Part shown: positions 1 to 64,000 of the stretch, in pieces
How positions within the stretch are numbered: position 1 is the first letter of the stretch
Layout: the number at the start of each line of letters is the position of its first letter
Assembly (NCBI GenBank): GCA_964592105.1
Contig: CAZQBL010000025.1
Location: 58 to 64,057, forward strand
DNA from: an uncultured Gammaproteobacteria bacterium
Lineage (GTDB): Bacteria > Patescibacteriota > Patescibacteriia > UBA10025 > JAHIVO01
Length of the DNA stretch: 64,000 nt
Direction of reading: 5' to 3'
Position numbers and translations under genes: made by a program
Notes under the pieces: model-generated
Database searches by the model: none
Told to the model about the DNA's origin: nothing
Seen by the model: only the letters and a program-made list of their open reading frames with translations

Positions 1-377
1 AAGGAACTACTTTTGTTTGCGAAGAAAAAAACGGCAAGTCAGTATTAAAAGTAATTGACGGTACTGTTGACTTTAAGTCAAAAGCTACTGGCGAAACAGT
101 AAAAGTTGGCGGCGGAGAAATGATCGAGGCAGATGCTAACGGCTTATCTGAAGTTGCTAAATTTGATATTGCAGAAGAGTCTGAATCTTGGATTAAGTTA
201 AACGAGATTGACTGGGAGAAATTGGATAAAGAGAGTCCCCGGGATGTTCCAGCAGCAGAGCAGGTCGGGAAAAAAACGAAAACAAGAGGTCCTTGGTCGT
301 GGTTACTAATTGTGATATTTATCGCGGCGGTTATAGTTTTAATCGGTTTTTTTCGTTCCGCCCGCCGAGCTCGTTAA
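1..377 (+). CDS. 3'-end of a hypothetical protein with C-terminal transmembrane anchor (5'-partial; frame stays open back to the window start)
   Basis: Frame 3 has no stop from base 3 to TAA at 375-377; the C-terminus WLLIVIFIAAVIVLIGFF followed by RSARRAR looks like a tail anchor. No family recognised. Confidence 0.45.
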   Translation, partial: GTTFVCEEKNGKSVLKVIDGTVDFKSKATGETVKVGGGEMIEADANGLSEVAKFDIAEESESWIKLNEIDWEKLDKESPRDVPAAEQVGKKTKTRGPWSWLLIVIFIAAVIVLIGFFRSARRAR

Positions 378-697
378 TAAAATCGGTTCGGATTTTTTCA
401 AATACACACCGCTTAGGCGGCAATTAAAATCATTGCTCTATCGCATGGCAGTCAACCCGTCTGCGTTTATTAAAAAAATGAAAATCATACGTGTATAAGA
501 CAAAGAAATAATTCCCGCCCCTCACGAGGATCCGCAGAATCCCGAGATTCTGAAAAAAATTCTACTCCAACGCGACGATCTGATTAACGCTTGGATCCAG
601 ATGATCAATTTGACCTACTTTAAAGTGGGAAAATTCTCCGACTGCACTATCATGAGGATATACAAAAAATTTTCATTATGCTGACTAGTAAGGCAAA

Positions 698-901
698 ATG
701 GTAATTGATGATGAAAAAGAAATTTTATACAAAGGCGATACGGACATTATCCCAGTTGGTATTAAACACGCTATGACAAATATTGGCCAGGAAGATGCGG
801 AATATCTGGCCATTGGCACGGCCAAAGGCAAGCTGAAAAAAAACAATCATCCACAAATAAAAACAACAAGCCGGCTCTACACTATCCCCTATTATCTATG
901 A
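698..901 (+). pseudogene. cupin-domain fragment (C-terminal cupin motif only); upstream part sits in another frame at ~521-694
   Basis: GDTDIIPVGIKHAMTNIGQEDAEYLAIG matches cupin motif 2 (GD..iP.g..H...N.g.e...fl.i). 67 aa is too short for a complete cupin barrel. A neighbouring frame (521-694) is open but its similarity to cupin motif 1 is weak. Confidence 0.3.
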
Positions 902-1141
902 CCTCCAATTCGGCAACGGAAGATCAAGTCCCCTTCTTTTTAATAATACGTAATCAAACATATAAAAGACCCGAGCATGCAATAACTTTGACCGCGTGGG
1001 CCATGATGGCCACCATGCTAAAAACAAGGAGTATCAACGCTTAAGTAGTCGCTGATCCGTTGATAATGATCGGATTAAATACTGGAAAAATTTTGACCAG
1101 GCGGTACAGCTTGAAGGCATCAAAAAATTAACAACTAAAAA

Positions 1142-1735
1142 ATGAAAAACACACAAATCAAAAGACAGGGCGATTCCATTCCCGCACAGGCCAGGCGTGT
1201 CTTCAAAGGAAAAATATTTGAGGTCTGGCAGTGGCCGCAGAAAATGTACGACGGCAGCACTCACATCTTTGAACGCCTGAAACGACCGGACACGGCTCAG
1301 ATTATCGCCGTAGTCGGCGATAAAATACTCATCCAGAGACAAAAACAGCCAGACAGAAAACGATCCTTCACCTCTTTGCCCGGCGGGCGCTGTGACGACA
1401 AAGAATCTCCATGGCTGACCGCCCGGCGGGAATTACTAGAAGAAACCGGCTACGAGTCAAACAACTGGCTCCTTTGGAAACAACACAAACCGGTAAGTAA
1501 AATCGAATGGACAATACACACTTTTATCGCTCGTGACTGCATTCTAACTGGAAAACCACGGCTGGACTCTGGAGAAAAAATAAAAAACAAATTGATCAGT
1601 TTTGTGGAATTTCTTAACTTAACTGAAGACAAAAGTTTCTACGACCCACAATTGGTCATTGTCCTGCTACGGGCTAGACATGATGCTCGCAAAAAGATTG
1701 AGCTCTATAATCTCCTCTTCAAAAAACATCAATAA
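1142..1735 (+). CDS. NUDIX hydrolase
   Basis: Nudix box GGRCDDKESPWLTARRELLEETGYES fits Gx5Ex7REUxEExGU. Confidence 0.8.
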   Translation: MKNTQIKRQGDSIPAQARRVFKGKIFEVWQWPQKMYDGSTHIFERLKRPDTAQIIAVVGDKILIQRQKQPDRKRSFTSLPGGRCDDKESPWLTARRELLEETGYESNNWLLWKQHKPVSKIEWTIHTFIARDCILTGKPRLDSGEKIKNKLISFVEFLNLTEDKSFYDPQLVIVLLRARHDARKKIELYNLLFKKHQ

Positions 1736-1752
1736 ATTGCTAAGCTGAAGAT

Positions 1753-2025
1753 ATGCGCTCTATTCTCCGATCAAAAATACATAAAGCCACTGTTACCAGG
1801 GCTGATTTGAATTACATAGGCAGCCTTACTATTGACCAAGACCTTATGGACAAGGCTGGTTTTTGATCGGGCGAAAAAGTCCTGGTGGTCAGCAATACCA
1901 GGGGCGCCAGACTGGAGACATATATTATCATCGGACCGAAAAATTCGGGAACAATTTGTATGAACGGAGCCGCTTCCCATATTATTAAAATCGATGAGGA
2001 AATTATTATTTGGGCTTTGAACTGA
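1753..2025 (+). pseudogene. panD: aspartate 1-decarboxylase (PanD) interrupted by an in-frame TGA at 1864-1866
   Basis: [89 protein letters not shown] aligns gap-free with E. coli and B. subtilis PanD, including the G-S self-cleavage site and GARLETYII/NGAA blocks. The single TGA replaces a conserved Leu/Ile codon. Confidence 0.75.
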
Positions 2026-2094
2026 CCGACAAACCGATAACCCCCAAAAATATTTTAGTCGATAAGAATAATAAATTCGTTAAATATCATAACT

Positions 2095-2652
2095 ATGAAA
2101 CAAACCTACCAAAACTTGCTCAAAGCCATTGCCGGTGAATCTTTGGCGCGCAATAAATACACCTTCTACGCCAAACAGGCACGGAAAGAAGGCTATGAAT
2201 GGATCGCCCGCGTTTTTGAAGAAACTGCTGAGAACGAACGGGCCCATGCCGAGGAAGAACTTGAAAAGCTACCCGAGCACGTGACCATGACCAACACTTA
2301 CGACATTCACCCGGTTGGTGACACCATGGCCAATCTCCTCCACGCCGCCGAGGGCGAAGAATACGAATTCGGCACCATGTATCCTGATTTTGCCAAAGTC
2401 GCCGATGAAGAAGGCGAAAAAGAAATTGCCCTGCTCTTCCGGAAAATCGCCGAAGCGGAAACCAAACATGCCGAGCGCTACCGGATACTTCTTGAAAAAG
2501 TGAAACAAGGCTCGCTCTACCAGAACGAAGAAGAGATCGAGTGGAAATGCGAAAACTGCGGTTATGTCCACAAAGGGAAATCCGCGCCGAGCAAATGCCC
2601 GCTTTGCCAAAAGCCGCAAGGCTGGTACCGGGGACTGGGAATTATACGATAA
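2095..2652 (+). CDS. rbr: rubrerythrin (ferritin-like diiron domain plus C-terminal rubredoxin-like CxxC..CxxC)
   Basis: ExxH diiron motifs (ENERAHAEEE, AEAETKHAERY) and C-terminal CENCGY...CPLCQ. Confidence 0.85.
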   Translation: MKQTYQNLLKAIAGESLARNKYTFYAKQARKEGYEWIARVFEETAENERAHAEEELEKLPEHVTMTNTYDIHPVGDTMANLLHAAEGEEYEFGTMYPDFAKVADEEGEKEIALLFRKIAEAETKHAERYRILLEKVKQGSLYQNEEEIEWKCENCGYVHKGKSAPSKCPLCQKPQGWYRGLGIIR

Positions 2653-2757
2653 ACTAAGAAACTTTATACGAACAAAACCTACTCTCTGATAAAAAATAAA
2701 GGGATAGTTGTTTCTAATCCACGAAAGTTCAAATCATCTCTCGACCAGATTGTTTCA

Positions 2758-3036
2758 GTGGGTCCGAAAAAATTACATATTCTGGCTGATTTTGACCGGA
2801 CACTGACTTGCGCTTACCCAAAACCGCTCGCCATCTTTAATTTATGCATAAAAATCTGCTCACTCCTGAACATTCTTAAAAGGCACGCCAACTTTTTAAT
2901 AAATATAATCGTCTGGAGATTTCACCACGACTTTCCATTACCATTAAGAAAAGGCTATAGGCGATGGTGGACAGAACATTTTCACCTGCTTAATGAATCG
3001 GGGCTTTCGAAGAAAGTCATCAAACAGTTGGAATAA
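2758..3036 (+). pseudogene. N-terminal fragment of a HAD-superfamily pyrimidine 5'-nucleotidase (UMPH-1-like), truncated at ~92 aa
   Basis: HAD motif I ILADFDRTLT (DxDxT). WWTEHFHLLNESGLSKKVI resembles the WW..H.LL..GL.K block of cytosolic 5'-nucleotidase III. Full-length proteins are ~290 aa; the ORF stops at 3036. Confidence 0.3.
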
Positions 3037-3134
3037 TCAATGATAAAATGCCCGAATCGCTCACATAACTTAGCGGTGCTACAATTACTTTAATAATTAA
3101 GCAAACGCGAACAATCCCCTCTTCAAACCCTCAT

Positions 3135-4010
3135 ATGAAAAACATGACTGCCAATTTAAAAAATGATCTCCTTAGAGCTCAAGAAAACGAAATCACTGAA
3201 CACTATATATACCAACGCCTGGCCAAACACACCAAGCATGAAGGTAATCGGGCCATACTGCAAGGAATCGCTGCTGACGAAAAAAAACACTACGAGTATT
3301 GGCGACAACATACCGGTCAGGATGTCCAGCCGAATCGTTGGCGTCTGTGTAAATACTACTTAATCGCTCAGATATTTGGCCTGACCTTCGGCGTTAAATT
3401 AATGGAGCAAGGCGAAAAACAGGCTCAAATTAATTACAAAGCTATTGCCACGGAATTACCCGAGGTCCTGGAAATAGAGAAAGATGAGGAAGCACACGAA
3501 AACAAACTGATAAATTTGATTAACGAAGAAAAGTTGGAATACATCGGCTCGGTTGTCCTGGGTCTGAATGACGCCCTGGTGGAACTAACCGGCGCTCTAG
3601 CCGGACTAACTTTGGCTTTGCAAAACAGCCGGCTAATTGCTATGGCCGGCCTGATTACTGGACTGGCCGCCTCGCTATCCATGGCTGTCTCCGAATACCT
3701 GTCCACTAAGACCGAAGGTGTCAAAAAAAACCCGCTCAAGGCCTCGCTTTACACCGGTACGGCCTATATTGGTACCGTCATTCTCCTCGTTTTGCCCTAC
3801 CTTTTAATATCCAACCTATATCTGGCCATGGGCGTGACCCTATTTTTGGCTATCTGCATCATTCTTGTTTTCACTTACTATTTAGCCGTGGCCAAGGACT
3901 TACCCTTTAAACGTCGGTTTGGGGAAATGGCCCTGTTAAGTCTGAGCGTGGCGGCAATTTCCTTTGGCATTGGCTTTGTGGTTAGATTAGCGTTTGGTAT
4001 CGAGGCGTAA
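3135..4010 (+). CDS. VIT1/CCC1-family iron/manganese transporter with N-terminal ferritin-like (rubrerythrin-like) domain
   Basis: N-terminal ferritin-like helices (EHYIYQRLA...DEKKHYEYW...EEAHENKL) followed by several TM helices with the G-rich VIT1 pattern (GLNDALVELTGALAGL...). Confidence 0.65.
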   Translation: MKNMTANLKNDLLRAQENEITEHYIYQRLAKHTKHEGNRAILQGIAADEKKHYEYWRQHTGQDVQPNRWRLCKYYLIAQIFGLTFGVKLMEQGEKQAQINYKAIATELPEVLEIEKDEEAHENKLINLINEEKLEYIGSVVLGLNDALVELTGALAGLTLALQNSRLIAMAGLITGLAASLSMAVSEYLSTKTEGVKKNPLKASLYTGTAYIGTVILLVLPYLLISNLYLAMGVTLFLAICIILVFTYYLAVAKDLPFKRRFGEMALLSLSVAAISFGIGFVVRLAFGIEA

Positions 4011-4221
4011 AAAATAATACTATAAAAAGTAGGCGTAAACAAAAAAATGAGGCCGATCCGCGAGTCATCAAGCAGGTCTGGGTAAAAAATAAAAAGGCTC
4101 AAAAAAAATTCGCCGGACCGACCTCTTGTACCAGCAGGCATCCATTGAATACATTGTGGGAGCAAAAAAGACTAAAGACCAAGCGACGACGAATCAAACA
4201 GATAATTGACAAACTAATTAA

Positions 4222-4596
4222 ATGACCAAGCAATATGAAATTGATACCCTGGCTGGCGAGTGTTTCTGGTGTACTGAGGACGTCTTTTTTGCCACGCACG
4301 ACCCGACCACTGTAAACCGACAGGGCAATGATGTCGGCCAACAATGCCGTTCGGCTGTTTTTTGTCATGATGAACAACAGCGCAAAATCACTGAGCAAAT
4401 TATGGCTCAGTTGGCTAAAGAAAAAATATTCGATAGCCCCATTGTTACTCAAATAGTCCCATCTACTGATTTTTTTCCGGCCGGAGGTTATCACCCGGAT
4501 TATTACGCCAATAACCCTGCCCAACCGTACTGTCAAACGATAATCAGCCCCAAAATTGCCAAACTTCGTCAAAAATTCCCCTCTTATCTTAAATAG
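4222..4596 (+). CDS. msrA: peptide-methionine (S)-S-oxide reductase MsrA homolog with an in-frame internal deletion (possibly non-functional)
   Basis: N-terminal active site AGECFWCTEDVF and C-terminal HDPT..NRQGNDVGQQ.RSAVF...PIVTQI...GYHPDYYANNP..YC match MsrA. About 55 residues between the two blocks are absent (124 aa against a typical ~170). Confidence 0.6.
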   Translation: MTKQYEIDTLAGECFWCTEDVFFATHDPTTVNRQGNDVGQQCRSAVFCHDEQQRKITEQIMAQLAKEKIFDSPIVTQIVPSTDFFPAGGYHPDYYANNPAQPYCQTIISPKIAKLRQKFPSYLK

Positions 4597-4806
4597 AGCG
4601 GTCTATAGACTTTTCGCCGGCAGCTATCTCTAACATCGGTTTTCTGGTCATCTGACTGTGTCTGGTTTTTGTTAACCGGCGCGAACAACCATCGTGCCTA
4701 TCCTTTATCGAACCCTTATCCGTGGCCGTGGGCGCTTTCTCGTTTATTGCCACCTCCATCCGACTCTCGTCGGCAAATGCGCAAATAGAAAAACTCACTA
4801 TTAAGA

Positions 4807-5832
4807 CTAAAAATTAATTATGGACTTAATCCGACGGCCAGAATAACTCTCTGCTTCGGCAAAAGCCCGCGGCCCGTCTTGGGCTTGATACCGGTGCGTA
4901 ATCAAACTCTTTAAATCAACTTTTTTCCGGGCCAGCAGGTCGATAGAATCCGGAAAGGTAAAGGCACAGGTCCAGGAACCGCGCACGTCCAATTCCTTCT
5001 TAACAATATTCATCATGGTAATTTTGGCCGGCGAAGCGAACACGCCGAGCAAAATTACCCGCCCATTGCCGCGACAGATATCAAAACTCATCTCCGCTGT
5101 CTGTTCTAAACCAACCACCTCAAAAACAATATCGAAACCATGAGCCGAACCGATCTCATTCATACGTTTTTTGATATTTTCTTTTTTGGTATTAATAATA
5201 TGGTGAGCCCAGCCATGCTCTTTGGCAAAATCGAGAGTTTCGTCTCGCACATCCAGGCCGGTCACCAAAGCCCCCGAAGCATACAGCACCTGATCTACCA
5301 AAAGACCAATCGGACCCTGGCCAACTACCGCCACTCGTTTATTCAGCAAAAAACCTGCCTCACGCACAGCATACAAAGCAATCGAAAGAGGTTCAATAAT
5401 GGCCGCTTCATCCAGACTGACTTCATCGGGAATCGGATACACTAACTCTTCGGGAATACTCACGTATTCAGCCAAAGCGCCAGGCCGATGAATACCGATA
5501 ATCTGCCGGTTAATACACAAATTTGGCTTGCCGGTGCGGCAATACTCGCACTGATGACACACCACTACGTGTTCCCCGACCACCCGATCGCCAACTTTCA
5601 CCCGCGTCACCCTCTTGCCAACCTTGGCCACGATACCAGAAAATTCATGGCCGGGGATAATCCCGGCAGGCACATTCATTCCCCCGCGGAAAATATGAAG
5701 ATCGGTCCCGCAAATGCCCACGCTTTTTATCTGCATCAGCACCTCGTGTTCATCTATGACTGGAATCGGAACAGCGGCATACTCAATTCTATTTTTTCCT
5801 TGATAGACCAGGGCGTGTACTGACTTAGACAT
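4807..5832 (-). CDS. zinc-dependent alcohol dehydrogenase (MDR family; threonine/sorbitol dehydrogenase-like)
   Basis: GICGTDLHIF, GHEFSGIV, structural-Zn CHQCEYCRTGKPNLC, Rossmann VVGQGPIGLL. Confidence 0.85.
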   Translation of the reverse strand: MSKSVHALVYQGKNRIEYAAVPIPVIDEHEVLMQIKSVGICGTDLHIFRGGMNVPAGIIPGHEFSGIVAKVGKRVTRVKVGDRVVGEHVVVCHQCEYCRTGKPNLCINRQIIGIHRPGALAEYVSIPEELVYPIPDEVSLDEAAIIEPLSIALYAVREAGFLLNKRVAVVGQGPIGLLVDQVLYASGALVTGLDVRDETLDFAKEHGWAHHIINTKKENIKKRMNEIGSAHGFDIVFEVVGLEQTAEMSFDICRGNGRVILLGVFASPAKITMMNIVKKELDVRGSWTCAFTFPDSIDLLARKKVDLKSLITHRYQAQDGPRAFAEAESYSGRRIKSIINF

Positions 5833-6335
5833 ATATTTATATGAAGTAAATGCTTAAATCTACAGGTAATATACCCCAACTCTAAGGAATTATCAAAATG
5901 TAGTATACTAAAAAATAGCTCTACCGAAATAAAAGAGGACGGTGCCAACGAAATCATGCCATTTGTGTGCCGGGATCAGGACAGATTCAAGGCCATATAC
6001 ACACCGGGCGGAAAAAAGAGAGAATACTCCAAATCAGTATTCAAAAACCGCCCAGTATATTGCGGTAACAGAATTAACTAATAATTTCATACCTGCGGCC
6101 ATGAGATCATAATCTCTAGCCGCTTTTTTTGGCTCTTTTTCAACAATTTATTGGTATACTTACTATAGCAAGACACTATGAATGTCAAACTAAAAAATTA
6201 GCTACTTGCTAAAACTCGTGGTTATATAAAAGAAGGTGGCTCGCCACACGACTTCGAACATTCATGGCGAGTAATTGAAATGCTGAAAAATCGTCCACCT
6301 TAAAAATGGGCGCAATACGCCATAATTGCCGTTGA

Positions 6336-6911
6336 TCAAAACGGCAGAGTATAATTTATCGACTGCTCGTGTTTTTCTTCCCAGCCCGATATATCAATCG
6401 GTATGGTGCCCGCCTCAACGCCGATTTTATATTTCAAACACTTATTAACCAGGGCATATTCGTACACTTCCTTGGTAATCCTTACGTCGTCCTCGCAATA
6501 CTTCCTTATTTTTTCTATCTCACCCTGCCGCCACCAGGTAATGGTCTGCAACCCATGGCCTGATTTTTGCGTACCCAGCGTCCCGGCGGCAATAGCGTCC
6601 AGCGGCAAACGGCGGCCGAATGATTTAATCACCGACTGCATCAGGTCAATACTTTTTATTTTGGTCAAATCACCAGGATAATATTTATTCAATAAAGGAA
6701 TGTCAAAATGGTCAGAGTTAAAACCGATAATCTGATCGGTATTTTCCAGTAATTTCCACAATTTCGGAAAATCTTTCTCTAAAAACGACTCATATGCCTT
6801 CGCGGCGTAATCATAAACGACTAACAGAGAAATATCCAGTTTAACCGGATCATAGACACCAACATCATTGAAAGTGTTTTTTGTCTCGACGTCCAAAACG
6901 ACTTTACGCAT
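6336..6911 (-). CDS. DEDD-type 3'-5' exonuclease (RNase H-like fold)
   Basis: LDVET acidic motif, FNSDHFDIPLL, YCEDDVRITKEVY; pattern is typical of the DnaQ-like exonuclease superfamily. Confidence 0.5.
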   Translation of the reverse strand: MRKVVLDVETKNTFNDVGVYDPVKLDISLLVVYDYAAKAYESFLEKDFPKLWKLLENTDQIIGFNSDHFDIPLLNKYYPGDLTKIKSIDLMQSVIKSFGRRLPLDAIAAGTLGTQKSGHGLQTITWWRQGEIEKIRKYCEDDVRITKEVYEYALVNKCLKYKIGVEAGTIPIDISGWEEKHEQSINYTLPF

Positions 6912-7020
6912 AGAAATAATCGAAAAAAGCTGTTATAATGACTATTACTTAAGTGTCTCTAAATGACTCACATAATTATAATTCTGCCGTAAAGCGCTAT
7001 CAATGTCAAAAACCATGACT

Positions 7021-7490
7021 GTATATTATGATGCCAATCAAGTGGCACACGAACTCTCCCAGCCGGAAAACATATCAATTGGCCCGTTTCCGTCTATCCA
7101 TTAGTGATAAGAGGTAAAAAAGTCCTGGTCAACAAACCGCGCTGGAGCGAAAAACGGGAGCTGCCGGGTGGAGCGGTCGAGCTTGGGAAAAAATTAATGC
7201 AGCCCTGGTCCGCTAATGCTATGAAGAAACAGGATATTCAATAAAACCAGCCAATGATATTCCACTCTTTATCGGCGAAAACAACTTTTACATAACCACG
7301 CTGAAAAATTTTTACCACTCAATCATCATGGTCTTCCCGGCCAAACTCATTTCTGAAACACAGGATAAACTCGGCATTAACAGCGGTGAAGAAAATGATG
7401 AAGTCCGGGAAGTGAAATGGCTGCCCTTGTCCGGATTAACCGAGCAGAACAGCCAGCTCATGACCACCTGGCCGGTTATTAAAAAATAAA
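7021..7490 (+). pseudogene. decayed NUDIX hydrolase (several stops/frameshifts; catalytic REx2EE lost)
   Basis: Frame fragments ...ISIGPFPSIH then three consecutive stops, then +1 frame GKKVLVNKPRWSEKRELPGGAVELGKKLMQPWSANAMKKQDIQ*, then a C-terminal piece ...EVREVKWLPLSGLTEQN.... No ORF of 60 aa or more here. Confidence 0.5.
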
Positions 7491-7501
7491 ATCATAAACA
7501 A

Positions 7502-8125
7502 ATGGGGCTGACCAACTTTCTCGTTGACTACTTCACCTTAATTATAGAAAAACTTGGCTACCTGGGCATCGGGATTTTAATGACTCTGGAAAGCATGATC
7601 GCGCCTGTACCCAGCGAAGCGGTCATGCCTTTTGCCGGCTTTTTGTGGTACGACGGCAAATTTACTCTCTGGGGAATTATCCTGGCTAGCACTTTGGCCA
7701 GTATCCTGGGCTCGCTTATTTCCTATTATATCGGCGCCTATGGCGGCCGGCCTTTGGTCAAAAAATTCGGTAAATACCTGTTACTCAATGAGCGTCATTT
7801 AGACAAAACAGAACAATTTTTTCAAAAATACGGCGATAAAACAATATTCATCAGCCGTTTTATTCCTATTGTTAGACACCTCATCTCTATACCGGCCGGT
7901 GTCGGTCGGATGAGAATAGGGAAATTTTTACTCTATACAACCATTGGCGCCGGTCTGTGGAACTCATTTCTGACCTGGCTTGGCTTTCAATTAAGGGATA
8001 AATGGGAGGCCATCAGAAAATACACCGAGATATTAGACGTACTGATCATTGTCGTCATTGCCCTAGCTATTATCTATTTTATATATCAGCGAAAAAAACG
8101 GACGCGCCGAATAAATTCGTTATGA
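7502..8125 (+). CDS. DedA/VTT-domain family membrane protein
   Basis: LESMIAPVPSEAVMPFAGFL...FISRFIPIVRHLISIPAG matches the DedA signature. Stop TGA overlaps the next start (ATGA). Confidence 0.8.
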   Translation: MGLTNFLVDYFTLIIEKLGYLGIGILMTLESMIAPVPSEAVMPFAGFLWYDGKFTLWGIILASTLASILGSLISYYIGAYGGRPLVKKFGKYLLLNERHLDKTEQFFQKYGDKTIFISRFIPIVRHLISIPAGVGRMRIGKFLLYTTIGAGLWNSFLTWLGFQLRDKWEAIRKYTEILDVLIIVVIALAIIYFIYQRKKRTRRINSL

Positions 8126-9213
8126 AAAAATTGCCGACCCTTTTAAGTCTTGGGTCTATCCTACTCTTAAGTGTTATCAGTGTTTTTTCATTTTGGTATT
8201 CCCTAGCCTCTCCTGCTCCCGCGCCGGCTTTTTACGACCTTACTGGAAATAATCCCGGAACATCCTCGGACAATTCCGGCTGTACTGCTTGCGCGTTCGG
8301 ACAAAACGAAAAGGTAACCTTGATTGCCGTCGGCGACATCATGCTTTCCCGCAACGTAGAACAAAAAATGATCAGCAAAAACGACTGGCTTTACCCTTTT
8401 CGGGAAACACACCAAATAACTACCACTGGTGACATTGTCTTCGGCAACCTAGAATCGCCATTGATCGAAGGGCCCATCGTTCAGACCGGCCAAATGTCTT
8501 TCCGGGCTAACCCCAAGGCAGTTGAGGGATTAAAGTTTGGCGGTTTCAACATTCTGTCGCTGGCCAACAACCACATGAAAAATCAGGGCAGCCAAGGGAT
8601 AGAAAGAACAATTGAAGTATTAAATGAAAAAGGTCTCAAACACGTCGGTGCCGGCCTGAACGCAGAACAGGCGCGCCAGCCAGCAATTTTAGAAATAAAT
8701 GGAATTAAATTTGGATTCTTAGCTTATCTAGATAGCGCCTTTACTCCGGCTTCTTATGAAGCCACGACCTCACGATCCGGCTCACCGTTCATGAACGAAC
8801 AAACTTTAATTGACGATCTAAAAAAACTGAAACCGCGGGTGGACGTCATGATCGTTTCCATGCATGCCGGAGCTGAATACATGCTCACCCCAAACGAAAA
8901 ACAGAAAAATTTTGCACACACAGCTATCGACCACGGAGCCTCCTTGGTCATCGGGCATCATCCGCACGTGGTCGAACCGATTGAACGATATAACGATGGC
9001 TACATCCTATACAGTTTGGGAAACTTTGTCTTCGATCAAATGTGGTCTGAAGAAACTCGGCAGGGAGCTATCGCCACTGTTACCTTCCAGGATAAAACTG
9101 TCAGTGAGATCAAATTAACACCAATAAAAATTTATGACTACGCCCAGCCCCGGATTCTGACTGATGCCGAGGGTGAAGCGATAATCAAGCGTATGACCGA
9201 TTTTACTTTTTAA
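8122..9213 (+). CDS. capA: CapA/PGA_cap family metallophosphatase-like protein (poly-gamma-glutamate capsule biosynthesis protein CapA homolog), membrane anchored
   Basis: IAVGDIMLSR, GNLESPL, LSLANNHMKNQG, MHAGAEY, GHHPHVVEP. Start placed at ATG 8122 (MKKLPTLLSLGSILLL signal/TM); the ORF-track start at 8002 lies inside DedA. Confidence 0.75.
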   Translation: MKKLPTLLSLGSILLLSVISVFSFWYSLASPAPAPAFYDLTGNNPGTSSDNSGCTACAFGQNEKVTLIAVGDIMLSRNVEQKMISKNDWLYPFRETHQITTTGDIVFGNLESPLIEGPIVQTGQMSFRANPKAVEGLKFGGFNILSLANNHMKNQGSQGIERTIEVLNEKGLKHVGAGLNAEQARQPAILEINGIKFGFLAYLDSAFTPASYEATTSRSGSPFMNEQTLIDDLKKLKPRVDVMIVSMHAGAEYMLTPNEKQKNFAHTAIDHGASLVIGHHPHVVEPIERYNDGYILYSLGNFVFDQMWSEETRQGAIATVTFQDKTVSEIKLTPIKIYDYAQPRILTDAEGEAIIKRMTDFTF

Positions 9214-9255
9214 CTCTTTTCTGATATAATAAATATTAATTCTCATCAAAAAGAT

Positions 9256-10155
9256 ATGAAAAATAACAATAATAAAAAAATTACCAAAGCCATTATCCCG
9301 GCGGCTGGTTTTGGTACACGCTTTTTGCCGGCCACCAAAGCTCAGCCTAAGGAAATGTTGCCCGTGGTGGACAAACCAGTTATCCAATACGTGGTCGAGG
9401 AGGCTGTGTCCGCCGGCATCGAGGATATTATTCTAGTGACCAGCTGGCAAAAAAGAACGCTTGAAGATCATTTTGACTATTCCCTGGAGCTGGAAAAACA
9501 GCTAAAAGATCGCGGAAAACTCGAACAATTAGAAGAGGTGCGGCGCATCGCCGGCATGGCAAACTTCATCTACGTGCGGCAAAAAGGCCCCTATGGCAAT
9601 GCCACGCCTGTGATCTCCGCTTCGCACTTGGTCAAAAATGAACCATTCGCCGTACTTTGGGGCGATGAATTTTTCCGCAGTAACCCGCCTCGTTTGAAGC
9701 AGATGATGGAGGCCTATGAAGTCTATGGCAAATCAATTATCAGTGCCGTCAGAATTCCCAACAAGAAAGACTTATCAAAATACGGTATTGCGGAAATAGA
9801 GCCCGTAAAAAATAATATTTATAATATTTACAAAATCAAATCACTGATAGAAAAACCAAAACCAGAAGAGGCTCCTTCGAATCTTGCTACCCATGGAGCA
9901 TATTTATTCACGCCCGAGATTATAGACTGTCTCAAGGAAATAAAACCGGGCAAAGATGGCGAGTTATGGCTGGTTGACGCCATCAAGTTACTCATGACCA
10001 AAGAAGATGTTTATGCCTGCGAGATCAAAAATAGCCGGTACTACGACACCGGCAATAAATTAGAATACTTGAAAGCTTGCCTTGATTTGGCGCTCGAACG
10101 CGAGGAACTGCGGGAGCCGTTGCTTGAATACATAAAAAAGATAAAAACTTCATGA
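9256..10155 (+). CDS. galU: UTP--glucose-1-phosphate uridylyltransferase
   Basis: KAIIPAAGFGTRFLPATKAQPKEMLPVVDKPVIQYVVEEA is the canonical GalU N-terminus. Confidence 0.85.
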   Translation: MKNNNNKKITKAIIPAAGFGTRFLPATKAQPKEMLPVVDKPVIQYVVEEAVSAGIEDIILVTSWQKRTLEDHFDYSLELEKQLKDRGKLEQLEEVRRIAGMANFIYVRQKGPYGNATPVISASHLVKNEPFAVLWGDEFFRSNPPRLKQMMEAYEVYGKSIISAVRIPNKKDLSKYGIAEIEPVKNNIYNIYKIKSLIEKPKPEEAPSNLATHGAYLFTPEIIDCLKEIKPGKDGELWLVDAIKLLMTKEDVYACEIKNSRYYDTGNKLEYLKACLDLALEREELREPLLEYIKKIKTS

Positions 10156-11543
10156 AAACATTAAGCATAAATAAGCGTGGACTTTCTAAAATCCTGATTA
10201 TCTCCCTTTTGGGATTTATCGTTTTGGTTATCGCCGGGATAGCGATCATAGCTCTTCAACCGAAAAAGGTACCGCCAAAAAGTGTGACCCTGACTATGTG
10301 GGGGGTCTGGGACGAAACCACCGACGTAGCGGATATGATCAACGCTTACCACACCGCTCATCCCTACATTACTATCAACTACGTTAAAAAAAGATTCGAG
10401 GAGTTTGCCGATGCTTTGGTCAATGGCTGGGCCACCGATACTGGTCCGGACATTTATGCTCTGCCCAACACCTGGCTCCGCGAATACAGCACTGACTTCA
10501 TAACCCCCATGCCAGCTACGACCAAAATTGCCTTTTATGAAAATAAAAAAATACTTTTTAAATCAGAAAAGAAAATCAGCTACGTCACCAGAAATTCTTT
10601 AACCCCCAATGACATCAAAAGAGATTATATCGACGTCGTTTACAAGGATATCATCATTGATGGAAAAATCTATGGCCTCCCTCTCGGTGTCAACACCCTA
10701 GTGATGTACTACAATAAAGATCTGCTCAACCGCGCTCATCTGGCCAAACCGCCAGCTACTTGGAACGATTTTGTCAACGCTGTGGAAAAAATCACCATCA
10801 TTAATGATCGGAACGAAATCATTCGAGCCGGGGCCGCCCTGGGCACCTATGACAACATCCCCAATGCCAGCGACCTAGTCACTCTGCTGATGCTCCAAAA
10901 TGGCACTCCCATGACCACGGGAGAAAAAGTTACCTTTGATCGGCCCACTGGCGCAGAACAAAATTACTACCCGGCCGAACAAGCTTTAAGATTTTATACC
11001 GACTTTGCCAGCCCGGAGAAATCAGTCTATACGTGGAACGAAAATATCACCACTAATGCTTTTGATTTATTCGCTCAGGGAAACTTGGGATTTCTTTTTG
11101 GTTATAGATACCAGCAATCAGAAATAACCTCGCGAGGCATGAGCACTGATGCCTTTAGTATTGCCCCCATGCCGCAGATCAACCCGGACAATGAAATAAA
11201 CTTTGCCGACTACTGGGTTTATACCGTAGCCAAAAAATCTAAATACGCTAATGAAGCCTGGGCTTTTTTACAATATGCTGCTGACGCTAAAAGATCGCAA
11301 CCATATGATGAAAAAACCAAACAAACAAGCGCTCTACGCTCAGTTATCTCTGAACAAATAGAAGATCCGGACATAGGCATATTCGCTCAACAAGCTCTCA
11401 CAGCCCAGAGCTGGTACCGCGGTAAAAACCCCCAAAAAGCCGAAGAATATTTCGGTGATATGATAAAAAGTGTTGTAGCCAGGACTTCTGATATAAAACA
11501 GGCAATTATTCTGGCGGCTCAGAAAATTCAACAAATCTACTAA
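10152..11543 (+). CDS. extracellular solute-binding protein (ABC-type sugar-binding family 1 fold), N-terminal TM anchor; no permease/ATPase nearby
   Basis: TM anchor ILIISLLGFIVLVIAGIAIIAL followed by a ~430-aa periplasmic-binding-protein-like domain (TMWGVWDE..., YYNKDLL...). Assignment rests on overall pattern. Confidence 0.5.
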   Translation: MKTLSINKRGLSKILIISLLGFIVLVIAGIAIIALQPKKVPPKSVTLTMWGVWDETTDVADMINAYHTAHPYITINYVKKRFEEFADALVNGWATDTGPDIYALPNTWLREYSTDFITPMPATTKIAFYENKKILFKSEKKISYVTRNSLTPNDIKRDYIDVVYKDIIIDGKIYGLPLGVNTLVMYYNKDLLNRAHLAKPPATWNDFVNAVEKITIINDRNEIIRAGAALGTYDNIPNASDLVTLLMLQNGTPMTTGEKVTFDRPTGAEQNYYPAEQALRFYTDFASPEKSVYTWNENITTNAFDLFAQGNLGFLFGYRYQQSEITSRGMSTDAFSIAPMPQINPDNEINFADYWVYTVAKKSKYANEAWAFLQYAADAKRSQPYDEKTKQTSALRSVISEQIEDPDIGIFAQQALTAQSWYRGKNPQKAEEYFGDMIKSVVARTSDIKQAIILAAQKIQQIY

Positions 11544-11551
11544 ATAAGACG

Positions 11552-12586
11552 ATGATTGAAATAAGAAAAATTACCAAATTATCCATTATCTTTTGTCTAG
11601 CACTAGTTGTTTTGACAATGAACGCCGCGCCAGTCAAGGCTTATGAAGTTTATAAAAATGGTTTTACCATAATTCCCGAGGAATGCTTGGGCAATCAGGT
11701 GGCCACACAGCAAACCGAGCAGTGTGATATTAACTCCTTTGTCCAACTGTTCGTCAACCTAGCCGCCGTCGGCCTTAAAGTCCTGCCCTATCTGGCTATG
11801 CTCATGATCATCGGCTCGGGATTTTATTTTGTATTGTCTGGTGGCAGTGCTCAAAAAATCCAGCAAGGGAAAAAAGCTTTCACTTCGGTAGTCATCGGGG
11901 TTTTAATCGTCATCGTTTTGGCTTGGGGCTTGTCAGCCATGATTGTTTACTTACTGACCGGGGAAAAAGGCGGCTTTCTTTTTCCGGGATCGCCATTTTC
12001 AAAAGAATGGTGGGGCGGTGGAACCATTGAACAGCCAGGACCGGATACCCGATGCTGTTTTGTTCAAAACATTGGATGTAAAGAAAATATCACGGCTGAT
12101 GAGTGTGCGGCTATCGGGGGAAGACAGCTCGATGCCGGACAATCCTGTCAAAGCTATACAGCTTGTCAAACTTTGTCTAAACCCGGCTGCTGCGTACCCT
12201 CTAATGTTAATGATCCAAACTGTCATGGCCCTAACTCGACTGGATGTTTGGATTTCTCCGGTACTACCCATAACCCCAACCGGTGCCCACAGATAGGTCA
12301 GTGCATTTTTGGTGGCGTGGGCGACTTGGCTGCCTGGGGATGCTGCCTTAAAGACACTGGGGGCTGCGAAGAACTGGCTTTTTTTGAGTGCAATGGCAGT
12401 CACCGCGCTGGAGTAGATTGCAATACCCTGTCTGTTTGTACCGGTTTTTGCTGTAGGTTGCTAAATACTAAATGTCTGCAGGGCGTAACTTATGATTACT
12501 GTACTGCTCCGCCACCTTCCGGCCGTGGTGGTGCAATTCTCAATAAAGGCGCTTGTCCTTATTTCTGTCCACTGTCCACAAATTAA
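11552..12586 (+). CDS. TrbC/VirB2-like pilin domain fused to a C-terminal cysteine-rich (~24 Cys in ~190 aa) extracellular domain
   Basis: Signal/TM, then MLMIIGSGFYFVLSGGSAQKIQQGKKAFTSVVIGVLIVIVLAWGL (hydrophobic segment, GG, K-rich loop, second hydrophobic segment) parallels the two downstream pilin-like genes. The C-terminus carries repeated CC/CxxC patterns (CCFVQNIGC, GCCVP, WGCCLKDTGGC, FCCRLL). Confidence 0.5.
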   Translation: MIEIRKITKLSIIFCLALVVLTMNAAPVKAYEVYKNGFTIIPEECLGNQVATQQTEQCDINSFVQLFVNLAAVGLKVLPYLAMLMIIGSGFYFVLSGGSAQKIQQGKKAFTSVVIGVLIVIVLAWGLSAMIVYLLTGEKGGFLFPGSPFSKEWWGGGTIEQPGPDTRCCFVQNIGCKENITADECAAIGGRQLDAGQSCQSYTACQTLSKPGCCVPSNVNDPNCHGPNSTGCLDFSGTTHNPNRCPQIGQCIFGGVGDLAAWGCCLKDTGGCEELAFFECNGSHRAGVDCNTLSVCTGFCCRLLNTKCLQGVTYDYCTAPPPSGRGGAILNKGACPYFCPLSTN

Positions 12587-12598
12587 TATACTTTTCCT

Positions 12599-12970
12599 AT
12601 GAAACTAAAAAAATTATTTCCCCTCGCCTTGATCTTAATTGTCTCCGTGGTTTTGGGTTTGTCGCTGGCCTCATCGCCCTCGGTTTTAGCCGCTAGCAGT
12701 CCCCGTTTGCCAAATCCGCTGGGTGGCAACGCTGACCTCATGACTGTTTTATTGCGGGTGATGCAGGTTGCCCTGGCTCTGGTTGATATTTTTGCTCTGT
12801 TCATGTTTATCCTTGGGGGGTTTGAATTCCTTATTTCCGCCGGCAACCCCAACATGATTAACCGCGCCAAAGACACCCTGATTTGGGCCACCATTGGTAT
12901 TGTCGTCATTACCTTAAGCTACAGTATTCTAAAATTCATTTTCGAGGCTGTGCAAAAAGGTGCTTCCTGA
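12599..12970 (+). CDS. TrbC/VirB2-like pilin-family protein (paralog 2)
   Basis: Signal peptide (VLAASS), NPLGGNADLMTVLL, ILGGFEFLISAGNPNMINRAKDTLIWATIGIVVITL: two hydrophobic segments with a GG...K loop, as in T4SS pilins. Confidence 0.55.
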   Translation: MKLKKLFPLALILIVSVVLGLSLASSPSVLAASSPRLPNPLGGNADLMTVLLRVMQVALALVDIFALFMFILGGFEFLISAGNPNMINRAKDTLIWATIGIVVITLSYSILKFIFEAVQKGAS

Positions 12971-12975
12971 TTAAT

Positions 12976-13004
12976 TTGACAAATACTGCAGTTTGGTGTA
13001 CAAT
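12976..13004 (+). promoter_or_regulatory. consensus sigma70-type promoter (TTGACA, 17-bp spacer, TACAAT) for the 13053 pilin gene
   Basis: Seen directly: TTGACA 12976-12981, 17-nt spacer, TACAAT 12999-13004; SD AGGAAAGGGGGTG lies 7 nt before ATG 13053. Confidence 0.65.
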
Positions 13005-13052
13005 GACGACGTTAGTAAAAATTAAAGATTTTTAAGGAAAGGGGGTGAAACA

Positions 13053-13406
13053 ATGAAAATTTCAACAAAAGTAATGAGTGGCCTAATGATGGTTACCCTG
13101 TTAGCCCCTTTTGCCGCTTCAGCTTTAACTATTGAGACAGTTGGCAACACCATCGGTTTGGGTACGGCTGATCTGAAAGAAACCGTTATCAACATTATCC
13201 AGTGGGTTCTAGGCCTATTGGGCTTAATCGCCGTCATTATGATTTTGATCGGCGGCTTCCAATGGATGACAGCCGGTGGCAACGAAGAGAAAGTGGCCAG
13301 TGCCAAGAAAATAATTTCAGCTGCAGTTATCGGTTTAATCGTGGTCTTGCTGGCTTGGGCCATCGTAATCTTCGTCGTTCAGACAACCACTAATGTTACC
13401 ACCTAA
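13053..13406 (+). CDS. TrbC/VirB2-like pilin-family protein (paralog 3; monocistronic, likely highly expressed)
   Basis: Signal peptide FAASA|LT, IQWVLGLLGLIAVIMILIGGFQWMTAGGNEEKVASAKKIISAAVIGLIVVLLAWAIV. Flanked by a consensus promoter, strong SD and terminator. Confidence 0.6.
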   Translation: MKISTKVMSGLMMVTLLAPFAASALTIETVGNTIGLGTADLKETVINIIQWVLGLLGLIAVIMILIGGFQWMTAGGNEEKVASAKKIISAAVIGLIVVLLAWAIVIFVVQTTTNVTT

Positions 13407-13438
13407 ATTAGTTTGAGATATAACTATATAGAATAGCT

Positions 13439-13475
13439 CCCCACACCAATGTATTGGTGTGGGGGTTTGTTTTGG
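13439..13475 (+). terminator. rho-independent terminator (perfect 12-bp stem CCCCACACCAAT/ATTGGTGTGGGG, 2-nt loop, T-rich tail)
   Basis: Seen directly: ccccacaccaat-gt-attggtgtgggg followed by gtttgttttgg. Confidence 0.85.
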
Positions 13476-13501
13476 ATATTTTTTTACGATACAATATATT
13501 C

Positions 13502-15445
13502 ATGACGCTCCCCCAAAAAATAACCGATTACTGCGAGCAAAACAGTCTCCGGATAATGTGGATTTTGATTGCTTTGTATTGTGTACTTGTTTCCCTATTA
13601 TGTTTGCTAAAATTCGCCAACTACGGTTACAATGCCTTAGATTTGGGCATCTACAATCAAGTTTTTTACAACTCGGCTCAAGGAAATTTTTTTGATTTCA
13701 CTATCCATCCCCATTCGTACTTGGGAGATCATTTTGAAATTTTCATCGTTTTATTACTTCCGTTTTATCTGCTTTGGCCATCTCCCCAGACACTGCTCAT
13801 CATTCAAACTGTATTTTTGGCTTTGGCCGCTTGGCCGCTTTATTTAATAGCCAGCGCCAGACTAGGAAAAAAATACGCACTGGTCATGGGGTTAATTTTT
13901 CTATTTAGTCCACTGATCCTCAATACCAATTTGTTTGAATTTCACCTTTTGGCTCTGGCTATTTTCTTTTTGCTTTGGGCTTTCTATTTTTTTGAAAAAA
14001 ATAAATTCGGCTGGTGGCTGGTCTTAGCCCTCTTAGCCTTAACTATTAGAGAGGATGTAGCGTTGGTTCTCATAATGTTTTCGTTGCTGGCCTTTTTAGA
14101 GAAAAAAAGCTGGCCTTGGAAAATTTGGCCAGCTGGGCTGGGACTATTTTGGTTCATTATTACTCTAAAAATAATTTCAGCGCTAAATACCTACGGGCAA
14201 TATAAGTTCTTCTATTACTACCAATGGTTAGGCGCTAACTGGTCTGAAGCCTTCCATAATATTTTCACCAAACCATTATTAATTGTTCAACGTTTTTTCT
14301 CCCCGGACAATATTGTCTTAACAATTATCTTGATCGTTCTCTTTGCCGGATTGCCCCTCAAACGACCGAAATTTTTATGGCTGGGATTGTTACCCTTTGT
14401 TCAACTAACCTTGGCTAGTTTTCCCAAGATGCCAATACTGGAAACGCACTACACATCTCTTTTAATTCTTCCTCTCTTTATCGGCACCATATATGGACTG
14501 GCAAAAACTAAACAATCACAAAAACCAATATTTTTGCTAATATTAACGACCATAACCCTATACTCAGCTTTCACACTCGGACCAGTCGGCGGAGTCTTTA
14601 AGTTTATTATTAATGAAAAGCCGGAGACCAAATTATCAATTGCCTTGAAAAATGAATTAGTACAACAAATCCCTTCTCGCGCCAAGGTCGTCGCAACTTA
14701 TGATTACCTAACTCGACTTTCTGGTCGGCCGGACGTATTTTCTTTGCACTATGTCTTTCGGGGAACCAAACAATATTCTTCAGAAAAATATATTTTGCCG
14801 GAAGATGTGGAGTATGCCGCTATTGATTTCTCGGATCTAATAACCTATCAAATCCAATTCTCCCGGGAAAATTTCTACCGAAGCGGCTATCAGAGAGTTA
14901 AAGATTTACTTTTAAACGACTTTGGGCTAGTTCAAATCGCCGACACTCAATCTCTCTGGAAAAAAAACCTTAAATCAAAAACAAAGTTAGTGGAATTTGT
15001 CACTGATTTTACTATTGACAATCCTCAATATTACTATTTTGATAATAAAATAGCTTTTTTGGGGTACTCAACTCCAAAAATAACCACCAGCAACAAAATT
15101 CCACTTATTGATATTTCTTTTTTTTGGAAATCGCTGACGACTTTAACCGAAGACTATCAGCTTCGAATTACTTATCTGGATCAAAACGGAAAATCTTTAT
15201 ACTCGCGCTATTTCCCGCTGGCCTACGGCCTCTACCCAACCAGCCAATGGCCCCAAGAAAAAATCATAAAGACCAACCAGTGGCTGGCATTGCCACAAAA
15301 ATATTCAGGTCAAGCCGTCCAATTAAAAATAAATTTGGTTAGGCTTCAGGGTTATCTTGGGTTGGATAATTTAAAATCGGCTCAGGTAAAAATAACAGAG
15401 GCCGAAGTTATTGGTGAGTCTATTTTTATAAAACTCTTAAAATAA
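13502..15445 (+). CDS. DUF2079-family large polytopic membrane protein (putative GT-C-type glycosyltransferase)
   Basis: LDLGIYNQVF....HPHSYLGDHFEIFIVLLLPFYLLWPSPQTLLIIQTVFLALAAWPLY matches the DUF2079 signature. Start moved to ATG 13502 because the ORF-track start (13454) lies inside the upstream terminator hairpin. Confidence 0.55.
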   Translation: MTLPQKITDYCEQNSLRIMWILIALYCVLVSLLCLLKFANYGYNALDLGIYNQVFYNSAQGNFFDFTIHPHSYLGDHFEIFIVLLLPFYLLWPSPQTLLIIQTVFLALAAWPLYLIASARLGKKYALVMGLIFLFSPLILNTNLFEFHLLALAIFFLLWAFYFFEKNKFGWWLVLALLALTIREDVALVLIMFSLLAFLEKKSWPWKIWPAGLGLFWFIITLKIISALNTYGQYKFFYYYQWLGANWSEAFHNIFTKPLLIVQRFFSPDNIVLTIILIVLFAGLPLKRPKFLWLGLLPFVQLTLASFPKMPILETHYTSLLILPLFIGTIYGLAKTKQSQKPIFLLILTTITLYSAFTLGPVGGVFKFIINEKPETKLSIALKNELVQQIPSRAKVVATYDYLTRLSGRPDVFSLHYVFRGTKQYSSEKYILPEDVEYAAIDFSDLITYQIQFSRENFYRSGYQRVKDLLLNDFGLVQIADTQSLWKKNLKSKTKLVEFVTDFTIDNPQYYYFDNKIAFLGYSTPKITTSNKIPLIDISFFWKSLTTLTEDYQLRITYLDQNGKSLYSRYFPLAYGLYPTSQWPQEKIIKTNQWLALPQKYSGQAVQLKINLVRLQGYLGLDNLKSAQVKITEAEVIGESIFIKLLK

Positions 15446-17105
15446 TTATTGGGCCCTCATCAAAAACCTTCTCGGCAAAAGACTGCCTAATTAGCCAATC
15501 ATCATTGGCATCTTTTTTTTGATAATAAATATAATCAATGGAATTAAACCGGAGAAATTGTTTCTTCTCCTGAACGCTTCCTTGAGTTCCGTCAAAAAAC
15601 CATTGTAGTGCTTCTTTTTTCTCCTCGGCCTGACTGCTTAGATCACTGTGGCCGTAGTAAACCTTGCGCCCAGTGTAAGCCGGGATAAAATTACCGACGA
15701 CTCTTTCTGAAAGAATAACTGTATCTTTCGGCGCGTTGAGCTTAAGCCAGCGAAAACCATTGACTTGAGACGAAGTCAAATAATAAGGGATGTCCTTTGT
15801 CTTATAGGCCACCATATCGCGGGCAATTAAATAAACCGTGGTGGAAAACGAGGCGACCACAAACAACCAAATAAAAATGGTTTTCAAGAAAAAAGATAAT
15901 TTACCGTTGATCATGTTCTTCAGCCGGACAAAAATAAAATCAATGGCCAAAATGGCCAACATAACCATCGGCACATGAAGGCCCTCTGACATTCGCCGCT
16001 GAAACCGCAGAGGAAAATACAATGATAAAGCAATGACGACAAACCAGGTGCCCACAAAAAGCCACTCTTTTTTTCGATGTTTTATGATCAAGATAAGCCC
16101 AATTAACCCCAAGACCCCGATCAATCCATAACCCGTTACATACCACCAAAACGAAGGCGACATGGTCACATTCTGACTCCCCCAGCCTTTGTAACCATCA
16201 ATAAAATTATAAATAAAATAGTAATACAAAACACTAGGTAGCGCTATTAAAAAAATTATTGCCAATTTTTTTATATACAAAAAAGCTAAGCGTGGCACGA
16301 AATCCCTGTCGAATAAAATTCTACTTACCAAATATACGCCCAGAACACCAAAAACTATAAAAAGATCGTAGGGATGAATAAAACCCAACAGTAAAGCCAA
16401 AAAACCAATAATGGCTGATTTACTATGGCCCGATTTGTCCTGATTCAGCATGAACAGCAAGAAAATCGAAATGATAATAATCAGCGCCAGAATAAACAGC
16501 GGATTGTGGAAAATTGTCAAAAAAGTTAGGGCTTCCGGCACCCATAAGTCCACGGAAAATTCGCCCTGTAAATACTGGTTGACATTAAAAACAGGAATGA
16601 ACAGACCGAGTCCGGTAGTAAATACCGCCACAATCAGACAAAGCCTGCGCCATTTTACCTCGCTAAAAAATTTACTGAATAAAATGTACAAAATAATCAA
16701 AAAAATTACCAACAGAAAAATACGGCTCAATTGAAAAGCTGCGGCATTAGATAAATTGAACTCCTCAGCAAAAACTGCCAGTAGATTCCACTGGGGGTGA
16801 AAAAGTAAGGCCGGTTTAACTTCCGGGCTGTATAAGTTTTGAAACAAAAAGTTTCCCTGCCGTGCTTGCTCAATAAATGAATAATAAACATTCACATCAC
16901 CCGGGGTTAATTCATGGATGCCGGTATATTGCATGTCCCCAGGGGTCGTCAACCAACCGTAAACATAAGGCGCACTGGTCACTATCACGGCCAGTAATAT
17001 GACAAACCAAACGAATCGCCATTCGCCCCTTTCAATTATTGCCACTGAATTATTTTCGGCCATAAATATTTTTATGATCTTTTCCTTAATCGCCACATCT
17101 GCCAC
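15426..17105 (-). CDS. large polytopic membrane protein, putative GT-C glycosyltransferase (paralog of 24071..25693)
   Basis: More than 10 predicted TM helices. N-terminal block WRFVWFVILLAVIVTSAPYVYGWLTTPGDMQYTGIHELTPGDVNVYYSFIEQARQG is shared with the 24071 protein. Confidence 0.45.
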   Translation of the reverse strand: MADVAIKEKIIKIFMAENNSVAIIERGEWRFVWFVILLAVIVTSAPYVYGWLTTPGDMQYTGIHELTPGDVNVYYSFIEQARQGNFLFQNLYSPEVKPALLFHPQWNLLAVFAEEFNLSNAAAFQLSRIFLLVIFLIILYILFSKFFSEVKWRRLCLIVAVFTTGLGLFIPVFNVNQYLQGEFSVDLWVPEALTFLTIFHNPLFILALIIIISIFLLFMLNQDKSGHSKSAIIGFLALLLGFIHPYDLFIVFGVLGVYLVSRILFDRDFVPRLAFLYIKKLAIIFLIALPSVLYYYFIYNFIDGYKGWGSQNVTMSPSFWWYVTGYGLIGVLGLIGLILIIKHRKKEWLFVGTWFVVIALSLYFPLRFQRRMSEGLHVPMVMLAILAIDFIFVRLKNMINGKLSFFLKTIFIWLFVVASFSTTVYLIARDMVAYKTKDIPYYLTSSQVNGFRWLKLNAPKDTVILSERVVGNFIPAYTGRKVYYGHSDLSSQAEEKKEALQWFFDGTQGSVQEKKQFLRFNSIDYIYYQKKDANDDWLIRQSFAEKVFDEGPIIILRVL

Positions 17106-17806
17106 AAATAATCTACCGCCGTGGAGAAAACTTTAACTGTACTTTTACGCCCGGCCACTCTTTTTTCCACCCAAGTCACGGGCAGCTCCATAATTTTGTA
17201 ATCTGCTTGCCTGGCTAAAAAGAGCAGCTCGGTATCAAAAAACCAAACATTGTCTTTAATCCGAGGAACTATTTCTTCTGCTACCTTACTGTTAATAAAT
17301 TTGAAGCCGCATTGGGCGTCACTCAAACTCAATTTCAATACGTGGCGCAACAGAAAATTAAAAATTCTGGAGGTCAGCTCTCGACCGATGGAACGCTGTG
17401 TCTTGGATCCTGATATAATTCTTGAACCGATGACAATATCCGCCTTACCAGAATTTAAAAGTTCAACCGCCTGTTTGACATGAACCAGATCGGTGGCCAA
17501 ATCGGCGTCCATATAGCCCAGTATATCGTAAACCCCCTCGCCCCAAGCTTTTTTTAAAGCTCCTCCGCGACCCGGTCGGTCAAGGTGAAAAAAACCGACC
17601 CGATCATCTTTTTGAGACAACCGCTCGGCTATAGCCACCGTCTCGTCAGTTGAACCATTATCGGCCACCAATATCTTCCAGTCATAAACCGTAAGCTCTT
17701 TGGCCAAATATTCCAGAGTTATTTTGATGTTTCCCTCAATAACCAAGGATTCATTGTAGGTTGGCAGGACTATCAATAGTTTTTTCTTCTGGTGCTTGGA
17801 GTTCAT
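17072..17806 (-). CDS. GT2-family glycosyltransferase, polyprenyl-phosphate mannose/glucose synthase-like (DPM1-like)
   Basis: LIVLPTYNES, VADNGSTDET, DAD, GSRI motifs of GT2 Dpm1/GtrB-type enzymes. Confidence 0.8.
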   Translation of the reverse strand: MNSKHQKKKLLIVLPTYNESLVIEGNIKITLEYLAKELTVYDWKILVADNGSTDETVAIAERLSQKDDRVGFFHLDRPGRGGALKKAWGEGVYDILGYMDADLATDLVHVKQAVELLNSGKADIVIGSRIISGSKTQRSIGRELTSRIFNFLLRHVLKLSLSDAQCGFKFINSKVAEEIVPRIKDNVWFFDTELLFLARQADYKIMELPVTWVEKRVAGRKSTVKVFSTAVDYLWQMWRLRKRS

Positions 17807-19052
17807 TTTTTTTTAAATATTTAATGCCTAGAAAGTAAAAATAGCATAAGACCAACACATTGGCTGCCACCACCCAGATAGATTTATAAAAACTCAAATC
17901 GAAAAATCTATAGGTATGATCAAACGGCAAAACCGCCAGCAGATTTACCATAAAGGTAACGGACAAAACACCGAAAACCCAGCGCAACCTTTTATCCGTA
18001 AACAGACACATGGCCAGAATGGGCAGAACCGGATACATGTATCGTTCGTGCATTTCCGTGGGCAGCATGAAAAACGCCAACGAAGCAAAAGCCGCCGAGA
18101 AAAAAATTCCCTGGTAATCCCGTTTTTTGGTCAAAAACCACAAAATACAACCATAAAAACCAATAAACAGAGACAGACCGATAGCAAAATACGGAATTCT
18201 CAGAAATGTCTGAGTATCCATGACGTTTTTCAGATAGCCGCCGGTAAAAGGCCACCAGATATTAAAAGCATTCATGGAAATATACGGCGAATAGCCAGCT
18301 GAGGTGAAAATTACCCTCAAAACATGTAAAAAGTTCCCTGTGACGATAAAAGGAGCGGTCACAAGCAAAAACACAGCTAGACCCAAGCCGATATAACCGA
18401 ATATTTTTTTCCAGCCCTTATCCTTAACGGTCGCCAACATGATAATCGGCAAAATAATAAAACTCTGAAGTTTCATGAGCATGGCCAAGGTAATAAAAAT
18501 CCAGGATCTGAAAAACTTTTTTTGCGTCAGAAAGTACAGAGACAAGATAATAAAAAAGGCGTGAATAGAATCAACCTGACCCCAATAACTGGAATTATAG
18601 ATAATACCGGGATTTAAATAATATGCCACCATAGATAGTAAGGCGATCTTGAAATTGGATTTTTTTTTCAGCAAGAAAAATATGGCCAGCGCCGTCAGCA
18701 CATCAAAAAGAATCCCGTTCAGCTTCAGAATAAACGTCAGCGGCGTTTTCATGTCAATAAAAAAATCGGCCGAATAGAATTTTTGATAAATTACCCCGCT
18801 GAATTTTAAGAAATACAAATATATCGGCAAATAATTAGGCGTTGGTACGAATTTTTCACTACCGTCAATAACCGCGTTGGCCGATGAATCATAGATATTG
18901 CCCAAACCGTTGACCACGGCACTTCTGCTCCAGGCCTGAAACAACAAGATGTCGTCGACAAAACCTTTATTAGGCGCAATGACCAGCCTGATGCCAAGCC
19001 CAACCACTAAAATAACTAATAATAATATTAACTGCCGCTTGCTACTCTTCAT
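17751..19052 (-). CDS. polytopic membrane protein, putative GT-C glycosyltransferase
   Basis: ~11 TM helices; first-loop acidic motif FVDDILLF; YWGQVDS resembles GT87/PIG-M-like mannosyltransferases. Confidence 0.4.
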   Translation of the reverse strand: MKSSKRQLILLLVILVVGLGIRLVIAPNKGFVDDILLFQAWSRSAVVNGLGNIYDSSANAVIDGSEKFVPTPNYLPIYLYFLKFSGVIYQKFYSADFFIDMKTPLTFILKLNGILFDVLTALAIFFLLKKKSNFKIALLSMVAYYLNPGIIYNSSYWGQVDSIHAFFIILSLYFLTQKKFFRSWIFITLAMLMKLQSFIILPIIMLATVKDKGWKKIFGYIGLGLAVFLLVTAPFIVTGNFLHVLRVIFTSAGYSPYISMNAFNIWWPFTGGYLKNVMDTQTFLRIPYFAIGLSLFIGFYGCILWFLTKKRDYQGIFFSAAFASLAFFMLPTEMHERYMYPVLPILAMCLFTDKRLRWVFGVLSVTFMVNLLAVLPFDHTYRFFDLSFYKSIWVVAANVLVLCYFYFLGIKYLKKNELQAPEEKTIDSPANLQ

Positions 19053-20640
19053 AAGACTTGTTGTCGATTATTTTGAAAACTGGATTAGTATCAGACTCAT
19101 TGGTCTTGTTTCCGGAATCGTTGATAATGGCCGTGGCTGGAACAGCAGGCACATCTTGAATCAGTCCGATATACAAGTTATCGTCATTTTTATTATAACA
19201 TTTATTTATGTCACAAAAAACGAACTTATCGAAGCTGACAACGTTTTCCCAATCATCATCTCGGTACTGCCGCACGACCCTAGTCTTTTGAAATTCGCCA
19301 GGATCATAAGCCAAATAAAAAAGCAGATAAATATACGATTCATTGATTTGATCGGTCATATAAACAGTTGCGAATTTATCAGAGTTTTTTTCTATATAAC
19401 CGACCACCGTTTTAATATTATGATAATGGTGAACCCCGCCCTGAACTTTATCTGGGTACTTCTCGTATTGGGAGGCGAGGGCTGGGGCATAAACAAAAAA
19501 AACCAACACGACAAGTGCCGCTAGCAGAAATTTTAAATAGACCGGCGGCAAGGCGACTTTTGGCCTTAACCACTGCGCCAAAGTATAAAGGCCATATCCG
19601 GAAAAAAGCGGAATGACGGACAGACAAAAAGCGCCGCGCAAAAGATGCAAGGGATAATCAGTTAAGGCCACCGGTAGTGGCATAATAAAAAAAAGAAACA
19701 ACAGTAGTTGGTAGTGCTCTTCTCTTCTTTTCCGTAAAACCAGCAGCAAACCGCGCATGGCCAAAAACGCCTCTACCACTAATGCCAAGAAGACTAAAAC
19801 TAGAGCGATAAAAGTTATATACAAATAATAAGTGGAAACAACTTCCAACAAACCACGCCAACCACCATGGAGGGCTGAAACCTGATTAAATCTACCCTGT
19901 AGCCTGGTCCACTGGGTCAGCTGCAAATAGATAAATGGAGCGACGATCAATAATAGAATTAACCAGAAAGATAAGAAATACTTACTTATCGAATTAAACT
20001 TTTTTCGATAAACAAAAACTAAACCGATTAATATCAATGGCAACAATAGTTTTGTTATTGAATAACCGTACAAAGACAAGCCTAATGGTATAGCGCTTAA
20101 GACCACATGCCCGGGCCGCTGCTTGAGACCGGCCACAAACAAAAACAATCCCAAACTCAACAAAAAAGGAACCATGATGGCTTCGTGGCCCGCCCGACTT
20201 AACATCACGTGCCAGGGGGATATGGCCAGCAATAAAGCTGATAGCAATCCTATATTTTTGTTGTTGAAAATTTCTTTCGACAGACAATATGTTATCAAAA
20301 CCGTCAGCACGCCAAAAATCGCGGCTGGTAGTCGCGTCGAAAATTCATTAAGTCCAAACAATGCAACCGCGGGAATATCGGCGTAAATATACATAGAAAA
20401 ACGGTTATCAACACGATCACTGAAACCTTCAAAATATAAAGGCCAAACATTTCCGCGATGGTCCTTGCCTGTTTTTAACAAAGAATAAGCTTCGTAGCCA
20501 GTCAGCGCTTCATCATTATTTATCCCTTCAGGTAGACTACCCAAAAAAGCGAAGCGTAAAATTGTAGCCAGGATCATAATCGCCAAAAGCGGCCACATTG
20601 TTTTTTTATTTCTTTGAATTCCATCTTGGGCCGGCTCCAT
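19042..20640 (-). CDS. GT39/GT83 (ArnT/PMT)-family glycosyltransferase
   Basis: LPEGINNDEALTGYEAYSLLKTGKD: first-loop DE motif of PMT/ArnT enzymes followed by many TM helices. Confidence 0.65.
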   Translation of the reverse strand: MEPAQDGIQRNKKTMWPLLAIMILATILRFAFLGSLPEGINNDEALTGYEAYSLLKTGKDHRGNVWPLYFEGFSDRVDNRFSMYIYADIPAVALFGLNEFSTRLPAAIFGVLTVLITYCLSKEIFNNKNIGLLSALLLAISPWHVMLSRAGHEAIMVPFLLSLGLFLFVAGLKQRPGHVVLSAIPLGLSLYGYSITKLLLPLILIGLVFVYRKKFNSISKYFLSFWLILLLIVAPFIYLQLTQWTRLQGRFNQVSALHGGWRGLLEVVSTYYLYITFIALVLVFLALVVEAFLAMRGLLLVLRKRREEHYQLLLFLFFIMPLPVALTDYPLHLLRGAFCLSVIPLFSGYGLYTLAQWLRPKVALPPVYLKFLLAALVVLVFFVYAPALASQYEKYPDKVQGGVHHYHNIKTVVGYIEKNSDKFATVYMTDQINESYIYLLFYLAYDPGEFQKTRVVRQYRDDDWENVVSFDKFVFCDINKCYNKNDDNLYIGLIQDVPAVPATAIINDSGNKTNESDTNPVFKIIDNKSYEE

Positions 20641-20650
20641 AATGACTAAT

Positions 20651-22069
20651 TTATTTTTTTATTTCCTCGTGATAAACACGCTCGGTATTGACCTGCCACA
20701 GATCATGTTTGGCGCCAAAAACATTTTCAACTGCCAGCATAGCTGTGTACATTGAATGATCCTGATTATTGTAACGGTGCATGCCGTTACGCCCCACTGT
20801 ATAAAAATTTGAAAAAACCGACAGTGCTTTTCTTATTACCGGCATGGCTTGTTCGTAATTATCATCATAAATCGGGTAGGTTTTCTCCATCCGCACCACA
20901 GTTCCCGCGCTCACTTCATTTTTTTTAACCAAACCTATTTTTTCCAGCTCGGCTTTGGCTAAATTAACTAAGTCCTGATCGGACATATTCCACACGGCAT
21001 CGTTTTTAAAACAAAAATACTCCAGCCCCAGGCAGGACTGATTTTTGTCGGCCACCATGTCCGGCGACCAATTTTTAAAATTTTGAATCCGCCCCAAACG
21101 TACTTCCGGCTCGTGAATGTAAATCCAGTTGTCGGGAAAAATCTCTCGACGATTGACCACCAGAGCAACAGTGATAAAATCTCGGTAATTCAGTGAATAA
21201 GCGGCCCTAATCACCTCTTCCGACAACCTTGGCGAAAATAAACCAATAAGTTCCTGAAGCGGCATACTGGAAATAATGTTGTCGGCCTCCCATAATTCCG
21301 ATTGGGAAGCGACGTCGCCTCTCAGGCGGCAACCAATAACCCTCCGGCCATCGTGAACTATTTCGACTGGCCGGGTGTTATAAATCACTCGGCCATAGCC
21401 GGATCTCTCCACTGCCTCGGCTGTTCGGCGCCACATCATACCTGGACCCAAGCGCGGATAATAAAATTCCTCAATCAAGGTTTTGATGGCATTGCCTCGG
21501 TTGCCCAGCAGAGCGGTTTTTAAAAGAGTAACAAAAGACAACCCTTTAATCCGTTGCGCCGCCCATTCGGCTTTTATTTTCGTACAGGGAATACCCCAAA
21601 CCTTTTCCGTATACGATCTAAAAAACAGGCTATATAATCGCCGGCCAAAACGATTGACGATGTAATCTTCGAAGTTTTCCTCATGCGGGGATTTTTTGAA
21701 ACGGCTGATGAAAAAACTTACACCGCAAAGCGCCGACTCCCAAAACCCCAGTTTTTTCATCACATCAAAAATCTTTATGGGATAATAAAAAAACTTCTTC
21801 CGGTAATAAATTCGCGACAACCGGGGGCGCTTCAGGAAATCTTGGCCCAGCACCTCCTGCCACATGGTCATGACGCGGGGAATTTTGGTAAAAAAACGAT
21901 GACCACCGATGTCAAAATAATTTCCGGCACTTTCCACAGTTCTGGCAATACCGCCGACCATTGAGTCTTTTTCTACGATAATGGAGTGCCGCCGTCGTTT
22001 GGCCAGTTCATAAGCCGCGGTCAAACCGGCCGGCCCCGCTCCAATAATCAATGTTTGCGTTTTAGGCAT
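20651..22069 (-). CDS. FAD-dependent oxidoreductase, UDP-galactopyranose mutase-like
   Basis: N-terminal Rossmann LIIGAGPAGLTAAYELAK; GGIARTV...FDIGGHRFFT and FFRSYTEKVWG parallel UGM motifs (GGNSY...HVYGPHIFHT; FFKGYTIKQWG). Start taken at MPKTQTL (22069) to avoid overlapping GtrA. Confidence 0.5.
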   Translation of the reverse strand: MPKTQTLIIGAGPAGLTAAYELAKRRRHSIIVEKDSMVGGIARTVESAGNYFDIGGHRFFTKIPRVMTMWQEVLGQDFLKRPRLSRIYYRKKFFYYPIKIFDVMKKLGFWESALCGVSFFISRFKKSPHEENFEDYIVNRFGRRLYSLFFRSYTEKVWGIPCTKIKAEWAAQRIKGLSFVTLLKTALLGNRGNAIKTLIEEFYYPRLGPGMMWRRTAEAVERSGYGRVIYNTRPVEIVHDGRRVIGCRLRGDVASQSELWEADNIISSMPLQELIGLFSPRLSEEVIRAAYSLNYRDFITVALVVNRREIFPDNWIYIHEPEVRLGRIQNFKNWSPDMVADKNQSCLGLEYFCFKNDAVWNMSDQDLVNLAKAELEKIGLVKKNEVSAGTVVRMEKTYPIYDDNYEQAMPVIRKALSVFSNFYTVGRNGMHRYNNQDHSMYTAMLAVENVFGAKHDLWQVNTERVYHEEIKK

Positions 22070-22082
22070 TACTAAAAAATTT

Positions 22083-22493
22083 TTAATGTTTAAAGGCAAA
22101 TTTTCTCCTGGCCAAAAAATTCCAGATAAGCACCAAACCCACACTGATAATTTTAGCAGCCATGTACCAGATCCCTAATAAATCAACAAAAAAATACAGG
22201 AAAAACTCGTTTAAGGCTAGTCCAATTATACCAATAATCGCGAATATTATAAATTCGCGGCTCGGCGAATAAACACTCTGAAAAACCCAGGCCCGACTCA
22301 ATAAATAATTAATTATCAGGCCGGCGATGAAGGCCGCTACGGCGGAAATCAAATAGTGAAACCCAACCCAGTCGGTGAGGGCGAATAGTAAAAATATGTC
22401 CACCGCGGCAGCCAACGCCCCCACAAAAACATAGCGCACAAATTGAATTCGAAAATTATCGCTTTTCCCGACAATTATTTTCTGTAAATCCAT
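22083..22493 (-). CDS. GtrA-family membrane protein (polysaccharide synthesis/translocation)
   Basis: 136 aa, four TM helices, FVRYVFVGALAAAVDIFLLFALTDWVGFHYL typical of GtrA. Confidence 0.75.
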   Translation of the reverse strand: MDLQKIIVGKSDNFRIQFVRYVFVGALAAAVDIFLLFALTDWVGFHYLISAVAAFIAGLIINYLLSRAWVFQSVYSPSREFIIFAIIGIIGLALNEFFLYFFVDLLGIWYMAAKIISVGLVLIWNFLARRKFAFKH

Positions 22494-22856
22494 CGATGTT
22501 TATTTAAAATTCAATCGTTACTAATTAATAAATCGGAACATCCTGTGGAAACAATATACTGTTCGGCAATAAGCTAATCCGTCCGATCGAGAAGATTATC
22601 GGAAATTATATATATAGGCCAATTAATTATAAACGTTATAATGATATTGGTCGAGCTCTTTTGCTAGACGGCGCCAGCGTTCTGCACTCGCCCGGAAAAA
22701 ATCTTGACGAGAAATTGTCGCCAGAGCTCGAGTTTATCATCATATTTAAAAAAAATATTCTGGGGCGGGTCCGGGCCGCTCGAAATTAAAAAAGAATAAA
22801 AATATTACTGATCAAAAAATTCGGTATTGGCCAAAAAATCAATATTCATGCCGATT

Positions 22857-24074
22857 TCAATAAAAAATATAAAACATAAACACTACTAGTGTCAGCCAAG
22901 GAACAAATTCGCTACCTTGTTTAGCAAAAACTAATATTAAAAGCGGGGCCAGCCAGATTACATACCAAGGCTGGAAATAAGAAAGCCCGAAAACCAGAAA
23001 AACCGCCAAAACCAAAAGAATTTTTAAAATTGCCGTATTCGTGTCCCAATGGCGGTGAATTAAAATAATCAAGGCATAAAAAATAATAAAAATACCCAAA
23101 AATACATTTTTAACAACAGGTAAAGCATCTGCTCCCCGGGCATAAAAGAGTAATTTGGCGGGATAAAAAAACGGTTGGCCAAAAAGCTTGGCCTGGATCA
23201 TTACGCCGCGAAAGGTTTCAAATCCCTGCCAAAACGGCAGATAGCATATGACAAACAGCAAGACACAAATACCCGTGGTCTTAAGCCAAAAAACCGACAA
23301 TTGTTTTTCTTTTTGACCCACGGCTATCCATAAAATAAAAATCGGCAACAAAATAATCGCAACATATTTAACTAAAACAGCCAAAGCCAAAGCCGGCAAG
23401 GCCCATAACTTTTTATTTTTAACCATCAGACCAACGGCTAATAAAATGAAAAAGGCCACCATGATGTCGTTATGTCCGTTGTTGGCCACCTCAAAAATCA
23501 ACCAGGGATTCCAGGCCATGAGAAAAAGCCCATTTTTTTTGGATTCCGGCGCCATTACCTCTAATATCAACGATAAAATAAAAACACAGCCGATCCCGAA
23601 AGCAACGGCCAACAGTTTAAACAAAATCGCGCTGGCGAATATATTTGTCCCCGCCAGAATGCCGATTGGCACGACCATCAGCAACCACAGCGGACCATAG
23701 GTTAGTGGCAAGGTCCGCCAGGGCTCGCCAATACGGTTGTAAAAAATATCAGCAGAAAAACTATCCGGGGACACGATATAAGGATTGGCGTGATAAATGC
23801 CGACAATTCTGCTCATCATGGCGTAATTACTAATGTCAGACGAACCGCGTGATGGAAAAAAAACGCAGGTCAAAACGAAAAATAAACTGAAAAAAAACAA
23901 TATTCGGCCACTGACAGTATTTTTCTTGAATATCAAATAAGAAAATAAAAAAACTAAACCAATTCCCAAAACAAAAATTATGCGCCACAGAAGGTTTCCG
24001 TAAAAACCAAGTAAAAGCATAAATAAAATTTCCATCGCGACACCCGCCAGGATAATTTTTTTCCCGTTGCTCAT
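22857..24074 (-). CDS. DUF2029/GT87-like membrane glycosyltransferase
   Basis: SSDISNYAMMSRIVGIYHANPY matches the D...Y......G.NPY loop motif of DUF2029 mannosyltransferases; ~11 TM helices. Confidence 0.5.
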   Translation of the reverse strand: MSNGKKIILAGVAMEILFMLLLGFYGNLLWRIIFVLGIGLVFLFSYLIFKKNTVSGRILFFFSLFFVLTCVFFPSRGSSDISNYAMMSRIVGIYHANPYIVSPDSFSADIFYNRIGEPWRTLPLTYGPLWLLMVVPIGILAGTNIFASAILFKLLAVAFGIGCVFILSLILEVMAPESKKNGLFLMAWNPWLIFEVANNGHNDIMVAFFILLAVGLMVKNKKLWALPALALAVLVKYVAIILLPIFILWIAVGQKEKQLSVFWLKTTGICVLLFVICYLPFWQGFETFRGVMIQAKLFGQPFFYPAKLLFYARGADALPVVKNVFLGIFIIFYALIILIHRHWDTNTAILKILLVLAVFLVFGLSYFQPWYVIWLAPLLILVFAKQGSEFVPWLTLVVFMFYIFY

Positions 24075-25693
24075 GGTAAAACCTTATAAATGCTAATGTC
24101 GTTTTCGGAAAAAACCCGCCGCAGGTATTTTTTTGTTGACGGATCATAATGCCCCGCCGCTTTTTCATATCTGCCCCAGAAAACGTAGGTTATGTTATTC
24201 TGCTTCAAAAACTCCAGCTTCTCGGCCGATTGATTGTCGTCTTTCCAAAACCAATCGCTTTGCTCAAGTTTTTTCTCTAAATCGGCGGTCTGGGGCCATT
24301 GTCCCAGCCAAACCACGCGCCCCGAATAAGCTGGAATGAAATTTCCCGTGTTAAAAGCCGAAAAAATCACATCATTCAAATCCGTATTATTTTTCAGCCA
24401 GACCATGGCTTTCATTTCACTGATGGTCAAATAATATGGCGCGGTCTTCTCCTTTTGATAAAGATAAATATCCTGCCCCAAAATCTGAATATTAGAAAGC
24501 GGCAGAAAAATAAGCAAAACAGCGCCTAGGGCCATTTGGCCATAAGAAAGCGACGCCGTCTTTCTTCGCCAACGATCGAACAAATAAAAAACTCCCGCAG
24601 CCGCTAAAATACTAATCGAAAAATGGAGTCCTTCGGAAAGTCGTCTTTGAAAAGCCAATGGCGCATACACTAGCATGGCCGAAGTAAAAAACCAGGCCAC
24701 AGGAAAAAACCATCTGGCTGACAACTGACGAAACACGTGCCACAGACCGACCATGGCTAAAATCAAAAGCAGACCGTATCCTATTACATACATCCAAACA
24801 TCGGGCGAAGGCAGGATGTTTTGACTGTTCCACCTGCTGATAACCCAGTCACGTCTGTTTATCAGATACAAATACAAAAAAGCCGGTAACGGCATAAAAA
24901 CGAGCCATAAGGAATTACGGACATAGCTCCAGACAACCCTCCTCTGCCACAAAAACAGTATCAGCAGATAAACCGCCAAAACGGCATAAACAGTCACAAT
25001 ATTAAAAGGATGAAACCAGACCAGAAAAAAACAAGCCAGTCCGGCCCAAAGGCTATATGATCTCCTACTAGATTCAAAACCTAAAAGCTGCAGCAAAAAA
25101 ATTAAAACAATCAGGGTTAGGGAGGCAATCAGATGCGGATAATGATAAAGGGTCAAGAAGGTCACGCTTTCCGCGATCCAGATGTCCGCGGGATGGTGAA
25201 GAATATTATCAATGTTGAAAAGAAAAGGATTGAAAAACAGGCCCAAGCCGGAAGAAAACAACAAAATAACTAGGGTCCAGCGGCGCCTTGACTCACCGGA
25301 GAAAAAATAACAAATCAGGAGATAAGCAGTGAAAATAAAAAATAAGATGGCAATAATTCTGGCCAAGTGCAGGGCTAATAAATTCGGCAAATTGAAAACC
25401 TTAGCGGCCCAGCCGATCACCAAATAAAATGGATTGATGTAGACCCGCGCCTGTGCTTCGGCAGTGAATAAATTCAAAAAAATACCGTGTCCCTGCTTAG
25501 CCTGCTCAATCATAGACAGATAGACGTTGGTGTCGCCCGGCGCTAGGTGATGGATGCCGGTATAAACCATATCTTCGGGCGCGGTTAAATATCCGTAAAT
25601 ATAAGGAATAGAAGTGATAACTACCGTCACTAAGGCCAACCCGAAAACAAAACGCCATTGTCTGGGACTGATAGTCTTTAAAAGTTGTCGCAT
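24071..25693 (-). CDS. large polytopic membrane protein, putative GT-C glycosyltransferase (paralog of 15426..17105)
   Basis: WRFVFGLALVTVVITSIPYIYGYLTAPEDMVYTGIHHLAPGDTNVYLSMIEQAKQG aligns with the 15426 protein. Confidence 0.45.
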   Translation of the reverse strand: MRQLLKTISPRQWRFVFGLALVTVVITSIPYIYGYLTAPEDMVYTGIHHLAPGDTNVYLSMIEQAKQGHGIFLNLFTAEAQARVYINPFYLVIGWAAKVFNLPNLLALHLARIIAILFFIFTAYLLICYFFSGESRRRWTLVILLFSSGLGLFFNPFLFNIDNILHHPADIWIAESVTFLTLYHYPHLIASLTLIVLIFLLQLLGFESSRRSYSLWAGLACFFLVWFHPFNIVTVYAVLAVYLLILFLWQRRVVWSYVRNSLWLVFMPLPAFLYLYLINRRDWVISRWNSQNILPSPDVWMYVIGYGLLLILAMVGLWHVFRQLSARWFFPVAWFFTSAMLVYAPLAFQRRLSEGLHFSISILAAAGVFYLFDRWRRKTASLSYGQMALGAVLLIFLPLSNIQILGQDIYLYQKEKTAPYYLTISEMKAMVWLKNNTDLNDVIFSAFNTGNFIPAYSGRVVWLGQWPQTADLEKKLEQSDWFWKDDNQSAEKLEFLKQNNITYVFWGRYEKAAGHYDPSTKKYLRRVFSENDISIYKVLP

Positions 25694-25749
25694 ACTGGAA
25701 TTATAGATTATTTATTCCAAAAACTCTATAATTTAAGCGTGAATCATAG

Positions 25750-26205
25750 ACCAATAATCACATGCCAAGAAATTACTCCAAGAAAATAAACTTATCATAC
25801 TAGCCGGACTGGCTTTTGTAGTCAGCGAGCCGTTTTACGTCTTGGCTATCTCACTCTGGCAAAACCACGATGAATTAGAACACTACGCCTATGCTCATTA
25901 TCTTTATCTGGTCGAACAACGAGCATGGCCGCCTTATCGAGCTGCTCATGATTGATTAAAGACAGGCATCCGGAAGGAAAGCTGCTTATCGACAACAAAG
26001 AATACAATGAAAATCTGATTTTTTACTTCAGTTATTACCAAAAAAAACCAAGCCGAACTTTTATTGAACCGACTCAGTGCTTATAAACCATGGTTTTTCG
26101 GACACCCAGTTGGATTTCTGATATTATTCTTGTCCTACCTAGTGATTATCACCGGGCTGGCCTGGGCCCTGGTCAAAAATAACCAGGGTGATGACGAGAA
26201 GCATT
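25750..26205 (+). pseudogene. fragmented remnant of a membrane-protein gene (three or more frame disruptions)
   Basis: Open pieces in different frames (LAFVVSEPFYVLAISLWQNHDELEHYAYAHYLYLVEQ...; ...AYKPWFFGHPVGFLILFLSYLVIITGLAWALVKNNQGDDEKH*). No ORF of 60 aa or more. Confidence 0.3.
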
Positions 26206-27445
26206 AAACCGCGAGTCTGGTCAGACCGGCCTTTCGTCTAAAATTTTCCCTCCAAATTTTTTCACCAATCAAGTAAATAATCACGACCAAAATAATGGTC
26301 CGACCCAGAACCACCATTTCAAATCCCGGGGCGTAGGGACTTAACAGATCCCAGGCCACAGGAAACTGCAGATAACTGAAAATATCATAAGCCACCCACC
26401 ATAAGGCCTGACGCCAGCTGTTGACTATTAAGACGAAAAATGGTAATAGCCAAATAAGCCATTGGGGTGAATAATACACTCCCCAGAAAACATAAACCAA
26501 GAGGACCAAACCAGACCAACGAATGACATCAATTGGCGTTTTTATATATTTTTTAAAAACATCATAACCGGCAAATATCAAAATCGGTAGAAGTAATTGT
26601 AGTAGAGAAAATATCTTAACGGCTAAAGAGGCTCCGACATTAAAAATCTCCTCCGGCAAAAAACCGGACAATGCCTGATAAAAAATAACAAGAAACGAAC
26701 CATAACCAAAAAACCTTAATGACTGATAGGCATAGGGAAACAAGCCGTTTTCCAGTCCGGCTACCAGACAAACCAAGCCAGTAACCAGCAAAACCGGCAC
26801 CAGAAAAAACAATAGTGGCCCACTGAACGTCTTTATTAGCGGCCCTTTTCCTTGTTGATTCAAATAAAAAACAAACCAGATCGGAAAAAGAACCAGGGCA
26901 TAGCCTTTAGTTAAAAATAATAAACTTAACAAAAAAAACGACCAACTCCATTTTTTTTTAATCAGCAATAACAAGCTTAACATGGATAAAAACGCAGGCA
27001 AGACATCAAATCTGTTTACGGCAAAATACAAAAAAGCCGGCAATGCAAAAAGCCATGTCCATCTGTTTTGGCCACCGAAGTCTTTCATCAAATAAAAAGT
27101 CATGGCAATAACCGCCAGGGCCACTATGGCATTCAAGATAATAAGCAATGCGCTGTAAACATTGAGCTGGTCGGTAAACAGGGCGGGTATGGTCAGGTAT
27201 AAAATAGCCAGAGGCGGATAGCTAAGATGTGTATCCTGATAAGGTAGCTGACCTCGGTGATAATATCCCGCCATATCAAAAAAAGCCCTTGCTTCCTGAT
27301 CATCACGGAAAAGCCGCAAGCCGCCGTTTTGATTATCTATAAACAGTTTTGACGGCGCCGAAACCACCATAACCACAACCACGGTCAACAAGCAAATAAA
27401 AAGCCAATAGCTTCTCGGAATTGATTGTATCTGGTTAAACGCCAT
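26204..27445 (-). CDS. DUF2029/GT87-like membrane glycosyltransferase
   Basis: FDMAGYYHRGQLPYQD loop motif (D..Y....G..PY) plus ~10 TM helices. Confidence 0.45.
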   Translation of the reverse strand: MAFNQIQSIPRSYWLFICLLTVVVVMVVSAPSKLFIDNQNGGLRLFRDDQEARAFFDMAGYYHRGQLPYQDTHLSYPPLAILYLTIPALFTDQLNVYSALLIILNAIVALAVIAMTFYLMKDFGGQNRWTWLFALPAFLYFAVNRFDVLPAFLSMLSLLLLIKKKWSWSFFLLSLLFLTKGYALVLFPIWFVFYLNQQGKGPLIKTFSGPLLFFLVPVLLVTGLVCLVAGLENGLFPYAYQSLRFFGYGSFLVIFYQALSGFLPEEIFNVGASLAVKIFSLLQLLLPILIFAGYDVFKKYIKTPIDVIRWSGLVLLVYVFWGVYYSPQWLIWLLPFFVLIVNSWRQALWWVAYDIFSYLQFPVAWDLLSPYAPGFEMVVLGRTIILVVIIYLIGEKIWRENFRRKAGLTRLAV

Positions 27446-27458
27446 ATGCTCTACCTAA

Positions 27459-29030
27459 CTATAAAACGCGATAAACAGTGGCCTCACCGTCAGCGTAAAC
27501 CTCCTGAAAACCCTGACTATTTCTAATATTATTATTCAAACCCGTGTGGTTTTTTTCCACGAAAACAAAAGACGACTTAAATGTATTTTTTATGTCCTCA
27601 TGAAGGTTGTCGGTCTGCTGGCCAGTAGTTATATCCACAATCTTCTGATGCAATTCATGGCTTAATTCGTAGGAAAAGGTAGGGTCCAGGCCAAAGATGT
27701 AATAATCTTTGGAGTTGAAATAAAACAGCATCGGAAATTCATCCCAGCTGGAGTGAAAAACAATATCTCCGGGCCGAGAATTTTCATAGAGCCAAGCAGA
27801 TGCTGCAGAAAAACGGGTGATAGGAATACCGTTTTTCAAATCATTGTAAACCCCTCTTTCGTCTTTGCCGATAAGGGCGGGCACGGTTACCAAAAAGTAA
27901 ACAATTAAAATTGTGCTGACAATCCTGTGACGCAGATAAAATAAATAGAATTTTGACCACAGCTCTGACCAATTAGTCTTTTCCAAATAATGATTCAACC
28001 CCAAGGCACAAAAAATAATGGCAAAAGGCACGTAATACTCAACATATCTTTTTGACTTCAGGGTAAAAACCAGAAAAAAAACGAAAATAATCAGCGAGGT
28101 TATCGTTTTTTTGGAAAGCCGCGGCGTGCGGACAACGAACAAATAAAATAGAATCAACAGCAGGATACAGATGATGGCCGTGCCACCAAAAAGATCTTTT
28201 AAGGGATAGGGATACCATTCGTTGCCAACAGCAATGACACTTTGATAATTTATGATGCCGATCTTCACCAATTGATGCCAATAAAAAATTATATTTTGCG
28301 GAAATTGTGGATTGACTATGAGTCCGGCCACAACGCCCGCTAGCGACCACAAAAAAAGCCTGACCTCGCTGTTTTTAGTCAGTAACTGAAAAAAATTACT
28401 CCGGCGGTTTTTCACCATTTCATAAACCAAACTCACTAGGGCATAAATCCCGGAAAAAACTAAAATTAAAATAAAACCTCCATAGGCCCAAACGTAAAAA
28501 AATGACAAAATCATAAGCGCAATCCGGCGACGCCTGAACATGAATATCAGCCCCCCTAGCAAAAAAATTATGGACAAAACCGGGGCTTTAACCAGGTTTA
28601 TCCTAAAAATAAAAGGCGTGGTGGCTAAAAGTACCAGCGCGTAGGCGAAAGAAAGCTTCACTTTTTCGCTGCGCAAAAACCAGTAAAAAAGCATGACCAG
28701 GCCCGTACACAAAAAAACTGTGACCAATTTTGCTCCCGGAATTGGGCTCGTGCTATAGACAAACGGAATTAATAATACGTGATAAAGAAAATGCTGGTCA
28801 ATATAACTGTCCCGTAAAATCGTACTTTGTAACCAGGGAAACGTTTTGATAATCCCCTCCTGAGGTATAAGCATGGCCATTTTTATATGATAAAAAGAAT
28901 CCGGATCCGCAAAAGATGGTACGGCCTGAAAATAAGTAAAACAAGCAAAAGAAATCGTCAACAACAACAAGCATAGTAACATTTCTGACTTTTTCCGAAA
29001 GAAAACAAGCATGGAACTGAATAATTTCAT
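27459..29030 (-). CDS. large polytopic membrane protein, putative GT-C glycosyltransferase
   Basis: ~13 TM helices; first-loop acidic motif FADPDSFYH, as GT-C enzymes carry DxD/DE motifs in extracytoplasmic loop 1. Confidence 0.4.
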   Translation of the reverse strand: MKLFSSMLVFFRKKSEMLLCLLLLTISFACFTYFQAVPSFADPDSFYHIKMAMLIPQEGIIKTFPWLQSTILRDSYIDQHFLYHVLLIPFVYSTSPIPGAKLVTVFLCTGLVMLFYWFLRSEKVKLSFAYALVLLATTPFIFRINLVKAPVLSIIFLLGGLIFMFRRRRIALMILSFFYVWAYGGFILILVFSGIYALVSLVYEMVKNRRSNFFQLLTKNSEVRLFLWSLAGVVAGLIVNPQFPQNIIFYWHQLVKIGIINYQSVIAVGNEWYPYPLKDLFGGTAIICILLLILFYLFVVRTPRLSKKTITSLIIFVFFLVFTLKSKRYVEYYVPFAIIFCALGLNHYLEKTNWSELWSKFYLFYLRHRIVSTILIVYFLVTVPALIGKDERGVYNDLKNGIPITRFSAASAWLYENSRPGDIVFHSSWDEFPMLFYFNSKDYYIFGLDPTFSYELSHELHQKIVDITTGQQTDNLHEDIKNTFKSSFVFVEKNHTGLNNNIRNSQGFQEVYADGEATVYRVL

Positions 29031-29069
29031 GACTATATTATATCAGGAATGAGGCATTTGTCATTTTTA

Positions 29070-29120
29070 AAAAAGCCTCCGCCAAGCATGGGGGCGGAAA
29101 CTTTTTTTATTAATTTCAAT
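29070..29120. terminator. bidirectional intrinsic terminator-like hairpin downstream of the PGI/PMI gene
   Basis: AAAAAAGCCTCCGCC-aagcatg-GGGGCGGAAAC-TTTTTTT: GC stem flanked by an A-run and a T-run. Confidence 0.5.
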
Positions 29121-29165
29121 GACACTTCTGAAAACTTATTCGGCCTAACAATTTTTTATAAATTG

Positions 29166-30245
29166 CTATTTTTTTCCTTTTTCCAGTTGCTTCTTAAAGA
29201 AATCAACAAAAGGAATAGGCGAGGGGTCACGACCATTGAGCATAGCCAGATAGAAATTAACATAGCTACCATAAAGCAACGCATCCATCGTCTGGCTAAG
29301 TGTCGAGTCACTGGTAACTAAATAGCTGTCGTGCTTAATCCCATTTTTGTCCAAAACAGTCTTAGTTATAGAAAATCTTTTTCGGATGGGTGGCAGGTAG
29401 TTTTTTGATTCCAGGAACAAAAATGACAGCAAACGACGGTTGTCGCGCGGGTAAATTAAACCTTCCATCAAATGATGATTTAGTTCGGAAATCAGAAAAT
29501 ACGCAGAAAAAGTCTTACTGTTTTCATTTATTTGATTGGCAAAAATATGAGCGTTGCCAGCCAAATGCTCCGCCGCCACGATAATCGGTAAACGTCCCAA
29601 CAACTTCTGGGCCGCCAACTTAGCTGGGTTTTTAGTCTGTTTTGTTTTTAGGCCAAAAACCCGATGCAGTTTAATGATGGTTGAAATCGCCTGGTCAATC
29701 TCCGTTTTGGTAACCGAAACAAAGCCACTACGGACCAAAAGCCCAATCTGACCAATAACCGAGTAGCCAAGACCCATACGCGGCTGGTTACAAGGATTAA
29801 AGCTGGGCGTAAAAATATAAGCTGGCAGACGATAACGCCTGGCCAGGATTGCTAATTTTCCTCCGGCGCAAATAATCAACAATTTGGCCTTTTTCCGGCG
29901 CGCAGCATTAAAAGTGGACAGCACTTCTTCGGTCGTGCCTGAATAACTGGAAAGTATGCAAAGAGTCCGACCGTCGACGAAAGCCGGCAGAGTATAACTA
30001 TTTATTATTTTCAATGGCACTTTGAGTTTTTTGGAATAAACCGATTCGATCAAATGGCCACCTAAAGCCGAGCCGCCCATACCATTAATAAGAATATTAT
30101 TGCAGCGGCGGTAGCTGGAAGGGATGGCCACTTTCTGTGATTCATCCCAAGCTTGTTGGCACTGCAAAGCCAAAGATTCTATTGACCTCAACATTCCTTG
30201 CTTGTCAATTTTTAATATCTTTTTTTGATCGTCCAGTAATCTCAT
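29166..30245 (-). CDS. bifunctional phosphoglucose/phosphomannose isomerase (SIS-domain, archaeal-type PGI/PMI)
   Basis: INGMGGSALGG, SYSGTTEE, two SIS-like halves, length ~360 aa. Confidence 0.6.
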   Translation of the reverse strand: MRLLDDQKKILKIDKQGMLRSIESLALQCQQAWDESQKVAIPSSYRRCNNILINGMGGSALGGHLIESVYSKKLKVPLKIINSYTLPAFVDGRTLCILSSYSGTTEEVLSTFNAARRKKAKLLIICAGGKLAILARRYRLPAYIFTPSFNPCNQPRMGLGYSVIGQIGLLVRSGFVSVTKTEIDQAISTIIKLHRVFGLKTKQTKNPAKLAAQKLLGRLPIIVAAEHLAGNAHIFANQINENSKTFSAYFLISELNHHLMEGLIYPRDNRRLLSFLFLESKNYLPPIRKRFSITKTVLDKNGIKHDSYLVTSDSTLSQTMDALLYGSYVNFYLAMLNGRDPSPIPFVDFFKKQLEKGKK

Positions 30246-30378
30246 ATTTTTCCAAAAACTTATTTACATTATATACCAAAATAATAAAAACTACAAATTG
30301 ATTTTATCTCCAAAATATGCTATAGTTTACTATATAAATTGAAAATTTTGGTTATCTTAAACAATTTTCAGTGTTGTT

Positions 30379-31104
30379 ATGTCAGGACATTCGAAGTGGG
30401 CACAGATAAAGAGACAAAAAGCCGTAGCTGATAAGAAAAAGGGGGCAATTTTTACCAAACTCGGTAATGCGATTACCATCGCCGCCAAGCAAGGCGGAGG
30501 CGACCCAGCTATGAATTTTAAGCTTCGCCTTGCCATTGAAAAAGCCAAAGCGGCCAATATGCCCAATGAAAATATTGAGCGGGCGATTTTAAAAGGCGCC
30601 GGCGGCGATAATGATGCCGCCTTCGAGAAGGTAGTCTATGAGGGTTTTGGGCCAGAGGGCAGCGCAATAATAATTGAAGCTCTAACTGACAATAAAAACC
30701 GTACCACCTCAATCGTTCGCAATATTTTCAGCAAATACGGCGGCAACCTCGGTTCCCATGGTAGTGTCAACTATCTTTTTAACAAAAAGGGGGTGGTTAG
30801 AGTATTAAAAAGTGAAGTGCCGTCCTTGGAAAAACTTGAATTGAGCATGATCGATGCCGGCGCTGAAGATATCATTGAGGAAAAGAATGAGCTCACCATC
30901 TTGACCAACCCGGAAAAATTATCGGCCATCAAAAACTCTTTAGAAAAATCAGGGATAAAAACAGAGTCAGCGGATATTGAGATGGTGCCCAGTTCAAAAA
31001 TTAGTCTGCCCGACCAAGCGGCCAATGATAAATTATTAAAATTACTCAAAGAGCTGGAAAACTGTGAAGACATAAACAATTATTTCACCAATGTCGAATT
31101 CTAA
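30379..31104 (+). CDS. yebC: YebC/PmpR-family DNA-binding transcriptional regulator
   Basis: MSGHSKWAQIKRQKAVADKKKGAIFTKL is the canonical YebC N-terminus. Confidence 0.9.
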   Translation: MSGHSKWAQIKRQKAVADKKKGAIFTKLGNAITIAAKQGGGDPAMNFKLRLAIEKAKAANMPNENIERAILKGAGGDNDAAFEKVVYEGFGPEGSAIIIEALTDNKNRTTSIVRNIFSKYGGNLGSHGSVNYLFNKKGVVRVLKSEVPSLEKLELSMIDAGAEDIIEEKNELTILTNPEKLSAIKNSLEKSGIKTESADIEMVPSSKISLPDQAANDKLLKLLKELENCEDINNYFTNVEF

Positions 31105-31579
31105 TAAAAAGAAAATAATTCTTGGCATTGATCCTGGCCTGGCCATCACCGGCTACGGATTAATCAGCATTGAAAAAAGAAAGGCCAAGCTGATTGGTTA
31201 CGGCGCCATCACTTCCAGTGCCAGAGAAAAATTCGGAGCAAGACTTCAACATCTTTACCAAGAGCTGACAAAAATAGTAAAAAAATTCCATCCTGACGAG
31301 GTGGCTATTGAAGAACTGTTCTTCGCCAATAATGCCAAGACCGCTCTCAAAGTCGGTCAAGCCCGAGGCGTAGCTTACTTAGTCGCCTGGCAAAGTAAAT
31401 CCATTGTCAGAGAATTTACGCCGCTCCAGGTCAAGCAAGCCATCACCGGTTACGGACTGGCTCCCAAACAACAGATGCAAAAGATGGTCAAATTGCTTCT
31501 CGCACTGAAAACCATACCCCAGCCGGACGATATAGCCGACGCTTTGGCCATCGCTCTCTGCTCAGCCCAAACTAACTAA
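31091..31579 (+). CDS. ruvC: crossover junction endodeoxyribonuclease RuvC
   Basis: ILGIDPGLAITGYGLI, EELFFANNAKTALKVGQARGV; conserved yebC-ruvC synteny. Confidence 0.9.
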   Translation: MSNSNKKKIILGIDPGLAITGYGLISIEKRKAKLIGYGAITSSAREKFGARLQHLYQELTKIVKKFHPDEVAIEELFFANNAKTALKVGQARGVAYLVAWQSKSIVREFTPLQVKQAITGYGLAPKQQMQKMVKLLLALKTIPQPDDIADALAIALCSAQTN

Positions 31580-31595
31580 AAATATTTTATAATTT

Positions 31596-32684
31596 ATGCC
31601 TGCCTCGCCCAGAATTCAAAAATTGATCAACGTTTCCAAGGAGGTCATCTGCGACTGCGCCTTGGAAAACGGAGCCATCGTAGCCGCCAATACCGACAAA
31701 CCATACTCGCCCAAAGAGGCTGGAGACTATCGGTTAGTCTGGATTAGAGATGCATCTTTTTGTTGCGTCGCCGCCGAACTGCTTAATTTACCTATTCAGG
31801 AGCCGTTTTTTCGATGGGTAGATGAACGCCCAGAGGATTTTGAGCGCGATAAACTGCTCTACTCAAATTACTCGACCAACGGCCGCATTGCGACCATGGG
31901 TAAGCAATTTCAAGCAGACCAGACCGGGACCCTACTCTGGGCAATTTTTATGCATTATAAAAAAAATTTAAAAGAGGCTCTCAAATTCAAAAATCTTATC
32001 GAACGCCTAGCCGATGGTCTCTGTGCCCACTGGGATGAAGATCATTTTTCCATCTCCACTACGGATCTATGGGAAGTGACAGAGCGACGAACATCGACCC
32101 GATTGAAAAATAACTTTACCTATTCGCTGGCTGCCTGCGCCCGCGGCTTGATTTGCGCTAATGACATGGTTTCTAATCATCTATGGAAAGAAACGGCTAT
32201 GCAGATGATTAAAAAAATAAACGATGCTTACGACAAAAACAAAAAATATTTTCTGCGAAATCAGGGCCGGATCGCCGATTTTAATGTGGACGCATCGTTG
32301 CTAGGGCTGGTTTACCCTTTTGAAATTTGCGAACCACTAGATGAACGAATCGCGAATACAGTCAAGATGATGGAAAAAACAATCGTCGAGAACGGCGGCG
32401 TTCACCGGTTTCAGTTCGATTATTTTGACAGCGAGGGCTCAGCTCAAGAAGGCGGGGGCGCCTGGCCAGTCTTGAACTGCTGGATGGCAATTTACTGGTC
32501 CTTGGCCGGAAACAAGACAAAAGCTCTGAAATACTTCGATTGGGTGGTCGAGCGCGCTCCGAAATTTAATTTTTTCCTGCCCGAACAATACTTTGCCGAC
32601 GATATACGCATCGGTATTTATCCACTTGCCTGGAGTCATGCCATGTTCATCATGGCTTGCCACTACCTCGGCTATTTAACCTAA
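31596..32684 (+). CDS. glycoside hydrolase family 15-like protein (glucoamylase/glucodextranase catalytic (alpha/alpha)6 domain)
   Basis: YRLVWIRDASF matches the GH15 Y.Y.W.RD motif; C-terminal W-rich helices (WPVLNCWMAIYW). Confidence 0.55.
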   Translation: MPASPRIQKLINVSKEVICDCALENGAIVAANTDKPYSPKEAGDYRLVWIRDASFCCVAAELLNLPIQEPFFRWVDERPEDFERDKLLYSNYSTNGRIATMGKQFQADQTGTLLWAIFMHYKKNLKEALKFKNLIERLADGLCAHWDEDHFSISTTDLWEVTERRTSTRLKNNFTYSLAACARGLICANDMVSNHLWKETAMQMIKKINDAYDKNKKYFLRNQGRIADFNVDASLLGLVYPFEICEPLDERIANTVKMMEKTIVENGGVHRFQFDYFDSEGSAQEGGGAWPVLNCWMAIYWSLAGNKTKALKYFDWVVERAPKFNFFLPEQYFADDIRIGIYPLAWSHAMFIMACHYLGYLT

Positions 32685-32688
32685 TCGT

Positions 32689-34152
32689 ATGCCACGAATA
32701 CTACGGATAGCCAGTATTTCATCCGAAGTCGCTCCCTATTCAAAAACTGGCGGCTTGGCTGACGTAGCTAAAGCTTTACCCAAAACTCTCTCCTCACGAG
32801 GACACGAAATAATCATTCTGACGCCGTTTTACAGTTTTATAAAAAAACAGGAGTTCAAATTCGAAAATGTAGTCACCACTTCTCAACTGGCCGTAACAGT
32901 GGGCAAAAGAGAGTTCCCTCTCTATTTTAAGCAGCTTGTCATCTCGACCAATTTAAAAGTTTACTTCGTCGGCAATGAGGAGTGTTTCGGCCGTCACTCC
33001 AAAATCTACGGCTACCCCGATGACAACCTGAGATTTATGGTATTTGATCTAGCCTGTCTCTCCTTCCTAGAATATCTCCAATTCAAACCAAACATAATCC
33101 ACTGCCATGACTGGCAAACCGGCTTAATACCCAATTTTCTTGCTTATCACCGCAACGCCTATCCCTCCTTGAATAAATCCGCCACGGTCTTTACTATCCA
33201 CAATCTAGCTCATCAATTGGGGACGGATTGGTGGATGATACCTAAAGATAAACGCGACAATGGCAAGGAACTGCCGCCGGTCGAAGACAATAAAATAAAT
33301 AATATAAATTTTACCAAAAGAGCAATTCTTCATTCGGATATTATAAATACAGTCAGTGAGCGCTATGCCCAAGAGATTACTACCCCAGAATACGGCCAAG
33401 AACTGGATAAATACCTTAAACACCGTCAGGACGACGTTTTTGGAATCATCAACGGCATTGATTATACCGTGAATAATCCGTCGTTTGATGTCAATATAAA
33501 ATACCGCTATGACTGGAACTCATTAAGACGGAAGAAAAAAAATAAATTGGAGCTGCAGAAAGAACTCGGACTGGAACAGAGCGAGGATATTCCGCTCATC
33601 GGTGTGGTCAACCGTTTAAGCGAACAAAAAGGCTTTAACCTTATCATGGAACTGATAGATGTTCTGATGCGGCTCCGTCTACAGATTGTCGTAGTCGGCA
33701 GCGGCAACAAAGATTATGTCAAATTCTTCAAAAAAACCGCCAAGAAACATCCCAAGAAAATCAGCATCTATACTCCTTTTAATGAACGAATGGAATCCTT
33801 GGTCTATGCCGGTTCAGACATGTTCTTAATGCCTTCGCGCTTCGAGCCCTGCGGCATTTCCCAATTAAAAAGCCTGCGTTACGGTTCTATCCCCATTGTT
33901 CACGAGACCGGCGGTCTTTCCGACACCATCACTGACTTCAATCCCAAAACTAGAAAAGGCAACGGCTTTGTCTTTAAAAAATTTACCCGAGAAGATTTTC
34001 TGATAGCGCTGTCACGCGCTCTGGAAACATATAAATACCCTCAGGTCTGGGAATTTCTAACCTGGAACAGCATGCGACAATCATATTCCTGGGAACTCCC
34101 GGCTAAAAAATATTTAAAACTATACGGCCTAGCCCTAAAGAAAAAACACTAA
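32689..34152 (+). CDS. glgA: glycogen (starch) synthase, GT5
   Basis: KTGGLADVAKALPKTL and C-terminal E..GISQL...YGSIPIVHETGGLSDT. Confidence 0.85.
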   Translation: MPRILRIASISSEVAPYSKTGGLADVAKALPKTLSSRGHEIIILTPFYSFIKKQEFKFENVVTTSQLAVTVGKREFPLYFKQLVISTNLKVYFVGNEECFGRHSKIYGYPDDNLRFMVFDLACLSFLEYLQFKPNIIHCHDWQTGLIPNFLAYHRNAYPSLNKSATVFTIHNLAHQLGTDWWMIPKDKRDNGKELPPVEDNKINNINFTKRAILHSDIINTVSERYAQEITTPEYGQELDKYLKHRQDDVFGIINGIDYTVNNPSFDVNIKYRYDWNSLRRKKKNKLELQKELGLEQSEDIPLIGVVNRLSEQKGFNLIMELIDVLMRLRLQIVVVGSGNKDYVKFFKKTAKKHPKKISIYTPFNERMESLVYAGSDMFLMPSRFEPCGISQLKSLRYGSIPIVHETGGLSDTITDFNPKTRKGNGFVFKKFTREDFLIALSRALETYKYPQVWEFLTWNSMRQSYSWELPAKKYLKLYGLALKKKH

Positions 34153-34156
34153 AAAA

Positions 34157-35377
34157 ATGATCTGGGCAAACTTCTTCCATATTTACCAGCCACCGCGCTG
34201 GCCAAAAACAATCATCGCCAAAGTAGCTCGACAAAGTTACCGGCCGTTTCTAAAAATTCTTGACCGTCACCCGGGTTTAAAAATTACCCTTAATATCTCC
34301 GGCTCACTCACTGAACAGCTGGCCAAAAATGGCTTTCTTGAAATCATAAAAAACATAAAAGCACTGGCCCATAAAAGGCAGATTGAACTTGTGGGCACTG
34401 CCTTATATCATCCGATATTACCACTCCTTCCAGCAAGTGAGATCATTAGACAGATTGAACGGAACACCCAGCTTAATAAAAAATTTTTCGGCCATCACTA
34501 CCAACCGCGTGGATTTTTTCCGCCAGAGATGTGCTACAGCAAGAAAGTGGGGGAAATCTTAGAAAAAATGAAATTTCAGTGGCTAATCCTTGACGAAATT
34601 TCCGCCAATGGTAAATTAGGAGAAATAAAATACGACCGCGCTTACCTAACCTCCAAAACGGGGCTGCAAATAGTCTTCCGCAACAGAATCATCAGCGATT
34701 ATCTTTCTTTTCATAGTGATCTCCGACGACCAAATAACTTTTGGTCGGCAGTCCGGCGCGATGGTCGCAGCAATAAAATATTAATTACCGCCATGGACGG
34801 TGAAAATCTCGGCCATCATCGTCCCGGACTTGACCGGCTGTGGGAAAAATTGGTAACGCACACGACGGTTCAGACCATGACCATCAGCGGATTACTGGCC
34901 CATTATCAAAAAGAAAAAATAATTCAACCAAGAGACGCCAGTTGGTCGTCGCGAGAGATTGAATTGCGCAAAAATAATCCATACGGCCTCTGGCACGATC
35001 CGACCAATCCTATTCACCACTGGCAATGGCAGCTGATTAACAAAGTAATTAAGCACCTCAATGCCAGCAAAAAGGGGAAACAGCACCATCGGGCCCGACG
35101 ACTGCTTGACCAACAACTGGCTTCGGATCAATTCTGGTGGGCTTCGGCCAAACCTTGGTGGAGTCTTGACATAATCGAAAAGAAAACCAACGAATTGGTG
35201 CACACTGCTTGCCTGGTTAATGGCGACCGCTCAATAAAGAAAATCGGAGAAAAAATCATTAAACTGGCCAGGGCCTGGCAGCGTGAACAAAAATTCCAGA
35301 CCATCGCTCGAAATTATCTGGCCGCGGAAGAACGTGATAATGTCCGCTTCATTGGAGGAAAAAAAATTAGTATTTGA
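34157..35377 (+). CDS. glycoside hydrolase family 57 protein (alpha-glucan branching/amylase-like), paralog 1
   Basis: GH57 blocks FHIYQPP (HxHxP-like), ELVGTALYHPILPLL, GFFPPEMCY (nucleophile Glu), AMDGENLGHH (acid/base Asp) align with Thermus GH57 branching enzyme. Confidence 0.6.
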   Translation: MIWANFFHIYQPPRWPKTIIAKVARQSYRPFLKILDRHPGLKITLNISGSLTEQLAKNGFLEIIKNIKALAHKRQIELVGTALYHPILPLLPASEIIRQIERNTQLNKKFFGHHYQPRGFFPPEMCYSKKVGEILEKMKFQWLILDEISANGKLGEIKYDRAYLTSKTGLQIVFRNRIISDYLSFHSDLRRPNNFWSAVRRDGRSNKILITAMDGENLGHHRPGLDRLWEKLVTHTTVQTMTISGLLAHYQKEKIIQPRDASWSSREIELRKNNPYGLWHDPTNPIHHWQWQLINKVIKHLNASKKGKQHHRARRLLDQQLASDQFWWASAKPWWSLDIIEKKTNELVHTACLVNGDRSIKKIGEKIIKLARAWQREQKFQTIARNYLAAEERDNVRFIGGKKISI

Positions 35378-35499
35378 TAAACCGCCACTAATTTATCATC
35401 ACTAATCTCACTAATACTTTATATCAACTAATGTAACTAGAATAATAAAATTAGTGAAATTCGTGAATTAAAATTCGTGGCCATAACACAAATAAAACT
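35378..35499. repeat. intergenic short direct repeats (CACTAAT x3; AATTCGTG x2) between the tandem GH57 genes
   Basis: Seen directly: ccactaatttatcatcactaatctcactaatac ... gaaattcgtgaattaaaattcgtggcc. Confidence 0.5.
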
Positions 35500-36882
35500 A
35501 TGATTTGGGCAAATTTCCTACACATTTATCAACCACCGACACAAAAAGAATTCTGGGTAAAAAAAATAGCCAACGAATGCTACCGCAAACTCACCAAGGG
35601 ACTAAAAGAAAATCCGCAGGCAAAAATAACCATGAACATCAACGCCGTATTGACCGAGTTGTTTGAAAAATGCGGCTGTCAGGATATCATTGCTGATATT
35701 AAATTTCTGGCCGAACGCGGACAGGTAGAGTTAACGGCCAGCGCCAAATACCACCCCTTTTTGCCGATGATGCCAAAAAATGAAATTATCAGACAAATAA
35801 AATTAAACACGGAAACCAACCAAAGGTTCTTTGGTAAAAAAGCCTATAATCCGCAAGGGTTTTTCCCGCCAGAAATGGCTTATAATCGCAAAGTTGGCGA
35901 AACCATAGCCCAACAGGGATATAAATGGTTGATTCTAGACGAACTAGCCTATTCAGGAAAAATGAAAGACATTGACTGGTCGCAAATATACACACTTAAG
36001 GGTATTGATAATTTTTTCATTTTCTTCAGGGAAAGGGAGGCCAGCTTCCGTATTCTCTCTGCAGAAATTGGCATGAGCGTATTTTCCGGAAGCATGCTAA
36101 TTAAATTGTTGGGTGATCGCATTAATAAAAATGAATATCTGATTACTGCTATGGATGGCGAAACATTCGGCCACCATCGGCCAGGGCTTGAGGATCTTTT
36201 ATTTGATATGTATAAGACAAAAGAATTAAAAGCTGTAACTATCTCGGAACTACCCGGGCTCTTCACTAAGAGGGTAGCCGTAGACCCTCGTCCTTCTTCC
36301 TGGGCGCTAATGAAAAAAGACATTGAGCGCAACACGCCATTCTCGCGCTGGAACGACAAAAATAATATTATTCAAAAAATGCAGTGGCGACTAACCAACC
36401 TAGCGCTTAAAACCATAAAATCAACAAAATCGAATACAAAAACATATACTAAAATCCGGCACGATCTTGACCGAGCCGTTCATTCTGACCAATACTGGTG
36501 GGCTTCGGCCATGCCCTGGTGGAGCATTGAAATGATTGAAGCTGGCGCAAAAGATTTATGCAATGTGGTACTTGAGTCCCCCGTGCCAAAAAAAGACAAG
36601 GAGCTGGCGAAAAAATTGTATCAAAAAATCCTTTATACGGCTTTTGATTGGCAACGTTCAGGTAAAGTGGATGCCATGGCCAAATCTGCCGACGAAGATG
36701 TGACCCAGCGTATCACTACCGAAATGCCCTATATCCCCGAGGAAGAATTCAATAAAATTGTAGGGAACCTAGAAAAACAGATGTTCGAGGCAGCCCAAGC
36801 CCAAGAATACGAACGCGCTGCCCAGATCCGCAATCGCGTCAACGAGCTGAAAGAAAAAAAAGATCAAATAACCAGAAAATGA
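35500..36882 (+). CDS. glycoside hydrolase family 57 protein, paralog 2, with C-terminal UVR (UvrB/UvrC-like) motif
   Basis: Same GH57 blocks (FLHIYQPP, ELTASAKYHPFLPMMP, GFFPPEMAY, AMDGETFGHH). C-terminus EEEFNKIVGNLEKQMFEAAQAQEYERAAQIRNRVNELK matches the UVR domain pattern. Confidence 0.6.
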   Translation: MIWANFLHIYQPPTQKEFWVKKIANECYRKLTKGLKENPQAKITMNINAVLTELFEKCGCQDIIADIKFLAERGQVELTASAKYHPFLPMMPKNEIIRQIKLNTETNQRFFGKKAYNPQGFFPPEMAYNRKVGETIAQQGYKWLILDELAYSGKMKDIDWSQIYTLKGIDNFFIFFREREASFRILSAEIGMSVFSGSMLIKLLGDRINKNEYLITAMDGETFGHHRPGLEDLLFDMYKTKELKAVTISELPGLFTKRVAVDPRPSSWALMKKDIERNTPFSRWNDKNNIIQKMQWRLTNLALKTIKSTKSNTKTYTKIRHDLDRAVHSDQYWWASAMPWWSIEMIEAGAKDLCNVVLESPVPKKDKELAKKLYQKILYTAFDWQRSGKVDAMAKSADEDVTQRITTEMPYIPEEEFNKIVGNLEKQMFEAAQAQEYERAAQIRNRVNELKEKKDQITRK

Positions 36883-37877
36883 AAATGGCCAAAAGAAATA
36901 TCAAAATTGTTCTCAACGAATCATTCATGAAGCGTTTTTTGACTCAAAACATAAAAACTTTTTTCCCGGCTGCCAAAAAAATCTCTTTTTTCTACGGAAA
37001 ATACATGCGCTTTCTTTCGGAAGAAAGTTTCCTGGTGCGTTATGAAATTGATCTACTCCTAAAAAATGGCTTAATTATCACAAAAATCCTGCGTGGCAAT
37101 CGGGTCAAACCAGAGACTTATCCAATTATGAAATTTTTCTTCCAACTATTTCAAAAACGAGGTCGCTACGTTGTCCCTCGGCCGCTCGCCTATTTCAAAG
37201 ACCTGAAGTTTCTCCTCTATGAAGAGTATCGTGGCTGGGTTCTGCGGGAATTCGACCACCAACTGGATGTTCTAATGAAAACCGTACCAAAAATAGCCAG
37301 GCAACTGGCGGAAATCCACAACTACTCGCCGAATCTGGGCCCTACCAGAACTATCCGAGATGAAATAAAATATTTTGACTTATTAAAAACAAAAATTAAT
37401 CAGTTCCTGCCTCAATCAAAGATTAAATTCAATAAGCTTGCCGAGCGTTATCTAATTAAATTGAAGCAAATCGATTCGCTGTCAAAACATGTTTTGAATC
37501 ATGGCGATTTCCAAGGCAGCAATATCATCTATGATCTCCGCACACAAAATATCGGGTTTATTGATTTCGCTTCAGCAGTGCGCACCTCGCCAGCCAACGA
37601 TGTGGCCACTTTTTTAACTCATGCTCGAGCTATGCTTTGTTATCTTTTCCCCAGAAACAAAGTTGACCGGCTGGAAAAACTTTTTCTCAAAAACTATTAC
37701 GCTAAAGTTTCCAAAAAAATAGCGAAAATCGTCCGTCACGACCTGTCCACCTACCAAGGGCGCATCGGTTTGGACATAATCACCACCACGGCCGTCTTTA
37801 CCGAGTACAATAAAAGCCCATATTATCAAACCATTATCAACGAAATGTTTCGCCGGGCTTATCATAATCTGAAATAG
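36879..37877 (+). CDS. phosphotransferase-family kinase (APH/choline-kinase-like fold); maltokinase-like role possible
   Basis: Brenner motif LNHGDFQGSNIIYD plus IDFASA (DFG-like). ATGA-overlaps the preceding GH57 gene. Confidence 0.5.
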   Translation: MKMAKRNIKIVLNESFMKRFLTQNIKTFFPAAKKISFFYGKYMRFLSEESFLVRYEIDLLLKNGLIITKILRGNRVKPETYPIMKFFFQLFQKRGRYVVPRPLAYFKDLKFLLYEEYRGWVLREFDHQLDVLMKTVPKIARQLAEIHNYSPNLGPTRTIRDEIKYFDLLKTKINQFLPQSKIKFNKLAERYLIKLKQIDSLSKHVLNHGDFQGSNIIYDLRTQNIGFIDFASAVRTSPANDVATFLTHARAMLCYLFPRNKVDRLEKLFLKNYYAKVSKKIAKIVRHDLSTYQGRIGLDIITTTAVFTEYNKSPYYQTIINEMFRRAYHNLK

Positions 37878-38399
37878 TCATTGATCACCATGCCAAAAAA
37901 ATTACACCTCGAACCGCCAGCACCTCTGTCCAATTATCTAAAAAAATCTTGCCGAGTTTTATCCGGACGCCTCAATCATTTATCCAGTTAATTGCCAATC
38001 AATCGTCGGGCCGCATAACAATTATGCTTTAATTGATTTTAGCCAAAATCATCGGGGGGCTTCGCGCTGTATGATATTGGCGCGTTTCTGGCCCACCTCG
38101 GTTTGGTTCTAGTACTATATTACACAACCATACAGATAAAAAAGCTTAAAAAAAATTTATCAACCTATTTCCGCGCCAATCACGGGATAAAAAATACCAA
38201 AAAGTTACAACGAACAATCAGTCTGTTCCGGGTGAAAGCGGTTCTGGATTTTCTGAAATTCACCCTCAAGATAAACCGCCACTCAAATTCCACATTAAAA
38301 CGAACTAGACAACGGTTCCAAGTGGTTATTAATAATACGTTGCAGCTCGCCGAATCAAAAAATCCAATAGTCTATAATATAAATAGTGAAAGCGTTAAT

Positions 38400-39872
38400 A
38401 TGAAAAAAATAAAAGTTCTTTTTACTGCCGCGGAGCTGAATCCGATGGCCAAAGTCGGGGGGCTGGCTGACGTCGTGGGCGCCTTGCCAAAGGCTCTGAA
38501 GAAACTCGGAATTGACGTGCGAATCGTTATCCCTAAATACGGATCAATTGATGCTGAAAAATATAGTCTGAAAAAAATAGCTGACGGCATTGAAATTCCG
38601 TTCAAACACTCCACAGAAAAAATAGGGCTATTTGAAACCCTTCTCCCAAACAGTCAGGTTCCGGTTTATTGTATCGACAATTATAACTACCTGGGGCAGG
38701 GCGGGGTATATTTTGAGGCGAACGGCTCTTCAACCACCTTAAGTCGCGAAGCCAAACGGTTTACCTTTTTCTCGCGGGCCTGCCTAGAGATATTCGCACC
38801 TCTCAACTGGTACCCGGATATCATTCACTGCCACGACTGGCACGTCGGACTGGTGCCGCTGTTATTAAAAATCCAAACCAAAAAAAACCCGCGTCTTCAA
38901 AATATAAAAACAGTTATATCGATTCATAATCTCGAATATCAGGGCAGATATAACGCCCAGCAAATCATGGATTTAGTGGGCATTCATTCGGATGATTATC
39001 CCACCTTATCGGTTTTGCATGACGGCGACCTGATCAGTCTGCAGCAGGCTATCATAATCAGTGATTATATCAGCACGGTCAGTCCGTCTTACGCTGCAGA
39101 GATACTTACTCCGGAGTACGGCGCGGGACTGAATATTGATCTGGCCAAACGCAAAAACCGGCTTATTGGTATTTTAAACGGCATTGATGTTGATCGCTTC
39201 AATCCTGCCACTGATCGGGACATTAGCGCCACTTTTACAGCTCACGATACCACCGGAAAGAAAATCTGCAAAACCACCCTGCAAAAAACCTGCGGGTTTC
39301 CCACAAACAAAAAAATCCCCCTCCTGGGCCTTGTCTCCCGTTTAGCCGAGCAAAAAGGACTTGAGCTGGTGGCTGAGATTGCCGATGATCTAACCAAAAT
39401 GGGCGTCCAATTGGTCCTGCTCGGTACCGGACTACCATCGCTTGAGGCGCTGATGAAAAAAATGGCAGACAACCACCCCAAAACTATCCATTGTAAAATT
39501 GCTTTCGATGCCAAATTCGCTCAACAAATATATGCCGGCGCTGATATGTTTTTAATGCCTTCAAAATTCGAGCCGTGCGGTCTGGGACAAATGATAGCAA
39601 TGCGCTATGGCACGGTCCCAGTGGTGCGGGCTACCGGCGGACTCAAAGATACTGTAATTGACTATAACCCGGCCACTAACCAGGGCACCGGTTTTGTCTT
39701 CACCGGCTATACTTCCCGAGAGTTGCTGGTGGCCATTGAGCGCGCTCTAAGTCTTTATCAAGAGCCAAAAAAATGGCATACTATAGTCAGTCGAATTATG
39801 TGTGAAGATTTTTCCTGGCGCAGTTCCGCAGAAAAATATCAAAAGCTATATAATAATATAATAAACTTTTAG
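38400..39872 (+). CDS. glgA: glycogen (starch) synthase, GT5, second copy
   Basis: MKKIKVLFTAAELNPMAKVGGLADVVGALPKAL; C-terminal E.CGLGQM...YGTVPVVRATGGLKDT. Start set at ATG 38400; the long N-terminal extension in the ORF track has no similarity. Confidence 0.85.
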   Translation: MKKIKVLFTAAELNPMAKVGGLADVVGALPKALKKLGIDVRIVIPKYGSIDAEKYSLKKIADGIEIPFKHSTEKIGLFETLLPNSQVPVYCIDNYNYLGQGGVYFEANGSSTTLSREAKRFTFFSRACLEIFAPLNWYPDIIHCHDWHVGLVPLLLKIQTKKNPRLQNIKTVISIHNLEYQGRYNAQQIMDLVGIHSDDYPTLSVLHDGDLISLQQAIIISDYISTVSPSYAAEILTPEYGAGLNIDLAKRKNRLIGILNGIDVDRFNPATDRDISATFTAHDTTGKKICKTTLQKTCGFPTNKKIPLLGLVSRLAEQKGLELVAEIADDLTKMGVQLVLLGTGLPSLEALMKKMADNHPKTIHCKIAFDAKFAQQIYAGADMFLMPSKFEPCGLGQMIAMRYGTVPVVRATGGLKDTVIDYNPATNQGTGFVFTGYTSRELLVAIERALSLYQEPKKWHTIVSRIMCEDFSWRSSAEKYQKLYNNIINF

Positions 39873-39879
39873 AAGAATA

Positions 39880-40821
39880 ATGATAAAAATCCCAAAAATA
39901 AAAAGCGAGATCAGAATCGACGAAATCCACGACCGTTTCGTTATCGTCGCCCCCAAGCGTCTACAGCGACCACACGACGTAGCGACACATCATGAAATTC
40001 CGATAAAATCCAAAGATTGTCCTTTTTGCCAGGAAACGAAAATGATGTCGCAGCCAGCCCTATACCAGGTCGGTCCGGAACAATGGTGGGAAATCAAAGT
40101 AATTAAAAACATCTTTCCAGTAGTCAGCCTGACCACGCCCAAAACCTACGGCACGCAGGAGGTGGTTATTGAAACGCCACATCACAATAAAGAATTCGCG
40201 GAATTCAGCGAAGGACATATTGTCAGGTTGCTCAAGGCTTATGCCGCCCGCACCAAAGACATCGCTCAAGACAAAAAAATCAAGTACATCCTCGTTTTCA
40301 AAAATCACGGTGGTACGGCTGGCGCCTCTCTAGTTCATGCTCACTCGCAAATTTTTGCGGCTGGTTTTTTGCCACCGCACATAATCGATAAGCTAGCTGC
40401 CGCCCGAAAATACCGCATCAAAAACGGTATTTGCTACTACTGTCATCTGGTGCAAAAAGAAATGCACGGCCCCCGAAAAATCGGCGGCGACAAATTTATG
40501 ACCGCCTTTACTCCCTGGGCCTCCTCCTACAACTATGAGGCTTGGATAATCCCCCGGCGGCATATTGACAACATCACTCAGCTGGACGACAATGAGCTCA
40601 AATCACTGGCCAAATTCATGAAATTGATCATTAAAAGGCTCAACACCCTGCAGCTGCCATATAATTTCTACCTTCACCAAGCCGTAACGGAAAAGGACGA
40701 ACACCTATACCTGCGCATCTGCCCGCGGCGCGACATCTGGGCCGGCATCGAAATGGGCTCACGCCTGATAATTAATACCGTGGCTCCGGAAGCGGCGGCG
40801 AAATTCTATCGGGGAAAGTAA
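39880..40821 (+). CDS. galT: galactose-1-phosphate uridylyltransferase-like (GalT/HIT branch III) nucleotidyltransferase
   Basis: APKRLQRP, CPFCQE zinc site, ILVFKNHGGTAGASLVHAHSQIFA (HxHxQ motif), second half-domain. Confidence 0.55.
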   Translation: MIKIPKIKSEIRIDEIHDRFVIVAPKRLQRPHDVATHHEIPIKSKDCPFCQETKMMSQPALYQVGPEQWWEIKVIKNIFPVVSLTTPKTYGTQEVVIETPHHNKEFAEFSEGHIVRLLKAYAARTKDIAQDKKIKYILVFKNHGGTAGASLVHAHSQIFAAGFLPPHIIDKLAAARKYRIKNGICYYCHLVQKEMHGPRKIGGDKFMTAFTPWASSYNYEAWIIPRRHIDNITQLDDNELKSLAKFMKLIIKRLNTLQLPYNFYLHQAVTEKDEHLYLRICPRRDIWAGIEMGSRLIINTVAPEAAAKFYRGK

Positions 40822-40838
40822 AATTAATCTAATTCAAA

Positions 40839-40868
40839 CGGGCGCACCATGCTTGCGCCTGTTTTCTT
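40839..40868 (+). terminator. rho-independent terminator after the GalT-like gene
   Basis: cGGGCGCA-ccatgct-TGCGCCtG followed by TTTTCTT. Confidence 0.6.
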
Positions 40869-40924
40869 ACTTGATTTTATCCCTATTTTATGGGAACATA
40901 AATTCACTAAACTTGGCTAACATT

Positions 40925-41416
40925 ATGCGCCTAGAACTCACCCTCGGAATAATCGTTACTGTTATTATCATTTTTCTCGTTGGTTATTATTTGAGCACTT
41001 ATAACCATAACCAAGAATTGCTCAACAACTCCGCCACATCATTGTCGACCAACTCAACAAACCTGAACACCAACGCCAATTTAATCATCCTAAATCCCCA
41101 GATCGTTGCTCTACACAATCGCGCTTCAGATTGCTGGCTCGTCATCAATAATAAAGTTTACGACGTCACAAAGTTTCTGAGCCAACATCCTGGCGGCAGC
41201 GAAATTATCGTACCCTACTGCGGTGGGGAAGCCAGTACTGCTTTTAACACTCAGGGTGGACGCGGCTCACATTCTGGAATGGCCGTCCAGAATTTAAACA
41301 GCTTATTTATTGGTAATCTGAACGGTGCAATCTCGGCCGACTCGCTTCAGCAGACCAGACCAACGGGCGCCCCAACCAACCTTAATCCCTCCCAAGGAGA
41401 ATTCGAAGATGATTAA
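40925..41416 (+). CDS. cytochrome b5-like heme-binding domain protein, N-terminal TM anchor and S/N/T-rich linker
   Basis: HNRASDCWLVINNKVYDVTKFLSQHPGGSEIIVPYCGGEAST is the Cyt-b5 HPGG motif. Start moved to ATG 40925 because the ORF-track start lies in the terminator loop. Confidence 0.55.
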   Translation: MRLELTLGIIVTVIIIFLVGYYLSTYNHNQELLNNSATSLSTNSTNLNTNANLIILNPQIVALHNRASDCWLVINNKVYDVTKFLSQHPGGSEIIVPYCGGEASTAFNTQGGRGSHSGMAVQNLNSLFIGNLNGAISADSLQQTRPTGAPTNLNPSQGEFEDD

Positions 41417-41699
41417 AATTTATCTATTCATGAAAAAAATTCACCGAATCCTCGTCTTGATTATAATTACCCTGGGCCTATTTATGATAGCTACTGGCAC
41501 CCTATTAAAATTTTCAGCTTTTAGCACGAAATATTTTTCTTTTTTTGACCTGGGGCTGATCAGATACCTCCACAATCAAATTAGTATTTACTTCTCCATT
41601 ATCCTCCTGCTTATGATTTTTTCCGGTAGCTGGATGTACGTATATTCCTGGCTCAAGGGGCGTAACAAAAATCAACCCCCGCAGGACAAAACCTCCTAG
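41409..41699 (+). CDS. small hypothetical membrane protein (2-3 TM helices)
   Basis: Hydrophobic profile only; overlaps the cyt-b5 gene end by 8 nt. Confidence 0.3.
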   Translation: MIKIYLFMKKIHRILVLIIITLGLFMIATGTLLKFSAFSTKYFSFFDLGLIRYLHNQISIYFSIILLLMIFSGSWMYVYSWLKGRNKNQPPQDKTS

Positions 41700-41814
41700 C
41701 GCATGCCTTTCGTAAATATTTCAGAAATATTACAAAATTCAGGAAAATTGCTGAGTATTAAATAAATATCTTAAAGAATTCGCCCATGTTGCGCTCTTTT
41801 ATTACCATCCAACT

Positions 41815-43335
41815 CTATTCGGCTGGGGCGACTTCCTTCTCCAATAATGGTTTGGACACAGGCTCGATTCCACCACCGGCCTGATTATCATAAAATTCCT
41901 TAACCAGCGGTATAACGATGTTTTTCTGCCAATACTGTTCGCCCTCGGGCACTTTAACTATTGGAAAAACATAGGCTGGGACCAGATATTCTTGATAACC
42001 ATCAGTATCCAACCTGGGAAGAGAAACAAACTGCACACTCGGATCGCCAAGACTTAATTCTACAGTCTTTTCCGCATTGGGATATGAATAATTGGCATAT
42101 ACTCCCCCTTGTTCAACCATACTCTTAATCTGGGCGACCTCCTGAATAGTTTTATACGACGAACTTTCATAATGTTGTACTGCTAGCCCCGTAACATTAC
42201 TAACTTTGTTCTGCCGCAAATTTACATCCACATATAAACCGCTGGGGCTGCCGTCAATTGTATATACCAATCTGTCACCGATACGCAACGGGTAAAAAAC
42301 CTGAATTATCTCAGGTATATAACCAGCCAAGCCAAATTTCAGCGTCTCCGCTGTTCCTCGCCACTGGTTTTGAACCTGTGCCTGCCCATAATTATCTAGG
42401 CCTACCCCATGCTCTATTAAAAAGTCGTTGGCCAGTTTAATTAAAGCATCGTCGTCAGGGATATCTGCCTCGGTTAACTGTTCTGTGGCGCAATTAGCCG
42501 GATCAACGCAAGACCCTACGCTTCCATCGTTTGAATACCACTGATTCCACAATTCGCTTATAGCGATGGTGCCCATGTCAAAATTCACATCCAGCTGATA
42601 GCCGTGATCCGAATCTTGGACCAGGCTCACTGATTGAATCTTCAAGCCGGAAAATGTACCAATATCCGCCAAGCCCTGACCCAAAAATCCGGCCAGGTTT
42701 GTTGTTTCCAATTTGACCGCCTGGCCGGTCAAGCGCTTTAGAACGTCCAGTCTTTCCGCGGGTGGAGTTATGTTACCAGAATAAACAAATTTATAATTAA
42801 CACCACCGATCATATCTACATCGGACTGGGATTCTACATCCCCAGCACTCGGAGCCGAGGTTAAGGTTTTAGCTCCGCCCACGCCTAGGCCGCCACTACT
42901 GACTCCGCCTCGCCCGCTGCTCTGAATTAGTTCCTGGCTGGGCAAAACACCAAAAGCATTAGCCGAAAGCTTTTCAATGGTCAACCCGGCGGGCGAAACT
43001 TGGGTGGCCGGCTTCGAGTCAAGCTGATTCAAATAAACAGCCAAACCGGCCACAATTAGGGCGACACCGCCCAGAGAGAAAACCAAACCTCGGACCGACC
43101 ACAGCCGACTCAAAGAAAATCCTCTGGCATCTTCTTGCGGCCAAGGCCGGGAAGATGATGCCAGTCGAAGAATTTCCGCGCGCAACTCTTTTTTGAACGC
43201 TTCGTTAATCTCGGCCGGTGGTCGGTCGGCCACCAATTTCAAAATTATTTTTTTCAATTCCCGCTCCCGGACGGCCAAATCAGGCTGGAGGACATAAAGT
43301 TCCTGAAGGATTTTTTTTATTTCTTGCTCGTTCAT
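41815..43335 (-). CDS. putative anti-sigma factor: short cytoplasmic N-domain, one TM helix, ~400-aa extracytoplasmic domain
   Basis: Immediately downstream of the ECF sigma gene. TM VFSLGGVALIVAGLAVYL; no family recognised for the ectodomain. Confidence 0.4.
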   Translation of the reverse strand: MNEQEIKKILQELYVLQPDLAVRERELKKIILKLVADRPPAEINEAFKKELRAEILRLASSSRPWPQEDARGFSLSRLWSVRGLVFSLGGVALIVAGLAVYLNQLDSKPATQVSPAGLTIEKLSANAFGVLPSQELIQSSGRGGVSSGGLGVGGAKTLTSAPSAGDVESQSDVDMIGGVNYKFVYSGNITPPAERLDVLKRLTGQAVKLETTNLAGFLGQGLADIGTFSGLKIQSVSLVQDSDHGYQLDVNFDMGTIAISELWNQWYSNDGSVGSCVDPANCATEQLTEADIPDDDALIKLANDFLIEHGVGLDNYGQAQVQNQWRGTAETLKFGLAGYIPEIIQVFYPLRIGDRLVYTIDGSPSGLYVDVNLRQNKVSNVTGLAVQHYESSSYKTIQEVAQIKSMVEQGGVYANYSYPNAEKTVELSLGDPSVQFVSLPRLDTDGYQEYLVPAYVFPIVKVPEGEQYWQKNIVIPLVKEFYDNQAGGGIEPVSKPLLEKEVAPAE

Positions 43336-43340
43336 ATTTT

Positions 43341-43925
43341 TTAGAATAAATTATTAATTAATAATATGATGCCGGCCATGACATAGGCCAGCTCCTCGCG
43401 AAGTCTGGCCATGGCTCGCACAAAAGACATCTTACAACTGGCCACTGATTTTCCGGTTATGCTGGCGATTTCCTGATACGACAGCTCGTCCCACAGCCTC
43501 ATTATCACCACCTCACGATGTTCCGGCTTAATATTCCCCAGATATTCCCTAACTCTCTGAACATTTTGTCTGACGTCCAGGTCAACGGCTAAATCGCCGT
43601 CGTCAGACAAACCCCATATATCACTTATATCCTCAATATTTTTCTTGGTGCGATAATAATCAATTACCAAATTACGGGCGATACGGTAAAGCCAGGATGA
43701 AAATTTCCCACGAGAAGAGTTAAAAGAGCCGATTGCCTCCAGGGCTTTGAAAAAAGTCTGGCTGGTGAGATCCTCGGCGGTTTCCCGATGGGAAGTCTTG
43801 TAGTAGATGAATTTGTATATTTTATCGGCATAACGATCATACAAGACCGCAAATTCACTCATCTCGCCTTGTTGGCATTTTCTAATTATTTTTGTTTCAT
43901 CCATGGATTTAGCCTCATTACACAA
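43341..43925 (-). CDS. RNA polymerase sigma-70 factor, ECF subfamily
   Basis: Region 2 YDRYADKIYKFIYYKT...AEDLTSQTFFKA...WLYRIARNLVIDYYR and region 4 LSYQEIASITGKSVASCKM. A TGGTATAAT extended -10 lies upstream on the minus strand (~43957-43970). Confidence 0.8.
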   Translation of the reverse strand: MCNEAKSMDETKIIRKCQQGEMSEFAVLYDRYADKIYKFIYYKTSHRETAEDLTSQTFFKALEAIGSFNSSRGKFSSWLYRIARNLVIDYYRTKKNIEDISDIWGLSDDGDLAVDLDVRQNVQRVREYLGNIKPEHREVVIMRLWDELSYQEIASITGKSVASCKMSFVRAMARLREELAYVMAGIILLINNLF

Positions 43926-44056
43926 TTTATAACGATATCGACAAAAAAAGGTAACACTTTCTGCTCCGGTATTATACCATTTATTCGGGTTTTTTATTTA
44001 CTTGAAATGTGCTAAGATAAAAAAGTAATAAATTAATTCATTAATATATAAAAACT

Positions 44057-44560
44057 ATGTCTAATAAAAAAGCCCTCTTAGCACTGACTTTAGTGTTAGC
44101 CGCCAGCTTGGTTCTGAGCGGCTGCACCAAAAAAGCTGCGGAATCAGCGGCCGAAAAAGCCATTGAAAAAGCTACTAATAGCCAAGCTGACGTCGACATC
44201 GGCACTAACAGCATCAAGGTAAACACCAACACTGGCTCAATGCAGATCGGGGGTAACGTCGTCATGCCGGAAAATTTTCCCGACGATATCTATGTCATTG
44301 ATGGTACTCTTACCTATGCTTTAACTGCCTCGTCAGGAAAATCATATACGATTACCATAGAAACCAATAAATCAGTGAATGAAGTAAAAAACATATATGA
44401 AAATAAACTAGCCGAAGATGGCTGGACCATTAATGTCAATTCCATGGTTCAAGGCTCTCTCGGCCTCGGGGCACAGAAAAGCAACCGCTCGGTTACCATT
44501 ACCGCCTCGGAAATAGATAGCAAGACATCGGTGTCCATTATTACTTCTGAAAACGAGTGA
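44057..44560 (+). CDS. hypothetical lipoprotein
   Basis: Signal peptide with lipobox LVLSGC. Confidence 0.5.
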   Translation: MSNKKALLALTLVLAASLVLSGCTKKAAESAAEKAIEKATNSQADVDIGTNSIKVNTNTGSMQIGGNVVMPENFPDDIYVIDGTLTYALTASSGKSYTITIETNKSVNEVKNIYENKLAEDGWTINVNSMVQGSLGLGAQKSNRSVTITASEIDSKTSVSIITSENE

Positions 44561-44762
44561 ACGAATGACGCCTTGCTCTGGTCGCCAAAACCATTCCCTC
44601 AACCGAAAATAAAAATATAGGGATTAAAATGTTAATACCCGAGGAAAAAATATCTCGGAGTCAAATATTCCGCTGCAGACCTGACGTTGCTCAAACAAAA
44701 AATACCACTAACCATTACTGCCGAACGCGTGGATTTTAGCGGCGATCCCAACAAAATATTTT

Positions 44763-45200
44763 TTGACTCAACGCCCGTCGATACCCAAAATTCCTCGGCT
44801 AAAATTACCGCTTTTCTCAATAAGTAGGTTCACGGTGTCTGACTCGCCCTTCCAAAACACGCAGGTAAAAATGACTGAAGGCGGCGTTGAAGTTGCTGGC
44901 CAACTAAACATGTACGTCAAATCCCCGGCCTATGCTAAAATCATGATTAAGCGCGCCGGCACCAAAAGCGTCTCAATAAATGTGATATCGACTAAATTAG
45001 GAGTCTTCAATGTCCCGAAAAAATACTTACAACAAATCAACGACCGGGTCAACAAGAAAGCAAATGAACGCATAGCTGAAATGCCCGGGCTTTACAATGC
45101 TCAGCTAGATTACCGTGACGGCCATGACGTATTCAAAGGCGCCGTACCTGCCGAAGTAAAAAGCACAGCCAGCGGCTGGATAGATCTTTTACTAAAATAG
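44763..45200 (+). CDS. hypothetical protein (possibly the 3' part of a frameshifted gene starting ~44648)
   Basis: An adjacent open frame (44648-44826) abuts this ORF; no family recognised. Confidence 0.25.
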   Translation: MTQRPSIPKIPRLKLPLFSISRFTVSDSPFQNTQVKMTEGGVEVAGQLNMYVKSPAYAKIMIKRAGTKSVSINVISTKLGVFNVPKKYLQQINDRVNKKANERIAEMPGLYNAQLDYRDGHDVFKGAVPAEVKSTASGWIDLLLK

Positions 45201-45314
45201 CCGCCCCAAAACATAAAAAATGAAGCCAGATCCTTTTTATAAAGGTCCGGTCTTTTTAGCAAATGACTCCTGGTCGCGGCAACTGTATTTAGAGCTTGGT
45301 CCGTTTTTAACTCC

Positions 45315-45357
45315 CTGACGAATTTCCTTTTGCCCACCTTAAGCAGCGCCCCACTCT
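45315..45357. repeat. 43-bp exact direct repeat, copy 1 (a duplicate of the 3' terminus of tyrS)
   Basis: CTGACGAATTTCCTTTTGCCCACCTTAAGCAGCGCCCCACTCT is identical to 45545..45587, which encodes the last ~14 codons of tyrS (...LLKVGKRKFVR). Confidence 0.85.
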
Positions 45358-45531
45358 GGTCTCGTCCTTAAAGTTAATTCCGGTCGTTCTTTTATAAACA
45401 AAATATAACAAAAAAACTACAAAAATAATAATTGCAAAACCGACACCGACCGAAATACCCGCCCACTTCAATTACGCTCCCCGGTCAACCATGTTTGACC
45501 ATTTTTTAAAAAACTTCTCGCTACCGCAGTA

Positions 45532-46725
45532 TTATTTAATCAATCTGACGAATTTCCTTTTGCCCACCTTAAGCAGCGCCCCACTCTTTACCTCAACCTC
45601 CTGTCGCCAATTTTTAACAACCTCATTGTTGAAAACTACGCCACCCTGCTCCACCAGGCGACGCGCTTCGCTTTTTGACGGGGCGCATTTGGTTTCGGTA
45701 ATAATATCGAGGATAGAAAATCTGCCTTCTTTTTTCAGCTTATACTGAGGTATTTGACTGGGCGACCCCTTCTCACTAAAAACTTTGGCGAATTCCTTGT
45801 CGGCCCGCTCGGCCGCCTGTGACCCGTGATACATAGCCACAATCTCTTTGGCCAGTCTGCTTTTATAATTTTTGGGGTTGACGCCGCCACTTATGGCCCG
45901 TTCATACTGGGCAATCTCCTCAAGCGGCACATCCGTCAATAATTCGAAATATTTCATGATCAATCCGTCGTGGATAGACATTACCTTGCCATACATATCA
46001 TCAGGCGAATCGTTTATATTAATAGTATTACCAAGGCTTTTGCTCATTTTTTCTTTGCCATCGGTGCCTTCCAAAATTTTCACAGTCATAATGTCCTGAG
46101 GCTTTTGATTATAGCTGGGTTGCACCGTACGGGCCGTAAGCATATTAAAAGTTTGGTCGGTGCCCCCCAACTCGACATCAGACCGCAAGGCAACCGAATC
46201 ATAGCCCTGCAGCACCGGATAAATCAGTTCGTGAATCCAGACCGGTTTTTTCTGATTTAGTCGTTTTTGAAACATATCACGTTCCAACATTTGGTTGGCC
46301 GAAAAAAGGCTTAATAACTGAACAAGTTCGGCCAGGTCCATCTCGCCGTACCACTCCAGGTTGTAGCGCATTTCCACCTTGGACAAATCCAATATCTTGC
46401 TAACCTGCTCTTTATAGGTGGCTATGTTTTTTTCAATTTCTTTTTCCCCGAGCGGCTTGCGAGCTGCCCGCTTGTCGGTTGGGTCGCCCACTCGGGCGGT
46501 AAAATCACCTATTAAAAATATAACCTGATGGCCCAAGTCCTGAAATTGCTTCAGCTTGCGCAAAACGACCGTGTGACCAAGATGCAAAAGAGGGCTAGTC
46601 GGATCGATACCCAACTTCACCCGCAACTTTTGCCCGGACTTAAGCTTTGCCCCCAACTCTTCTTTAACGATAACCTCCTGGACGCCACGGTTTAATAATT
46701 CCTTAATTTTTGTAGATTTGTCCAT
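45532..46725 (-). CDS. tyrS: tyrosine--tRNA ligase
   Basis: HIGH motif (HLGH), KMSKS, C-terminal S4-like domain. Confidence 0.9.
   Translation of the reverse strand: MDKSTKIKELLNRGVQEVIVKEELGAKLKSGQKLRVKLGIDPTSPLLHLGHTVVLRKLKQFQDLGHQVIFLIGDFTARVGDPTDKRAARKPLGEKEIEKNIATYKEQVSKILDLSKVEMRYNLEWYGEMDLAELVQLLSLFSANQMLERDMFQKRLNQKKPVWIHELIYPVLQGYDSVALRSDVELGGTDQTFNMLTARTVQPSYNQKPQDIMTVKILEGTDGKEKMSKSLGNTININDSPDDMYGKVMSIHDGLIMKYFELLTDVPLEEIAQYERAISGGVNPKNYKSRLAKEIVAMYHGSQAAERADKEFAKVFSEKGSPSQIPQYKLKKEGRFSILDIITETKCAPSKSEARRLVEQGGVVFNNEVVKNWRQEVEVKSGALLKVGKRKFVRLIK
45545..45587. repeat. 43-bp exact direct repeat, copy 2 (inside the 3' end of tyrS)
   Basis: See copy 1. Confidence 0.85.
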
Positions 46726-46802
46726 ATAATCTAGTTCTTATCATTCTAATTATAGCCCTTTTTTGATATAATAAAAAGGTTAATTGAATTTTTATTTTAC
46801 TT

Positions 46803-47696
46803 ATGGCAAAATATACGCTTGGCTTAGACATCGGCGGCACAAAAATCCAAGCCGGACTGGTCTCGAAAGAAAACAGAATCACCAGAAAAAAACAGGTAAT
46901 TTACCTAAGAAAAAACAAATTGAGTGTTTTGCACGGGATTTATGAGACAATTGATTCAATTTTTTCCTCTGGGGTTGGAGCAATTGGGATAGGCATTACC
47001 GGCGAAGTTGACACTTCAAGCGGTGTAGTCAAATATAGCCCCAATCTGCCAGGTGACTGGAAAAACGTCAAATTAAAAAAAATTTTAAGAAAAAAATATG
47101 GGGTCCCGGTATCAATAGATAATGACGCCCACTGCATTGCTTTGGCCGAGGCGTATTTCGGCGCTGGCCGAAACTATCCTGTTGTTGCGAGCTTGACCAT
47201 CGGCACCGGCGTTGGCTTTTCCTTGATAATCAACGGCCGCATCTACCGTGGCGCCAACAACATTATTGAATTCGGACACACCATTACCGGCAACCTGGCC
47301 CAAAAGTGCAGCTGTGGTTTGCGTGGGCACTTCGAGGCACTGGTTTCTGGTCCGGCCATGACCAGAGAATACAAAAAACTAACCGGCCTGACCAAGACGC
47401 CACAAAATATCGAAATTGCGGCCAGGCATGGCGACCGTCGAGCCCAAAAAATCTTCAAGGAAATGTCGACTAATTTAGCTCGCGGTCTCGCCAACGTAAT
47501 CCACAGCTACAACCCCTCAATTATCGTACTGGGCGGCGGGCTTGGCCGAGTTGATATCTTAACTGATCCGGCTATTAAACAGGTCCGTAATTACATTAAA
47601 TACCCTGGCCTGAAAAATACTAAAATCGTGAAAACGTCACTTAAATACGATGCTGGTATACTCGGTACGGCCATGATAACTCGAAAAAATTATTGA
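46803..47696 (+). CDS. ROK-family sugar kinase (glucokinase-like)
   Basis: LGLDIGGTKIQ, DNDAHCIALAE, Cys-rich zinc motif CSCGLRGHFE. Confidence 0.8.
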   Translation: MAKYTLGLDIGGTKIQAGLVSKENRITRKKQVIYLRKNKLSVLHGIYETIDSIFSSGVGAIGIGITGEVDTSSGVVKYSPNLPGDWKNVKLKKILRKKYGVPVSIDNDAHCIALAEAYFGAGRNYPVVASLTIGTGVGFSLIINGRIYRGANNIIEFGHTITGNLAQKCSCGLRGHFEALVSGPAMTREYKKLTGLTKTPQNIEIAARHGDRRAQKIFKEMSTNLARGLANVIHSYNPSIIVLGGGLGRVDILTDPAIKQVRNYIKYPGLKNTKIVKTSLKYDAGILGTAMITRKNY

Positions 47697-47697
47697 T

Positions 47698-50274
47698 ATG
47701 CCCATACCATATTTAAAAAACGCCGATTTTCGTATTAAGGAAATCAGCAAAAGGATTGTCGGTCATCACCAAGGGAACAGACCCAAAAAATTCTGGAAAA
47801 AAATTATAAGCCGCTGGTTTCCAATTACTATTATTTCCGTCATTCTCGTAATCATTTTCGGACTGGCGGCCTTTGCCTGGTTTTCGCGCGACTTGCCCGA
47901 TCCAAATAAAATCATCGATCGCAACGTGGCCGAAAGTACTAAAATTTACGCCAATGACGGCACGACCCTTTTGTACGAGATACACGGGGATCAAAAAAGA
48001 ACAGTAGTCAATCTGGAAAATATCAGCGATTACGTAAAGCAGGCCACAATCGCCATTGAAGACAAAGACTTCTACAAACACCCCGGATTCAGCATCCGCC
48101 GCATTATCTCCGCTATTATTACCGACATTATGAGTGGACGTAAGGCCCAAGGCGCGTCAACAATAACTCAACAACTCATTAAAAATGCGGTGCTGACTAC
48201 GGAAAAAAGCTGGTCGAGAAAAATAAAAGAGGTAGTGTTAGCCTATCAACTGGAACGCAAATTTACCAAAGATCAGATTCTGAAAATGTACTTCAATGAA
48301 ATCCCCTATGGCTCGACCTCGTACGGAGTGGAATCGGCCGCCCAGACCTTCTTCAATAAATCCGCCAAGGACTTAGACCTGGCCGAGGCCGCTTTGCTGG
48401 CTGCCATTCCTCAAGCGCCTACTTACTACTCCCCCAAGGGCAACCATACCGATGACCTAATAGCCCGGCAGCGCCTAGTTCTCCAGTTGATGACAGACCA
48501 GGGCTATATCACTCAGGAGGAAGCCAATCAAGCTAAAGAAGTTGACATCCTAAAAAGAATTCGGACCAAAAGTGACAATATCTTAGCACCACATTTCGTC
48601 ATGTATGTCAAAGAAATTCTCAGTGAAAAATATGGAGAAAAAATGGTGGAGCAGGGCGGGCTTAGGGTCGTTACCACCCTTGACTACAACAAACAAAAAT
48701 TCGCCGAAGAGGCTATTGAAAAATATGCTGATCGCAACCAAAGTCAGTATCGTGCTTCCAACGCGGCTCTGGTCTCTTTGGACACAAAAACCGGACAGGT
48801 GCTGGCCATGGTCGGCTCGCGCGACTATTTTGATGAATCCATTGATGGCCAGGTCAATGTAGCACTTCGGCCTCGTCAACCAGGCTCTTCATTCAAGCCA
48901 TTTGTCTATGCCACGGCTTTTGCAAAAGGCTATACCCCAGAAACAATACTTTTTGACCTAGTAACAAAATTCAAGACAGATACCAAAGACTATGAACCGC
49001 ATAATTATGACAATAAAGAACATGGCCCATTATCCATGCGCAAAGCCTTGGCCGGTTCTCTTAATATACCAGCCGTAAAAACGCTTTACCTAGCAGGAAT
49101 CGATAACGTCCTTGATAACGCCAAAAAACTTGGCTATACAACATTTGAAGATCGTTCCCGCTTTGGTTTGTCGATCGTTCTGGGCGGTGCCGAGGTTAAA
49201 CTACTAGAACACGTCTCCGCCTATGCCACGCTGGCTCGAGAAGGTATCAGACACCCGGTGGCCATCATCTTACGAGTGGAAAACAAAGACGGAAAAGTGC
49301 TGGAAGAATTTCAAAACCGCGAAGAACGGGTGATCGACCAAAAGGTCGCCCAACAAATTACCAACATTCTGACCGATAACGAGGCCCGTTCGTTTATCTT
49401 CGGCTCCCGCAACTACTTAACCCTACCAGATCGGCCAGTGGCGGCCAAAACTGGAACGACCAACGATTATCATGATGCCTGGACCATGGGCTATACTCCA
49501 TCAATCGCGACTGGGGTTTGGGTAGGGAACAGCAACAACGACGAAATGAAACGTGGCGCCGACGGTTCGGTGGTTGCCGCGCCCATCTGGCAAGAATACA
49601 TGAAAAAAGCCACGCGAGGACCCGTTGAAGTCTTTCACGCACCGCCTGCCAACAACGCAACCAAACCAATTCTGCAGGGCAAGATCGGGGTCGACATAAC
49701 CACCAAAGTGGATAAATATACTGGCTTGGTTATACCCGATTCTTGTCTAAACACCTATCCGCCAGAATTTATAGAGGAAAAAAAATTCAATGAGGTTCAT
49801 AACATTCTTTATTATGTCGACAAAGATAACCCGGCCGGACCCGCCCCTCAAGACCCCTCAAAAGACCCTCAATTTAATAACTGGGAGGAGCCAGTTAAAA
49901 GATGGGCCGAACAAAATAATTTCATTGATAAGAAGCCGGCAAAGGGTGATTGTAGTGTGCGAGCCGAAACCAACAAACCAATTGTGTCTATTACCACACC
50001 ACTAAGCGACTCAACCATTACCACGACCAAATTCATCATTCAGGCTACGGTTACTGCTCCACGACCAATAAAAAAAGTTGTCTATTATCTGGACGAAAAA
50101 CAAATCGGCGAATCATTAGCGGCCCCCTTTACACTAGAATATGATTCAACCGGACTGATCAATGGTTTTCATGACTTAAAAGCCGAAGCCTATGACGATA
50201 TATTCAACAAAAATTCCACCACAATTACTATTAATTATTTAATAGACGAGCCCCCAACAATACTGCCGGAGTAG
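47698..50274 (+). CDS. class A penicillin-binding protein (GT51 transglycosylase plus transpeptidase)
   Basis: N-terminal TM; GT51 motifs (IAIEDKDFYKHPG, GASTITQQL); transpeptidase SSFKP, SLN, KTGT. Confidence 0.9.
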   Translation: MPIPYLKNADFRIKEISKRIVGHHQGNRPKKFWKKIISRWFPITIISVILVIIFGLAAFAWFSRDLPDPNKIIDRNVAESTKIYANDGTTLLYEIHGDQKRTVVNLENISDYVKQATIAIEDKDFYKHPGFSIRRIISAIITDIMSGRKAQGASTITQQLIKNAVLTTEKSWSRKIKEVVLAYQLERKFTKDQILKMYFNEIPYGSTSYGVESAAQTFFNKSAKDLDLAEAALLAAIPQAPTYYSPKGNHTDDLIARQRLVLQLMTDQGYITQEEANQAKEVDILKRIRTKSDNILAPHFVMYVKEILSEKYGEKMVEQGGLRVVTTLDYNKQKFAEEAIEKYADRNQSQYRASNAALVSLDTKTGQVLAMVGSRDYFDESIDGQVNVALRPRQPGSSFKPFVYATAFAKGYTPETILFDLVTKFKTDTKDYEPHNYDNKEHGPLSMRKALAGSLNIPAVKTLYLAGIDNVLDNAKKLGYTTFEDRSRFGLSIVLGGAEVKLLEHVSAYATLAREGIRHPVAIILRVENKDGKVLEEFQNREERVIDQKVAQQITNILTDNEARSFIFGSRNYLTLPDRPVAAKTGTTNDYHDAWTMGYTPSIATGVWVGNSNNDEMKRGADGSVVAAPIWQEYMKKATRGPVEVFHAPPANNATKPILQGKIGVDITTKVDKYTGLVIPDSCLNTYPPEFIEEKKFNEVHNILYYVDKDNPAGPAPQDPSKDPQFNNWEEPVKRWAEQNNFIDKKPAKGDCSVRAETNKPIVSITTPLSDSTITTTKFIIQATVTAPRPIKKVVYYLDEKQIGESLAAPFTLEYDSTGLINGFHDLKAEAYDDIFNKNSTTITINYLIDEPPTILPE

Positions 50275-50308
50275 GTCGCTCTGAAAAAATGAAAAAAAGA
50301 ATAAAACC

Positions 50309-50345
50309 AAAAGCGTGCTGATGTTTGACAGCACGCTTTTTATTG
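50309..50345. terminator. bidirectional rho-independent terminator between convergent PBP and dnaN
   Basis: AAAAGCGTGCTG-atgtttga-CAGCACGCTTTTT: perfect 9-bp GC-rich stem with flanking A- and T-runs. Confidence 0.8.
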
Positions 50346-50370
50346 GAAAATTAACTAATCAATTACCTTA

Positions 50371-51474
50371 TTATTGTTTTATGGGCATTATTATATAAAT
50401 ATAATTTCCATTTTTTTCCGGCCGTAATAATCCAGGGTTTACATTGCTGGTCATTTCCAAAACACATTGTTCACTGCTAATATTCTGAAGACCATCCAAA
50501 AGAAAACGGTAGTTCAGAACAATATTGTTCTCCTCTCCTACAATGTCTGCCGTCTGTCTGACTTCGCTCTCGCCGATCTGAGCATTGGTAGCAAAAACAA
50601 TTATCTCGCCCGTTTTTTTATCAAACTTCAAAGTAATATCATTGCCTCCCTGTTTACAAAAAAGGCTGGCCTGTTTTATGGTGTTAATAAACTCAGACGT
50701 GTTGACGATGACGCGCGTACGATGTTCGCTTGGTATGATCTGCTTATAATCAGGGTATTGCCCTTCAATTAATCTGGAAGTTAGCCTGGTCTCTCCCAGA
50801 GAAAACAAAACTTGGTTTTCGTTGCAAGAAATGACCGCCACTTCATTGGCCTCGTTCAAAACCCGAATAAGCTCTTGAATTGTTCTGAGAGGGACAATTA
50901 TCTGTTGGTTTTTTACAGCTGGTTTTTCCAGTTTTACTACTTTTTCAGCCAAACGATAGCTATCTGTGGCCGCCAAAGTAAGTTGTTCGTTATTAAAATC
51001 CATATATACTCCGCTAATCTCCGGCCTGGTCTCATCTAAGGCCACGGTAAAAACTACAGACGATAGGGCATCTTTCAGCGTCTTGGCTTTAATTTCAAAT
51101 TTTTCGGCGGCCTCAACATCGGGGATAATGGGGAATTCAGAAGCAGGGGCACCTTTCATAATTGTTTTGGATTTACTGCACGAAATTTTAAAATCTTGTC
51201 CAGAAACCTCCATGGTTATGTTTTGTTTGGGGAGCAGATTTATAAAATCGCTAAAGGTTTTAGCCTGAACAGTGTAGCTTCCTTCGGCTTCAATTTTGCC
51301 ACGTACTTGAGAAACTATACCGATTTCTAAATTGGTTGTAGCCAATTTTAGCATCCCCTTTTCCGCGGTTAATAAAACATTATTCAGAATTGGCAGAGAA
51401 ATGTTTTTGCTGGCAATGTGACTAACCATCTGAAGGCCACGTGATAAATTTTCTTGCGTACAAATAATTTTCAT
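50371..51474 (-). CDS. dnaN: DNA polymerase III subunit beta (sliding clamp)
   Basis: MKIICTQENLSRGLQMVSHIASKN...LPILNNVLL. Confidence 0.9.
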   Translation of the reverse strand: MKIICTQENLSRGLQMVSHIASKNISLPILNNVLLTAEKGMLKLATTNLEIGIVSQVRGKIEAEGSYTVQAKTFSDFINLLPKQNITMEVSGQDFKISCSKSKTIMKGAPASEFPIIPDVEAAEKFEIKAKTLKDALSSVVFTVALDETRPEISGVYMDFNNEQLTLAATDSYRLAEKVVKLEKPAVKNQQIIVPLRTIQELIRVLNEANEVAVISCNENQVLFSLGETRLTSRLIEGQYPDYKQIIPSEHRTRVIVNTSEFINTIKQASLFCKQGGNDITLKFDKKTGEIIVFATNAQIGESEVRQTADIVGEENNIVLNYRFLLDGLQNISSEQCVLEMTSNVNPGLLRPEKNGNYIYIIMPIKQ

Positions 51475-51795
51475 ATTTTTTTAATTTATATATAATATTA
51501 AGTTAAAGAATAAATATATAAGGAGGGTGGAAAAGTGGATAGATTTAAGAAAGTAGCTTTTTAGTTTGTTTTTAAAAATATTTTCTGGTGGACGTTTAAT
51601 TTTTTGATGTGAATATGTTCTTGGTTGATTGTGTCTGGTTTGGGCGTAACTTTCTAATCGGTGAACTAGGGTTATTTGATATGGTTTTTTTGTTCAGATC
51701 AACCAACAAGTTGTCAACAAAATAATTGTATTCGCTACACCAGTGCTCCACAGATTGATACGGCTTGCCCACAGGATATTAACAGCCCATAAGCC
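51475..51795. promoter_or_regulatory. putative oriC segment in the dnaA-dnaN intergenic region (AT-rich DUE plus DnaA-box-like 9-mers)
   Basis: AT-rich tract ttttttaatttatatataatattaagttaaagaataaatatata; DnaA-box-like AGTGGATAG, TTGTCAACA, gCTCCACAg; placement between dnaA and dnaN. Confidence 0.5.
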
Positions 51796-53172
51796 TTATT
51801 TATTGTAAAGCCTCTGGCGGATTAAGTTGATGTCCTGTCTGATTTTTTCGTCTTCATCGGCAAGGCGTTTAATTTTTTCGTAGGCGTGCATGGCCGTGGT
51901 GTGGTCTCGATTGCCAAGCTCATGGCCGATAGTAGGGTAAGAGCACTTTCCCTCCTCACGCATTAAATACATGGTTATTTGGCGAGGGATCACTAATTCT
52001 TTTTTTCGACTGTTGCCCAGCAGATCGTCAATTTTTATCTCAAAAAACGAAGCCACTTGTCCAATTATTTGTTTGACGGTTATGGCCCCGCCTCTTTTTT
52101 GGAAAGGGGAAACGCTGGTGAGTATGCTTTTTACGGAGTTAACATCAGGAGAAGTATTGTTGAGGTGGTGGAAGGCGATAATGCGATTAAGGGCTCCTTC
52201 AAGTTCACGGACGTTGCTTTGAATGGTGGTGGCCACCAAATTGATGACTTCCGTGGACAGGGGGTAGTTTTTTTCGGCACATTTTGCATTTAAGATAGCC
52301 ACTCTGGTTTCGAAGTCGGGTTGGGCGATATCGGCAAGCATTCCCCACTCAAAACGGGAAACAAGGCGGTTTTCTAGGGCGGGGATAGCCTTGGGAGGCC
52401 TATCGGAACTTATAACAATTTGTTTGTTGTGTTGGTGTAGGGCGTTGAAGGTGTGAAAAAATTCTTCCTGAGTTCCCTCTTTTCCAGCCAAAAATTGAAT
52501 GTCGTCAATCAGAAGGACGTCGGCGGTGCGGTAGGCGTCTTTGAACCTTTCTGCGTCGCCCTGGCTGATCGAACGGATGAATTCATTGGTGAATTTTTCG
52601 CAGGTAACATAAATTACTTTTTTTGAGGGGAATAGTTTGTGGACTTCTTGCCCGATGGCTTGCATGAGGTGGGTTTTTCCCAAACCAGCGCCGCCGTACA
52701 GAAATAGAGGATTGTAAACTTCGCCTGGTTTCTGGGCTACGGCCAAACAGGCGGCGTGAGCCAATTCATTACCTTTGCCGACGATGAATGTTTCAAAAGT
52801 ATAGCGGTTATTCAGACCGAAACCGTTTTTTTCGTTTTTCACAGTTGAGTTTTTGTTGTCGTGTTCCAAGACGACGCCCTCCTTCCCCCTCTCCTTCGGC
52901 GCTGAAATAGGCATCGTTTTGTGTAAGGATTCAACCTTGTAATTAACGACCGCAATTTGATTGTTGGATACGTTCTGAAGCGCCCTAAGAATTTCTTTGT
53001 GGTATTTGTTTTCCAGCCACGTTTTTGTAAAGGCATTGGGCACGCCAATAGTGACTTGGTTTTTTTCGTGTTGGGCGATAAAAGTATTTTTGAACCAAGT
53101 AGTAAAATTAGCCTTGCTGATAGACAGCTCAAGCTCACCTAGGGCCGCCTGCCATAATTGGGTGTTGTCCAT
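51796..53172 (-). CDS. dnaA: chromosomal replication initiator protein DnaA
   Basis: Walker A GGAGLGKTHL, AAA+ box, C-terminal DNA-binding helix (TTAMHAYEKI). Confidence 0.95.
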   Translation of the reverse strand: MDNTQLWQAALGELELSISKANFTTWFKNTFIAQHEKNQVTIGVPNAFTKTWLENKYHKEILRALQNVSNNQIAVVNYKVESLHKTMPISAPKERGKEGVVLEHDNKNSTVKNEKNGFGLNNRYTFETFIVGKGNELAHAACLAVAQKPGEVYNPLFLYGGAGLGKTHLMQAIGQEVHKLFPSKKVIYVTCEKFTNEFIRSISQGDAERFKDAYRTADVLLIDDIQFLAGKEGTQEEFFHTFNALHQHNKQIVISSDRPPKAIPALENRLVSRFEWGMLADIAQPDFETRVAILNAKCAEKNYPLSTEVINLVATTIQSNVRELEGALNRIIAFHHLNNTSPDVNSVKSILTSVSPFQKRGGAITVKQIIGQVASFFEIKIDDLLGNSRKKELVIPRQITMYLMREEGKCSYPTIGHELGNRDHTTAMHAYEKIKRLADEDEKIRQDINLIRQRLYNK

Positions 53173-53427
53173 AGGTTCTAAGTGGGACAGGGTTTGTAAA
53201 TTAAGGTACTTATCATCTTATCACAAAGAGAGTATTTAAAAAATGTTAATCTGTTGATCGTTTGTGCATAAACTGTTAATAGTTTTATAAAATGGTAATA
53301 TTTTAACGTCACGACTTATCCAAGACAGAGTCATTTAATACGAAAAGAATTGACTAATAAGCGCCAAACAGATATACTGAACTAGCTTTTAATAGTAGGA
53401 ATTTGAGCGATTTTTAAAATAAACAAT
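53173..53427. promoter_or_regulatory. divergent dnaA/rpmH promoter region with weak DnaA-box-like sites
   Basis: TTATCCAAG at ~53316 and TTATCACAA at ~53218; placement between divergent dnaA and rpmH. Confidence 0.35.
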
Positions 53428-53565
53428 ATGCCCAAGAGGACGTACCAACCAAAAAAAAGACAGCGCGGCAAGGAACATGGCTTCCGGAAAAGAATGAGAA
53501 CAAAGAGTGGGCGAAAGGTTTTGTCGCGTCGCCGAAAGAAGGGCCGCTATATTTTGAGTTATTAA
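53428..53565 (+). CDS. rpmH: 50S ribosomal protein L34
   Basis: [45 protein letters not shown] matches L34; too short for the ORF track. Confidence 0.9.
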
Positions 53566-53581
53566 TCGCGGCCGCCCATCA

Positions 53582-53923
53582 ATGTTGAAAAAAAGTGCTA
53601 GAATAATTAAGACAAAAGATTGGCAAATACTGCACAAACAAGGCCGTACGGTATTTGGCCAGGGAATTGCTTTAAAAATACTAAAAAATGAGTCTGGTAT
53701 TTCCCGATTTGGTGTGGTGGCTGGAACAAAGGTTAGTAAAAGAGCCACGATCCGTAATCGTCTTAAGAGGCAAATTAGAGCTATAATTAGGCAAAATTAC
53801 AACAAGATAAGAAATGGCTATGATATGATTATTATTATCAGACCGGAATTAGCCACGAAAACATTTGCCGAAATTAAAAATGTTCTGGAAGAATCTTTTA
53901 AAAAGGCCGGACTAATTTCATGA
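53582..53923 (+). CDS. rnpA: ribonuclease P protein component
   Basis: Basic 113-aa protein directly after rpmH; RNR motif region ([13 protein letters not shown]). Confidence 0.8.
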
Positions 53924-54189
53924 TAGGCTTCTGGCAACAAATAAACCTTTTTTTTAAATGCTATATTTTGTGGCTTATTAAACTGTACCAGAAGATTCTG
54001 TCCTTTGATCACGGACTTTTGTCCTACCTTTATCCACATGGTTTCTGTCGCTTTCGTCCCACTTGTTCTGAATATGTTTACCAGGCCATAGAGCGTCATG
54101 GTGTGATCAAAGGCGGTTGGCTGGGCTTTAAAAGAGTTCTAAGGTGTAATCCTTTTAATAAGGGAGGCGAAGATCCGGTGCCCAAGTAA
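53920..54189 (+). CDS. yidD: membrane protein insertion efficiency factor YidD
   Basis: [31 protein letters not shown]; ATGA overlap with rnpA. Confidence 0.85.
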
Positions 54190-54202
54190 GAATAAGAAAT
54201 TT

Positions 54203-54970
54203 ATGGGAAACATATTTAACCTAATATTATTTGAGCCAATATTTAATGCTGTTGTTTTTATTTATAAATATATTCCCGACCTCGGTGTGGCCATTGTTAT
54301 TCTAACTCTGATTATTAGGGGCCTTCTCTATCTTCCCTCCCGGTCGTCCATTCGCTCACAGAAATCTTTGCAACAGACCCAGCCTAAATTGAAAGCCATC
54401 CAGGAAAAATACAAAAATAATAAAGAAGAGTTGGGGCGTCAGCTTATGAAATTTTATAAAGAAAACAAAATAAACCCCTTTTCCTCGTGCTTACCTTTGC
54501 TTATCCAGCTGCCTATTCTCATCGCCCTTTATCAGGCATTTTTAGCCGTATCACAAACGGATCCGACCACACATATATTGCTGGCAAAACAGCTTCAGCA
54601 TCTGTATGAACCCCTTAGGGATTTTTTCGCTAATACCCCTATAAATCCTATATCCTTGGGCTTTATCAATTTATCGGCCAATAAAAATTTTATATTGGCC
54701 CTGCTGGCTGGAGCGGCACAATTTTGGCAGTCAAAAATGCTTTTGGCCAAGCAACCGCCTAAAGTCGCTGGCGCCAAAGACGAAAGCATAACCGCCGGTA
54801 TGAATAAACAAATGACTTATATGATGCCTATTATTACGATTATCTTTGGCTTACAGTTTCCGGCCGGCTTGACTTTGTACTGGTTGTTCTCTACCCTTTT
54901 CACCGTGGCTCAGCAGTATTATATTTTTAAGAAAGACGATAAAAAAATAGAGGAGAAGCCCGCCGCATGA
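54203..54970 (+). CDS. yidC: membrane protein insertase YidC (short form)
   Basis: YidC/Oxa1 core helices (IVILTLIIRGLLYLP...QQTQPKLKAIQEKYK...SCLPLLIQLPILIALYQAF...GLTLYWLFSTLFTVAQQY). Confidence 0.85.
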   Translation: MGNIFNLILFEPIFNAVVFIYKYIPDLGVAIVILTLIIRGLLYLPSRSSIRSQKSLQQTQPKLKAIQEKYKNNKEELGRQLMKFYKENKINPFSSCLPLLIQLPILIALYQAFLAVSQTDPTTHILLAKQLQHLYEPLRDFFANTPINPISLGFINLSANKNFILALLAGAAQFWQSKMLLAKQPPKVAGAKDESITAGMNKQMTYMMPIITIIFGLQFPAGLTLYWLFSTLFTVAQQYYIFKKDDKKIEEKPAA

Positions 54971-55251
54971 TTTTAAAAAATAATGACCTAATAAATCTGC
55001 CGGTTTACACCAGATCCAATCAGCATCTCGGACGAGTTGCTGGTTTTGAAATAGACCAACAAACACAGCAGATTGTTAGATATGAGGTAAAAAGCGGCGG
55101 GATAATTAGCGATTTATTGAGTAAAAAACTGTTGGTTTCCCGGGAACAGGTCGTGTCTATCAACTCGGAGAAGATGGTGGTCGAGGACACCGCAGTACCG
55201 TATGCGGAACAAAAAAGAGAAACCGCCAAAAACGCTGCTGTAATTGGGTAG
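54967..55251 (+). CDS. PRC-barrel domain protein
   Basis: LINLPVYTRSNQHLGRVAGFEID pattern; 94 aa. Confidence 0.4.
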   Translation: MILKNNDLINLPVYTRSNQHLGRVAGFEIDQQTQQIVRYEVKSGGIISDLLSKKLLVSREQVVSINSEKMVVEDTAVPYAEQKRETAKNAAVIG

Positions 55252-55264
55252 GACTAATGAAAAA

Positions 55265-55720
55265 TTACCGGTTCGTTTTTAATGACGGCGTTTTTTTGTT
55301 GACGGTTATAAGTCGAGAACAACGACCCAAGACCGAAAAGTTGATTATTGTCCGGTGATAAGAGGACAGAAGATTTTGGATTTTGTTTGCCCACTCGATG
55401 ATAACCACAGAGTCTGGCCGGCCCAAAAAATCGTATAAACCAATGTTTCTAATCTCGCTCGGCTTTTTCAGACGGTAAAGATCGATATGACAGAAGTATT
55501 TTATGCCTGCATGATGGACGCGGTAAACTTTCATTAAAATAAAGGTTGGGCTGGTTATTAGTTCTTTGATGCCAAAGCCCCGGGCCAGGCCTTTGGTTAA
55601 GACTGTTTTGCCTCCGCCTAAATCGCCAATTAGGGCGAAAACACAGCCCCTTTTGGTTTTTTTGGCAAGTCTTAGCCCAAAATCTATAGTTTTGTGCGGT
55701 GAGCGCGAGAGATATTTCAT
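55265..55720 (-). CDS. tsaE: tRNA threonylcarbamoyladenosine biosynthesis protein TsaE
   Basis: P-loop LIGDLGGGKTVLTKGLARGFGI, SPTFILMKVY, HIDLYRL. Confidence 0.8.
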   Translation of the reverse strand: MKYLSRSPHKTIDFGLRLAKKTKRGCVFALIGDLGGGKTVLTKGLARGFGIKELITSPTFILMKVYRVHHAGIKYFCHIDLYRLKKPSEIRNIGLYDFLGRPDSVVIIEWANKIQNLLSSYHRTIINFSVLGRCSRLITVNKKTPSLKTNR

Positions 55721-55821
55721 ATTGTGAATTTTAGGGTATCTACGGCCGTTTTGCCAAATCTTGACAGGTAAATCAGCTTAAAGTATACTAATTTATTCAA
55801 CTTAATAAAAAAGATTATTTA

Positions 55822-56982
55822 TTGCAGTTTTTAGATATGGAGCATTCGCCGACCCAACAAGCAATTGATTTAATAGAAAAGAGCGCCAACATTGTTATAG
55901 CCTTAGCGAAAAATCCAACCACCGATGCGATTGCTTCTGGTTTGGGTTTGTTTTTGGCTCTGGAAAAAATTAAGAAGAAAGTTAAGCTGGTTTGTCATGA
56001 TTTCAATCTGCCGCCCACCCACCAGTTTCTTCCCAAAAGTTCGGAGATACACAATGATCTGACGGCCTTAAGGAAGTTTATCATCAGCCTGGATTTATCG
56101 AGGACGAAGGTCCAGGAATTAAGTTACGATATAGCAGACAACAAACTTAATATTTTTATTACGCCCAAGAATGGATTTTTTGAGCCCCGAGACGTTACCA
56201 CTTCGGCTTCGTCCTATGATTACGATTTAATTATTGTGGTCGATTCGCAAGATTTGGAAGCACTGGGCAAGGTTTATGATGATAATACGGAATTTTTTTA
56301 TCACACGCCCATAGTAAATATCGACCATAACCCGGCTAATGAGTATTTTGGGCAAATAAATATAATTGATTTGGTGGCCACCTCAACCTCGGAAATAGTT
56401 TTTGGGCTGATTAAGGGTTTCAAGGAGCATCTCATGGACGAATATATTGCCACCAGTCTTTTGACCGGCATTATTTCCAAAACCAAGAGTTTTCAAAGCA
56501 GTTCTGTTACGCCGCGCTCACTGGCCATCAGCAGTCATCTTATCGAAAACGGTGCCCGTCGAGATGAGATAATCCAAAATCTCTACCGGACCAAGACGAT
56601 AAACACCTTGAAACTTTGGGGTCGGGCCTTGGCCCGTTTGAAAACCGAGATGGACGGCAAAGTTGTTTGGTCGCTCCTGAACCGACAGGATTTTTTCAAG
56701 TCAGGTGCCGGCGAGAATGATTTAACAGGCGTGATCGATGAATTGATAATAAATACGCCAAATGCCGAGGTGGTTATAATTCTTTATGAAGCTTCGGAAA
56801 AGGACATCGGGGTGATCGTTAGCAGTGTCCAGGCCGTTGATGGCTTGGAGTTGTTTAAGGAGTTTGCGCCCGACGGGACACGAAATTTTTCTAAATTCAA
56901 ACTTGAGGGTAAGAATATAATCGAGGCCGAGACCCAAGTTTTGAACGTTGTCCGGCGGTATTATCAGAATTTGAAAAAATAA
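55822..56982 (+). CDS. DHH-family phosphoesterase (NrnA-like, DHH plus DHHA1)
   Basis: NPTTDAIASGLGL, IVVDSQD, NIDHNPANEY (DHH motif), C-terminal DHHA1-like GGG region. Confidence 0.6.
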   Translation: MQFLDMEHSPTQQAIDLIEKSANIVIALAKNPTTDAIASGLGLFLALEKIKKKVKLVCHDFNLPPTHQFLPKSSEIHNDLTALRKFIISLDLSRTKVQELSYDIADNKLNIFITPKNGFFEPRDVTTSASSYDYDLIIVVDSQDLEALGKVYDDNTEFFYHTPIVNIDHNPANEYFGQINIIDLVATSTSEIVFGLIKGFKEHLMDEYIATSLLTGIISKTKSFQSSSVTPRSLAISSHLIENGARRDEIIQNLYRTKTINTLKLWGRALARLKTEMDGKVVWSLLNRQDFFKSGAGENDLTGVIDELIINTPNAEVVIILYEASEKDIGVIVSSVQAVDGLELFKEFAPDGTRNFSKFKLEGKNIIEAETQVLNVVRRYYQNLKK

Positions 56983-57120
56983 AAAACAGTCAGCCAACCG
57001 ATGCCCGGCACCGGAAATTACCGGCCGAATTCATTTTTTATTGTTTTGAAATGGTTGATAAATAAAAATGCCACTTATAAAAATTCCACTTAATAAAGAA
57101 AATCTGCTATACTTTTAAGC

Positions 57121-58926
57121 ATGAGTAGCGATATTGTTAGTAAAAACGACAGAAATATAAGCGATTTGGTCAAGCTTTCGCATGGAGTTTCTGGTAAGAC
57201 GGCGGTGAGCTCGGACGAGGTTGAGGAGAAGCTGAAAGAGAAGATTAAACAGCTTGATGATCAGAAGAAAGAAGAATTAACTAGAGAAATGGCCGATAAA
57301 TCTGGCTATCCTTATATTTCTCTTAAGGGTTTCCCGGTGGCGCCAGAGGCCATGAGCGTTATTAGCGAGGAAGAGGCTAAGCGTTTAAGAGTCGTCTGTT
57401 TTTTTAAGACAGATGCCGAAATACGTCTGGGGGCTGTTGAGCCGGGTCGCAGCGAAGTGGCAGCGCTACTGGATAAATTAGCAGATGAGTATCGGGTGCA
57501 CGGGCAAATTTACATGATTTCCGATACCAGCTTCGAGGCGGCCATAAAGCTATATGCCAAAATTCCCAAACCGCGAAAAGTGGTGAGTGGCATTGAAATA
57601 ACCGAAGCTGATTTGAATCGTTTGCGGGGCGAAATAGATACTTTCCGCGATTTGAACGACAAACTGCAACGTGTTTCCATGACTGACATGTTTTCCTTAA
57701 TCATGGTCGGTGCTATCAAGGCCAATGCTTCTGATGTGCACATTGAAGCCGAGCAAGAAGATGTTAAGGTGCGTTTCCGTATTGATGGTGTGTTGTACGA
57801 TGTGGCTAACGTGCCAAAGAAGTTATGGCCACAGATAATAAACCGCGCCAAGCTGATCGCCAAATTAAAAATTAATATTATTGATGCTCCGCAGGATGGA
57901 CGCTTCACCATTTATTTGACTAATGAATTCATAGATGTTCGAGTTTCTACAATACCTAGTGCTTATGGGGAAAGCATCGTCATGCGTCTCTTGATGTCAT
58001 CGGCGGCCGCTTTGACTCTTGATGATTTGGGTCTCGTTGGGCCCCCTTTTGAAATTATGAAAAAAGAGATTGTTCGGCCCAATGGCATGATTTTAACTAC
58101 CGGCCCCACTGGTTCTGGCAAGACCACCACCCTGTACGCTATCCTGAAAAAATTGAATTCGTCCGATAAAAAGATAATTACTCTGGAAAACCCCATCGAA
58201 TACCGTATTAAAGGTATAACCCAAAGCCAAGTGGAGACCTCGGAAGAAGCAGAGGGTGATAAACCGATGCTGCGCAAGATGTTGGCTGGTGCGACCGGCG
58301 GCGCCAACAAACATTATAATTACGCCACCGGCCTGCGCGCGGTTTTACGACAAGATCCGGACATTGTCATGGTCGGTGAAATCAGAGACCATGAAACTGC
58401 GGAAATATCCATCCAAGCCGCTTTGACCGGCCATTTGATGCTGTCCACTCTTCACACCAACAGCGCAGCTGGCGCTATCCCCCGCCTATTATCCATGGAG
58501 GTCAAACCGTTCTTGTTGGCTCCAGCTCTGAACGTGGTTATTGGTCAACGGTTGGTGCGTCGTGTTTGCCCGGACTGCAAAGAAAAATATAGGCCCGAGC
58601 CGGAGGTTGTGGCCCGTATCAAGGAAGTGCTGGAGACCCTGCCTGATGATCAGAAGTCGGCGCTAAACATATCGGACATGTCTTTTGCCAAGGGCCGTGG
58701 TTGTCCGAAATGTAACGGTATTGGTTTTAAAGGCCGGATTGGTATTTTTGAAATACTGACTATGAATGAAGAGATTGAAAAGTTGATATTGACCGGTCAG
58801 GTATCCGAATATCAGATTCAGAAAATCGCCAAAGCCAGAGGTATGCTGACCATGGTTCAGGACGGCATTATTAAGGCAATTCAAGGTATTACATCCCCAG
58901 AGGAGGTGCTAGAGACAACGAATTAA
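57121..58926 (+). CDS. pilB: type II/IV secretion-system ATPase (PilB/GspE family) with N-terminal GspE_N domain
   Basis: Walker A TGPTGSGKTTTLYAIL, Asp box, RQDPDIVMVGEIRD, tetracysteine CPDC...CPKC. Confidence 0.85.
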   Translation: MSSDIVSKNDRNISDLVKLSHGVSGKTAVSSDEVEEKLKEKIKQLDDQKKEELTREMADKSGYPYISLKGFPVAPEAMSVISEEEAKRLRVVCFFKTDAEIRLGAVEPGRSEVAALLDKLADEYRVHGQIYMISDTSFEAAIKLYAKIPKPRKVVSGIEITEADLNRLRGEIDTFRDLNDKLQRVSMTDMFSLIMVGAIKANASDVHIEAEQEDVKVRFRIDGVLYDVANVPKKLWPQIINRAKLIAKLKINIIDAPQDGRFTIYLTNEFIDVRVSTIPSAYGESIVMRLLMSSAAALTLDDLGLVGPPFEIMKKEIVRPNGMILTTGPTGSGKTTTLYAILKKLNSSDKKIITLENPIEYRIKGITQSQVETSEEAEGDKPMLRKMLAGATGGANKHYNYATGLRAVLRQDPDIVMVGEIRDHETAEISIQAALTGHLMLSTLHTNSAAGAIPRLLSMEVKPFLLAPALNVVIGQRLVRRVCPDCKEKYRPEPEVVARIKEVLETLPDDQKSALNISDMSFAKGRGCPKCNGIGFKGRIGIFEILTMNEEIEKLILTGQVSEYQIQKIAKARGMLTMVQDGIIKAIQGITSPEEVLETTN

Positions 58927-58946
58927 TTATTTAAGGTAAATAATTT

Positions 58947-59417
58947 ATGGCCAGAGAAGCGGGAGCTTTGTCTCCCTGGGAAGTGGCGGAAGAATCCAGA
59001 AATAGCATAGTTTCCTTGGGTCAGGCCGATTTTACGCGTCGGGGCCAAGCTGAATTGGTAGACAAAATGGTTGAAACAAAGAAAAAATTAGAAGAAATGG
59101 CATCAGAGTGGGGCACGCTACTGTCTCTTTTTGGTACAAAGGAAGCTCGGCAGAATTTTATTGATTTGTGTCAGAAATACAAGAACCAAATAGTTTTATA
59201 TAAGGAATCAGCAGTCAAGCAGAATTATGCTGGTGAATACAAAAATACCGTTGAGCATTTTCGAAAGGCGGATTACCATCACGAAATAATGAAGATACTT
59301 AATAAATTAAAGGCGGCCAAGCAATGGCCACCCAAAATTGAACAGTTGCTGACAAATTTACAGGATGGAAAATTGGTTGAAGCCCTGGTTGATGAAGTGT
59401 GTCAGTATAAGCCATAA
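58947..59417 (+). CDS. hypothetical protein (21 bp downstream of pilB, likely co-transcribed)
   Basis: No recognisable family. Confidence 0.3.
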   Translation: MAREAGALSPWEVAEESRNSIVSLGQADFTRRGQAELVDKMVETKKKLEEMASEWGTLLSLFGTKEARQNFIDLCQKYKNQIVLYKESAVKQNYAGEYKNTVEHFRKADYHHEIMKILNKLKAAKQWPPKIEQLLTNLQDGKLVEALVDEVCQYKP

Positions 59418-59450
59418 AAAAAGACCGTTTTTACAAACGGTCAATATTAG
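59416..59450. terminator. bidirectional terminator-like hairpin between convergent genes
   Basis: AAAAAAA-GACCGTTT-ttac-AAACGGTC-aatattagttattagttttttg; the stem overlaps the last three codons of the minus-strand GIY-YIG gene. Confidence 0.45.
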
Positions 59451-59826
59451 TTATTAGTTTTTTGTTCTTGCCCGGTTTATCGCTGGAGTATTTTTTGTAG
59501 TGGCTCAGAATCATTTCCCTGATAGCTGCCCGGTTTGGCATGGATCCACCGAAGACTTTTTCCGCGCCCGGTTGGAGGAATAATTTAGCTACGATGCTCA
59601 TAATCTGATTGTGCGTCTGACTTCGTTGGCTAGCTGAGATATTTATCTTGCCGGTTATGGCCTCAATATCAATCAAATACCAAAGGCGGTAAGAGTAACA
59701 TAGATTGACGAACTTTCGCACGCGTTCCTTTCGGCCTTCGGTTTTTGGGAACAACTTTATCAAAGGCACAAGAGTTTTGGTGCACGTCTGTTTTTTCATG
59801 CTTCCCCTACCTTTTTTAATGAACAA
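59431..59826 (-). CDS. GIY-YIG nuclease-family protein with a basic N-terminal extension
   Basis: RLWYLIDIEAITGKINISASQRSQTHNQ parallels the GIY-YIG core of small YhbQ-like nucleases (WFLYLIRT..KLYTGIT...RRYQQHQSG). Confidence 0.45.
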   Translation of the reverse strand: MFIKKGRGSMKKQTCTKTLVPLIKLFPKTEGRKERVRKFVNLCYSYRLWYLIDIEAITGKINISASQRSQTHNQIMSIVAKLFLQPGAEKVFGGSMPNRAAIREMILSHYKKYSSDKPGKNKKLITNIDRL

Positions 59827-59886
59827 TATTCCAAAAATAACCGTGACGAGATATTAACACGTTGGTTGTAATTAGTCAAGTTTTTT

Positions 59887-62463
59887 CTAAAGCAGTTTCT
59901 TCAGTTTGGCGCGTTGTTCGGCCAGCCTGTTTTTTACTTTTTGGACAATTTGCGGCGGAGCGTTTTTCAGGAAGTTTTCGTTGGTCAGCTTGGCTTCGAG
60001 TTTTTGGATGTAGGAGGAAATTTCGAAGATTTCTTTTTGGGCTACCGCCTCATCTTTTTTATATGCGGGGAAAAAGCAGTCAACTCCGGCCAAGTGCATG
60101 TCTGGTTTGTTGTGCATGTCTCGATCAGCTTCAATTTCGTCGGAATTGCGCAAGAGGACCTTGGATAGTGTTCTAAAAATTTCTAAATGATTCCTTAACA
60201 GCTGTATGGTTTTTTTATTGCCTTTTAATACGACTGGCTCAATGAGGTTCGACGGAGTTTTGTGTTCCGATCGATAATTTCGGAAGGCAGTGTTGAATTC
60301 TTGTAATAATCTAAATTCTTTTTCGGCAGTTTTATTAACCAATTTTTTGTCCGTTTGCGGCCAGGGCTGGATCATCAACATTTTATTTTTGGCCGGGCCA
60401 TGCCAGACAGACCAGATCGTTTCTGTCACAAACGGTACAAACGGATGGGCCAATTTCAAGATCTGTTCCAGGATATAGTGCAGGACTGTCATGTTTTTCT
60501 CAACTTTGCTGATTTCCAGATACCAGTCAGCGAATTCATGCCAGAGAAAATCATAGAGCGTTGTACCGGCCTCGGAGAAATTGAAACGCTCAATTTCATT
60601 AGTGACCGAGGTGATGACTTCCTGCATGCGACTGACTATCCACTGGTCAGCCAATGATTTGAGGGTTAATTTTTTTGTTGGTTTCCTGTCTTGGGACAGG
60701 ATAAATCTGGCCACGTTCCAGAGTTTATTGATGAAATTGCGGTAGCCGGCAATTTTCTCCTCGTACAGGCGAAAATCCTGGCCCGGCTTCGTGCCCAGGA
60801 CAAGAGACAGGCGGATGGCGTCGGTGCCGTATTTCTCGGCCATAGGAATGGGGTCAACGCCCGTGCCTTTTGACTTGGACATCTTTTTGCCATCTTTATC
60901 CAAAACCAAGCCGTGCAGGTAGACAGTTTTGAACGGTATTTCTTTTTTGAAATACAAACTCATCATGATCATGCGCGTCACCCAGAAGAAAAGAATGTCC
61001 CAGCCGGTTTCCAGAACGGAAGTCGGATGGTAAAGTTTCAGGTCTTTGGTCTTTTGGGGCCAGCCCAAGGTGGAAAAAGTCCAGAGTCCGGAAGAAAACC
61101 AAGTGTCCAGTGTGTCTTGTTCCTGGGTGAATTTTTTATTCGCGCATTTTTTGCAAACTTTTGGTTTTTTGATGGCCGCAGTCGGCGTCTGGCAGGAGTC
61201 GCAGTACCAAATGGGCACCTGGTGGCCCCACCATAATTGTCGGGAAATGCACCAATCGTGGATGTTATTGAGCCAGTGGAAATACGTTTTTTCAAAACGC
61301 GCTGGGATTATTTTTATTTTGCCGGATTTAACCGCTTGCAGAGCTGGTTTGGCTAAAGGCGCGATTTTCATGAACCACTGCTGGGAAATTAAAGGTTCAA
61401 TAGGCGTGTTGCAGCGGTCACAGCGCGCTTGGTTGTGTTCATAATCAATTACTCTCTCTATAAGTTCGCCTTCTTCAAGTCGTTTTATTATCTCCAGTCG
61501 TGTTTCCTGGACGCTTTTTCCGTAAAATTCACCAGCTTCTTTGGTCAGGTGGTTGTCCTGGCCGATGACATTGATTATTGGCAGTTTATGTTTGGCGCCA
61601 ATTTCATAATCCAAAGGATCGTGGGCCGGGGTAACCTTGACCGCGCCAGTGCCGAAAGCCATATCCACTCGTGCATCAGCGATAATGGGTATCTCTCGTT
61701 CCAAAATGGGCAGGACAACTGTTTTGCCCATCAATTTTTTATAGCGTTTATCCTTGGGGTTAACGGCCACGGCGCTGTCCCCCAACATGGTTTCCGGTCT
61801 GGTGGTGGCCACGACAATATATTTTGTCGTACCATAAATCGGGTAGCGGATATACCAGAGTTTTGTGGTCGTGGCCACGTGTTTCACTTCCAGGTCCGAG
61901 AGCGCCGTAGAGCACCTGGGGCACCAATTAACGATGCGTAGGCCCCGGTAGATTAAGCCGTCGTTGAACATTTTTATGAAAGCAGTTTGCACGGCCTTGG
62001 TCAGGGTGGCATCCATGGTAAAGTGCTCTCTTGACCAGTCACAGGATGCTCCCAAGCTGCGGATTTGCTCGGTGATGCGGGAGCCGTATTGTTTTTTCCA
62101 GTCCCAGACCCGCTCGATGAATTGCTCGCGTCCGAGTTTATCGCGGTTTATACCCTCTTTGGCAATTAAGCGTTCTACCATAATTTGTGTGGAAATGCCG
62201 GCATGATCGGTTCCTGGCAGATAAAGGGTTCTGTCGCCTAACATCCGGTGGTACCGGGTCATAATGTCCTCAAGGGTGAGGCCGGTAGCGTGGCCAAGAT
62301 GCAGTTCGCCGGTGACATTGGGCGGCGGCATGGAGATGCTGAATGGCTTGGTCCGCTTGCCGGGCAGTTTATCAGGATTAAAAAATCCGGATCGTTCCCA
62401 CCGCTGGTAGATTTCTTTTTCAGTTGATTTTGGATTATAGGTTTTATCTAACATCGCCGCCAT
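59887..62463 (-). CDS. valS: valine--tRNA ligase
   Basis: HIGH (PPPNVTGELHLGHA), KMSKS (KMSKSKGT), CP1 editing domain, C-terminal coiled coil. Confidence 0.95.
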   Translation of the reverse strand: MAAMLDKTYNPKSTEKEIYQRWERSGFFNPDKLPGKRTKPFSISMPPPNVTGELHLGHATGLTLEDIMTRYHRMLGDRTLYLPGTDHAGISTQIMVERLIAKEGINRDKLGREQFIERVWDWKKQYGSRITEQIRSLGASCDWSREHFTMDATLTKAVQTAFIKMFNDGLIYRGLRIVNWCPRCSTALSDLEVKHVATTTKLWYIRYPIYGTTKYIVVATTRPETMLGDSAVAVNPKDKRYKKLMGKTVVLPILEREIPIIADARVDMAFGTGAVKVTPAHDPLDYEIGAKHKLPIINVIGQDNHLTKEAGEFYGKSVQETRLEIIKRLEEGELIERVIDYEHNQARCDRCNTPIEPLISQQWFMKIAPLAKPALQAVKSGKIKIIPARFEKTYFHWLNNIHDWCISRQLWWGHQVPIWYCDSCQTPTAAIKKPKVCKKCANKKFTQEQDTLDTWFSSGLWTFSTLGWPQKTKDLKLYHPTSVLETGWDILFFWVTRMIMMSLYFKKEIPFKTVYLHGLVLDKDGKKMSKSKGTGVDPIPMAEKYGTDAIRLSLVLGTKPGQDFRLYEEKIAGYRNFINKLWNVARFILSQDRKPTKKLTLKSLADQWIVSRMQEVITSVTNEIERFNFSEAGTTLYDFLWHEFADWYLEISKVEKNMTVLHYILEQILKLAHPFVPFVTETIWSVWHGPAKNKMLMIQPWPQTDKKLVNKTAEKEFRLLQEFNTAFRNYRSEHKTPSNLIEPVVLKGNKKTIQLLRNHLEIFRTLSKVLLRNSDEIEADRDMHNKPDMHLAGVDCFFPAYKKDEAVAQKEIFEISSYIQKLEAKLTNENFLKNAPPQIVQKVKNRLAEQRAKLKKLL

Positions 62464-62493
62464 AACGCAGTCATTTTAACTAAAAGCGGCGGA

Positions 62494-63522
62494 TTAAACA
62501 AGCTCCCAGTTTGGGTCCGGCTCCAGTGTTTTCCAATCTGAAAAATGTTTGCGCTTGGCGTGGTAATAGCCGGCTATGGCGATCATGCTAGCGTTATCAG
62601 TGCAGAGTTCGAAGGGCGGAGTGGTGAAAGAGACTCCTTTCAGATAAGTCTTTACGCTACTTTCAAGTTGCTGGCGCAAAGGTAAATTTGCCGCCACCCC
62701 GCCGGCCAAAATAATACTTTTTATTTTAAGGTCTTGGGCGGCTTTTATGGTTTTTTCTACCAGGCAATCTACCATGGCCTGTTGGAAACTGGCGCAAATA
62801 TCGTAAATATCGTTTAGAGGCAGTTTTTTTGCGGCTATTTCTTTTTTTACGAAGTACAAAACGGCGGTTTTGAGGCCCGAAAAACTGAAGTCGTAATTTT
62901 TTTCTTTGAGCATCGGGCGCGGAAAATTAAACCTTGCCTGATTCCCCTTCTGGGCCAGTTTTTGGATCCTCGGACCGCCAGGATAGCCAATATTTAAAAG
63001 TTTGGCGACTTTGTCGAAGGCCTCGCCGGCCGCATCATCACGAGTCTGGCCGATAAGACGGTAGTTATCATGACCTTTCATCAAGATCAGTTGGGTGTGT
63101 CCGCCGGAAACGACTAGGCATAAGGCGGGAAATTTCAGGTTAGGATTTTTGTGCCAGCTGGCGTAAATATGCCCTTCAATGTGGTTTAAGCCGATAAGTT
63201 TTTTGTTCCAGGCATAGGCCAGTGTTTTGGCAGTTTGAACGCCGACCCGCAAAGCAGTAATTAGCCCGGGTCCGGCTGTAACGGCGATAGCTCCGATCAT
63301 GGCCGGTTTGACCGAAGCCAATTCCAAGGCCGCTTTAATAGTGGGGATGATATTGGTCACGTGTTGGCGGGCGGCTACTTCCGGTACCACCCCTCCATAC
63401 TTTTTCAGCGTGGTCATTTGTGAGGAAATCAGATGTGACAAAATAGTCAGGTGGTTTTTTTCCCCATTTAGTACGCTGGCGGCGGTGTCATCACACGATG
63501 TTTCTATGCCAAGAATTATCAT
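62494..63522 (-). CDS. tsaD: tRNA N6-adenosine threonylcarbamoyltransferase TsaD
   Basis: MIILGIETSCDDTAASVL, HxxxH metal site (HIEGHIY), Kae1/YgjD family. Confidence 0.9.
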   Translation of the reverse strand: MIILGIETSCDDTAASVLNGEKNHLTILSHLISSQMTTLKKYGGVVPEVAARQHVTNIIPTIKAALELASVKPAMIGAIAVTAGPGLITALRVGVQTAKTLAYAWNKKLIGLNHIEGHIYASWHKNPNLKFPALCLVVSGGHTQLILMKGHDNYRLIGQTRDDAAGEAFDKVAKLLNIGYPGGPRIQKLAQKGNQARFNFPRPMLKEKNYDFSFSGLKTAVLYFVKKEIAAKKLPLNDIYDICASFQQAMVDCLVEKTIKAAQDLKIKSIILAGGVAANLPLRQQLESSVKTYLKGVSFTTPPFELCTDNASMIAIAGYYHAKRKHFSDWKTLEPDPNWELV

Positions 63523-63631
63523 AGTAGTTTAATGGTACTGGAATATTGTCTTTTTTTCAATTTCCAGATCATTTGTTGACTTTAGTTCATTTTTCAGCTA
63601 CGATTTTGCTGTTATATGGACCTTATTTTTT

Positions 63632-63660
63632 AGCCTGGCCTAGGACGCCATACTTTCCCG
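63632..63660 (+). repeat. tRNA-derived fragment (18/20 match to D-arm/anticodon-stem region of the downstream tRNA-Glu)
   Basis: TAGCCTGGCCTAGGACGCCA versus TAGCCTGGTCTAGGACACCA in the tRNA; no acceptor or T-arm partner nearby. Confidence 0.5.
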
Positions 63661-63747
63661 AAAAATAAGTGGCCAAAGGCGACTATATTTTTCGTGGATC
63701 CCGCACAAAAAACAAGGCGTCTGACCTAATTAGTATTCATCTCATGT

Positions 63748-63825
63748 GCCGCCATCGTCTAGCCTGGTCTAGGACACCACGCTTTCAATGTGGTAACTCG
63801 GGTTCGAATCCCGATGGCGGTACCA
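63748..63825 (+). tRNA. tRNA-Glu (anticodon UUC), CCA encoded
   Basis: GCCGCCA acceptor stem paired with TGGCGGT, D-arm GTCTAGCCTGGTCTAGGAC, anticodon stem CCACG/TGTGG with loop CTTTCAA (UUC), T-arm CGGGTTCGAATCCCG, 3' ACCA; closely resembles E. coli tRNA-Glu. Confidence 0.85.
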
Positions 63826-64000
63826 ATCCTCATTCAAAAGGAATTTTTTTATTTTTACTTGATTTTTTATCTTTTACTTTAATCCCTTCTCAATTATTTT
63901 TAGAATATCCTCTCGGCGCCAGCGTCTATCGCGCCTTGAACCCAAACGAACGGCCTTTAGTCGGCCTTGATTATCCCAATCCCGAAGCGTGTCCGGGTGT

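Follow-up and report, generated by a model that had tools for sequence, protein, structure and literature searches.

The panD gene near the start of the window (the whole 64,000-nucleotide stretch of DNA analysed here), which specifies a pyruvoyl-type aspartate 1-decarboxylase, is very probably a true pseudogene, functional in the ancestor shared with its sister lineage and inactivated here amid local reductive evolution. Three independent small mutations, a TGG to TGA change and two single-base deletions, would together have inactivated it; readthrough of the TGA would not rescue the gene, as the frame shifts at codon 87 and the natural stop is gone at codon 113. The features on which this reading rests, within panD and around it, are collected in Table 1.

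Table 1. Features of panD and of the surrounding segment (positions in the window)
Feature	Positions	Strand	Description and evidence
Cupin pseudogene	478..917	+	three 1-bp indels; the 128-aa cupin of the sister matches three frames (tblastn)
Deletion scars (two)	917..1121	+	~6.2 kb with seven sister genes gone (blastn, tblastn vs L083)
NUDIX hydrolase	1142..1735	+	197 aa, intact, upstream of panD; Pfam NUDIX
panD pseudogene (pyruvoyl-type aspartate 1-decarboxylase)	1753..2092	+	ancestral ATG to ancestral TAA; Pfam PF02261, sister alignment
Lesion 1	1864..1866	+	codon 38 TGG (Trp) to TGA, third-position G to A transition at 1866
Lesion 2	between 2010 and 2011	+	1-bp deletion, A of Met87 ATG; frameshift
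Out-of-frame TGA	2023..2025	+	met after lesion 2; three-frame translation
Lesion 3	2088..2092	+	codon 113 TTA (Leu) to C-A: substitution and 1-bp deletion after 2088
Rubrerythrin	2095..2652	+	185 aa, intact, downstream of panD; Pfam Rubrerythrin
UMPH-1 (pyrimidine 5'-nucleotidase family) pseudogene	2665..3134	+	at least 8 small indels and a ~494-bp deletion
OmdA remnant	4028..4222	+	5' 213 bp deleted, frameshifts; tblastn 34% identity over residues 71-135
msrA, internally deleted	4222..4596	+	175 aa in the sister vs 124 aa in the window, ORF open
Ceramidase-like remnant	4605..4748	+	first 48 of 199 codons (tblastn); synteny with the sister ends here

Identity and extent of panD

As the earlier note had described, the frame opened by the ATG at 1753 runs into an in-frame TGA, having encoded just 37 residues, and an uninterrupted PanD ORF of 113 aa is absent. 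The assignment to PanD made there also stands, far beyond chance: in the frame that the note had used, the sequence scores 117.3 bits against the Pfam profile PF02261 (cutoff 25), a score that rises to 127.6 bits for the frame-repaired version, and the repaired protein matches solved PanD structures, that of M. tuberculosis (2c45) with E=2.6e-25. The match in the unrepaired frame goes no further than profile position 89 of 115, and a switch of frame near position 2010 extends it to positions 3-114, so that after repair of the lesions the resemblance to the PanD family (PF02261; M. tuberculosis 2c45, E. coli 1ppy) is full-length. The conceptual translation is 88% identical to an intact protein of 113 aa (P0001), and the nucleotide sequence is 90.3% identical to the sister gene (contig L083, 8001-8342). 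The G23-S24 self-cleavage site is kept, and the residues K8, H10, G23, S24, R53, T56, Y57 and N71, which occupy invariant columns among the homologues, are all present, so that the Lys, His, Arg, Thr, Tyr and Asn and the Gly-Ser site of the family occur in the window panD as well. In PanD of E. coli the catalytic and processing residues are K9, H11, G24-S25, R54, T57, Y58 and N72.

The true extent of the gene differs from that proposed earlier. The best 120 homologues are about 113 aa long and end uniformly in ...KFVKYL*, whereas the ORF of the earlier note comprised 90 codons; its supposed terminal TGA at 2023 is out of frame, homologues run 23 residues beyond it, and the ancestral stop is the TAA at 2090-2092. 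Unlike its close relatives, all of 113 aa, the window panD has a frame that one nonsense codon and two deletions of 1 bp each have broken. It ends two bases before the start of the rubrerythrin gene, as does its counterpart in the sister. A tblastn search revealed no second copy of panD in the window, and a promoter and terminator scan of positions 1600-2200 gave nothing above the expectation from shuffled sequences, with no internal promoter-like site on the + strand.

The three lesions and their ancestral states

The reference for the lesions was provided by three intact sequences of the sister lineage, the JGI contig L083 and the short contigs L084 and L085, which were reached through exact look-ups of the flanking proteins and which share the gene order of the window and carry an intact PanD of 113 aa; conservation at the lesion codons was counted over 120 homologues. 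In the nucleotide alignment codon 38 is TGG in all three sister sequences, and the family has Trp at this position in 92 of 120 cases. The change was thus a G to A transition at 1866, and not a T to G transversion at 1865, so that the ancestral Leu or Ile and the TTA to TGA substitution envisaged in the earlier note do not hold.

Nor is the nonsense codon the only defect of an otherwise perfectly conserved gene, since two 1-bp deletions lie further downstream. At the first of them the sister reads ATTATTATTATGGGC and the window ATTATTATT-TGGGC; the affected codon 87 is Met in 118 of the 120 homologues, and the Pfam and tblastn matches resume in another frame from 2010, breaking exactly at the frameshift. 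At the second, the sister TAT TTA TAA is aligned with TATC-ATAA in the window, which puts the ancestral TAA out of frame; Leu occupies codon 113 in 117 of the homologues. The ancestral states Trp, Met and Leu at the three codons are thus held by 77-98% of the family. The two downstream frameshifts make readthrough of the TGA irrelevant, and the idea of a lone, possibly leaky nonsense codon was accordingly abandoned.

A closer relative that could order the lesions was sought in a scan of genome contigs, which gave nothing above 79% identity. The 90% cluster of the rubrerythrin leads to a locus of unrelated context that lacks panD (L090) and also to a contig from JGI whose 113-aa PanD is intact.

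A local decay zone and the age of the pseudogenes

When every gene of the sister contig was mapped onto the window (blastn and tblastn against L083), panD was found inside a local zone of decay. Orthology follows from synteny, as the order NUDIX-panD-rubrerythrin-UMPH1-VIT1 is the same in L083 and the flanks are 77-90% identical in nucleotide sequence. About 13 of the 16 ancestral genes of a ~14-kb ancestral segment have been removed or crippled, and intact coding sequence makes up 47% of positions 470-4800, compared with an ORF coverage of 86% window-wide. The genes lost at the two deletion scars comprise NUDIX172, HD, flavodoxin, a class-III aminotransferase, two methyltransferases and one unknown, of which two pieces are left, 38 bp of HD (964-1001) and the 35 codons that end the methyltransferase of 596 aa (1020-1121). 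A functional link between the deleted class-III aminotransferase and panD was considered and is not supported, as such a gene lies near panD in only one of 80 loci, at 34% identity.

The remaining casualties are of different kinds. The UMPH-1 remnant retains 53% amino acid identity to a sister gene of 299 aa. In msrA a clean in-frame deletion of 165 bp between two ...VF codon pairs has taken out 55 core codons, the catalytic motif GGCFWC has become GECFWC, and the Pfam PMSR match is confined to profile positions 69-153; judged from these changes, msrA is probably a cryptic pseudogene with an inactive product. Antisense to it lies an ORF of 157 aa that starts with TTG (4099-4572, - strand) and matches no family. 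It is almost certainly spurious, and a naive ORF-based estimate that counts it inflates the coding density of the decayed zone. The remnants of the cupin, UMPH-1, OmdA and ceramidase-like genes are at clearly different stages of decay, and pseudogenes of graded age thus surround panD.

NUDIX, rubrerythrin and VIT1 are intact, with pairwise dN/dS values against the sister of 0.05-0.135. The NUDIX protein is 89% identical to its orthologue (90.1% at the nucleotide level, dN/dS 0.135) and the rubrerythrin 80% (dN/dS 0.12). The corresponding dN/dS of panD, 0.18, is only slightly above those of its intact neighbours and, together with a nucleotide identity equal to that of NUDIX, indicates that most of the divergence predates the loss of constraint. 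Any sign of relaxed selection in these values is weak, and unusual residues are found on both branches: the translation contains three that are never seen in 119 homologues (E16R, I25L, S50R), and the intact sister is similar in this respect (C69R, M80 and others). From the dN/dS and the nucleotide identity we infer that the inactivation of panD was recent relative to the split from the sister and that panD is a young pseudogene; it was inactivated later than UMPH-1.

The rubrerythrin stands out among the retained genes: it is 77% identical in nucleotide sequence to its counterpart in the sister (L083, 8345-8902), with a dS of 1.18, whereas the flanking genes are 88-90% identical with dS of 0.31-0.64. 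A rubrerythrin with 89% amino acid identity is encoded in unrelated context in another Patescibacteria MAG (L090, 8001-8558; GCA_043798785.1). The gene may have undergone allelic replacement or horizontal transfer.

The loss of panD would be part of a local reductive episode, in which relaxed selection and a deletional bias removed most of the segment and NUDIX, rubrerythrin and VIT1 were kept. We infer relaxed selection as the cause, arising for example if beta-alanine or pantothenate were obtained from the community or from a host. In groundwater Parcubacteria MAGs, 5-10% of genes are reported to be pseudogenes, which has been read as ongoing streamlining (PMC11188291). The window panD resembles those cases in its small lesions, in the larger deletions of neighbouring genes and in the intact orthologues of a close relative; nothing essential differs, and only the local clustering of the damage next to a densely coding region is notable. 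In panD we therefore see an unremarkable and rather young pseudogene from an established enzyme family.

A more specific scenario goes further and takes the first ~5 kb as a recent burst of local gene loss in a hot-spring Patescibacterium, in which panD, a stand-alone and horizontally exchanged gene with some role beyond the canonical panBCD pathway, became dispensable. The segment would then show pseudogenes of graded age, with UMPH-1 as the oldest and panD and cupin as the youngest, interleaved with three retained genes related to oxidative stress and metals. We regard this scenario as unlikely, and keep to panD as a pseudogene produced by local reductive evolution in general.

Reality and fixation of the lesions

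The sequence was compared with two other assemblies of the same hot-spring mat community. One, IMG 3300022548 from JGI, combines three error-corrected Illumina datasets of the Cone Pool mat in a SPAdes co-assembly (PMC7490370); the other was made by Logan from SRR10519663. Contigs of the two assemblies span ~42 kb of the window and have different break points; each has one mismatch to the window, outside panD, and panD is identical in all. Since the assemblies probably have reads in common, or failing that come from one mat community, this agreement is independent of the assembler and not clearly independent of the sample.

It is conceivable that the population is polymorphic at panD, with a real pseudogene allele beside an intact one and the assemblies giving the majority variant. 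The apparent youth of the pseudogene (its identity to the sister and its dN/dS) would fit such a situation, and the single mismatches between assemblies testify to population heterogeneity. However, there was time enough for three lesions to accumulate on one haplotype, all the assemblies agree on panD, and among 5.8 billion protein clusters the identity of intact PanD proteins does not exceed 88%, which makes coexistence with an intact allele quite improbable. A 42-bp pattern laid over the TGA site with variable bases left open had no match in a collection of metagenome contigs from which this lineage is absent; even the known JGI contigs were not recovered.

The second possibility is that panD is intact in the organism and that the TGA and the indels are errors of sequencing or assembly, a source that the earlier note had proposed for the TGA. 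MAG contigs are prone to errors, and the site of lesion 3 is a short run of T in the sister (TATTTATAA). On the other hand, three separate lesions fall inside 230 bp, lesions 1 and 2 lie outside homopolymers, the SPAdes co-assembly and the Logan assembly yielded the same panD sequence, and losses of 165 bp, ~494 bp and ~6 kb in the adjacent genes are not the kind of change that such errors produce. The remainder of the window is cleanly coding. Error is therefore a very poor candidate, and, on the agreement of the assembled sequences, the TGA is taken to be a genuine mutation and no assembly artefact.

Genetic code and possible expression of the interrupted frame

Some lineages of Patescibacteria are known to recode TGA. 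Among the recoding tables, TGA stands for Trp in translation table 4 and for Gly in table 25, the latter used by Gracilibacteria and Absconditabacteria. This general background, and the fact that the TGA falls exactly where 77% of the homologues have Trp, would speak for reading codon 38 as a sense codon, either Trp (as in code 4) or Gly (code 25); what panD shares with such codes is a TGA inside the frame of a gene from Patescibacteria, at a place where Trp is conserved. Unlike in those codes, however, it is a single instance here. Under table 11, 53 non-overlapping long ORFs cover 86% of the window, and TGA terminates 12 of them, among them stop/start overlaps of the form ATGA (10152, 24071, 36879 and 54967) and one TGATAA (35375). 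The in-frame count suggested in the earlier note was run over the window and gave no TGA as against 284 TGG in the 17,569 codons of 47 long ORFs. The window therefore uses the standard genetic code, TGA is a true stop, as the note had maintained, and its recoding is ruled out there. Since, moreover, codon 38 is TGG in the sister and the two frameshifts would be fatal to panD under any code, a sense reading of codon 38 is extremely unlikely.

A negligible chance attaches likewise to active PanD still being made by readthrough combined with ribosomal frameshifting, or as split peptides: the Gly23-Ser24 site and the conserved catalytic residues remain encoded, and panD is flanked on either side by a gene of like orientation that looks expressed, but three separate recoding events would be needed within 113 codons, slippery-site logic is not evident, intact relatives need no recoding, most of the alpha chain is missing from the N-terminal product of 37 aa, and the scan described above revealed no internal promoter-like site on the + strand. 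Selenocysteine at codon 38 was dismissed, as the ancestral residue is Trp and not Cys and the frameshifts would persist.

The PanD subfamily and its gene neighbourhood

The earlier note had found a panD without panB and panC unexpected and had suggested a recent acquisition. The absence of those genes nearby is confirmed as far as the search reached, with no panB, panC or CoA genes within the window, yet a solitary panD proves to be the norm in this subfamily: among 150 immediate neighbours of panD in 80 genomes there are only three PanC and one archaeal phosphopantothenate synthetase (PPS_PS). Recent acquisition is not supported either, given that the sister has an intact orthologue, 90% identical in nucleotide sequence, at the same position between NUDIX and rubrerythrin, and that the GC content of panD (0.42) is close to that of the window (0.43). 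In a more distant Patescibacteria MAG (L006) panD also lies beside rubrerythrin and UMPH-1. A literature search on PanD in Patescibacteria found nothing.

The subfamily of 113-aa PanD proteins (loci L003-L082) is marked by the motif GFWPGEKV...KFVKYL and is 70-83% identical across MAGs labelled as Patescibacteria, DPANN archaea, Anaerolineales, Bacteroidota, Ignavibacteria and others. Two of the neighbours are the archaeal origin-associated protein OapC, and with the one archaeal PPS_PS they make some of the PanD loci look archaeal. The distribution hints at cross-domain exchange of the subfamily, with the caveat that the labels of MAGs are not reliable.

Annotation of the locus

The locus 1753-2092 should be annotated as a panD pseudogene, the 37-aa 'Asp_decarbox' gene called by pipelines being wrong, and the 124-aa 'PMSR' call (msrA) needs a flag for its internal deletion; neither beta-alanine synthesis nor MsrA activity should be credited to this MAG in metabolic reconstructions. 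The segment offers a clean, polarised set of lesions, from one transition and several 1-bp indels up to deletions of 165 bp, ~0.5 kb and ~6 kb, which illustrates ongoing deletional genome reduction in Patescibacteria. Beyond annotation hygiene its importance is small.

Other features of the window

Homologues of ValRS place the window in Patescibacteria, with Ca. Kerfeldbacteria as the nearest named group at ~62% identity; the ValRS of one further lineage (P0141, from Logan) is 90% identical. In addition to the genes discussed above, it encodes tsaD, tsaE, TyrRS, type-IV pilus genes, dnaA, dnaN and yidC. The dnaN and dnaA genes (50371-53172, - strand), with rnpA- and yidC-like genes nearby, coincide with the minimum of the cumulative GC skew, which turns at ~50-52 kb, and the window thus spans the chromosomal replication origin; the decay zone lies ~47-52 kb from dnaA. 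Two further groups of genes are apparently intact and typical of Patescibacteria, namely three tandem genes of the T4SS_pilin family (11552-13406, + strand) and a glycogen/starch cluster (31596-36882, + strand) that comprises GH15, GT5 and two GH57 genes.

Follow-up and report, generated by a model that had tools for sequence, protein, structure and literature searches.

Pilins of the classical TrbC/VirB2/TraA type are small and Sec-exported; a basic loop joins their two hydrophobic helices, both termini are outside, and they are held in the membrane until polymerisation. Two of them, RP4 TrbC and Ti VirB2, undergo head-to-tail cyclisation. In the Pseudomonas pilA-tfpW and pilA-pilO pairs, the pilin gene is followed by the gene of a polytopic glycosyltransferase that modifies the pilin.

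The closest described systems to the one presented here are the VirB2-like arrays of Patescibacteria, a group that accounts for much of bacterial diversity and whose members seemingly live attached to other cells. Quinonero-Coronel et al. 2025 (PMC12102498) counted 441 such arrays, each with 2-11 VirB2-like genes, across 383 assemblies of Patescibacteria, and found pilins near virB4 in only 1135 of 1948 VirB4-positive assemblies. VirB4 is present in 8 of the 10 Kerfeldbacteria assemblies (class ABY1) that are listed. VirB2-like arrays are essential in S. epibionticum (PMC10633639; PMC12857230), the single species tested. The literature consulted on such pilins holds no experimental sighting of a pilus made of PF18895 proteins.

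The locus that we describe shares with these arrays the Pfam family (PF18895) and the architecture of a signal peptide followed by a two-helix hairpin. It likewise consists of divergent tandem paralogues, is chromosomal, has no relaxase and belongs to a monoderm, ultrasmall bacterium. It differs in its surroundings: the essential six-pilin array of Ca. Southlakia epibionticum ML1 lies inside a T4SS locus, whereas the present array lies away from any such locus and, unlike the catalogued arrays, within a fixed block of genes that runs from galU and a solute-binding protein (SBP) gene to a DUF2079 gene. Its orthologues are highly conserved between species, in contrast to the variable catalogued arrays, and one of its members bears a 130-500-aa Cys-repeat ectodomain, a feature not described in the literature consulted on Patescibacteria arrays.

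Gene Order and Conservation of the Locus

We analysed a 64-kb stretch of DNA (the window) from an uncultured member of the Patescibacteria that is akin to Ca. Kerfeldbacteria (class ABY1); it was placed by its relatives, which are labelled Patescibacteria or Ca. Kerfeldbacteria. The source samples are groundwater (JGI 3300022548, SRR10519663). An earlier note on this DNA had read in it three tandem pilin genes with an SBP gene upstream and a glycan locus downstream. The three open reading frames (p1, p2 and p3) are present exactly where it placed them, all on the + strand, and both neighbours are there as well. The relevant genes are as follows.

9256..10155, + strand: galU-like sugar-1-phosphate nucleotidyltransferase (Pfam NTP_transferase, 8e-35), first gene of the conserved block
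10152..11543, + strand: membrane-anchored sugar-type solute-binding protein, SBP (SBP_bac_1/8; Pfam 2.5e-24)
11552-12586, + strand: p1, PF18895 pilin with a C-terminal Cys-repeat domain, predicted to be an ectodomain (344 aa; Pfam 27.0 bits)
12599-12970, + strand: p2, Cys-free PF18895 pilin (123 aa; Pfam 36.1 bits), 12 nt after p1
13053-13406, + strand: p3, Cys-free PF18895 pilin (117 aa; Pfam 55.3 bits, the best family match)
13556..15445, + strand: DUF2079 polytopic membrane protein (Pfam DUF2079, 9.5e-59), always directly 3' of p3
15426..17105, - strand: polytopic membrane protein of about 550 aa, convergent, last member of the conserved block

The spacing of galU, SBP, p1 and p2 is tight or overlapping; the galU stop codon overlaps the SBP start, and the SBP gene ends 8 nt short of p1. 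The nearest PDB relatives of the SBP are sugar/maltose-binding proteins. Its gene lies immediately 5' of the Cys-repeat pilin p1 in every locus, and Pfam scans of the window found no ABC permease or ATPase partner for it. The DUF2079 protein (629 aa in the JGI gene call) probably starts at ATG 13556 rather than at TTG 13454, which overlaps the terminator of p3. A PDB sequence search gave no match for it, a literature search returned nothing, and we know of no demonstrated activity. For the convergent membrane protein (559 aa) there is no Pfam match, and a PDB sequence search gave only non-significant matches (E 0.075, 0.18). Beyond it lies the glycan locus, with GT2, PMT_2, GtrA and GT87 genes.

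The earlier note had named the SBP gene and the glycan locus as the only neighbours. The neighbours are not incidental: the block galU-SBP-p1-p2-p3-DUF2079-membrane protein is strictly kept in every locus, and what flanks it on either side varies. Orthologues of galU are 67-76% identical to the window copy and syntenic across all related loci; those of DUF2079 (32-42% identity) are syntenic in all loci, and those of the convergent membrane protein (31-38%) in the loci that reach that far. The pilin set is chromosomal and lineage-specific. The block is also carried by the 1.1-Mb contigs JACROE010000002.1 (assembly GCA_016214565.1) and JBMOKY010000001.1 (JBMOKY01), and by the assemblies JBAZWB01 and GCA_964419765.1.

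Pfam scans that took in essentially all ORFs of at least 120 aa found no VirB4, VirB6, VirD4 or PilA-type prepilin in the 64-kb window, in agreement with the earlier note, and no relaxase. The sole secretion-related gene in the window encodes a PilB-like T2SSE ATPase (57121-58926). In 16 related loci, the 8-10 kb around the cluster likewise hold no T4SS core gene. Such orphan pilins, which had been thought unusual, are ordinary because tandem VirB2-like arrays, often far from virB4, have already been described in Patescibacteria (PMC12102498).

Pilin Family and Membrane Topology

Against PF18895 (T4SS_pilin), p1, p2 and p3 score 27.0, 36.1 and 55.3 bits, all above the Pfam gathering threshold (26.6 bits, whole-protein score), so that the pilin family, first guessed by pattern, is confirmed by HMM for all three. 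The score of p1 is borderline (27.0 vs 26.6 bits); a local profile built on the orthologues of all three pilins scores p1 at 125 bits and finds no further pilin copy in the window. The more specific assignment to TrbC/VirB2 has to be modified. The proteins belong to the T4SS-pilin family PF18895, of Patescibacteria/Mycoplasma type, and none of them matches the classical TrbC/VirB2 family PF04956 at E<=1. A PDB search with the pilin profile gave no match. A comparison with VirB2 by hhalign gave 1.3% probability, a weak result because the VirB2 sequence used did not come from a database record. All three proteins match the Mycoplasma ICE pilin-like family NF045849 weakly, p3 (E 2e-7) and p2 (E 9e-4) at 30 and 19 bits, with a cut-off of 40. 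We also considered type IV (PilA-type) pilins and rejected them: the first 45 residues of p1-p3 contain no G/F-x-x-x-E motif of a class III signal peptide, the kind cleaved by prepilin peptidase, there is no Pfam N_methyl/pilin match, and the proteins have two helices, not one.

By hydropathy, each of p1-p3 has a Sec-type signal peptide with an AxA-type site and two long hydrophobic segments with a short Lys-rich loop between them. A G-G-x-x-x-K...K-K loop is common to all three orthologue groups, and the mutual identity of p1, p2 and p3 is only about 22-34%. The layout of p1 by residue is given below.

1-30: signal peptide
After the signal peptide: outside segment with invariant C45/C58
62-95: helix
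96-108: loop, SGGSAQKIQQGKK
109-136: helix
153-156: invariant WWGG, within a linker

In the AF2 model of p1 the helices span 60-95 and 100-136; hydropathy (p1-p3) and AF2 (p1) thus agree on the two-helix pilin topology put forward earlier. We show for all three proteins a predicted arrangement of Sec export, a two-helix membrane hairpin, a cytoplasmic Lys-rich loop and both termini outside.

The Cysteine-Repeat Domain of p1

The protein p1 contains 27 Cys, 24 of them within residues 168-339. Its Cys-rich domain is about 185-190 aa long (about 190 counted from the WWGGG linker), and both size and Cys number are those first estimated. The Cys density of the domain is 13%, compared with 0.82% in 45 further proteins encoded in the window (binomial P about 2e-21). 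The earlier note had described a region dense with CC and CxxC pairs. Four CC pairs are indeed there, but CxxC occurs nowhere in the domain, nor does CxxH, and His is found only 3 times. The Cys are arranged instead in four tandem 6-Cys "GCC" repeats, delimited by Cys positions and spacing.

12050..12583, + strand: the four repeats of p1
12050-12184, + strand: repeat r1
12185-12337, + strand: repeat r2
12338-12445, + strand: repeat r3
12446-12583, + strand: repeat r4

The repeat pattern is GCC-x-C-x-C-x-C-x-C over about 35-60 aa, with six Cys. When 49 repeats are aligned, none of the six Cys columns varies, and exactly 6 Cys are found in 91 of the 98 repeats of the family. Repeat number per protein ranges from 2 to 10 across relatives (4 in the window p1), and Cys totals are multiples of 6 in most family members and even in nearly all. 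AF2 modelled p1 with medium confidence (mean pLDDT 68, pTM 0.34), and with pLDDT 70-83 across the repeats; modelling of the Cys domain alone, from 4 sequences, gave a poor model (pLDDT 45).

Residues 160-344 of p1 have no match in Pfam-A, the sole match of p1 at E<=1 being PF18895 at residues 75-128, and the domain has no NCBIfam match and no PDB fold match. A word-indexed homologue search with the domain alone returned 0 matches, because the index is too insensitive for a low-complexity-like domain. A literature search for cysteine-rich pilins in Patescibacteria found nothing.

The fusion of a pilin with GCC repeats is rare. An exhaustive HMMER search of 1.84 billion representative proteins gave 7 matches, all of the same architecture; the fusion was further found in 16 matches of a search of 5.8e9 clusters and in 12 of 185,579 species genomes. 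A profile of 49 single repeats, run in the word-indexed search, let one candidate through the prefilter and gave no match, so that occurrence of the repeat outside pilins was judged from the single-sequence phmmer result. At least 14 p1 orthologues (37-78% identity) share the architecture, the invariant Cys and the WWGG linker, and the same p1 protein is encoded on JGI, Logan and NCBI contigs that are independent of each other. Among the database members, P0018 (215 aa) is either cut short or frameshifted. The PF18895 protein P0029 has an extension of another kind at its C-terminus; the PF18895 hairpin can therefore carry outside domains. The Cys-rich part of p1 is a real, conserved module, extracytoplasmic by prediction. 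The pilin and GCC-repeat fusion, the fixed block and the conserved p3 with its own signals appear to be new.

Expression Signals of p2 and p3

Orthologues of p2 share 59-74% identity, and the core of the mature protein hardly varies; p2 is probably a minor subunit co-transcribed with galU, SBP and p1. Across species p3 is 68-87% identical, as conserved as galU, and 116-118 aa long in all loci. Its C-terminal tail is rich in Thr (QTTTNVTT). It is flanked by signals of its own.

12976..13004, + strand: sigma-70-type promoter TTGACA-17-TACAAT in the p2-p3 spacer (11/12 consensus matches)
13040..13047, + strand: strong Shine-Dalgarno sequence AGGGGGTG, 5 nt before the p3 ATG
13438..13465, + strand: intrinsic terminator 3' of p3, with a GC-rich stem of 12 bp and then TTTGTTTT

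An equivalent promoter is found in 15/15 loci, as a tandem pair in several. The identical Shine-Dalgarno sequence lies 5-12 nt 5' of the p3 start, and a hairpin (-16 to -29 kcal/mol) with TTTGTTTT lies 3' of p3, each again in 15/15 loci. We propose that p3 is the major subunit and is transcribed monocistronically.

Discussion

The reading that we prefer, at a probability of about one half, takes p3 as the major subunit, with p1 and p2 in minor roles; in it p1 displays a disulfide-bonded repeat stalk or adhesin, and a T4SS encoded elsewhere assembles the three. In this scheme p3 would be abundant and p1 and p2 present in low copy. Each repeat would be locked by three disulfides, giving 12 in the p1 of the window, and the repeats together may make up a stiff stalk or adhesin, variable in length, on the surface of the cell or filament, which might contact a host cell or glycan. 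A VirB4-type T4SS encoded elsewhere would extract the subunits from the membrane and polymerise them, as in Saccharibacteria. The SBP, the DUF2079 protein, the other polytopic membrane proteins and the glycosyltransferases may act on the same surface structure, possibly in pilin glycosylation or in the capture of host sugars. Counted against the scheme are the constant partners of the pilins, which are an SBP and polytopic membrane proteins and include no secretion genes, the lack of a T4SS gene in the window or the 16 related loci, and the borderline Pfam score of p1.

In a different and less probable reading, p1-p3 are two-helix membrane anchors or subunits of another surface structure and need no T4SS. 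They would work with the SBP, DUF2079, membrane proteins and glycosyltransferases in building or decorating a glycan layer or in capturing host oligosaccharides, and p1 would be no pilus subunit but a Cys-knotted surface protein anchored in the membrane. The block is constant in every locus while the outer genes differ, the flanks hold no T4SS gene, no transporter partner for the SBP is encoded in the window, the first four genes are tightly spaced or overlapping, and P0029 shows the hairpin with another C-terminal extension. However, other Patescibacteria hold PF18895 genes inside T4SS clusters, where they are essential; shared synteny may just reflect the kinship of the genomes; the extreme conservation of p3 and its own strong promoter and terminator fit a polymerising structural subunit; and there is no known system that combines an SBP with two-helix proteins. 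We consider it rather unlikely that the PF18895 "pilins" of this clade stand outside any T4SS and that the block is a self-contained, previously unrecognised surface apparatus. Should it be one, a filament or membrane array could capture or present glycans at the interface of epibiont and host, with the variable-length Cys-knot stalk as contact.

The remaining readings concern the domain and the origin of the cluster. The earlier note had left the choice between disulfide and metal knotting of p1. A zinc or iron-sulfur module would suit the very high Cys density (13%), but the positive-inside rule, applied to the K-rich loop between the helices, puts the domain outside the membrane, CxxC and CxxH are absent with only 3 His, and six Cys per repeat with even totals in nearly all members fit paired disulfides. 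With an extracytoplasmic site and 6 Cys per repeat, metal knotting is therefore improbable, and we infer that the repeats are disulfide-bonded. It is more improbable still that the cluster is the remnant of a decayed conjugative or integrative element that has lost its transfer machinery. Pilin genes with no machinery nearby and the weak match to a Mycoplasma ICE pilin-like family would accord with such an origin; against it, no integrase, relaxase, tRNA junction or composition shift was found, the chromosomal context is the same in 12 species, selection on p2 and p3 is strongly purifying and their expression signals are intact, and neither a patchy distribution in close relatives nor repeats at the flanks nor pseudogene copies were seen. 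Finally, p1 might be an artefact of gene calling or assembly, a pilin ORF running into an unrelated frame, as its borderline Pfam score and the truncated or frameshifted P0018 could suggest. The identical protein on independent JGI, Logan and NCBI contigs and the architecture, Cys and WWGG kept in at least 14 orthologues effectively refute this.

The locus offers a well-defined case, with a near-invariant, presumably strongly expressed candidate major subunit and a minor subunit bearing a variable-copy 6-Cys repeat, both tied to a sugar-binding protein and glycan enzymes and not to a secretion machine. Should the repeat stalk turn out to make contact with the host, it would be the first known case of an adhesin module joined to a VirB2-type pilin, and would give a handle on host recognition in an uncultured lineage (through antibodies, recombinant ectodomain and glycan arrays). 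Should the block operate independently of a T4SS, the practice of annotating PF18895 proteins as pilins of secretion systems would have to be reconsidered.

Several further systems invite comparison. With the PF04956 pilins (Agrobacterium T-pilin, F-pilin) p1-p3 share the layout, but they have no PF04956, PDB sequence or specific fold match. The long C-terminal domain of p1 is incompatible with cyclisation of the RP4 TrbC and Ti VirB2 kind, and, unlike in classical systems, neither machinery nor a VirB5-type tip protein is encoded next to the pilins. The Mycoplasma family NF045849 (Mbov_0395 family) shows a weak full-length likeness to p3 and p2, and both lineages are monoderm; the present cluster, in contrast, is not on an ICE and scores below the family cut-off. 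The Pseudomonas pilA loci are paralleled by the DUF2079 gene directly after p3 and the polyprenyl-sugar-type glycan locus beyond, but their products are type IV pilins, unlike p1-p3, and any glycosylation of p1-p3 is conjectural; the Thr-rich tail of p3 and the N-terminus of p2 would be candidate sites for it. VirB5 on T-pili and the large type IV minor pilins offer a functional analogy only, that of a low-copy subunit with an outside domain beside an abundant major one; there is no homology, and in p1 it is the VirB2-type hairpin itself that bears the added domain, built of 6-Cys repeats without a match among Pfam families or PDB folds.

Three tandem pilin genes

The three open reading frames reported in the earlier note are present exactly where it placed them, and a local family HMM finds no other pilin copies in the window:

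11552-12586, + strand: p1, 344 amino acids
12599-12970, + strand: p2, 123 amino acids
13053-13406, + strand: p3, 117 amino acids

Public gene calls give p3 as 106 amino acids; the conserved Shine-Dalgarno sequence favours the 117 amino acid form starting at 13053. All three products have the layout that had been proposed for them: an N-terminal Sec-type signal peptide with an AxA-like site at its end, followed by two long hydrophobic segments with a short Lys-rich loop between them. The positive-inside rule places the loop in the cytoplasm and both mature termini outside. They are not type IV pilins, which is ruled out by the two helices and the lack of a class III signal peptide.

All three pass the gathering threshold (26.6 bits) of the Pfam family PF18895, T4SS_pilin (p1, 27.0; p2, 36.1; p3, 55.3 bits), and p2 and p3 have sub-threshold matches to NF045849, a pilin-like family of Mycoplasma ICEs. 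The classical TrbC/VirB2 model (PF04956) matches none of them at E ≤ 1, a PDB search with a profile built from the orthologue groups of all three found nothing, and hhalign against an approximate Agrobacterium VirB2 sequence gave a probability of 1.3%. We therefore assign the genes to the Patescibacteria-type VirB2-like family, and not demonstrably to PF04956. Of the TrbC/VirB2-like label, which had been given by pattern, the VirB2-like part stands while the match to the TrbC/VirB2 model does not.

A cysteine-repeat ectodomain

p1 extends approximately 200 residues past its second helix. The earlier note saw here a domain of about 24 cysteines rich in CC and CxxC pairs; the number is right, as are the CC pairs (four), but there is no CxxC. 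Residues 168-339 hold 24 of the 27 cysteines of p1, a content of 13% versus 0.82% in 45 other window proteins (binomial P ~2e-21). These 24 cysteines are arranged as four repeats in tandem, each following G-C-C-x(6-9)-C-x(7-8)-C-x(9-17)-C-x(3-5)-C. This GCC repeat has no match among Pfam families or PDB folds, and our literature search found no description of it. An AF2 model from a 14-sequence alignment renders each repeat as a beta-hairpin with short helices (pLDDT 70-83 over the repeats), but the pTM of the model is 0.34.

On sequence criteria, the Cys-repeat pilins are a small but real family. The Cys domain alone retrieves only seven proteins in an exhaustive phmmer search of 1.84 billion representative proteins, and in all seven the similarity begins around residue 150-205, behind the pilin hairpin. 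Full-length p1 retrieves 16 cluster representatives among 5.8 billion, one annotated "pilin" and one from Ca. Kerfeldbacteria. When one genome per species was scanned (185,579 species), 12 genomes carried such a pilin, ten labelled Patescibacteria group bacterium and two "uncultured Gammaproteobacteria." The family alignment keeps invariant the Cys pair of the N-terminal outside segment (C45, C58), the hairpin, the WWGG linker (153-156), and the cysteines of repeats 1 and 2, which argues against the fusion being an artefact; we consider this unlikely. Members carry between 2 and 10 copies of the repeat. In most of 19 members the tail holds 12, 24, 30, 48, or 54 cysteines, i.e., six per CC motif; 91 of the 98 repeats in the family have exactly six, and in an alignment of 49 repeats no column other than these six cysteines is invariant.

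A conserved gene block

As had been noted, a solute-binding protein (SBP) gene lies upstream of p1 and a glycan locus lies downstream of p3. The SBP is membrane-anchored, its nearest solved relatives bind sugars, and it is preceded by a galU-like nucleotidyltransferase gene; the window has no ABC permease or ATPase for it. p3 is followed by a DUF2079 gene, a convergent gene for a polytopic protein of approximately 550 amino acids without a family, and then GT2, PMT_2, GtrA, and GT87-like genes. We compared this order in loci retrieved by exact protein look-up and in all 12 species genomes. Wherever the contig reaches, the order galU-SBP-p1-p2-p3-DUF2079 is identical, followed by the convergent gene. 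The genes upstream of the block vary (VTT/PGA_cap in some loci, MazG/PALP in others), as do the glycosyltransferase sets downstream.

Identity of block members in related loci to those of the window
galU: 67-76%
p3: 68-87%
p2: 59-74%
SBP: 51-57%
p1: 37-42%
DUF2079: 32-42%
convergent membrane protein: 31-38%

Two loci with the full Patescibacteria-type block, L014 (CAZVMV010000002.1) and L020 (CAYPXF010000008.1), come from records titled "uncultured Gammaproteobacteria bacterium," probably a taxonomic mislabel.

Beyond the block, 15426-29030 (- strand) encodes a series of large polytopic membrane proteins, of which those of 559, 433, 540, and 523 amino acids have no Pfam match, interspersed with GT2, PMT_2, GtrA, weak GT87-like matches, and an amine-oxidase/FAD protein. 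It looks like a locus for polyprenyl-sugar-dependent surface glycosylation with undescribed members. Threonine abounds in the C-terminal tail of p3, which lies outside (QTTTNVTT; 13385-13403; similar in orthologues), and the mature N-termini of some p2 orthologues (L012, L014, L015) are rich in Thr, Ser, and Asn. Because glycan genes adjoin, these are possible O-glycosylation sites.

Two proposed transcription units

The best promoter match of the region, TTGACA-17-TACAAT, lies in the p2-p3 spacer. A Shine-Dalgarno sequence, AGGGGGTG, stands 5 nt upstream of the p3 ATG, and downstream of the gene stands a GC-rich hairpin of 12 bp with TTTGTTTT. Promoter, Shine-Dalgarno sequence, and terminator are found around p3 in 15 of 15 loci, with terminator stems of -16 to -29 kcal/mol. 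The window has one promoter here; six loci (L003, L007, L012, L016, L017, L021) have two tandem near-consensus sigma-70 promoters, and L018 probably has a second one too, noticed by eye and missed by the regular expression. Upstream, galU overlaps the SBP start, 8 nt separate SBP from p1, and 12 nt separate p1 from p2. These signals suggest two transcription units: p3 would be monocistronic and expressed separately and strongly, as is characteristic of a major structural subunit; the other two pilin genes would be co-expressed with galU and SBP, probably at a lower level. Translation of DUF2079 more likely starts at the ATG chosen in the JGI gene call (13556) than at the TTG of the longest reading frame (13454), which overlaps the p3 terminator.

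Chromosomal context

The window belongs to the core chromosome. It spans the replication origin, as dnaA and dnaN (50371-53172, - strand) lie at the cumulative GC-skew minimum (~50-52 kb). Aminoacyl-tRNA synthetases, a PBP, a glycogen/starch cluster, and one tRNA are also present. A Pfam search of essentially all window ORFs of at least 120 amino acids found no VirB4, VirB6, VirD4, VirB8, or relaxase, in agreement with the earlier reading that the secretion machinery is missing here. Patescibacteria are reported to place their T4SS often near dnaA; the window has no T4SS genes within ~12 kb on either side of it. The related loci, too, have no T4SS gene within 8-10 kb of the block.

Comparison with known pilin arrays

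Quinonero-Coronel et al. (2025; PMC12102498) used PF18895 and further profiles to screen 3,035 genomes of Patescibacteria. VirB2-like pilins occurred in 1,948 VirB4-positive assemblies, near virB4 in just 1,135 of these, and formed 441 arrays of 2-11 genes with ~25% identity inside arrays; VirB4 was found in eight of ten Kerfeldbacteria assemblies (class ABY1) in their Table S1. Tandem VirB2-like paralogues far from the machinery are thus known, common, and ordinary. The array within the S. epibionticum T4SS locus is essential (Wang et al. 2023; PMC10633639), and a 2025 review regards these as the sole monoderm T4SSs with potential pili (PMC12857230). Hypervariability has been proposed for such arrays; here, in contrast, mature p2 and p3 are nearly invariant among orthologues. 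Three features are undescribed in the Patescibacteria pilin literature that we found: a Cys-repeat ectodomain, a fixed pairing of pilins with a sugar SBP and DUF2079, and a dedicated expression unit with strong conservation of one paralogue (p3). By these comparisons, p1 is a rare, clade-restricted VirB2-like pilin with a six-Cys repeat ectodomain in a strictly conserved non-T4SS block.

In the model that we find best supported, and to which we give a probability of about one half, a T4SS encoded elsewhere would assemble a VirB2-type structure from p3 as its major subunit and p1 and p2 as minor ones. A VirB2-type lattice would not easily accommodate a domain of 200-500 amino acids on each of its subunits, and a low-copy or terminal position would fit p1. 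At the surface, p1 would display a disulfide-stabilized repeat stalk of variable length that contacts a host cell or a glycan; we consider a metal-binding module an unlikely reading of the same cysteines. The SBP and DUF2079 protein may also have a role. What the data show are the family, the topology argument, the repeats, the conservation, the synteny, and the expression signals; polymerization, dependence on a T4SS, disulfides, an adhesin function, and any part played by the SBP or DUF2079 are inferred.

The main alternative, which we hold to be possible but less likely, is an envelope module that works without a T4SS, its hairpins serving to anchor proteins in the membrane or as subunits of another structure. 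It draws on P0029, a JGI metagenome protein of 279 amino acids, in which a PF18895 pilin has an N-terminal insertion and a different C-terminal extension (~100 amino acids, few Cys). The hairpin can thus carry outside domains, and such domains are not unique to the GCC-repeat family. That the cluster is instead an ICE remnant is unlikely, as the window has neither an integrase nor a composition break.

Other features of the window

A PilB/GspE-type ATPase that also has an MshEN domain (T2SSE, E 1.6e-113) is encoded on its own at 57121-58926 (+ strand); among adjoining ORFs of at least 120 amino acids, no prepilin, PilC, or PilM is recognisable. The glycogen/starch-type cluster is compact (31596-40821, + strand) and encodes a GH15 protein, two GT5 starch synthases, two GH57 proteins (one with a UVR motif), a kinase-like protein, and a GalT-like transferase.

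Follow-up and report, generated by a model that had tools for sequence, protein, structure and literature searches.

A Strain-Variable Island of GT-C Glycosyltransferases in a Patescibacterium, with a Probable Role in Extracytoplasmic Glycosylation

Gene Content of the Locus

The window, the whole stretch of 64,000 nucleotides that was analysed, derives from a Kerfeldbacteria-like Patescibacterium (CPR). The host genome is of the CPR type, at roughly 1 Mb, and a class A PBP encoded at 47698-50274 of the window indicates that the host makes peptidoglycan. The GT-C island occupies 13.5-30.2 kb of the window (~17 kb). It contains eight intact polytopic proteins (A, B, D, E, H, I, J and K), together with a soluble GT2 (C), a UGM-like flavoenzyme (F), a GtrA-family protein (G) and a bifunctional PGI/PMI (L), as listed in Table 1. 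All of the open reading frames named in the initial annotation were found where it had placed them. The tight or overlapping spacing of the genes suggests operons for G-F-E-D-C-B, I-H and K-J. The longest open reading frame of A begins at a TTG codon (13454) and that of F reaches 22144; the 472-aa start used for F is the one called in this organism (L001).

Beside A, a terminator-like hairpin separates this gene from three genes for VirB2-like pilins. The pilin-like protein closest to A ends in ...VVQTTTNVTT, and Thr-rich or N-x-S/T tails are enriched in the pilin orthologs that adjoin DUF2079 genes.

Table 1. Features of the island and its adjacent flank (window coordinates).
Feature	Position	Strand	Evidence
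GalU-like UTP-glucose-1-phosphate uridylyltransferase	9256..10155	+	TIGR01099 galU 1.8e-96
Extracellular solute-binding protein (SBP)	10152..11543	+	SBP_bac_8 and SBP_bac_1, about 1e-24; syntenic
VirB2/T4SS_pilin-like protein, Cys-rich C-terminal domain	11552..12586	+	PF18895 4.9e-6
Small VirB2/T4SS_pilin-like protein	12599..12970	+	PF18895 7.1e-9
Small VirB2/T4SS_pilin-like protein	13053..13406	+	PF18895 6.9e-15
Terminator-like hairpin (inverted repeat I2)	13438..13465	+	12-bp stem, 7 GC pairs, then T-run
A: DUF2079 GT-C-like membrane protein	13502..15445	+	PF09852 9.5e-59
B: B/I-family GT-C, partner of GT2 gene C	15426..17105	-	37% identity to I
C: soluble GT2, candidate polyprenyl-phosphate sugar synthase (DPMS/ArnC/GtrB class)	17072..17806	-	PF00535 4.5e-27
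D: Gpi18/ALG6/PIG-M-like GT-C	17751..19052	-	Family profile matches
E: PMT_2 (GT39/ArnT-like) GT-C	19042..20640	-	PF13231 (PMT_2) 9.7e-17; PF02366 1.5e-5
F: UGM-like FAD enzyme, PRK07208 family	20651..22069	-	NF005548 2.6e-198
G: GtrA-family protein	22083..22493	-	PF04138 2.1e-24; 4 TM helices
PMT_2 GT-C deletion remnant	22514..22822	-	blastn, tblastn vs L085 12844-14202
H: GT87/MptA-MptB-like GT-C	22857..24074	-	TIGR03459 MptA 2.9e-9
I: B/I-family GT-C, without Pfam model	24071..25693	-	AlphaFold (AF2) fold
Fused deletion remnant	25767..26204	+	phmmer to L003 PMT_2, 1e-6
J: GT87/PIG-M-like GT-C	26204..27445	-	Family GT87 matches; PIG-M profile match
K: GT-C, Pfam-less family	27459..29030	-	AF2 fold
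L: bifunctional PGI/PMI (bact-PGI_C)	29166..30245	-	PF10432 6.4e-30

Assignment of the Membrane Proteins

As the initial annotation had proposed, the locus is a dense GT-C array. All eight polytopic proteins belong to the GT-C glycosyltransferase superfamily on Pfam, profile or predicted-fold evidence, five of them having been assigned without a predicted structure. They span six families and lie within 11 consecutive genes, which cannot be a chance cluster.

The earlier assignments of A to DUF2079 and of E, with its NNDE motif in the first loop, to the GT39/ArnT-like enzymes were both borne out. A has a large C-terminal extracytoplasmic domain and aligned with the D family (hhalign probability 91.5%, E 8.7e-7). 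The D family profile matched ALG6 (6snh, 2.5e-13) and PIG-M (GPI mannosyltransferase 1; 5e-13), the latter also being matched by the J profile (4.6e-7), and D homologs are annotated as 'Gpi18-like mannosyltransferase'. H carries the precomputed label PF26314 MptA_B_family. H and J alone showed only sub-threshold matches to GT87 in Pfam (about 7e-4); the call of two GT87-like proteins is retained because their ortholog families match GT87 (13 of 24 members for H, 13 of 18 for J).

The paralog pair at 15426 and 24071 (B and I) was recovered with 37% identity over the full length (E 6e-110), and B is a member of alignment A1, whose model shows a GT-C fold. Foldseek analysis of the AF2 model of I (pLDDT 95.3) returned STT3, AglB, PglB, AftA, DPY19 and ArnT (E down to 3.6e-11, TM-score 0.5-0.59), and that of K (pLDDT 93.5) returned STT3, AglB, PglB, ALG12, DPY19 and ArnT (E down to 7e-11, TM-score up to 0.67). 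Every significant PDB match of the two models was a GT-C enzyme. K also aligned with the B/I family (hhalign probability 97.3%), and its own family is widespread in Patescibacteria (299 species genomes). None of the membrane proteins was transporter-like, Foldseek matches to transporters having a probability of <=0.12 and a TM-score of <=0.13.

The eight proteins share a layout of a short positive N-terminus, TM1 and a long first loop with an invariant or nearly invariant Asp (D44 in K). Across orthologs, D63 of A, D54 of I, D80 of H, and D48 and E51 of J were invariant. Fold homology and the positive N-termini would place these acidic loops on the outer side of the membrane.

Sugar-Donor and Carrier Genes

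No TM helix was predicted in C. The best solved match of C was the Pyrococcus DPMS (5mlz, 1.7e-10, full length), followed by ArnC (9e-7), and its top NCBIfam matches (PgfS, AglJ, PpgS and ArnC) were all under their cutoffs. The closest PDB entries to F, over its full length, were UDP-galactopyranose mutases (3uka, 2e-18; 4dsg, 2.7e-15). G is a candidate flippase or membrane partner of the GT2. The Dpm1-like, UGM-like and GtrA labels of these three proteins were kept. F and G were found only in this organism and in a relative ~90% identical in DNA (L085), and in none of 80 other genomes; they are thus not general parts of the system.

L, which adjoins K in most related loci, matched NF006425 (4.6e-77) under its cutoff. 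The bifunctional enzyme that the initial annotation had counted among the sugar-supply genes is present; however, it lies in a conserved flank beside RuvC, YebC and glycogen genes, and may be housekeeping rather than dedicated to the island. The GalU-like gene is syntenic in related loci, and its product scored 322.8 bits against a TIGR01099 cutoff of 326.8. It is a possible source of UDP-hexose, and its similarity would suggest UDP-glucose, not GDP-mannose.

The ratio of GT2 to GT-C genes in the window is 1:8, which leaves most of the GT-Cs without a dedicated donor synthase nearby. The C and B genes overlap. Four natural fusions combine a GT2 and a B/I-type GT-C in a single polypeptide, including P0330 (39% identity to C, 32% to B), and these tie C to B. 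Across related islands, the number of C-type GT2s tracks that of B/I-type GT-Cs, e.g., CCC-III in L077, L081 and L083.

Gene Remnants and Variation among Related Genomes

Two remnants of GT-C genes are present in the window, and both genes are whole in L085. The counterpart of the first (22514..22822) is an intact PMT_2 gene of 452 aa. In the second, the N-terminus of a PMT_2 GT-C is joined to the C-terminus of a 232-aa gene by a deletion of about 1.7 kb, both parent genes being intact in L085 (tblastn identity 85-91%). A decayed ninth membrane gene had been noted previously; the decay is real, but the remnant is on the + strand at 25767-26204, and the other remnant had been missed. The deletions of these two PMT_2 genes are recent and, relative to L085, show turnover of the island. 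L085 itself carries ten GT-C genes, with the I gene split.

The flanks are conserved at the same site in 80 related genomes: one comprises RuvC-YebC-PGI-K, and the opposite one comprises DUF2079, VirB2-like pilins, SBP and GalU. A and K are the two conserved ends, or core, of the island, and an A-type DUF2079 gene was found in 46 related loci. Between K and DUF2079, the number of GT-C genes in the 80 genomes ranges from 0 to 4 or more, and small GT2 genes are also present. J and I are common to the nearest species, and H and the G-F-E-D-C-B block were added in this lineage specifically. Between its conserved flanks, the interior of the array varies. The 38 complete islands are approximately two-thirds GT-C and about 20% GT2 by open reading frames, and others include methyltransferases and MprF-flippase-like proteins. 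The density that had been called unusual is so in degree but not in kind; it is no one-off, and lies at the upper end of a pattern common in the clade. Some of the gene adjacency may simply stem from the generally strong synteny seen among small CPR genomes.

No initiating phosphoglycosyltransferase, Wzx/Wzy or ABC exporter was identified in the window island or in the K-to-DUF2079 interval of the 80 related genomes, and none of the 38 complete islands showed the hallmarks of a Wzy- or ABC-dependent pathway.

Interpretation

The island most likely builds or decorates an extracellular surface sugar coat. We regard it as a strain-variable, multi-module island for extracytoplasmic glycosylation that depends on polyprenyl-phosphate sugars (probability of roughly 0.78). 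The earlier proposal of stepwise extracytoplasmic glycosylation from such donors is supported by the GT-C folds, the first-loop Asp and the DPMS/ArnC-like C. We infer donor, flipping, order of action and acceptor as follows. At the cytoplasmic face, C would load a sugar from a nucleotide sugar, from a pool supplied via GalU, onto polyprenyl phosphate; F would probably contribute a furanose form, and G would anchor C and/or flip the lipid-linked sugar. At the outer face, each GT-C would add single sugars stepwise onto a pre-existing extracytoplasmic acceptor. Because an initiating phosphoglycosyltransferase, Wzx/Wzy and an ABC exporter are all missing from the island, the glycan would be built in situ and not preassembled on undecaprenyl diphosphate. 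A tiny CPR genome devotes about 17 kb to eight GT-Cs and to genes for charging a lipid carrier with sugars, in a fast-changing island.

The product could tentatively be a membrane-anchored mannan- or glucan-type lipoglycan, assembled stepwise from polyprenyl-phosphate hexose in the way that PimE/MptB/MptA/MptC with Ppm1 make mycobacterial lipomannan. H matches both MptA and the MptA_B_family; similarity to GT87, to which PimE belongs, is seen in H and J, and similarity to PIG-M, Gpi18 and ALG6 in D and J. PGI/PMI adjoins the island. However, these matches are at the superfamily level and under equivalog cutoffs. A single GT2 that feeds many GT-Cs is the pattern of the mycobacterial Ppm1, and one related island encodes an LtaS-like sulfatase-domain membrane protein. 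Against this, the window island lacks a PimA/PimB-type GT4, PI synthase and GDP-mannose pyrophosphorylase, the neighbouring nucleotidyltransferase is GalU-like, and close relatives differ greatly in gene content, unlike a core envelope polymer pathway.

Such variability of repertoire is typical of decorations that serve as phage receptors, and would fit a second, equally tentative possibility, that several independent GT-A/GtrA/GT-C modules decorate a cell-wall polymer (a polysaccharide attached to peptidoglycan, or one resembling teichoic acid), in the manner known from Listeria, Bacillus and Lactococcus. To our knowledge, however, eight GT-Cs far exceed any described decoration system, and TagO/TarO, an LCP ligase, an ABC exporter and LtaS are all absent from the window's island. 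The host makes peptidoglycan, the GT2, GtrA and GT-C triad is present, and GT2-GT-C gene pairs and fusions are known. Gram-positive wall polymers are an established case of this GT-A, GtrA and GT-C logic, as reviewed in PMC8035078.

The Thr-rich tail of the adjacent pilin, often with N-x-T, offers a lead on the acceptor. It is rather unlikely, but conceivable, that A and/or K glycosylate the membrane-proximal tail of this VirB2-like pilin, which might then be the acceptor, with accessory GT-Cs extending the glycan, in parallel to pilA-tfpO/tfpW of Pseudomonas. In 32 loci, A lies directly downstream of a pil117-type gene. Thr makes up 25% of the final 12 residues in those pilins, compared with 5.2% at the C-termini of other genes, and N-x-S/T occurs in 16 of the 32 tails versus 24 of 632 other genes. 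The intervening hairpin is like that of attenuated pilin operons, the closest folds of K and I are STT3, AglB and PglB, and TfpW of Pseudomonas is reportedly a GT-C pilin glycosyltransferase. Four loci without A have pilin tails without the Thr-rich or N-x-S/T motif, and two loci in which K is duplicated encode pilin arrays whose tails carry N-[VI]-[TS], but this co-variation comprises very few loci without phylogenetic correction. The adjacency may be mere conserved synteny, K and I have no sequence-level STT3 match, and the tails vary (KVT, DVT, TVT), so that there is no strict sequon. VirB2/TrbC pilins elsewhere are processed at the C-terminus, which could strip the tail.

It is improbable that the locus is no single functional unit but a set of independent GT-C genes at a recombination-permissive site, some non-catalytic or decaying: the two remnants, the split I gene of L085, a content between the same flanks that ranges from zero to many genes and one GT2 for eight GT-Cs would fit, but the eight open reading frames are intact, the catalytic-loop Asp is invariant across orthologs, the spacing hints at operons, the counts of GT2 and GT-C genes vary together, and there are fusions.

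Comparison with Known Systems

In Pseudomonas aeruginosa, the gene for a polytopic glycosyltransferase (TfpO/PilO, TfpW) lies directly 3' of the pilin gene, as DUF2079 here follows a pilin-like gene. The Pseudomonas pilin is modified on a Ser/Thr at or near its C-terminus. The pilins here, however, are of the VirB2/T4SS type and not type IV, and DUF2079 shows no sequence relationship to TfpO, which is O-antigen-ligase-like.

STT3, AglB and PglB were the best structural matches of K and I, with a polytopic GT-C core and a C-terminal extracytoplasmic domain in common, although the order of Foldseek matches does not discriminate between members of GT-C-A. About 30 residues beyond its last TM helix, K carries an invariant W429-D430, at a site which we take to be reminiscent of WWDYG in STT3/AglB/PglB; K lacks the full WWDYG motif, and proteins of the B/I family do not conserve the WD. 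STT3 was not detected in sequence-profile searches with K and I, and the island differs in having no genes for lipid-diphosphate oligosaccharide assembly.

The mycobacterial and corynebacterial enzymes PimE (GT87), MptB, MptA, MptC and Emb/Aft, with Ppm1, similarly combine many GT-Cs with one or two donors and act stepwise outside the membrane; the fold matches returned for I and K include AftA and AftD. The actinobacterial LM/LAM genes are scattered, conserved and essential or near-essential, whereas the island is clustered and strain-variable, without PI-anchor or GDP-mannose genes, and the likeness is at the superfamily level only. The eukaryotic ER-lumenal mannosyl- and glucosyltransferases ALG3/6/8/9/12, PIG-M and PIG-V/Gpi18 follow the same logic, in which a DPM1-type GT2 supplies Dol-P-sugars to one GT-C after another. 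The D and J profiles match ALG6 and PIG-M, and the K fold matches ALG12 and ALG9; the context here is bacterial, and the similarity is too remote for these to be orthologs.

The three- and multi-component systems GtrA-GtrB-GtrX, CsbB-GtcA-YfhO, GtlA-GtcA-GtlB and GacI/J-GacK-GacL each use one GT-C per module to decorate a polymer from a separate pathway, whereas the island has eight GT-Cs (ten in the close relative) of six families and one GT2, with no backbone pathway in view, all within a roughly 1-Mb CPR genome. The two have in common a GT-A/GT2 polyprenyl-phosphate donor, a GtrA-type protein and an outer GT-C, as well as adjacent GT2-GT-C gene pairs, and in GacI/GacJ, too, the GT2 is soluble and its small membrane partner is a protein of its own (PMC8035078).

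Results

Gene content and family assignment

The open reading frames that the initial annotation had called in the GT-C gene array at ~13.5-30.2 kb (the island) were borne out at the same coordinates. Its claim of eight GT-C membrane proteins (A, B, D, E, H, I, J and K) stands on Pfam, family-profile or fold evidence, with A and H being the least directly supported of the eight.

Features of the island and its surroundings (positions in the window)
Feature	Position	Strand	Assignment
PGA_cap (CapA-like) protein	8002-9213	+	7.7e-73
T4SS_pilin-domain protein	11552-12586	+	344 aa; extended C-terminally by a long Cys-rich stretch in which CC and CxxC spacings are frequent
T4SS_pilin protein	13053-13406	+	117 aa; directly upstream of DUF2079
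Terminator-like hairpin	13438-13465	+	12-bp stem, 7 GC pairs; between pilin gene and DUF2079
A	13502(13454)-15445	+	DUF2079, 9.5e-59
B	15426-17105		No Pfam match; 37% end-to-end identity to I (E 6e-110)
C	17072-17806		GT2, 4.5e-27; without TM helix
E	19042-20640		PMT_2, 9.7e-17
F	20651-22069		NF005548/PRK07208, 2.6e-198; nearest solved structures UDP-galactopyranose mutases
G	22083-22493		GtrA (PF04138), 2.1e-24; 4 TM helices
PMT_2 remnant	22514-22822	-	Fragments of a 452-aa PMT_2 gene
I	24071-25693		No Pfam match; paralog of B
PMT_2 remnant	25.75-26.2 kb	+	Frame with two stops
L	29166-30245		Bifunctional PGI/PMI
Glycogen/starch cluster	31596-40821		GH15, weak branching-enzyme-like ORFs, GalT-like gene
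GlgA-type synthases	32689-34152 and 38103-39872		Two genes
dnaA and dnaN	50371-53172

Protein A scored 200.1 bits against PF09852 (cutoff 28.2), in an alignment that spans positions 7-422 of the 459-position profile; its link to GT-C enzymes is indirect, solely through the profile alignment (hhalign) of the DUF2079 family with the D family, at a probability of 91.5%. Protein E scored 62.1 bits against PF13231 (cutoff 26.1; PMT_2 and PMT were matched), and its first loop reads ...INNDEALTGYEAY..., with the DE motif present (NNDE). The Pfam search gave no match at all for D and K. The D family profile matched yeast ALG6 (2.5e-13) and GPI mannosyltransferase 1 (5e-13), and D homologs carry the JGI name 'Gpi18-like mannosyltransferase'. 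H and J scored 19.7 and 19.8 bits against the Pfam GT87 cutoff of 25 (E ~7e-4 each); GT87 was matched by 13/24 H-family and 13/18 J-family orthologs, the strongest of these matches reaching E 9e-9 and 1e-9, respectively. H matched MptA (2.9e-9), with family-level matches also to GT87 and PMT_2, and bears a precomputed MptA_B_family label in the same-organism copy of the locus (L001). A GT87 label is precomputed on the J ortholog of a related locus (L004), and the J family profile matched GPI mannosyltransferase 1 (PIG-M) at 4.6e-7.

The flavoenzyme F belongs to NF005548/PRK07208 ('hypothetical protein'); the literature search on PRK07208 or DUF2079 found nothing. The closest solved relatives of F are eukaryote-type UGMs (3uka, 2e-18; 4dsg, 2.7e-15, full length), and F fell below the curated UGM models (TIGR00031, 41.7 bits, cutoff 303.75; GLF, 16.1, cutoff 26.3). 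It is predicted that F probably works like a UGM, which is short of a demonstrated membership in the UGM family.

Fold, topology and first loop

Homologs of I and K were gathered and aligned (alignments A1 and A2), and their structures were predicted with AF2 (pLDDT 95.3 for I and 93.5 for K). Each model comprised ~13 helices and a C-terminal alpha/beta domain. In Foldseek searches with both models, GT-C enzymes made up 100% of the PDB matches at E<=1e-3; the partners were STT3, AglB, PglB, AftA, DPY19, ArnT, AftD, ALG9 and ALG12, with E-values down to ~4e-11 and TM-scores of 0.5-0.67. A transporter identity, the alternative named in the initial annotation, was rejected for I and K, since transporter structures appeared at noise level only (Foldseek probability <=0.12, TM-score <=0.13). 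The B/I and K families are distant homologs of one another (profile-profile probability 97.3%, E 2.7e-11). PDB profile searches returned spurious nanobody matches only for the B/I family and zero matches for the K, H and A families, and single-sequence PDB searches with H and J returned zero matches.

Hydropathy analysis placed 7-11 TM segments in each of the eight membrane proteins, all of which share a short basic N-terminus (1-5 Lys/Arg), TM1 and a first loop of 45-80 residues. This loop carries invariant acidic residues in A (D63), I/B (D54, I numbering), H (D80), J (D48 and E51) and K (D44), a nearly invariant D34 in D, and NNDE in E. An outward-facing loop was argued from the charge of the N-terminus together with fold homology; positive-inside counts taken across every loop were uninformative, as helices missed by the crude hydropathy predictor break the parity. 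The DPMS-like GT2 neighbour, GtrA and the gene fusions described below indirectly suggest that the GT-Cs are putative users of lipid-phosphate-linked sugar on the extracytoplasmic face.

Organism and genomic setting

Metagenome-assembled genomes of the 'Patescibacteria group' and 'Candidatus Kerfeldbacteria' supplied nearly all homologs of the unassigned membrane proteins, and the JGI contig Ga0212092_1002102 (L001) carries an identical copy of the locus. The title 'uncultured Gammaproteobacteria bacterium' is borne by many records with a typical Patescibacteria locus (L008, L014, L028, L041, L044 and others); these public record titles are probably mislabelled. As dnaA and dnaN lie near 50-53 kb and the GC skew switches near 52 kb, where the composition profile of the window shows a sign change, the island is likely ~25-40 kb from the replication origin. 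The window also carries a class A PBP, glycogen genes and a T2SSE ATPase, which, together with dnaA/dnaN, mark it as origin-proximal chromosomal DNA of a peptidoglycan-making CPR bacterium. The complete genomes of relatives measure 0.89-1.31 Mb, so that the 16.7-kb region corresponds to ~1-2% of such a genome.

The glycogen/starch cluster directly beside the island may compete with it for the same UDP/ADP-glucose pool. In related loci, the PGA_cap protein keeps its place upstream of galU. A second match of this protein, to the lasso-peptide Trp epimerase MslH model (3e-21), lies far under the model cutoff. Orthologs of the 344-aa pilin-domain protein are 256-666 aa long and likewise have Cys-rich ends.

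Conservation and composition of related islands

Scanning one genome per species revealed relatives of K in 299 species; 80 loci were retrieved and the window proteins were mapped on them. The gene order was consistent: GlgA-(GH15)-RuvC-YebC / PGI-K-[variable genes]-DUF2079 (convergent)-VirB2-like pilins-SBP-GalU. K directly abuts DUF2079 in four genomes. Across the 40 loci whose retrieved span takes in both ends, 0-4 large polytopic genes lie between K and DUF2079, versus six over 12 kb in the window, a comparison biased against large islands by the 10-kb flank limit of the retrieved loci. The array had been described as unusually dense, and it is extreme in degree but not unique within the clade. 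In the nearest species (K 55-60% identical in these), the set is limited to K-J-I-A, so that H and the closely spaced G-F-E-D-C-B block are extra in the window's lineage. F and G were found in none of the other 80 genomes, and some related islands carry LPG_synthase_TM proteins in place of GtrA. PGI/PMI, initially listed among the sugar-supply genes, is present, but it is probably part of the conserved flank, possibly a housekeeping gene, rather than a dedicated supply gene. The conserved core is made up of K and DUF2079, with the other island genes accessory.

A census of 38 complete islands (133 ORFs >=180 aa) comprised 52 B/I-type GT-Cs, about 40 other GT-Cs (J-, H-, E- and D-type, with GT87, PMT_2 and ALG3/6-like), 27 GT2s (25 of the small soluble C type and 2 larger ones with TM helices), 6 methyltransferases, 2 MprF-flippase-like proteins, 1 GT4, 1 LtaS-like sulfatase-domain protein and a remainder of about 4 with no Pfam match listed. 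An initiating phosphoglycosyltransferase, Wzx, Wzy and an ABC exporter were absent from all 38. The sulfatase-domain protein of one related island (L078, 11525-13675; 716 aa, 6 TM, LtaS/EptA-like) suggests that this genome may make a lipid-anchored or phospho-substituted polymer.

Decayed genes and strain turnover

The decayed ninth membrane gene of the initial annotation is a real remnant and lies on the + strand; the count of one does not hold, as two remnants were found. The + strand frame matched the N-terminus of a Kerfeldbacteria MKparc4 PMT_2 protein (E 1e-6) over TM1 and the WNNHDE motif. Both remnants were resolved with a relative of 88-90% DNA identity (L085), in which this position is occupied by an intact 483-aa PMT_2 gene together with a 232-aa gene. 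Compared with L085, ~1.7 kb is missing from the window, so that codons 1-59 of one gene now run into the final ~80 codons of the other. The second remnant, previously unreported, corresponds to a 452-aa PMT_2 gene that is intact between H and G in L085 (12844-14202). The I ortholog, intact in the window, is split in L085 (10001-11622) into 421-aa and 114-aa ORFs, from either reciprocal decay or a sequencing error. Together, the remnants and the split I point to gain and loss of GT-C genes over a very short evolutionary time. A search for phase-variation signals found no significant repeats; A/T homopolymers were no longer than 8-9 nt, as is usual in AT-rich genes for membrane proteins.

Donor side

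The GT2 protein C aligned over its whole length (residues 5-242) with the catalytic domain of Pyrococcus DPMS (5mlz, 1.7e-10) and also matched ArnC (9e-7). Its top NCBIfam matches were PgfS, AglJ, PpgS and ArnC, all polyprenyl-phosphate glycosyltransferases and all under the equivalog cutoffs. There is a 34-nt overlap between the C and B genes. In a full HMMER scan against 1.8 billion representatives, the B/I family comprised 10,082 clusters at 50% identity. Fusions were sought among the examined B/I proteins, including the 150 best matches of the scan and P0072, from a separate homolog search. Four natural fusions of an N-terminal GT2 with a C-terminal B/I-type GT-C were found (785-792 aa), three among the 150 best matches (P0330, P0365 and P0373), the fourth being P0072; P0330 shares 39% identity with C and 32% with B. 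The fusions are direct genomic evidence that the C-type GT2 and the B/I-type GT-C work together. The gene counts are in keeping with this, C-C-C being followed by I-I-I in related islands. Two further homologs (P0297 and P0347, about 1,350-1,390 aa) have a B/I-type domain at the C-terminus, joined to a YfhO-like region.

A nucleotidyltransferase close to the island is GalU-like (322.8 bits, cutoff 326.8), which speaks for a UDP-hexose rather than GDP-mannose as the donor.

Candidate acceptors

A lipoglycan of the mycobacterial lipomannan type is a live option for the acceptor, in line with the MptA/B-, GT87-, PIG-M- and Gpi18-like members and the pattern of one GT2 with many GT-Cs; however, the window has no anchor genes and no GDP-mannose genes, and the extreme variability of the island also speaks against it. 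A wall polymer decorated as in Firmicutes is likewise a live option, given the GT2/GtrA/GT-C triad and the GT2-GT-C pairs, but there is no backbone pathway nearby.

As acceptors, the neighbouring VirB2-like pilins are a suggestive candidate only, given the generally rigid synteny of these genomes. The 117-aa pilin ends ...VVQTTTNVTT, just past its second (last) TM helix. Across 32 loci, the last 12 residues are 25% Thr, versus 5.2% for the C-termini of other genes, and N-x-S/T occurs in 16/32 versus 24/632 (3.8%), figures that come from small numbers and ignore kinship. Four single-K loci without DUF2079 (L028, L035, L037 and L041) have no such tails. In L053 and L072, which have a duplicated K and no DUF2079, the pilin-array C-termini repeatedly end N-[VI]-[TS]. 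A strong hairpin stands between the pilin gene and DUF2079. The arrays of L053 and L072 comprise 4-7 pilin-like genes on the opposite strand, with tails ending NVT, NIT, NIS and NAS. As the TTG at which the longest DUF2079 ORF begins lies in the hairpin, the true start is probably the ATG at 13502. VirB2-like arrays are known in Patescibacteria, and no report of their glycosylation was found (PMC12102498).

In its full form, the pilin reading would have ABY1-class Patescibacteria carry a hypervariable GT-C-only island, of which K, with its STT3-like fold, and DUF2079 glycosylate the membrane-proximal Thr-rich/N-x-T tails of the adjacent pilin array, while exchangeable GT2+GT-C modules diversify the glycan from strain to strain; we regard this as unlikely, at somewhat under one chance in five. 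If true, it would place O-antigen-like variability on the pilus or contact surface, where epibionts meet hosts and evade phages.

Discussion

Almost nothing is known of the cell surface of the CPR/Patescibacteria, ultra-small bacteria that account for a sizeable part of bacterial diversity and whose life is spent attached to other microbes. In genomes of ~1 Mb, 1-2% of the DNA goes here to membrane glycosyltransferases gathered at a single conserved site, which adjoins a VirB2-like pilin array of a kind reportedly essential in a cultivated relative, and the enzyme repertoire shifts even between strains ~90% identical in DNA. The parts of the island belong to known superfamilies, and its organisation was not found described: a conserved CPR site of almost only GT-C and DPM1-like GT2 genes, varying between near-identical strains, beside a pilin array. 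Literature searches, of incomplete coverage, found no prior description of such an island, and those pairing Patescibacteria with GT-C, oligosaccharyltransferase or mannosyltransferase yielded nothing relevant. The K and B/I families are very large and essentially unannotated, with DUF6541 touched by only 4/41 B/I members. The locus defines two large GT-C families barely present in Pfam, B/I alone with >10,000 clusters at 50% identity. The fusions offer a testable donor-transferase pairing, and the pilin tail is a concrete candidate acceptor. Should the island make a surface glycan that varies, the CPR would have in it their counterpart of the O-antigen and capsule loci, one that would obviously help to determine host range and susceptibility to phages.

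The initial annotation proposed stepwise extracytoplasmic glycosylation from polyprenyl-phosphate-linked donors, and this interpretation is supported by the eight GT-Cs by fold or family, the DPMS-like C, the synteny and the fusions. The fold and family assignments, synteny, fusions and deletions are established. The model with the best support is a multi-module form of the reviewed three-component (GT-A + GtrA + GT-C) systems for extracytoplasmic glycosylation (PMC8035078). C would charge polyprenyl phosphate; G would anchor C and/or flip its product; F would probably provide a furanose nucleotide sugar; and the GT-Cs would attach sugars singly to an acceptor already outside the membrane. Within this scheme, we infer the donor sugar, the flipping step, the sequence in which the enzymes act and the acceptor. 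The lipid-diphosphate oligosaccharide machinery (initiating phosphoglycosyltransferase, cytoplasmic GTs, flippase) is absent from the island and the 38 related islands, which favours assembly in situ.

Membership of K and I in the STT3 family, prompted by the fold ranking and the WD of K, found no support in sequence or in gene context: their family profiles did not match STT3, PglB or AglB in the PDB, there was no Pfam STT3 match, and K has just W429-D430 within HSSWDEFP, not WWDYG, with no equivalent in the I family. From the actinobacterial lipomannan set, the window has just the MptA/B-like, GT87-like and Ppm1-like members, with no PimA/PimB-type GT4, PI anchor or GDP-mannose supply. Set against the multi-component glycosylation systems, no backbone-polymer pathway was found in or next to the island; a GT2 of the polyprenyl-phosphate class (C) and a GtrA-type flippase candidate (G) are both found here.
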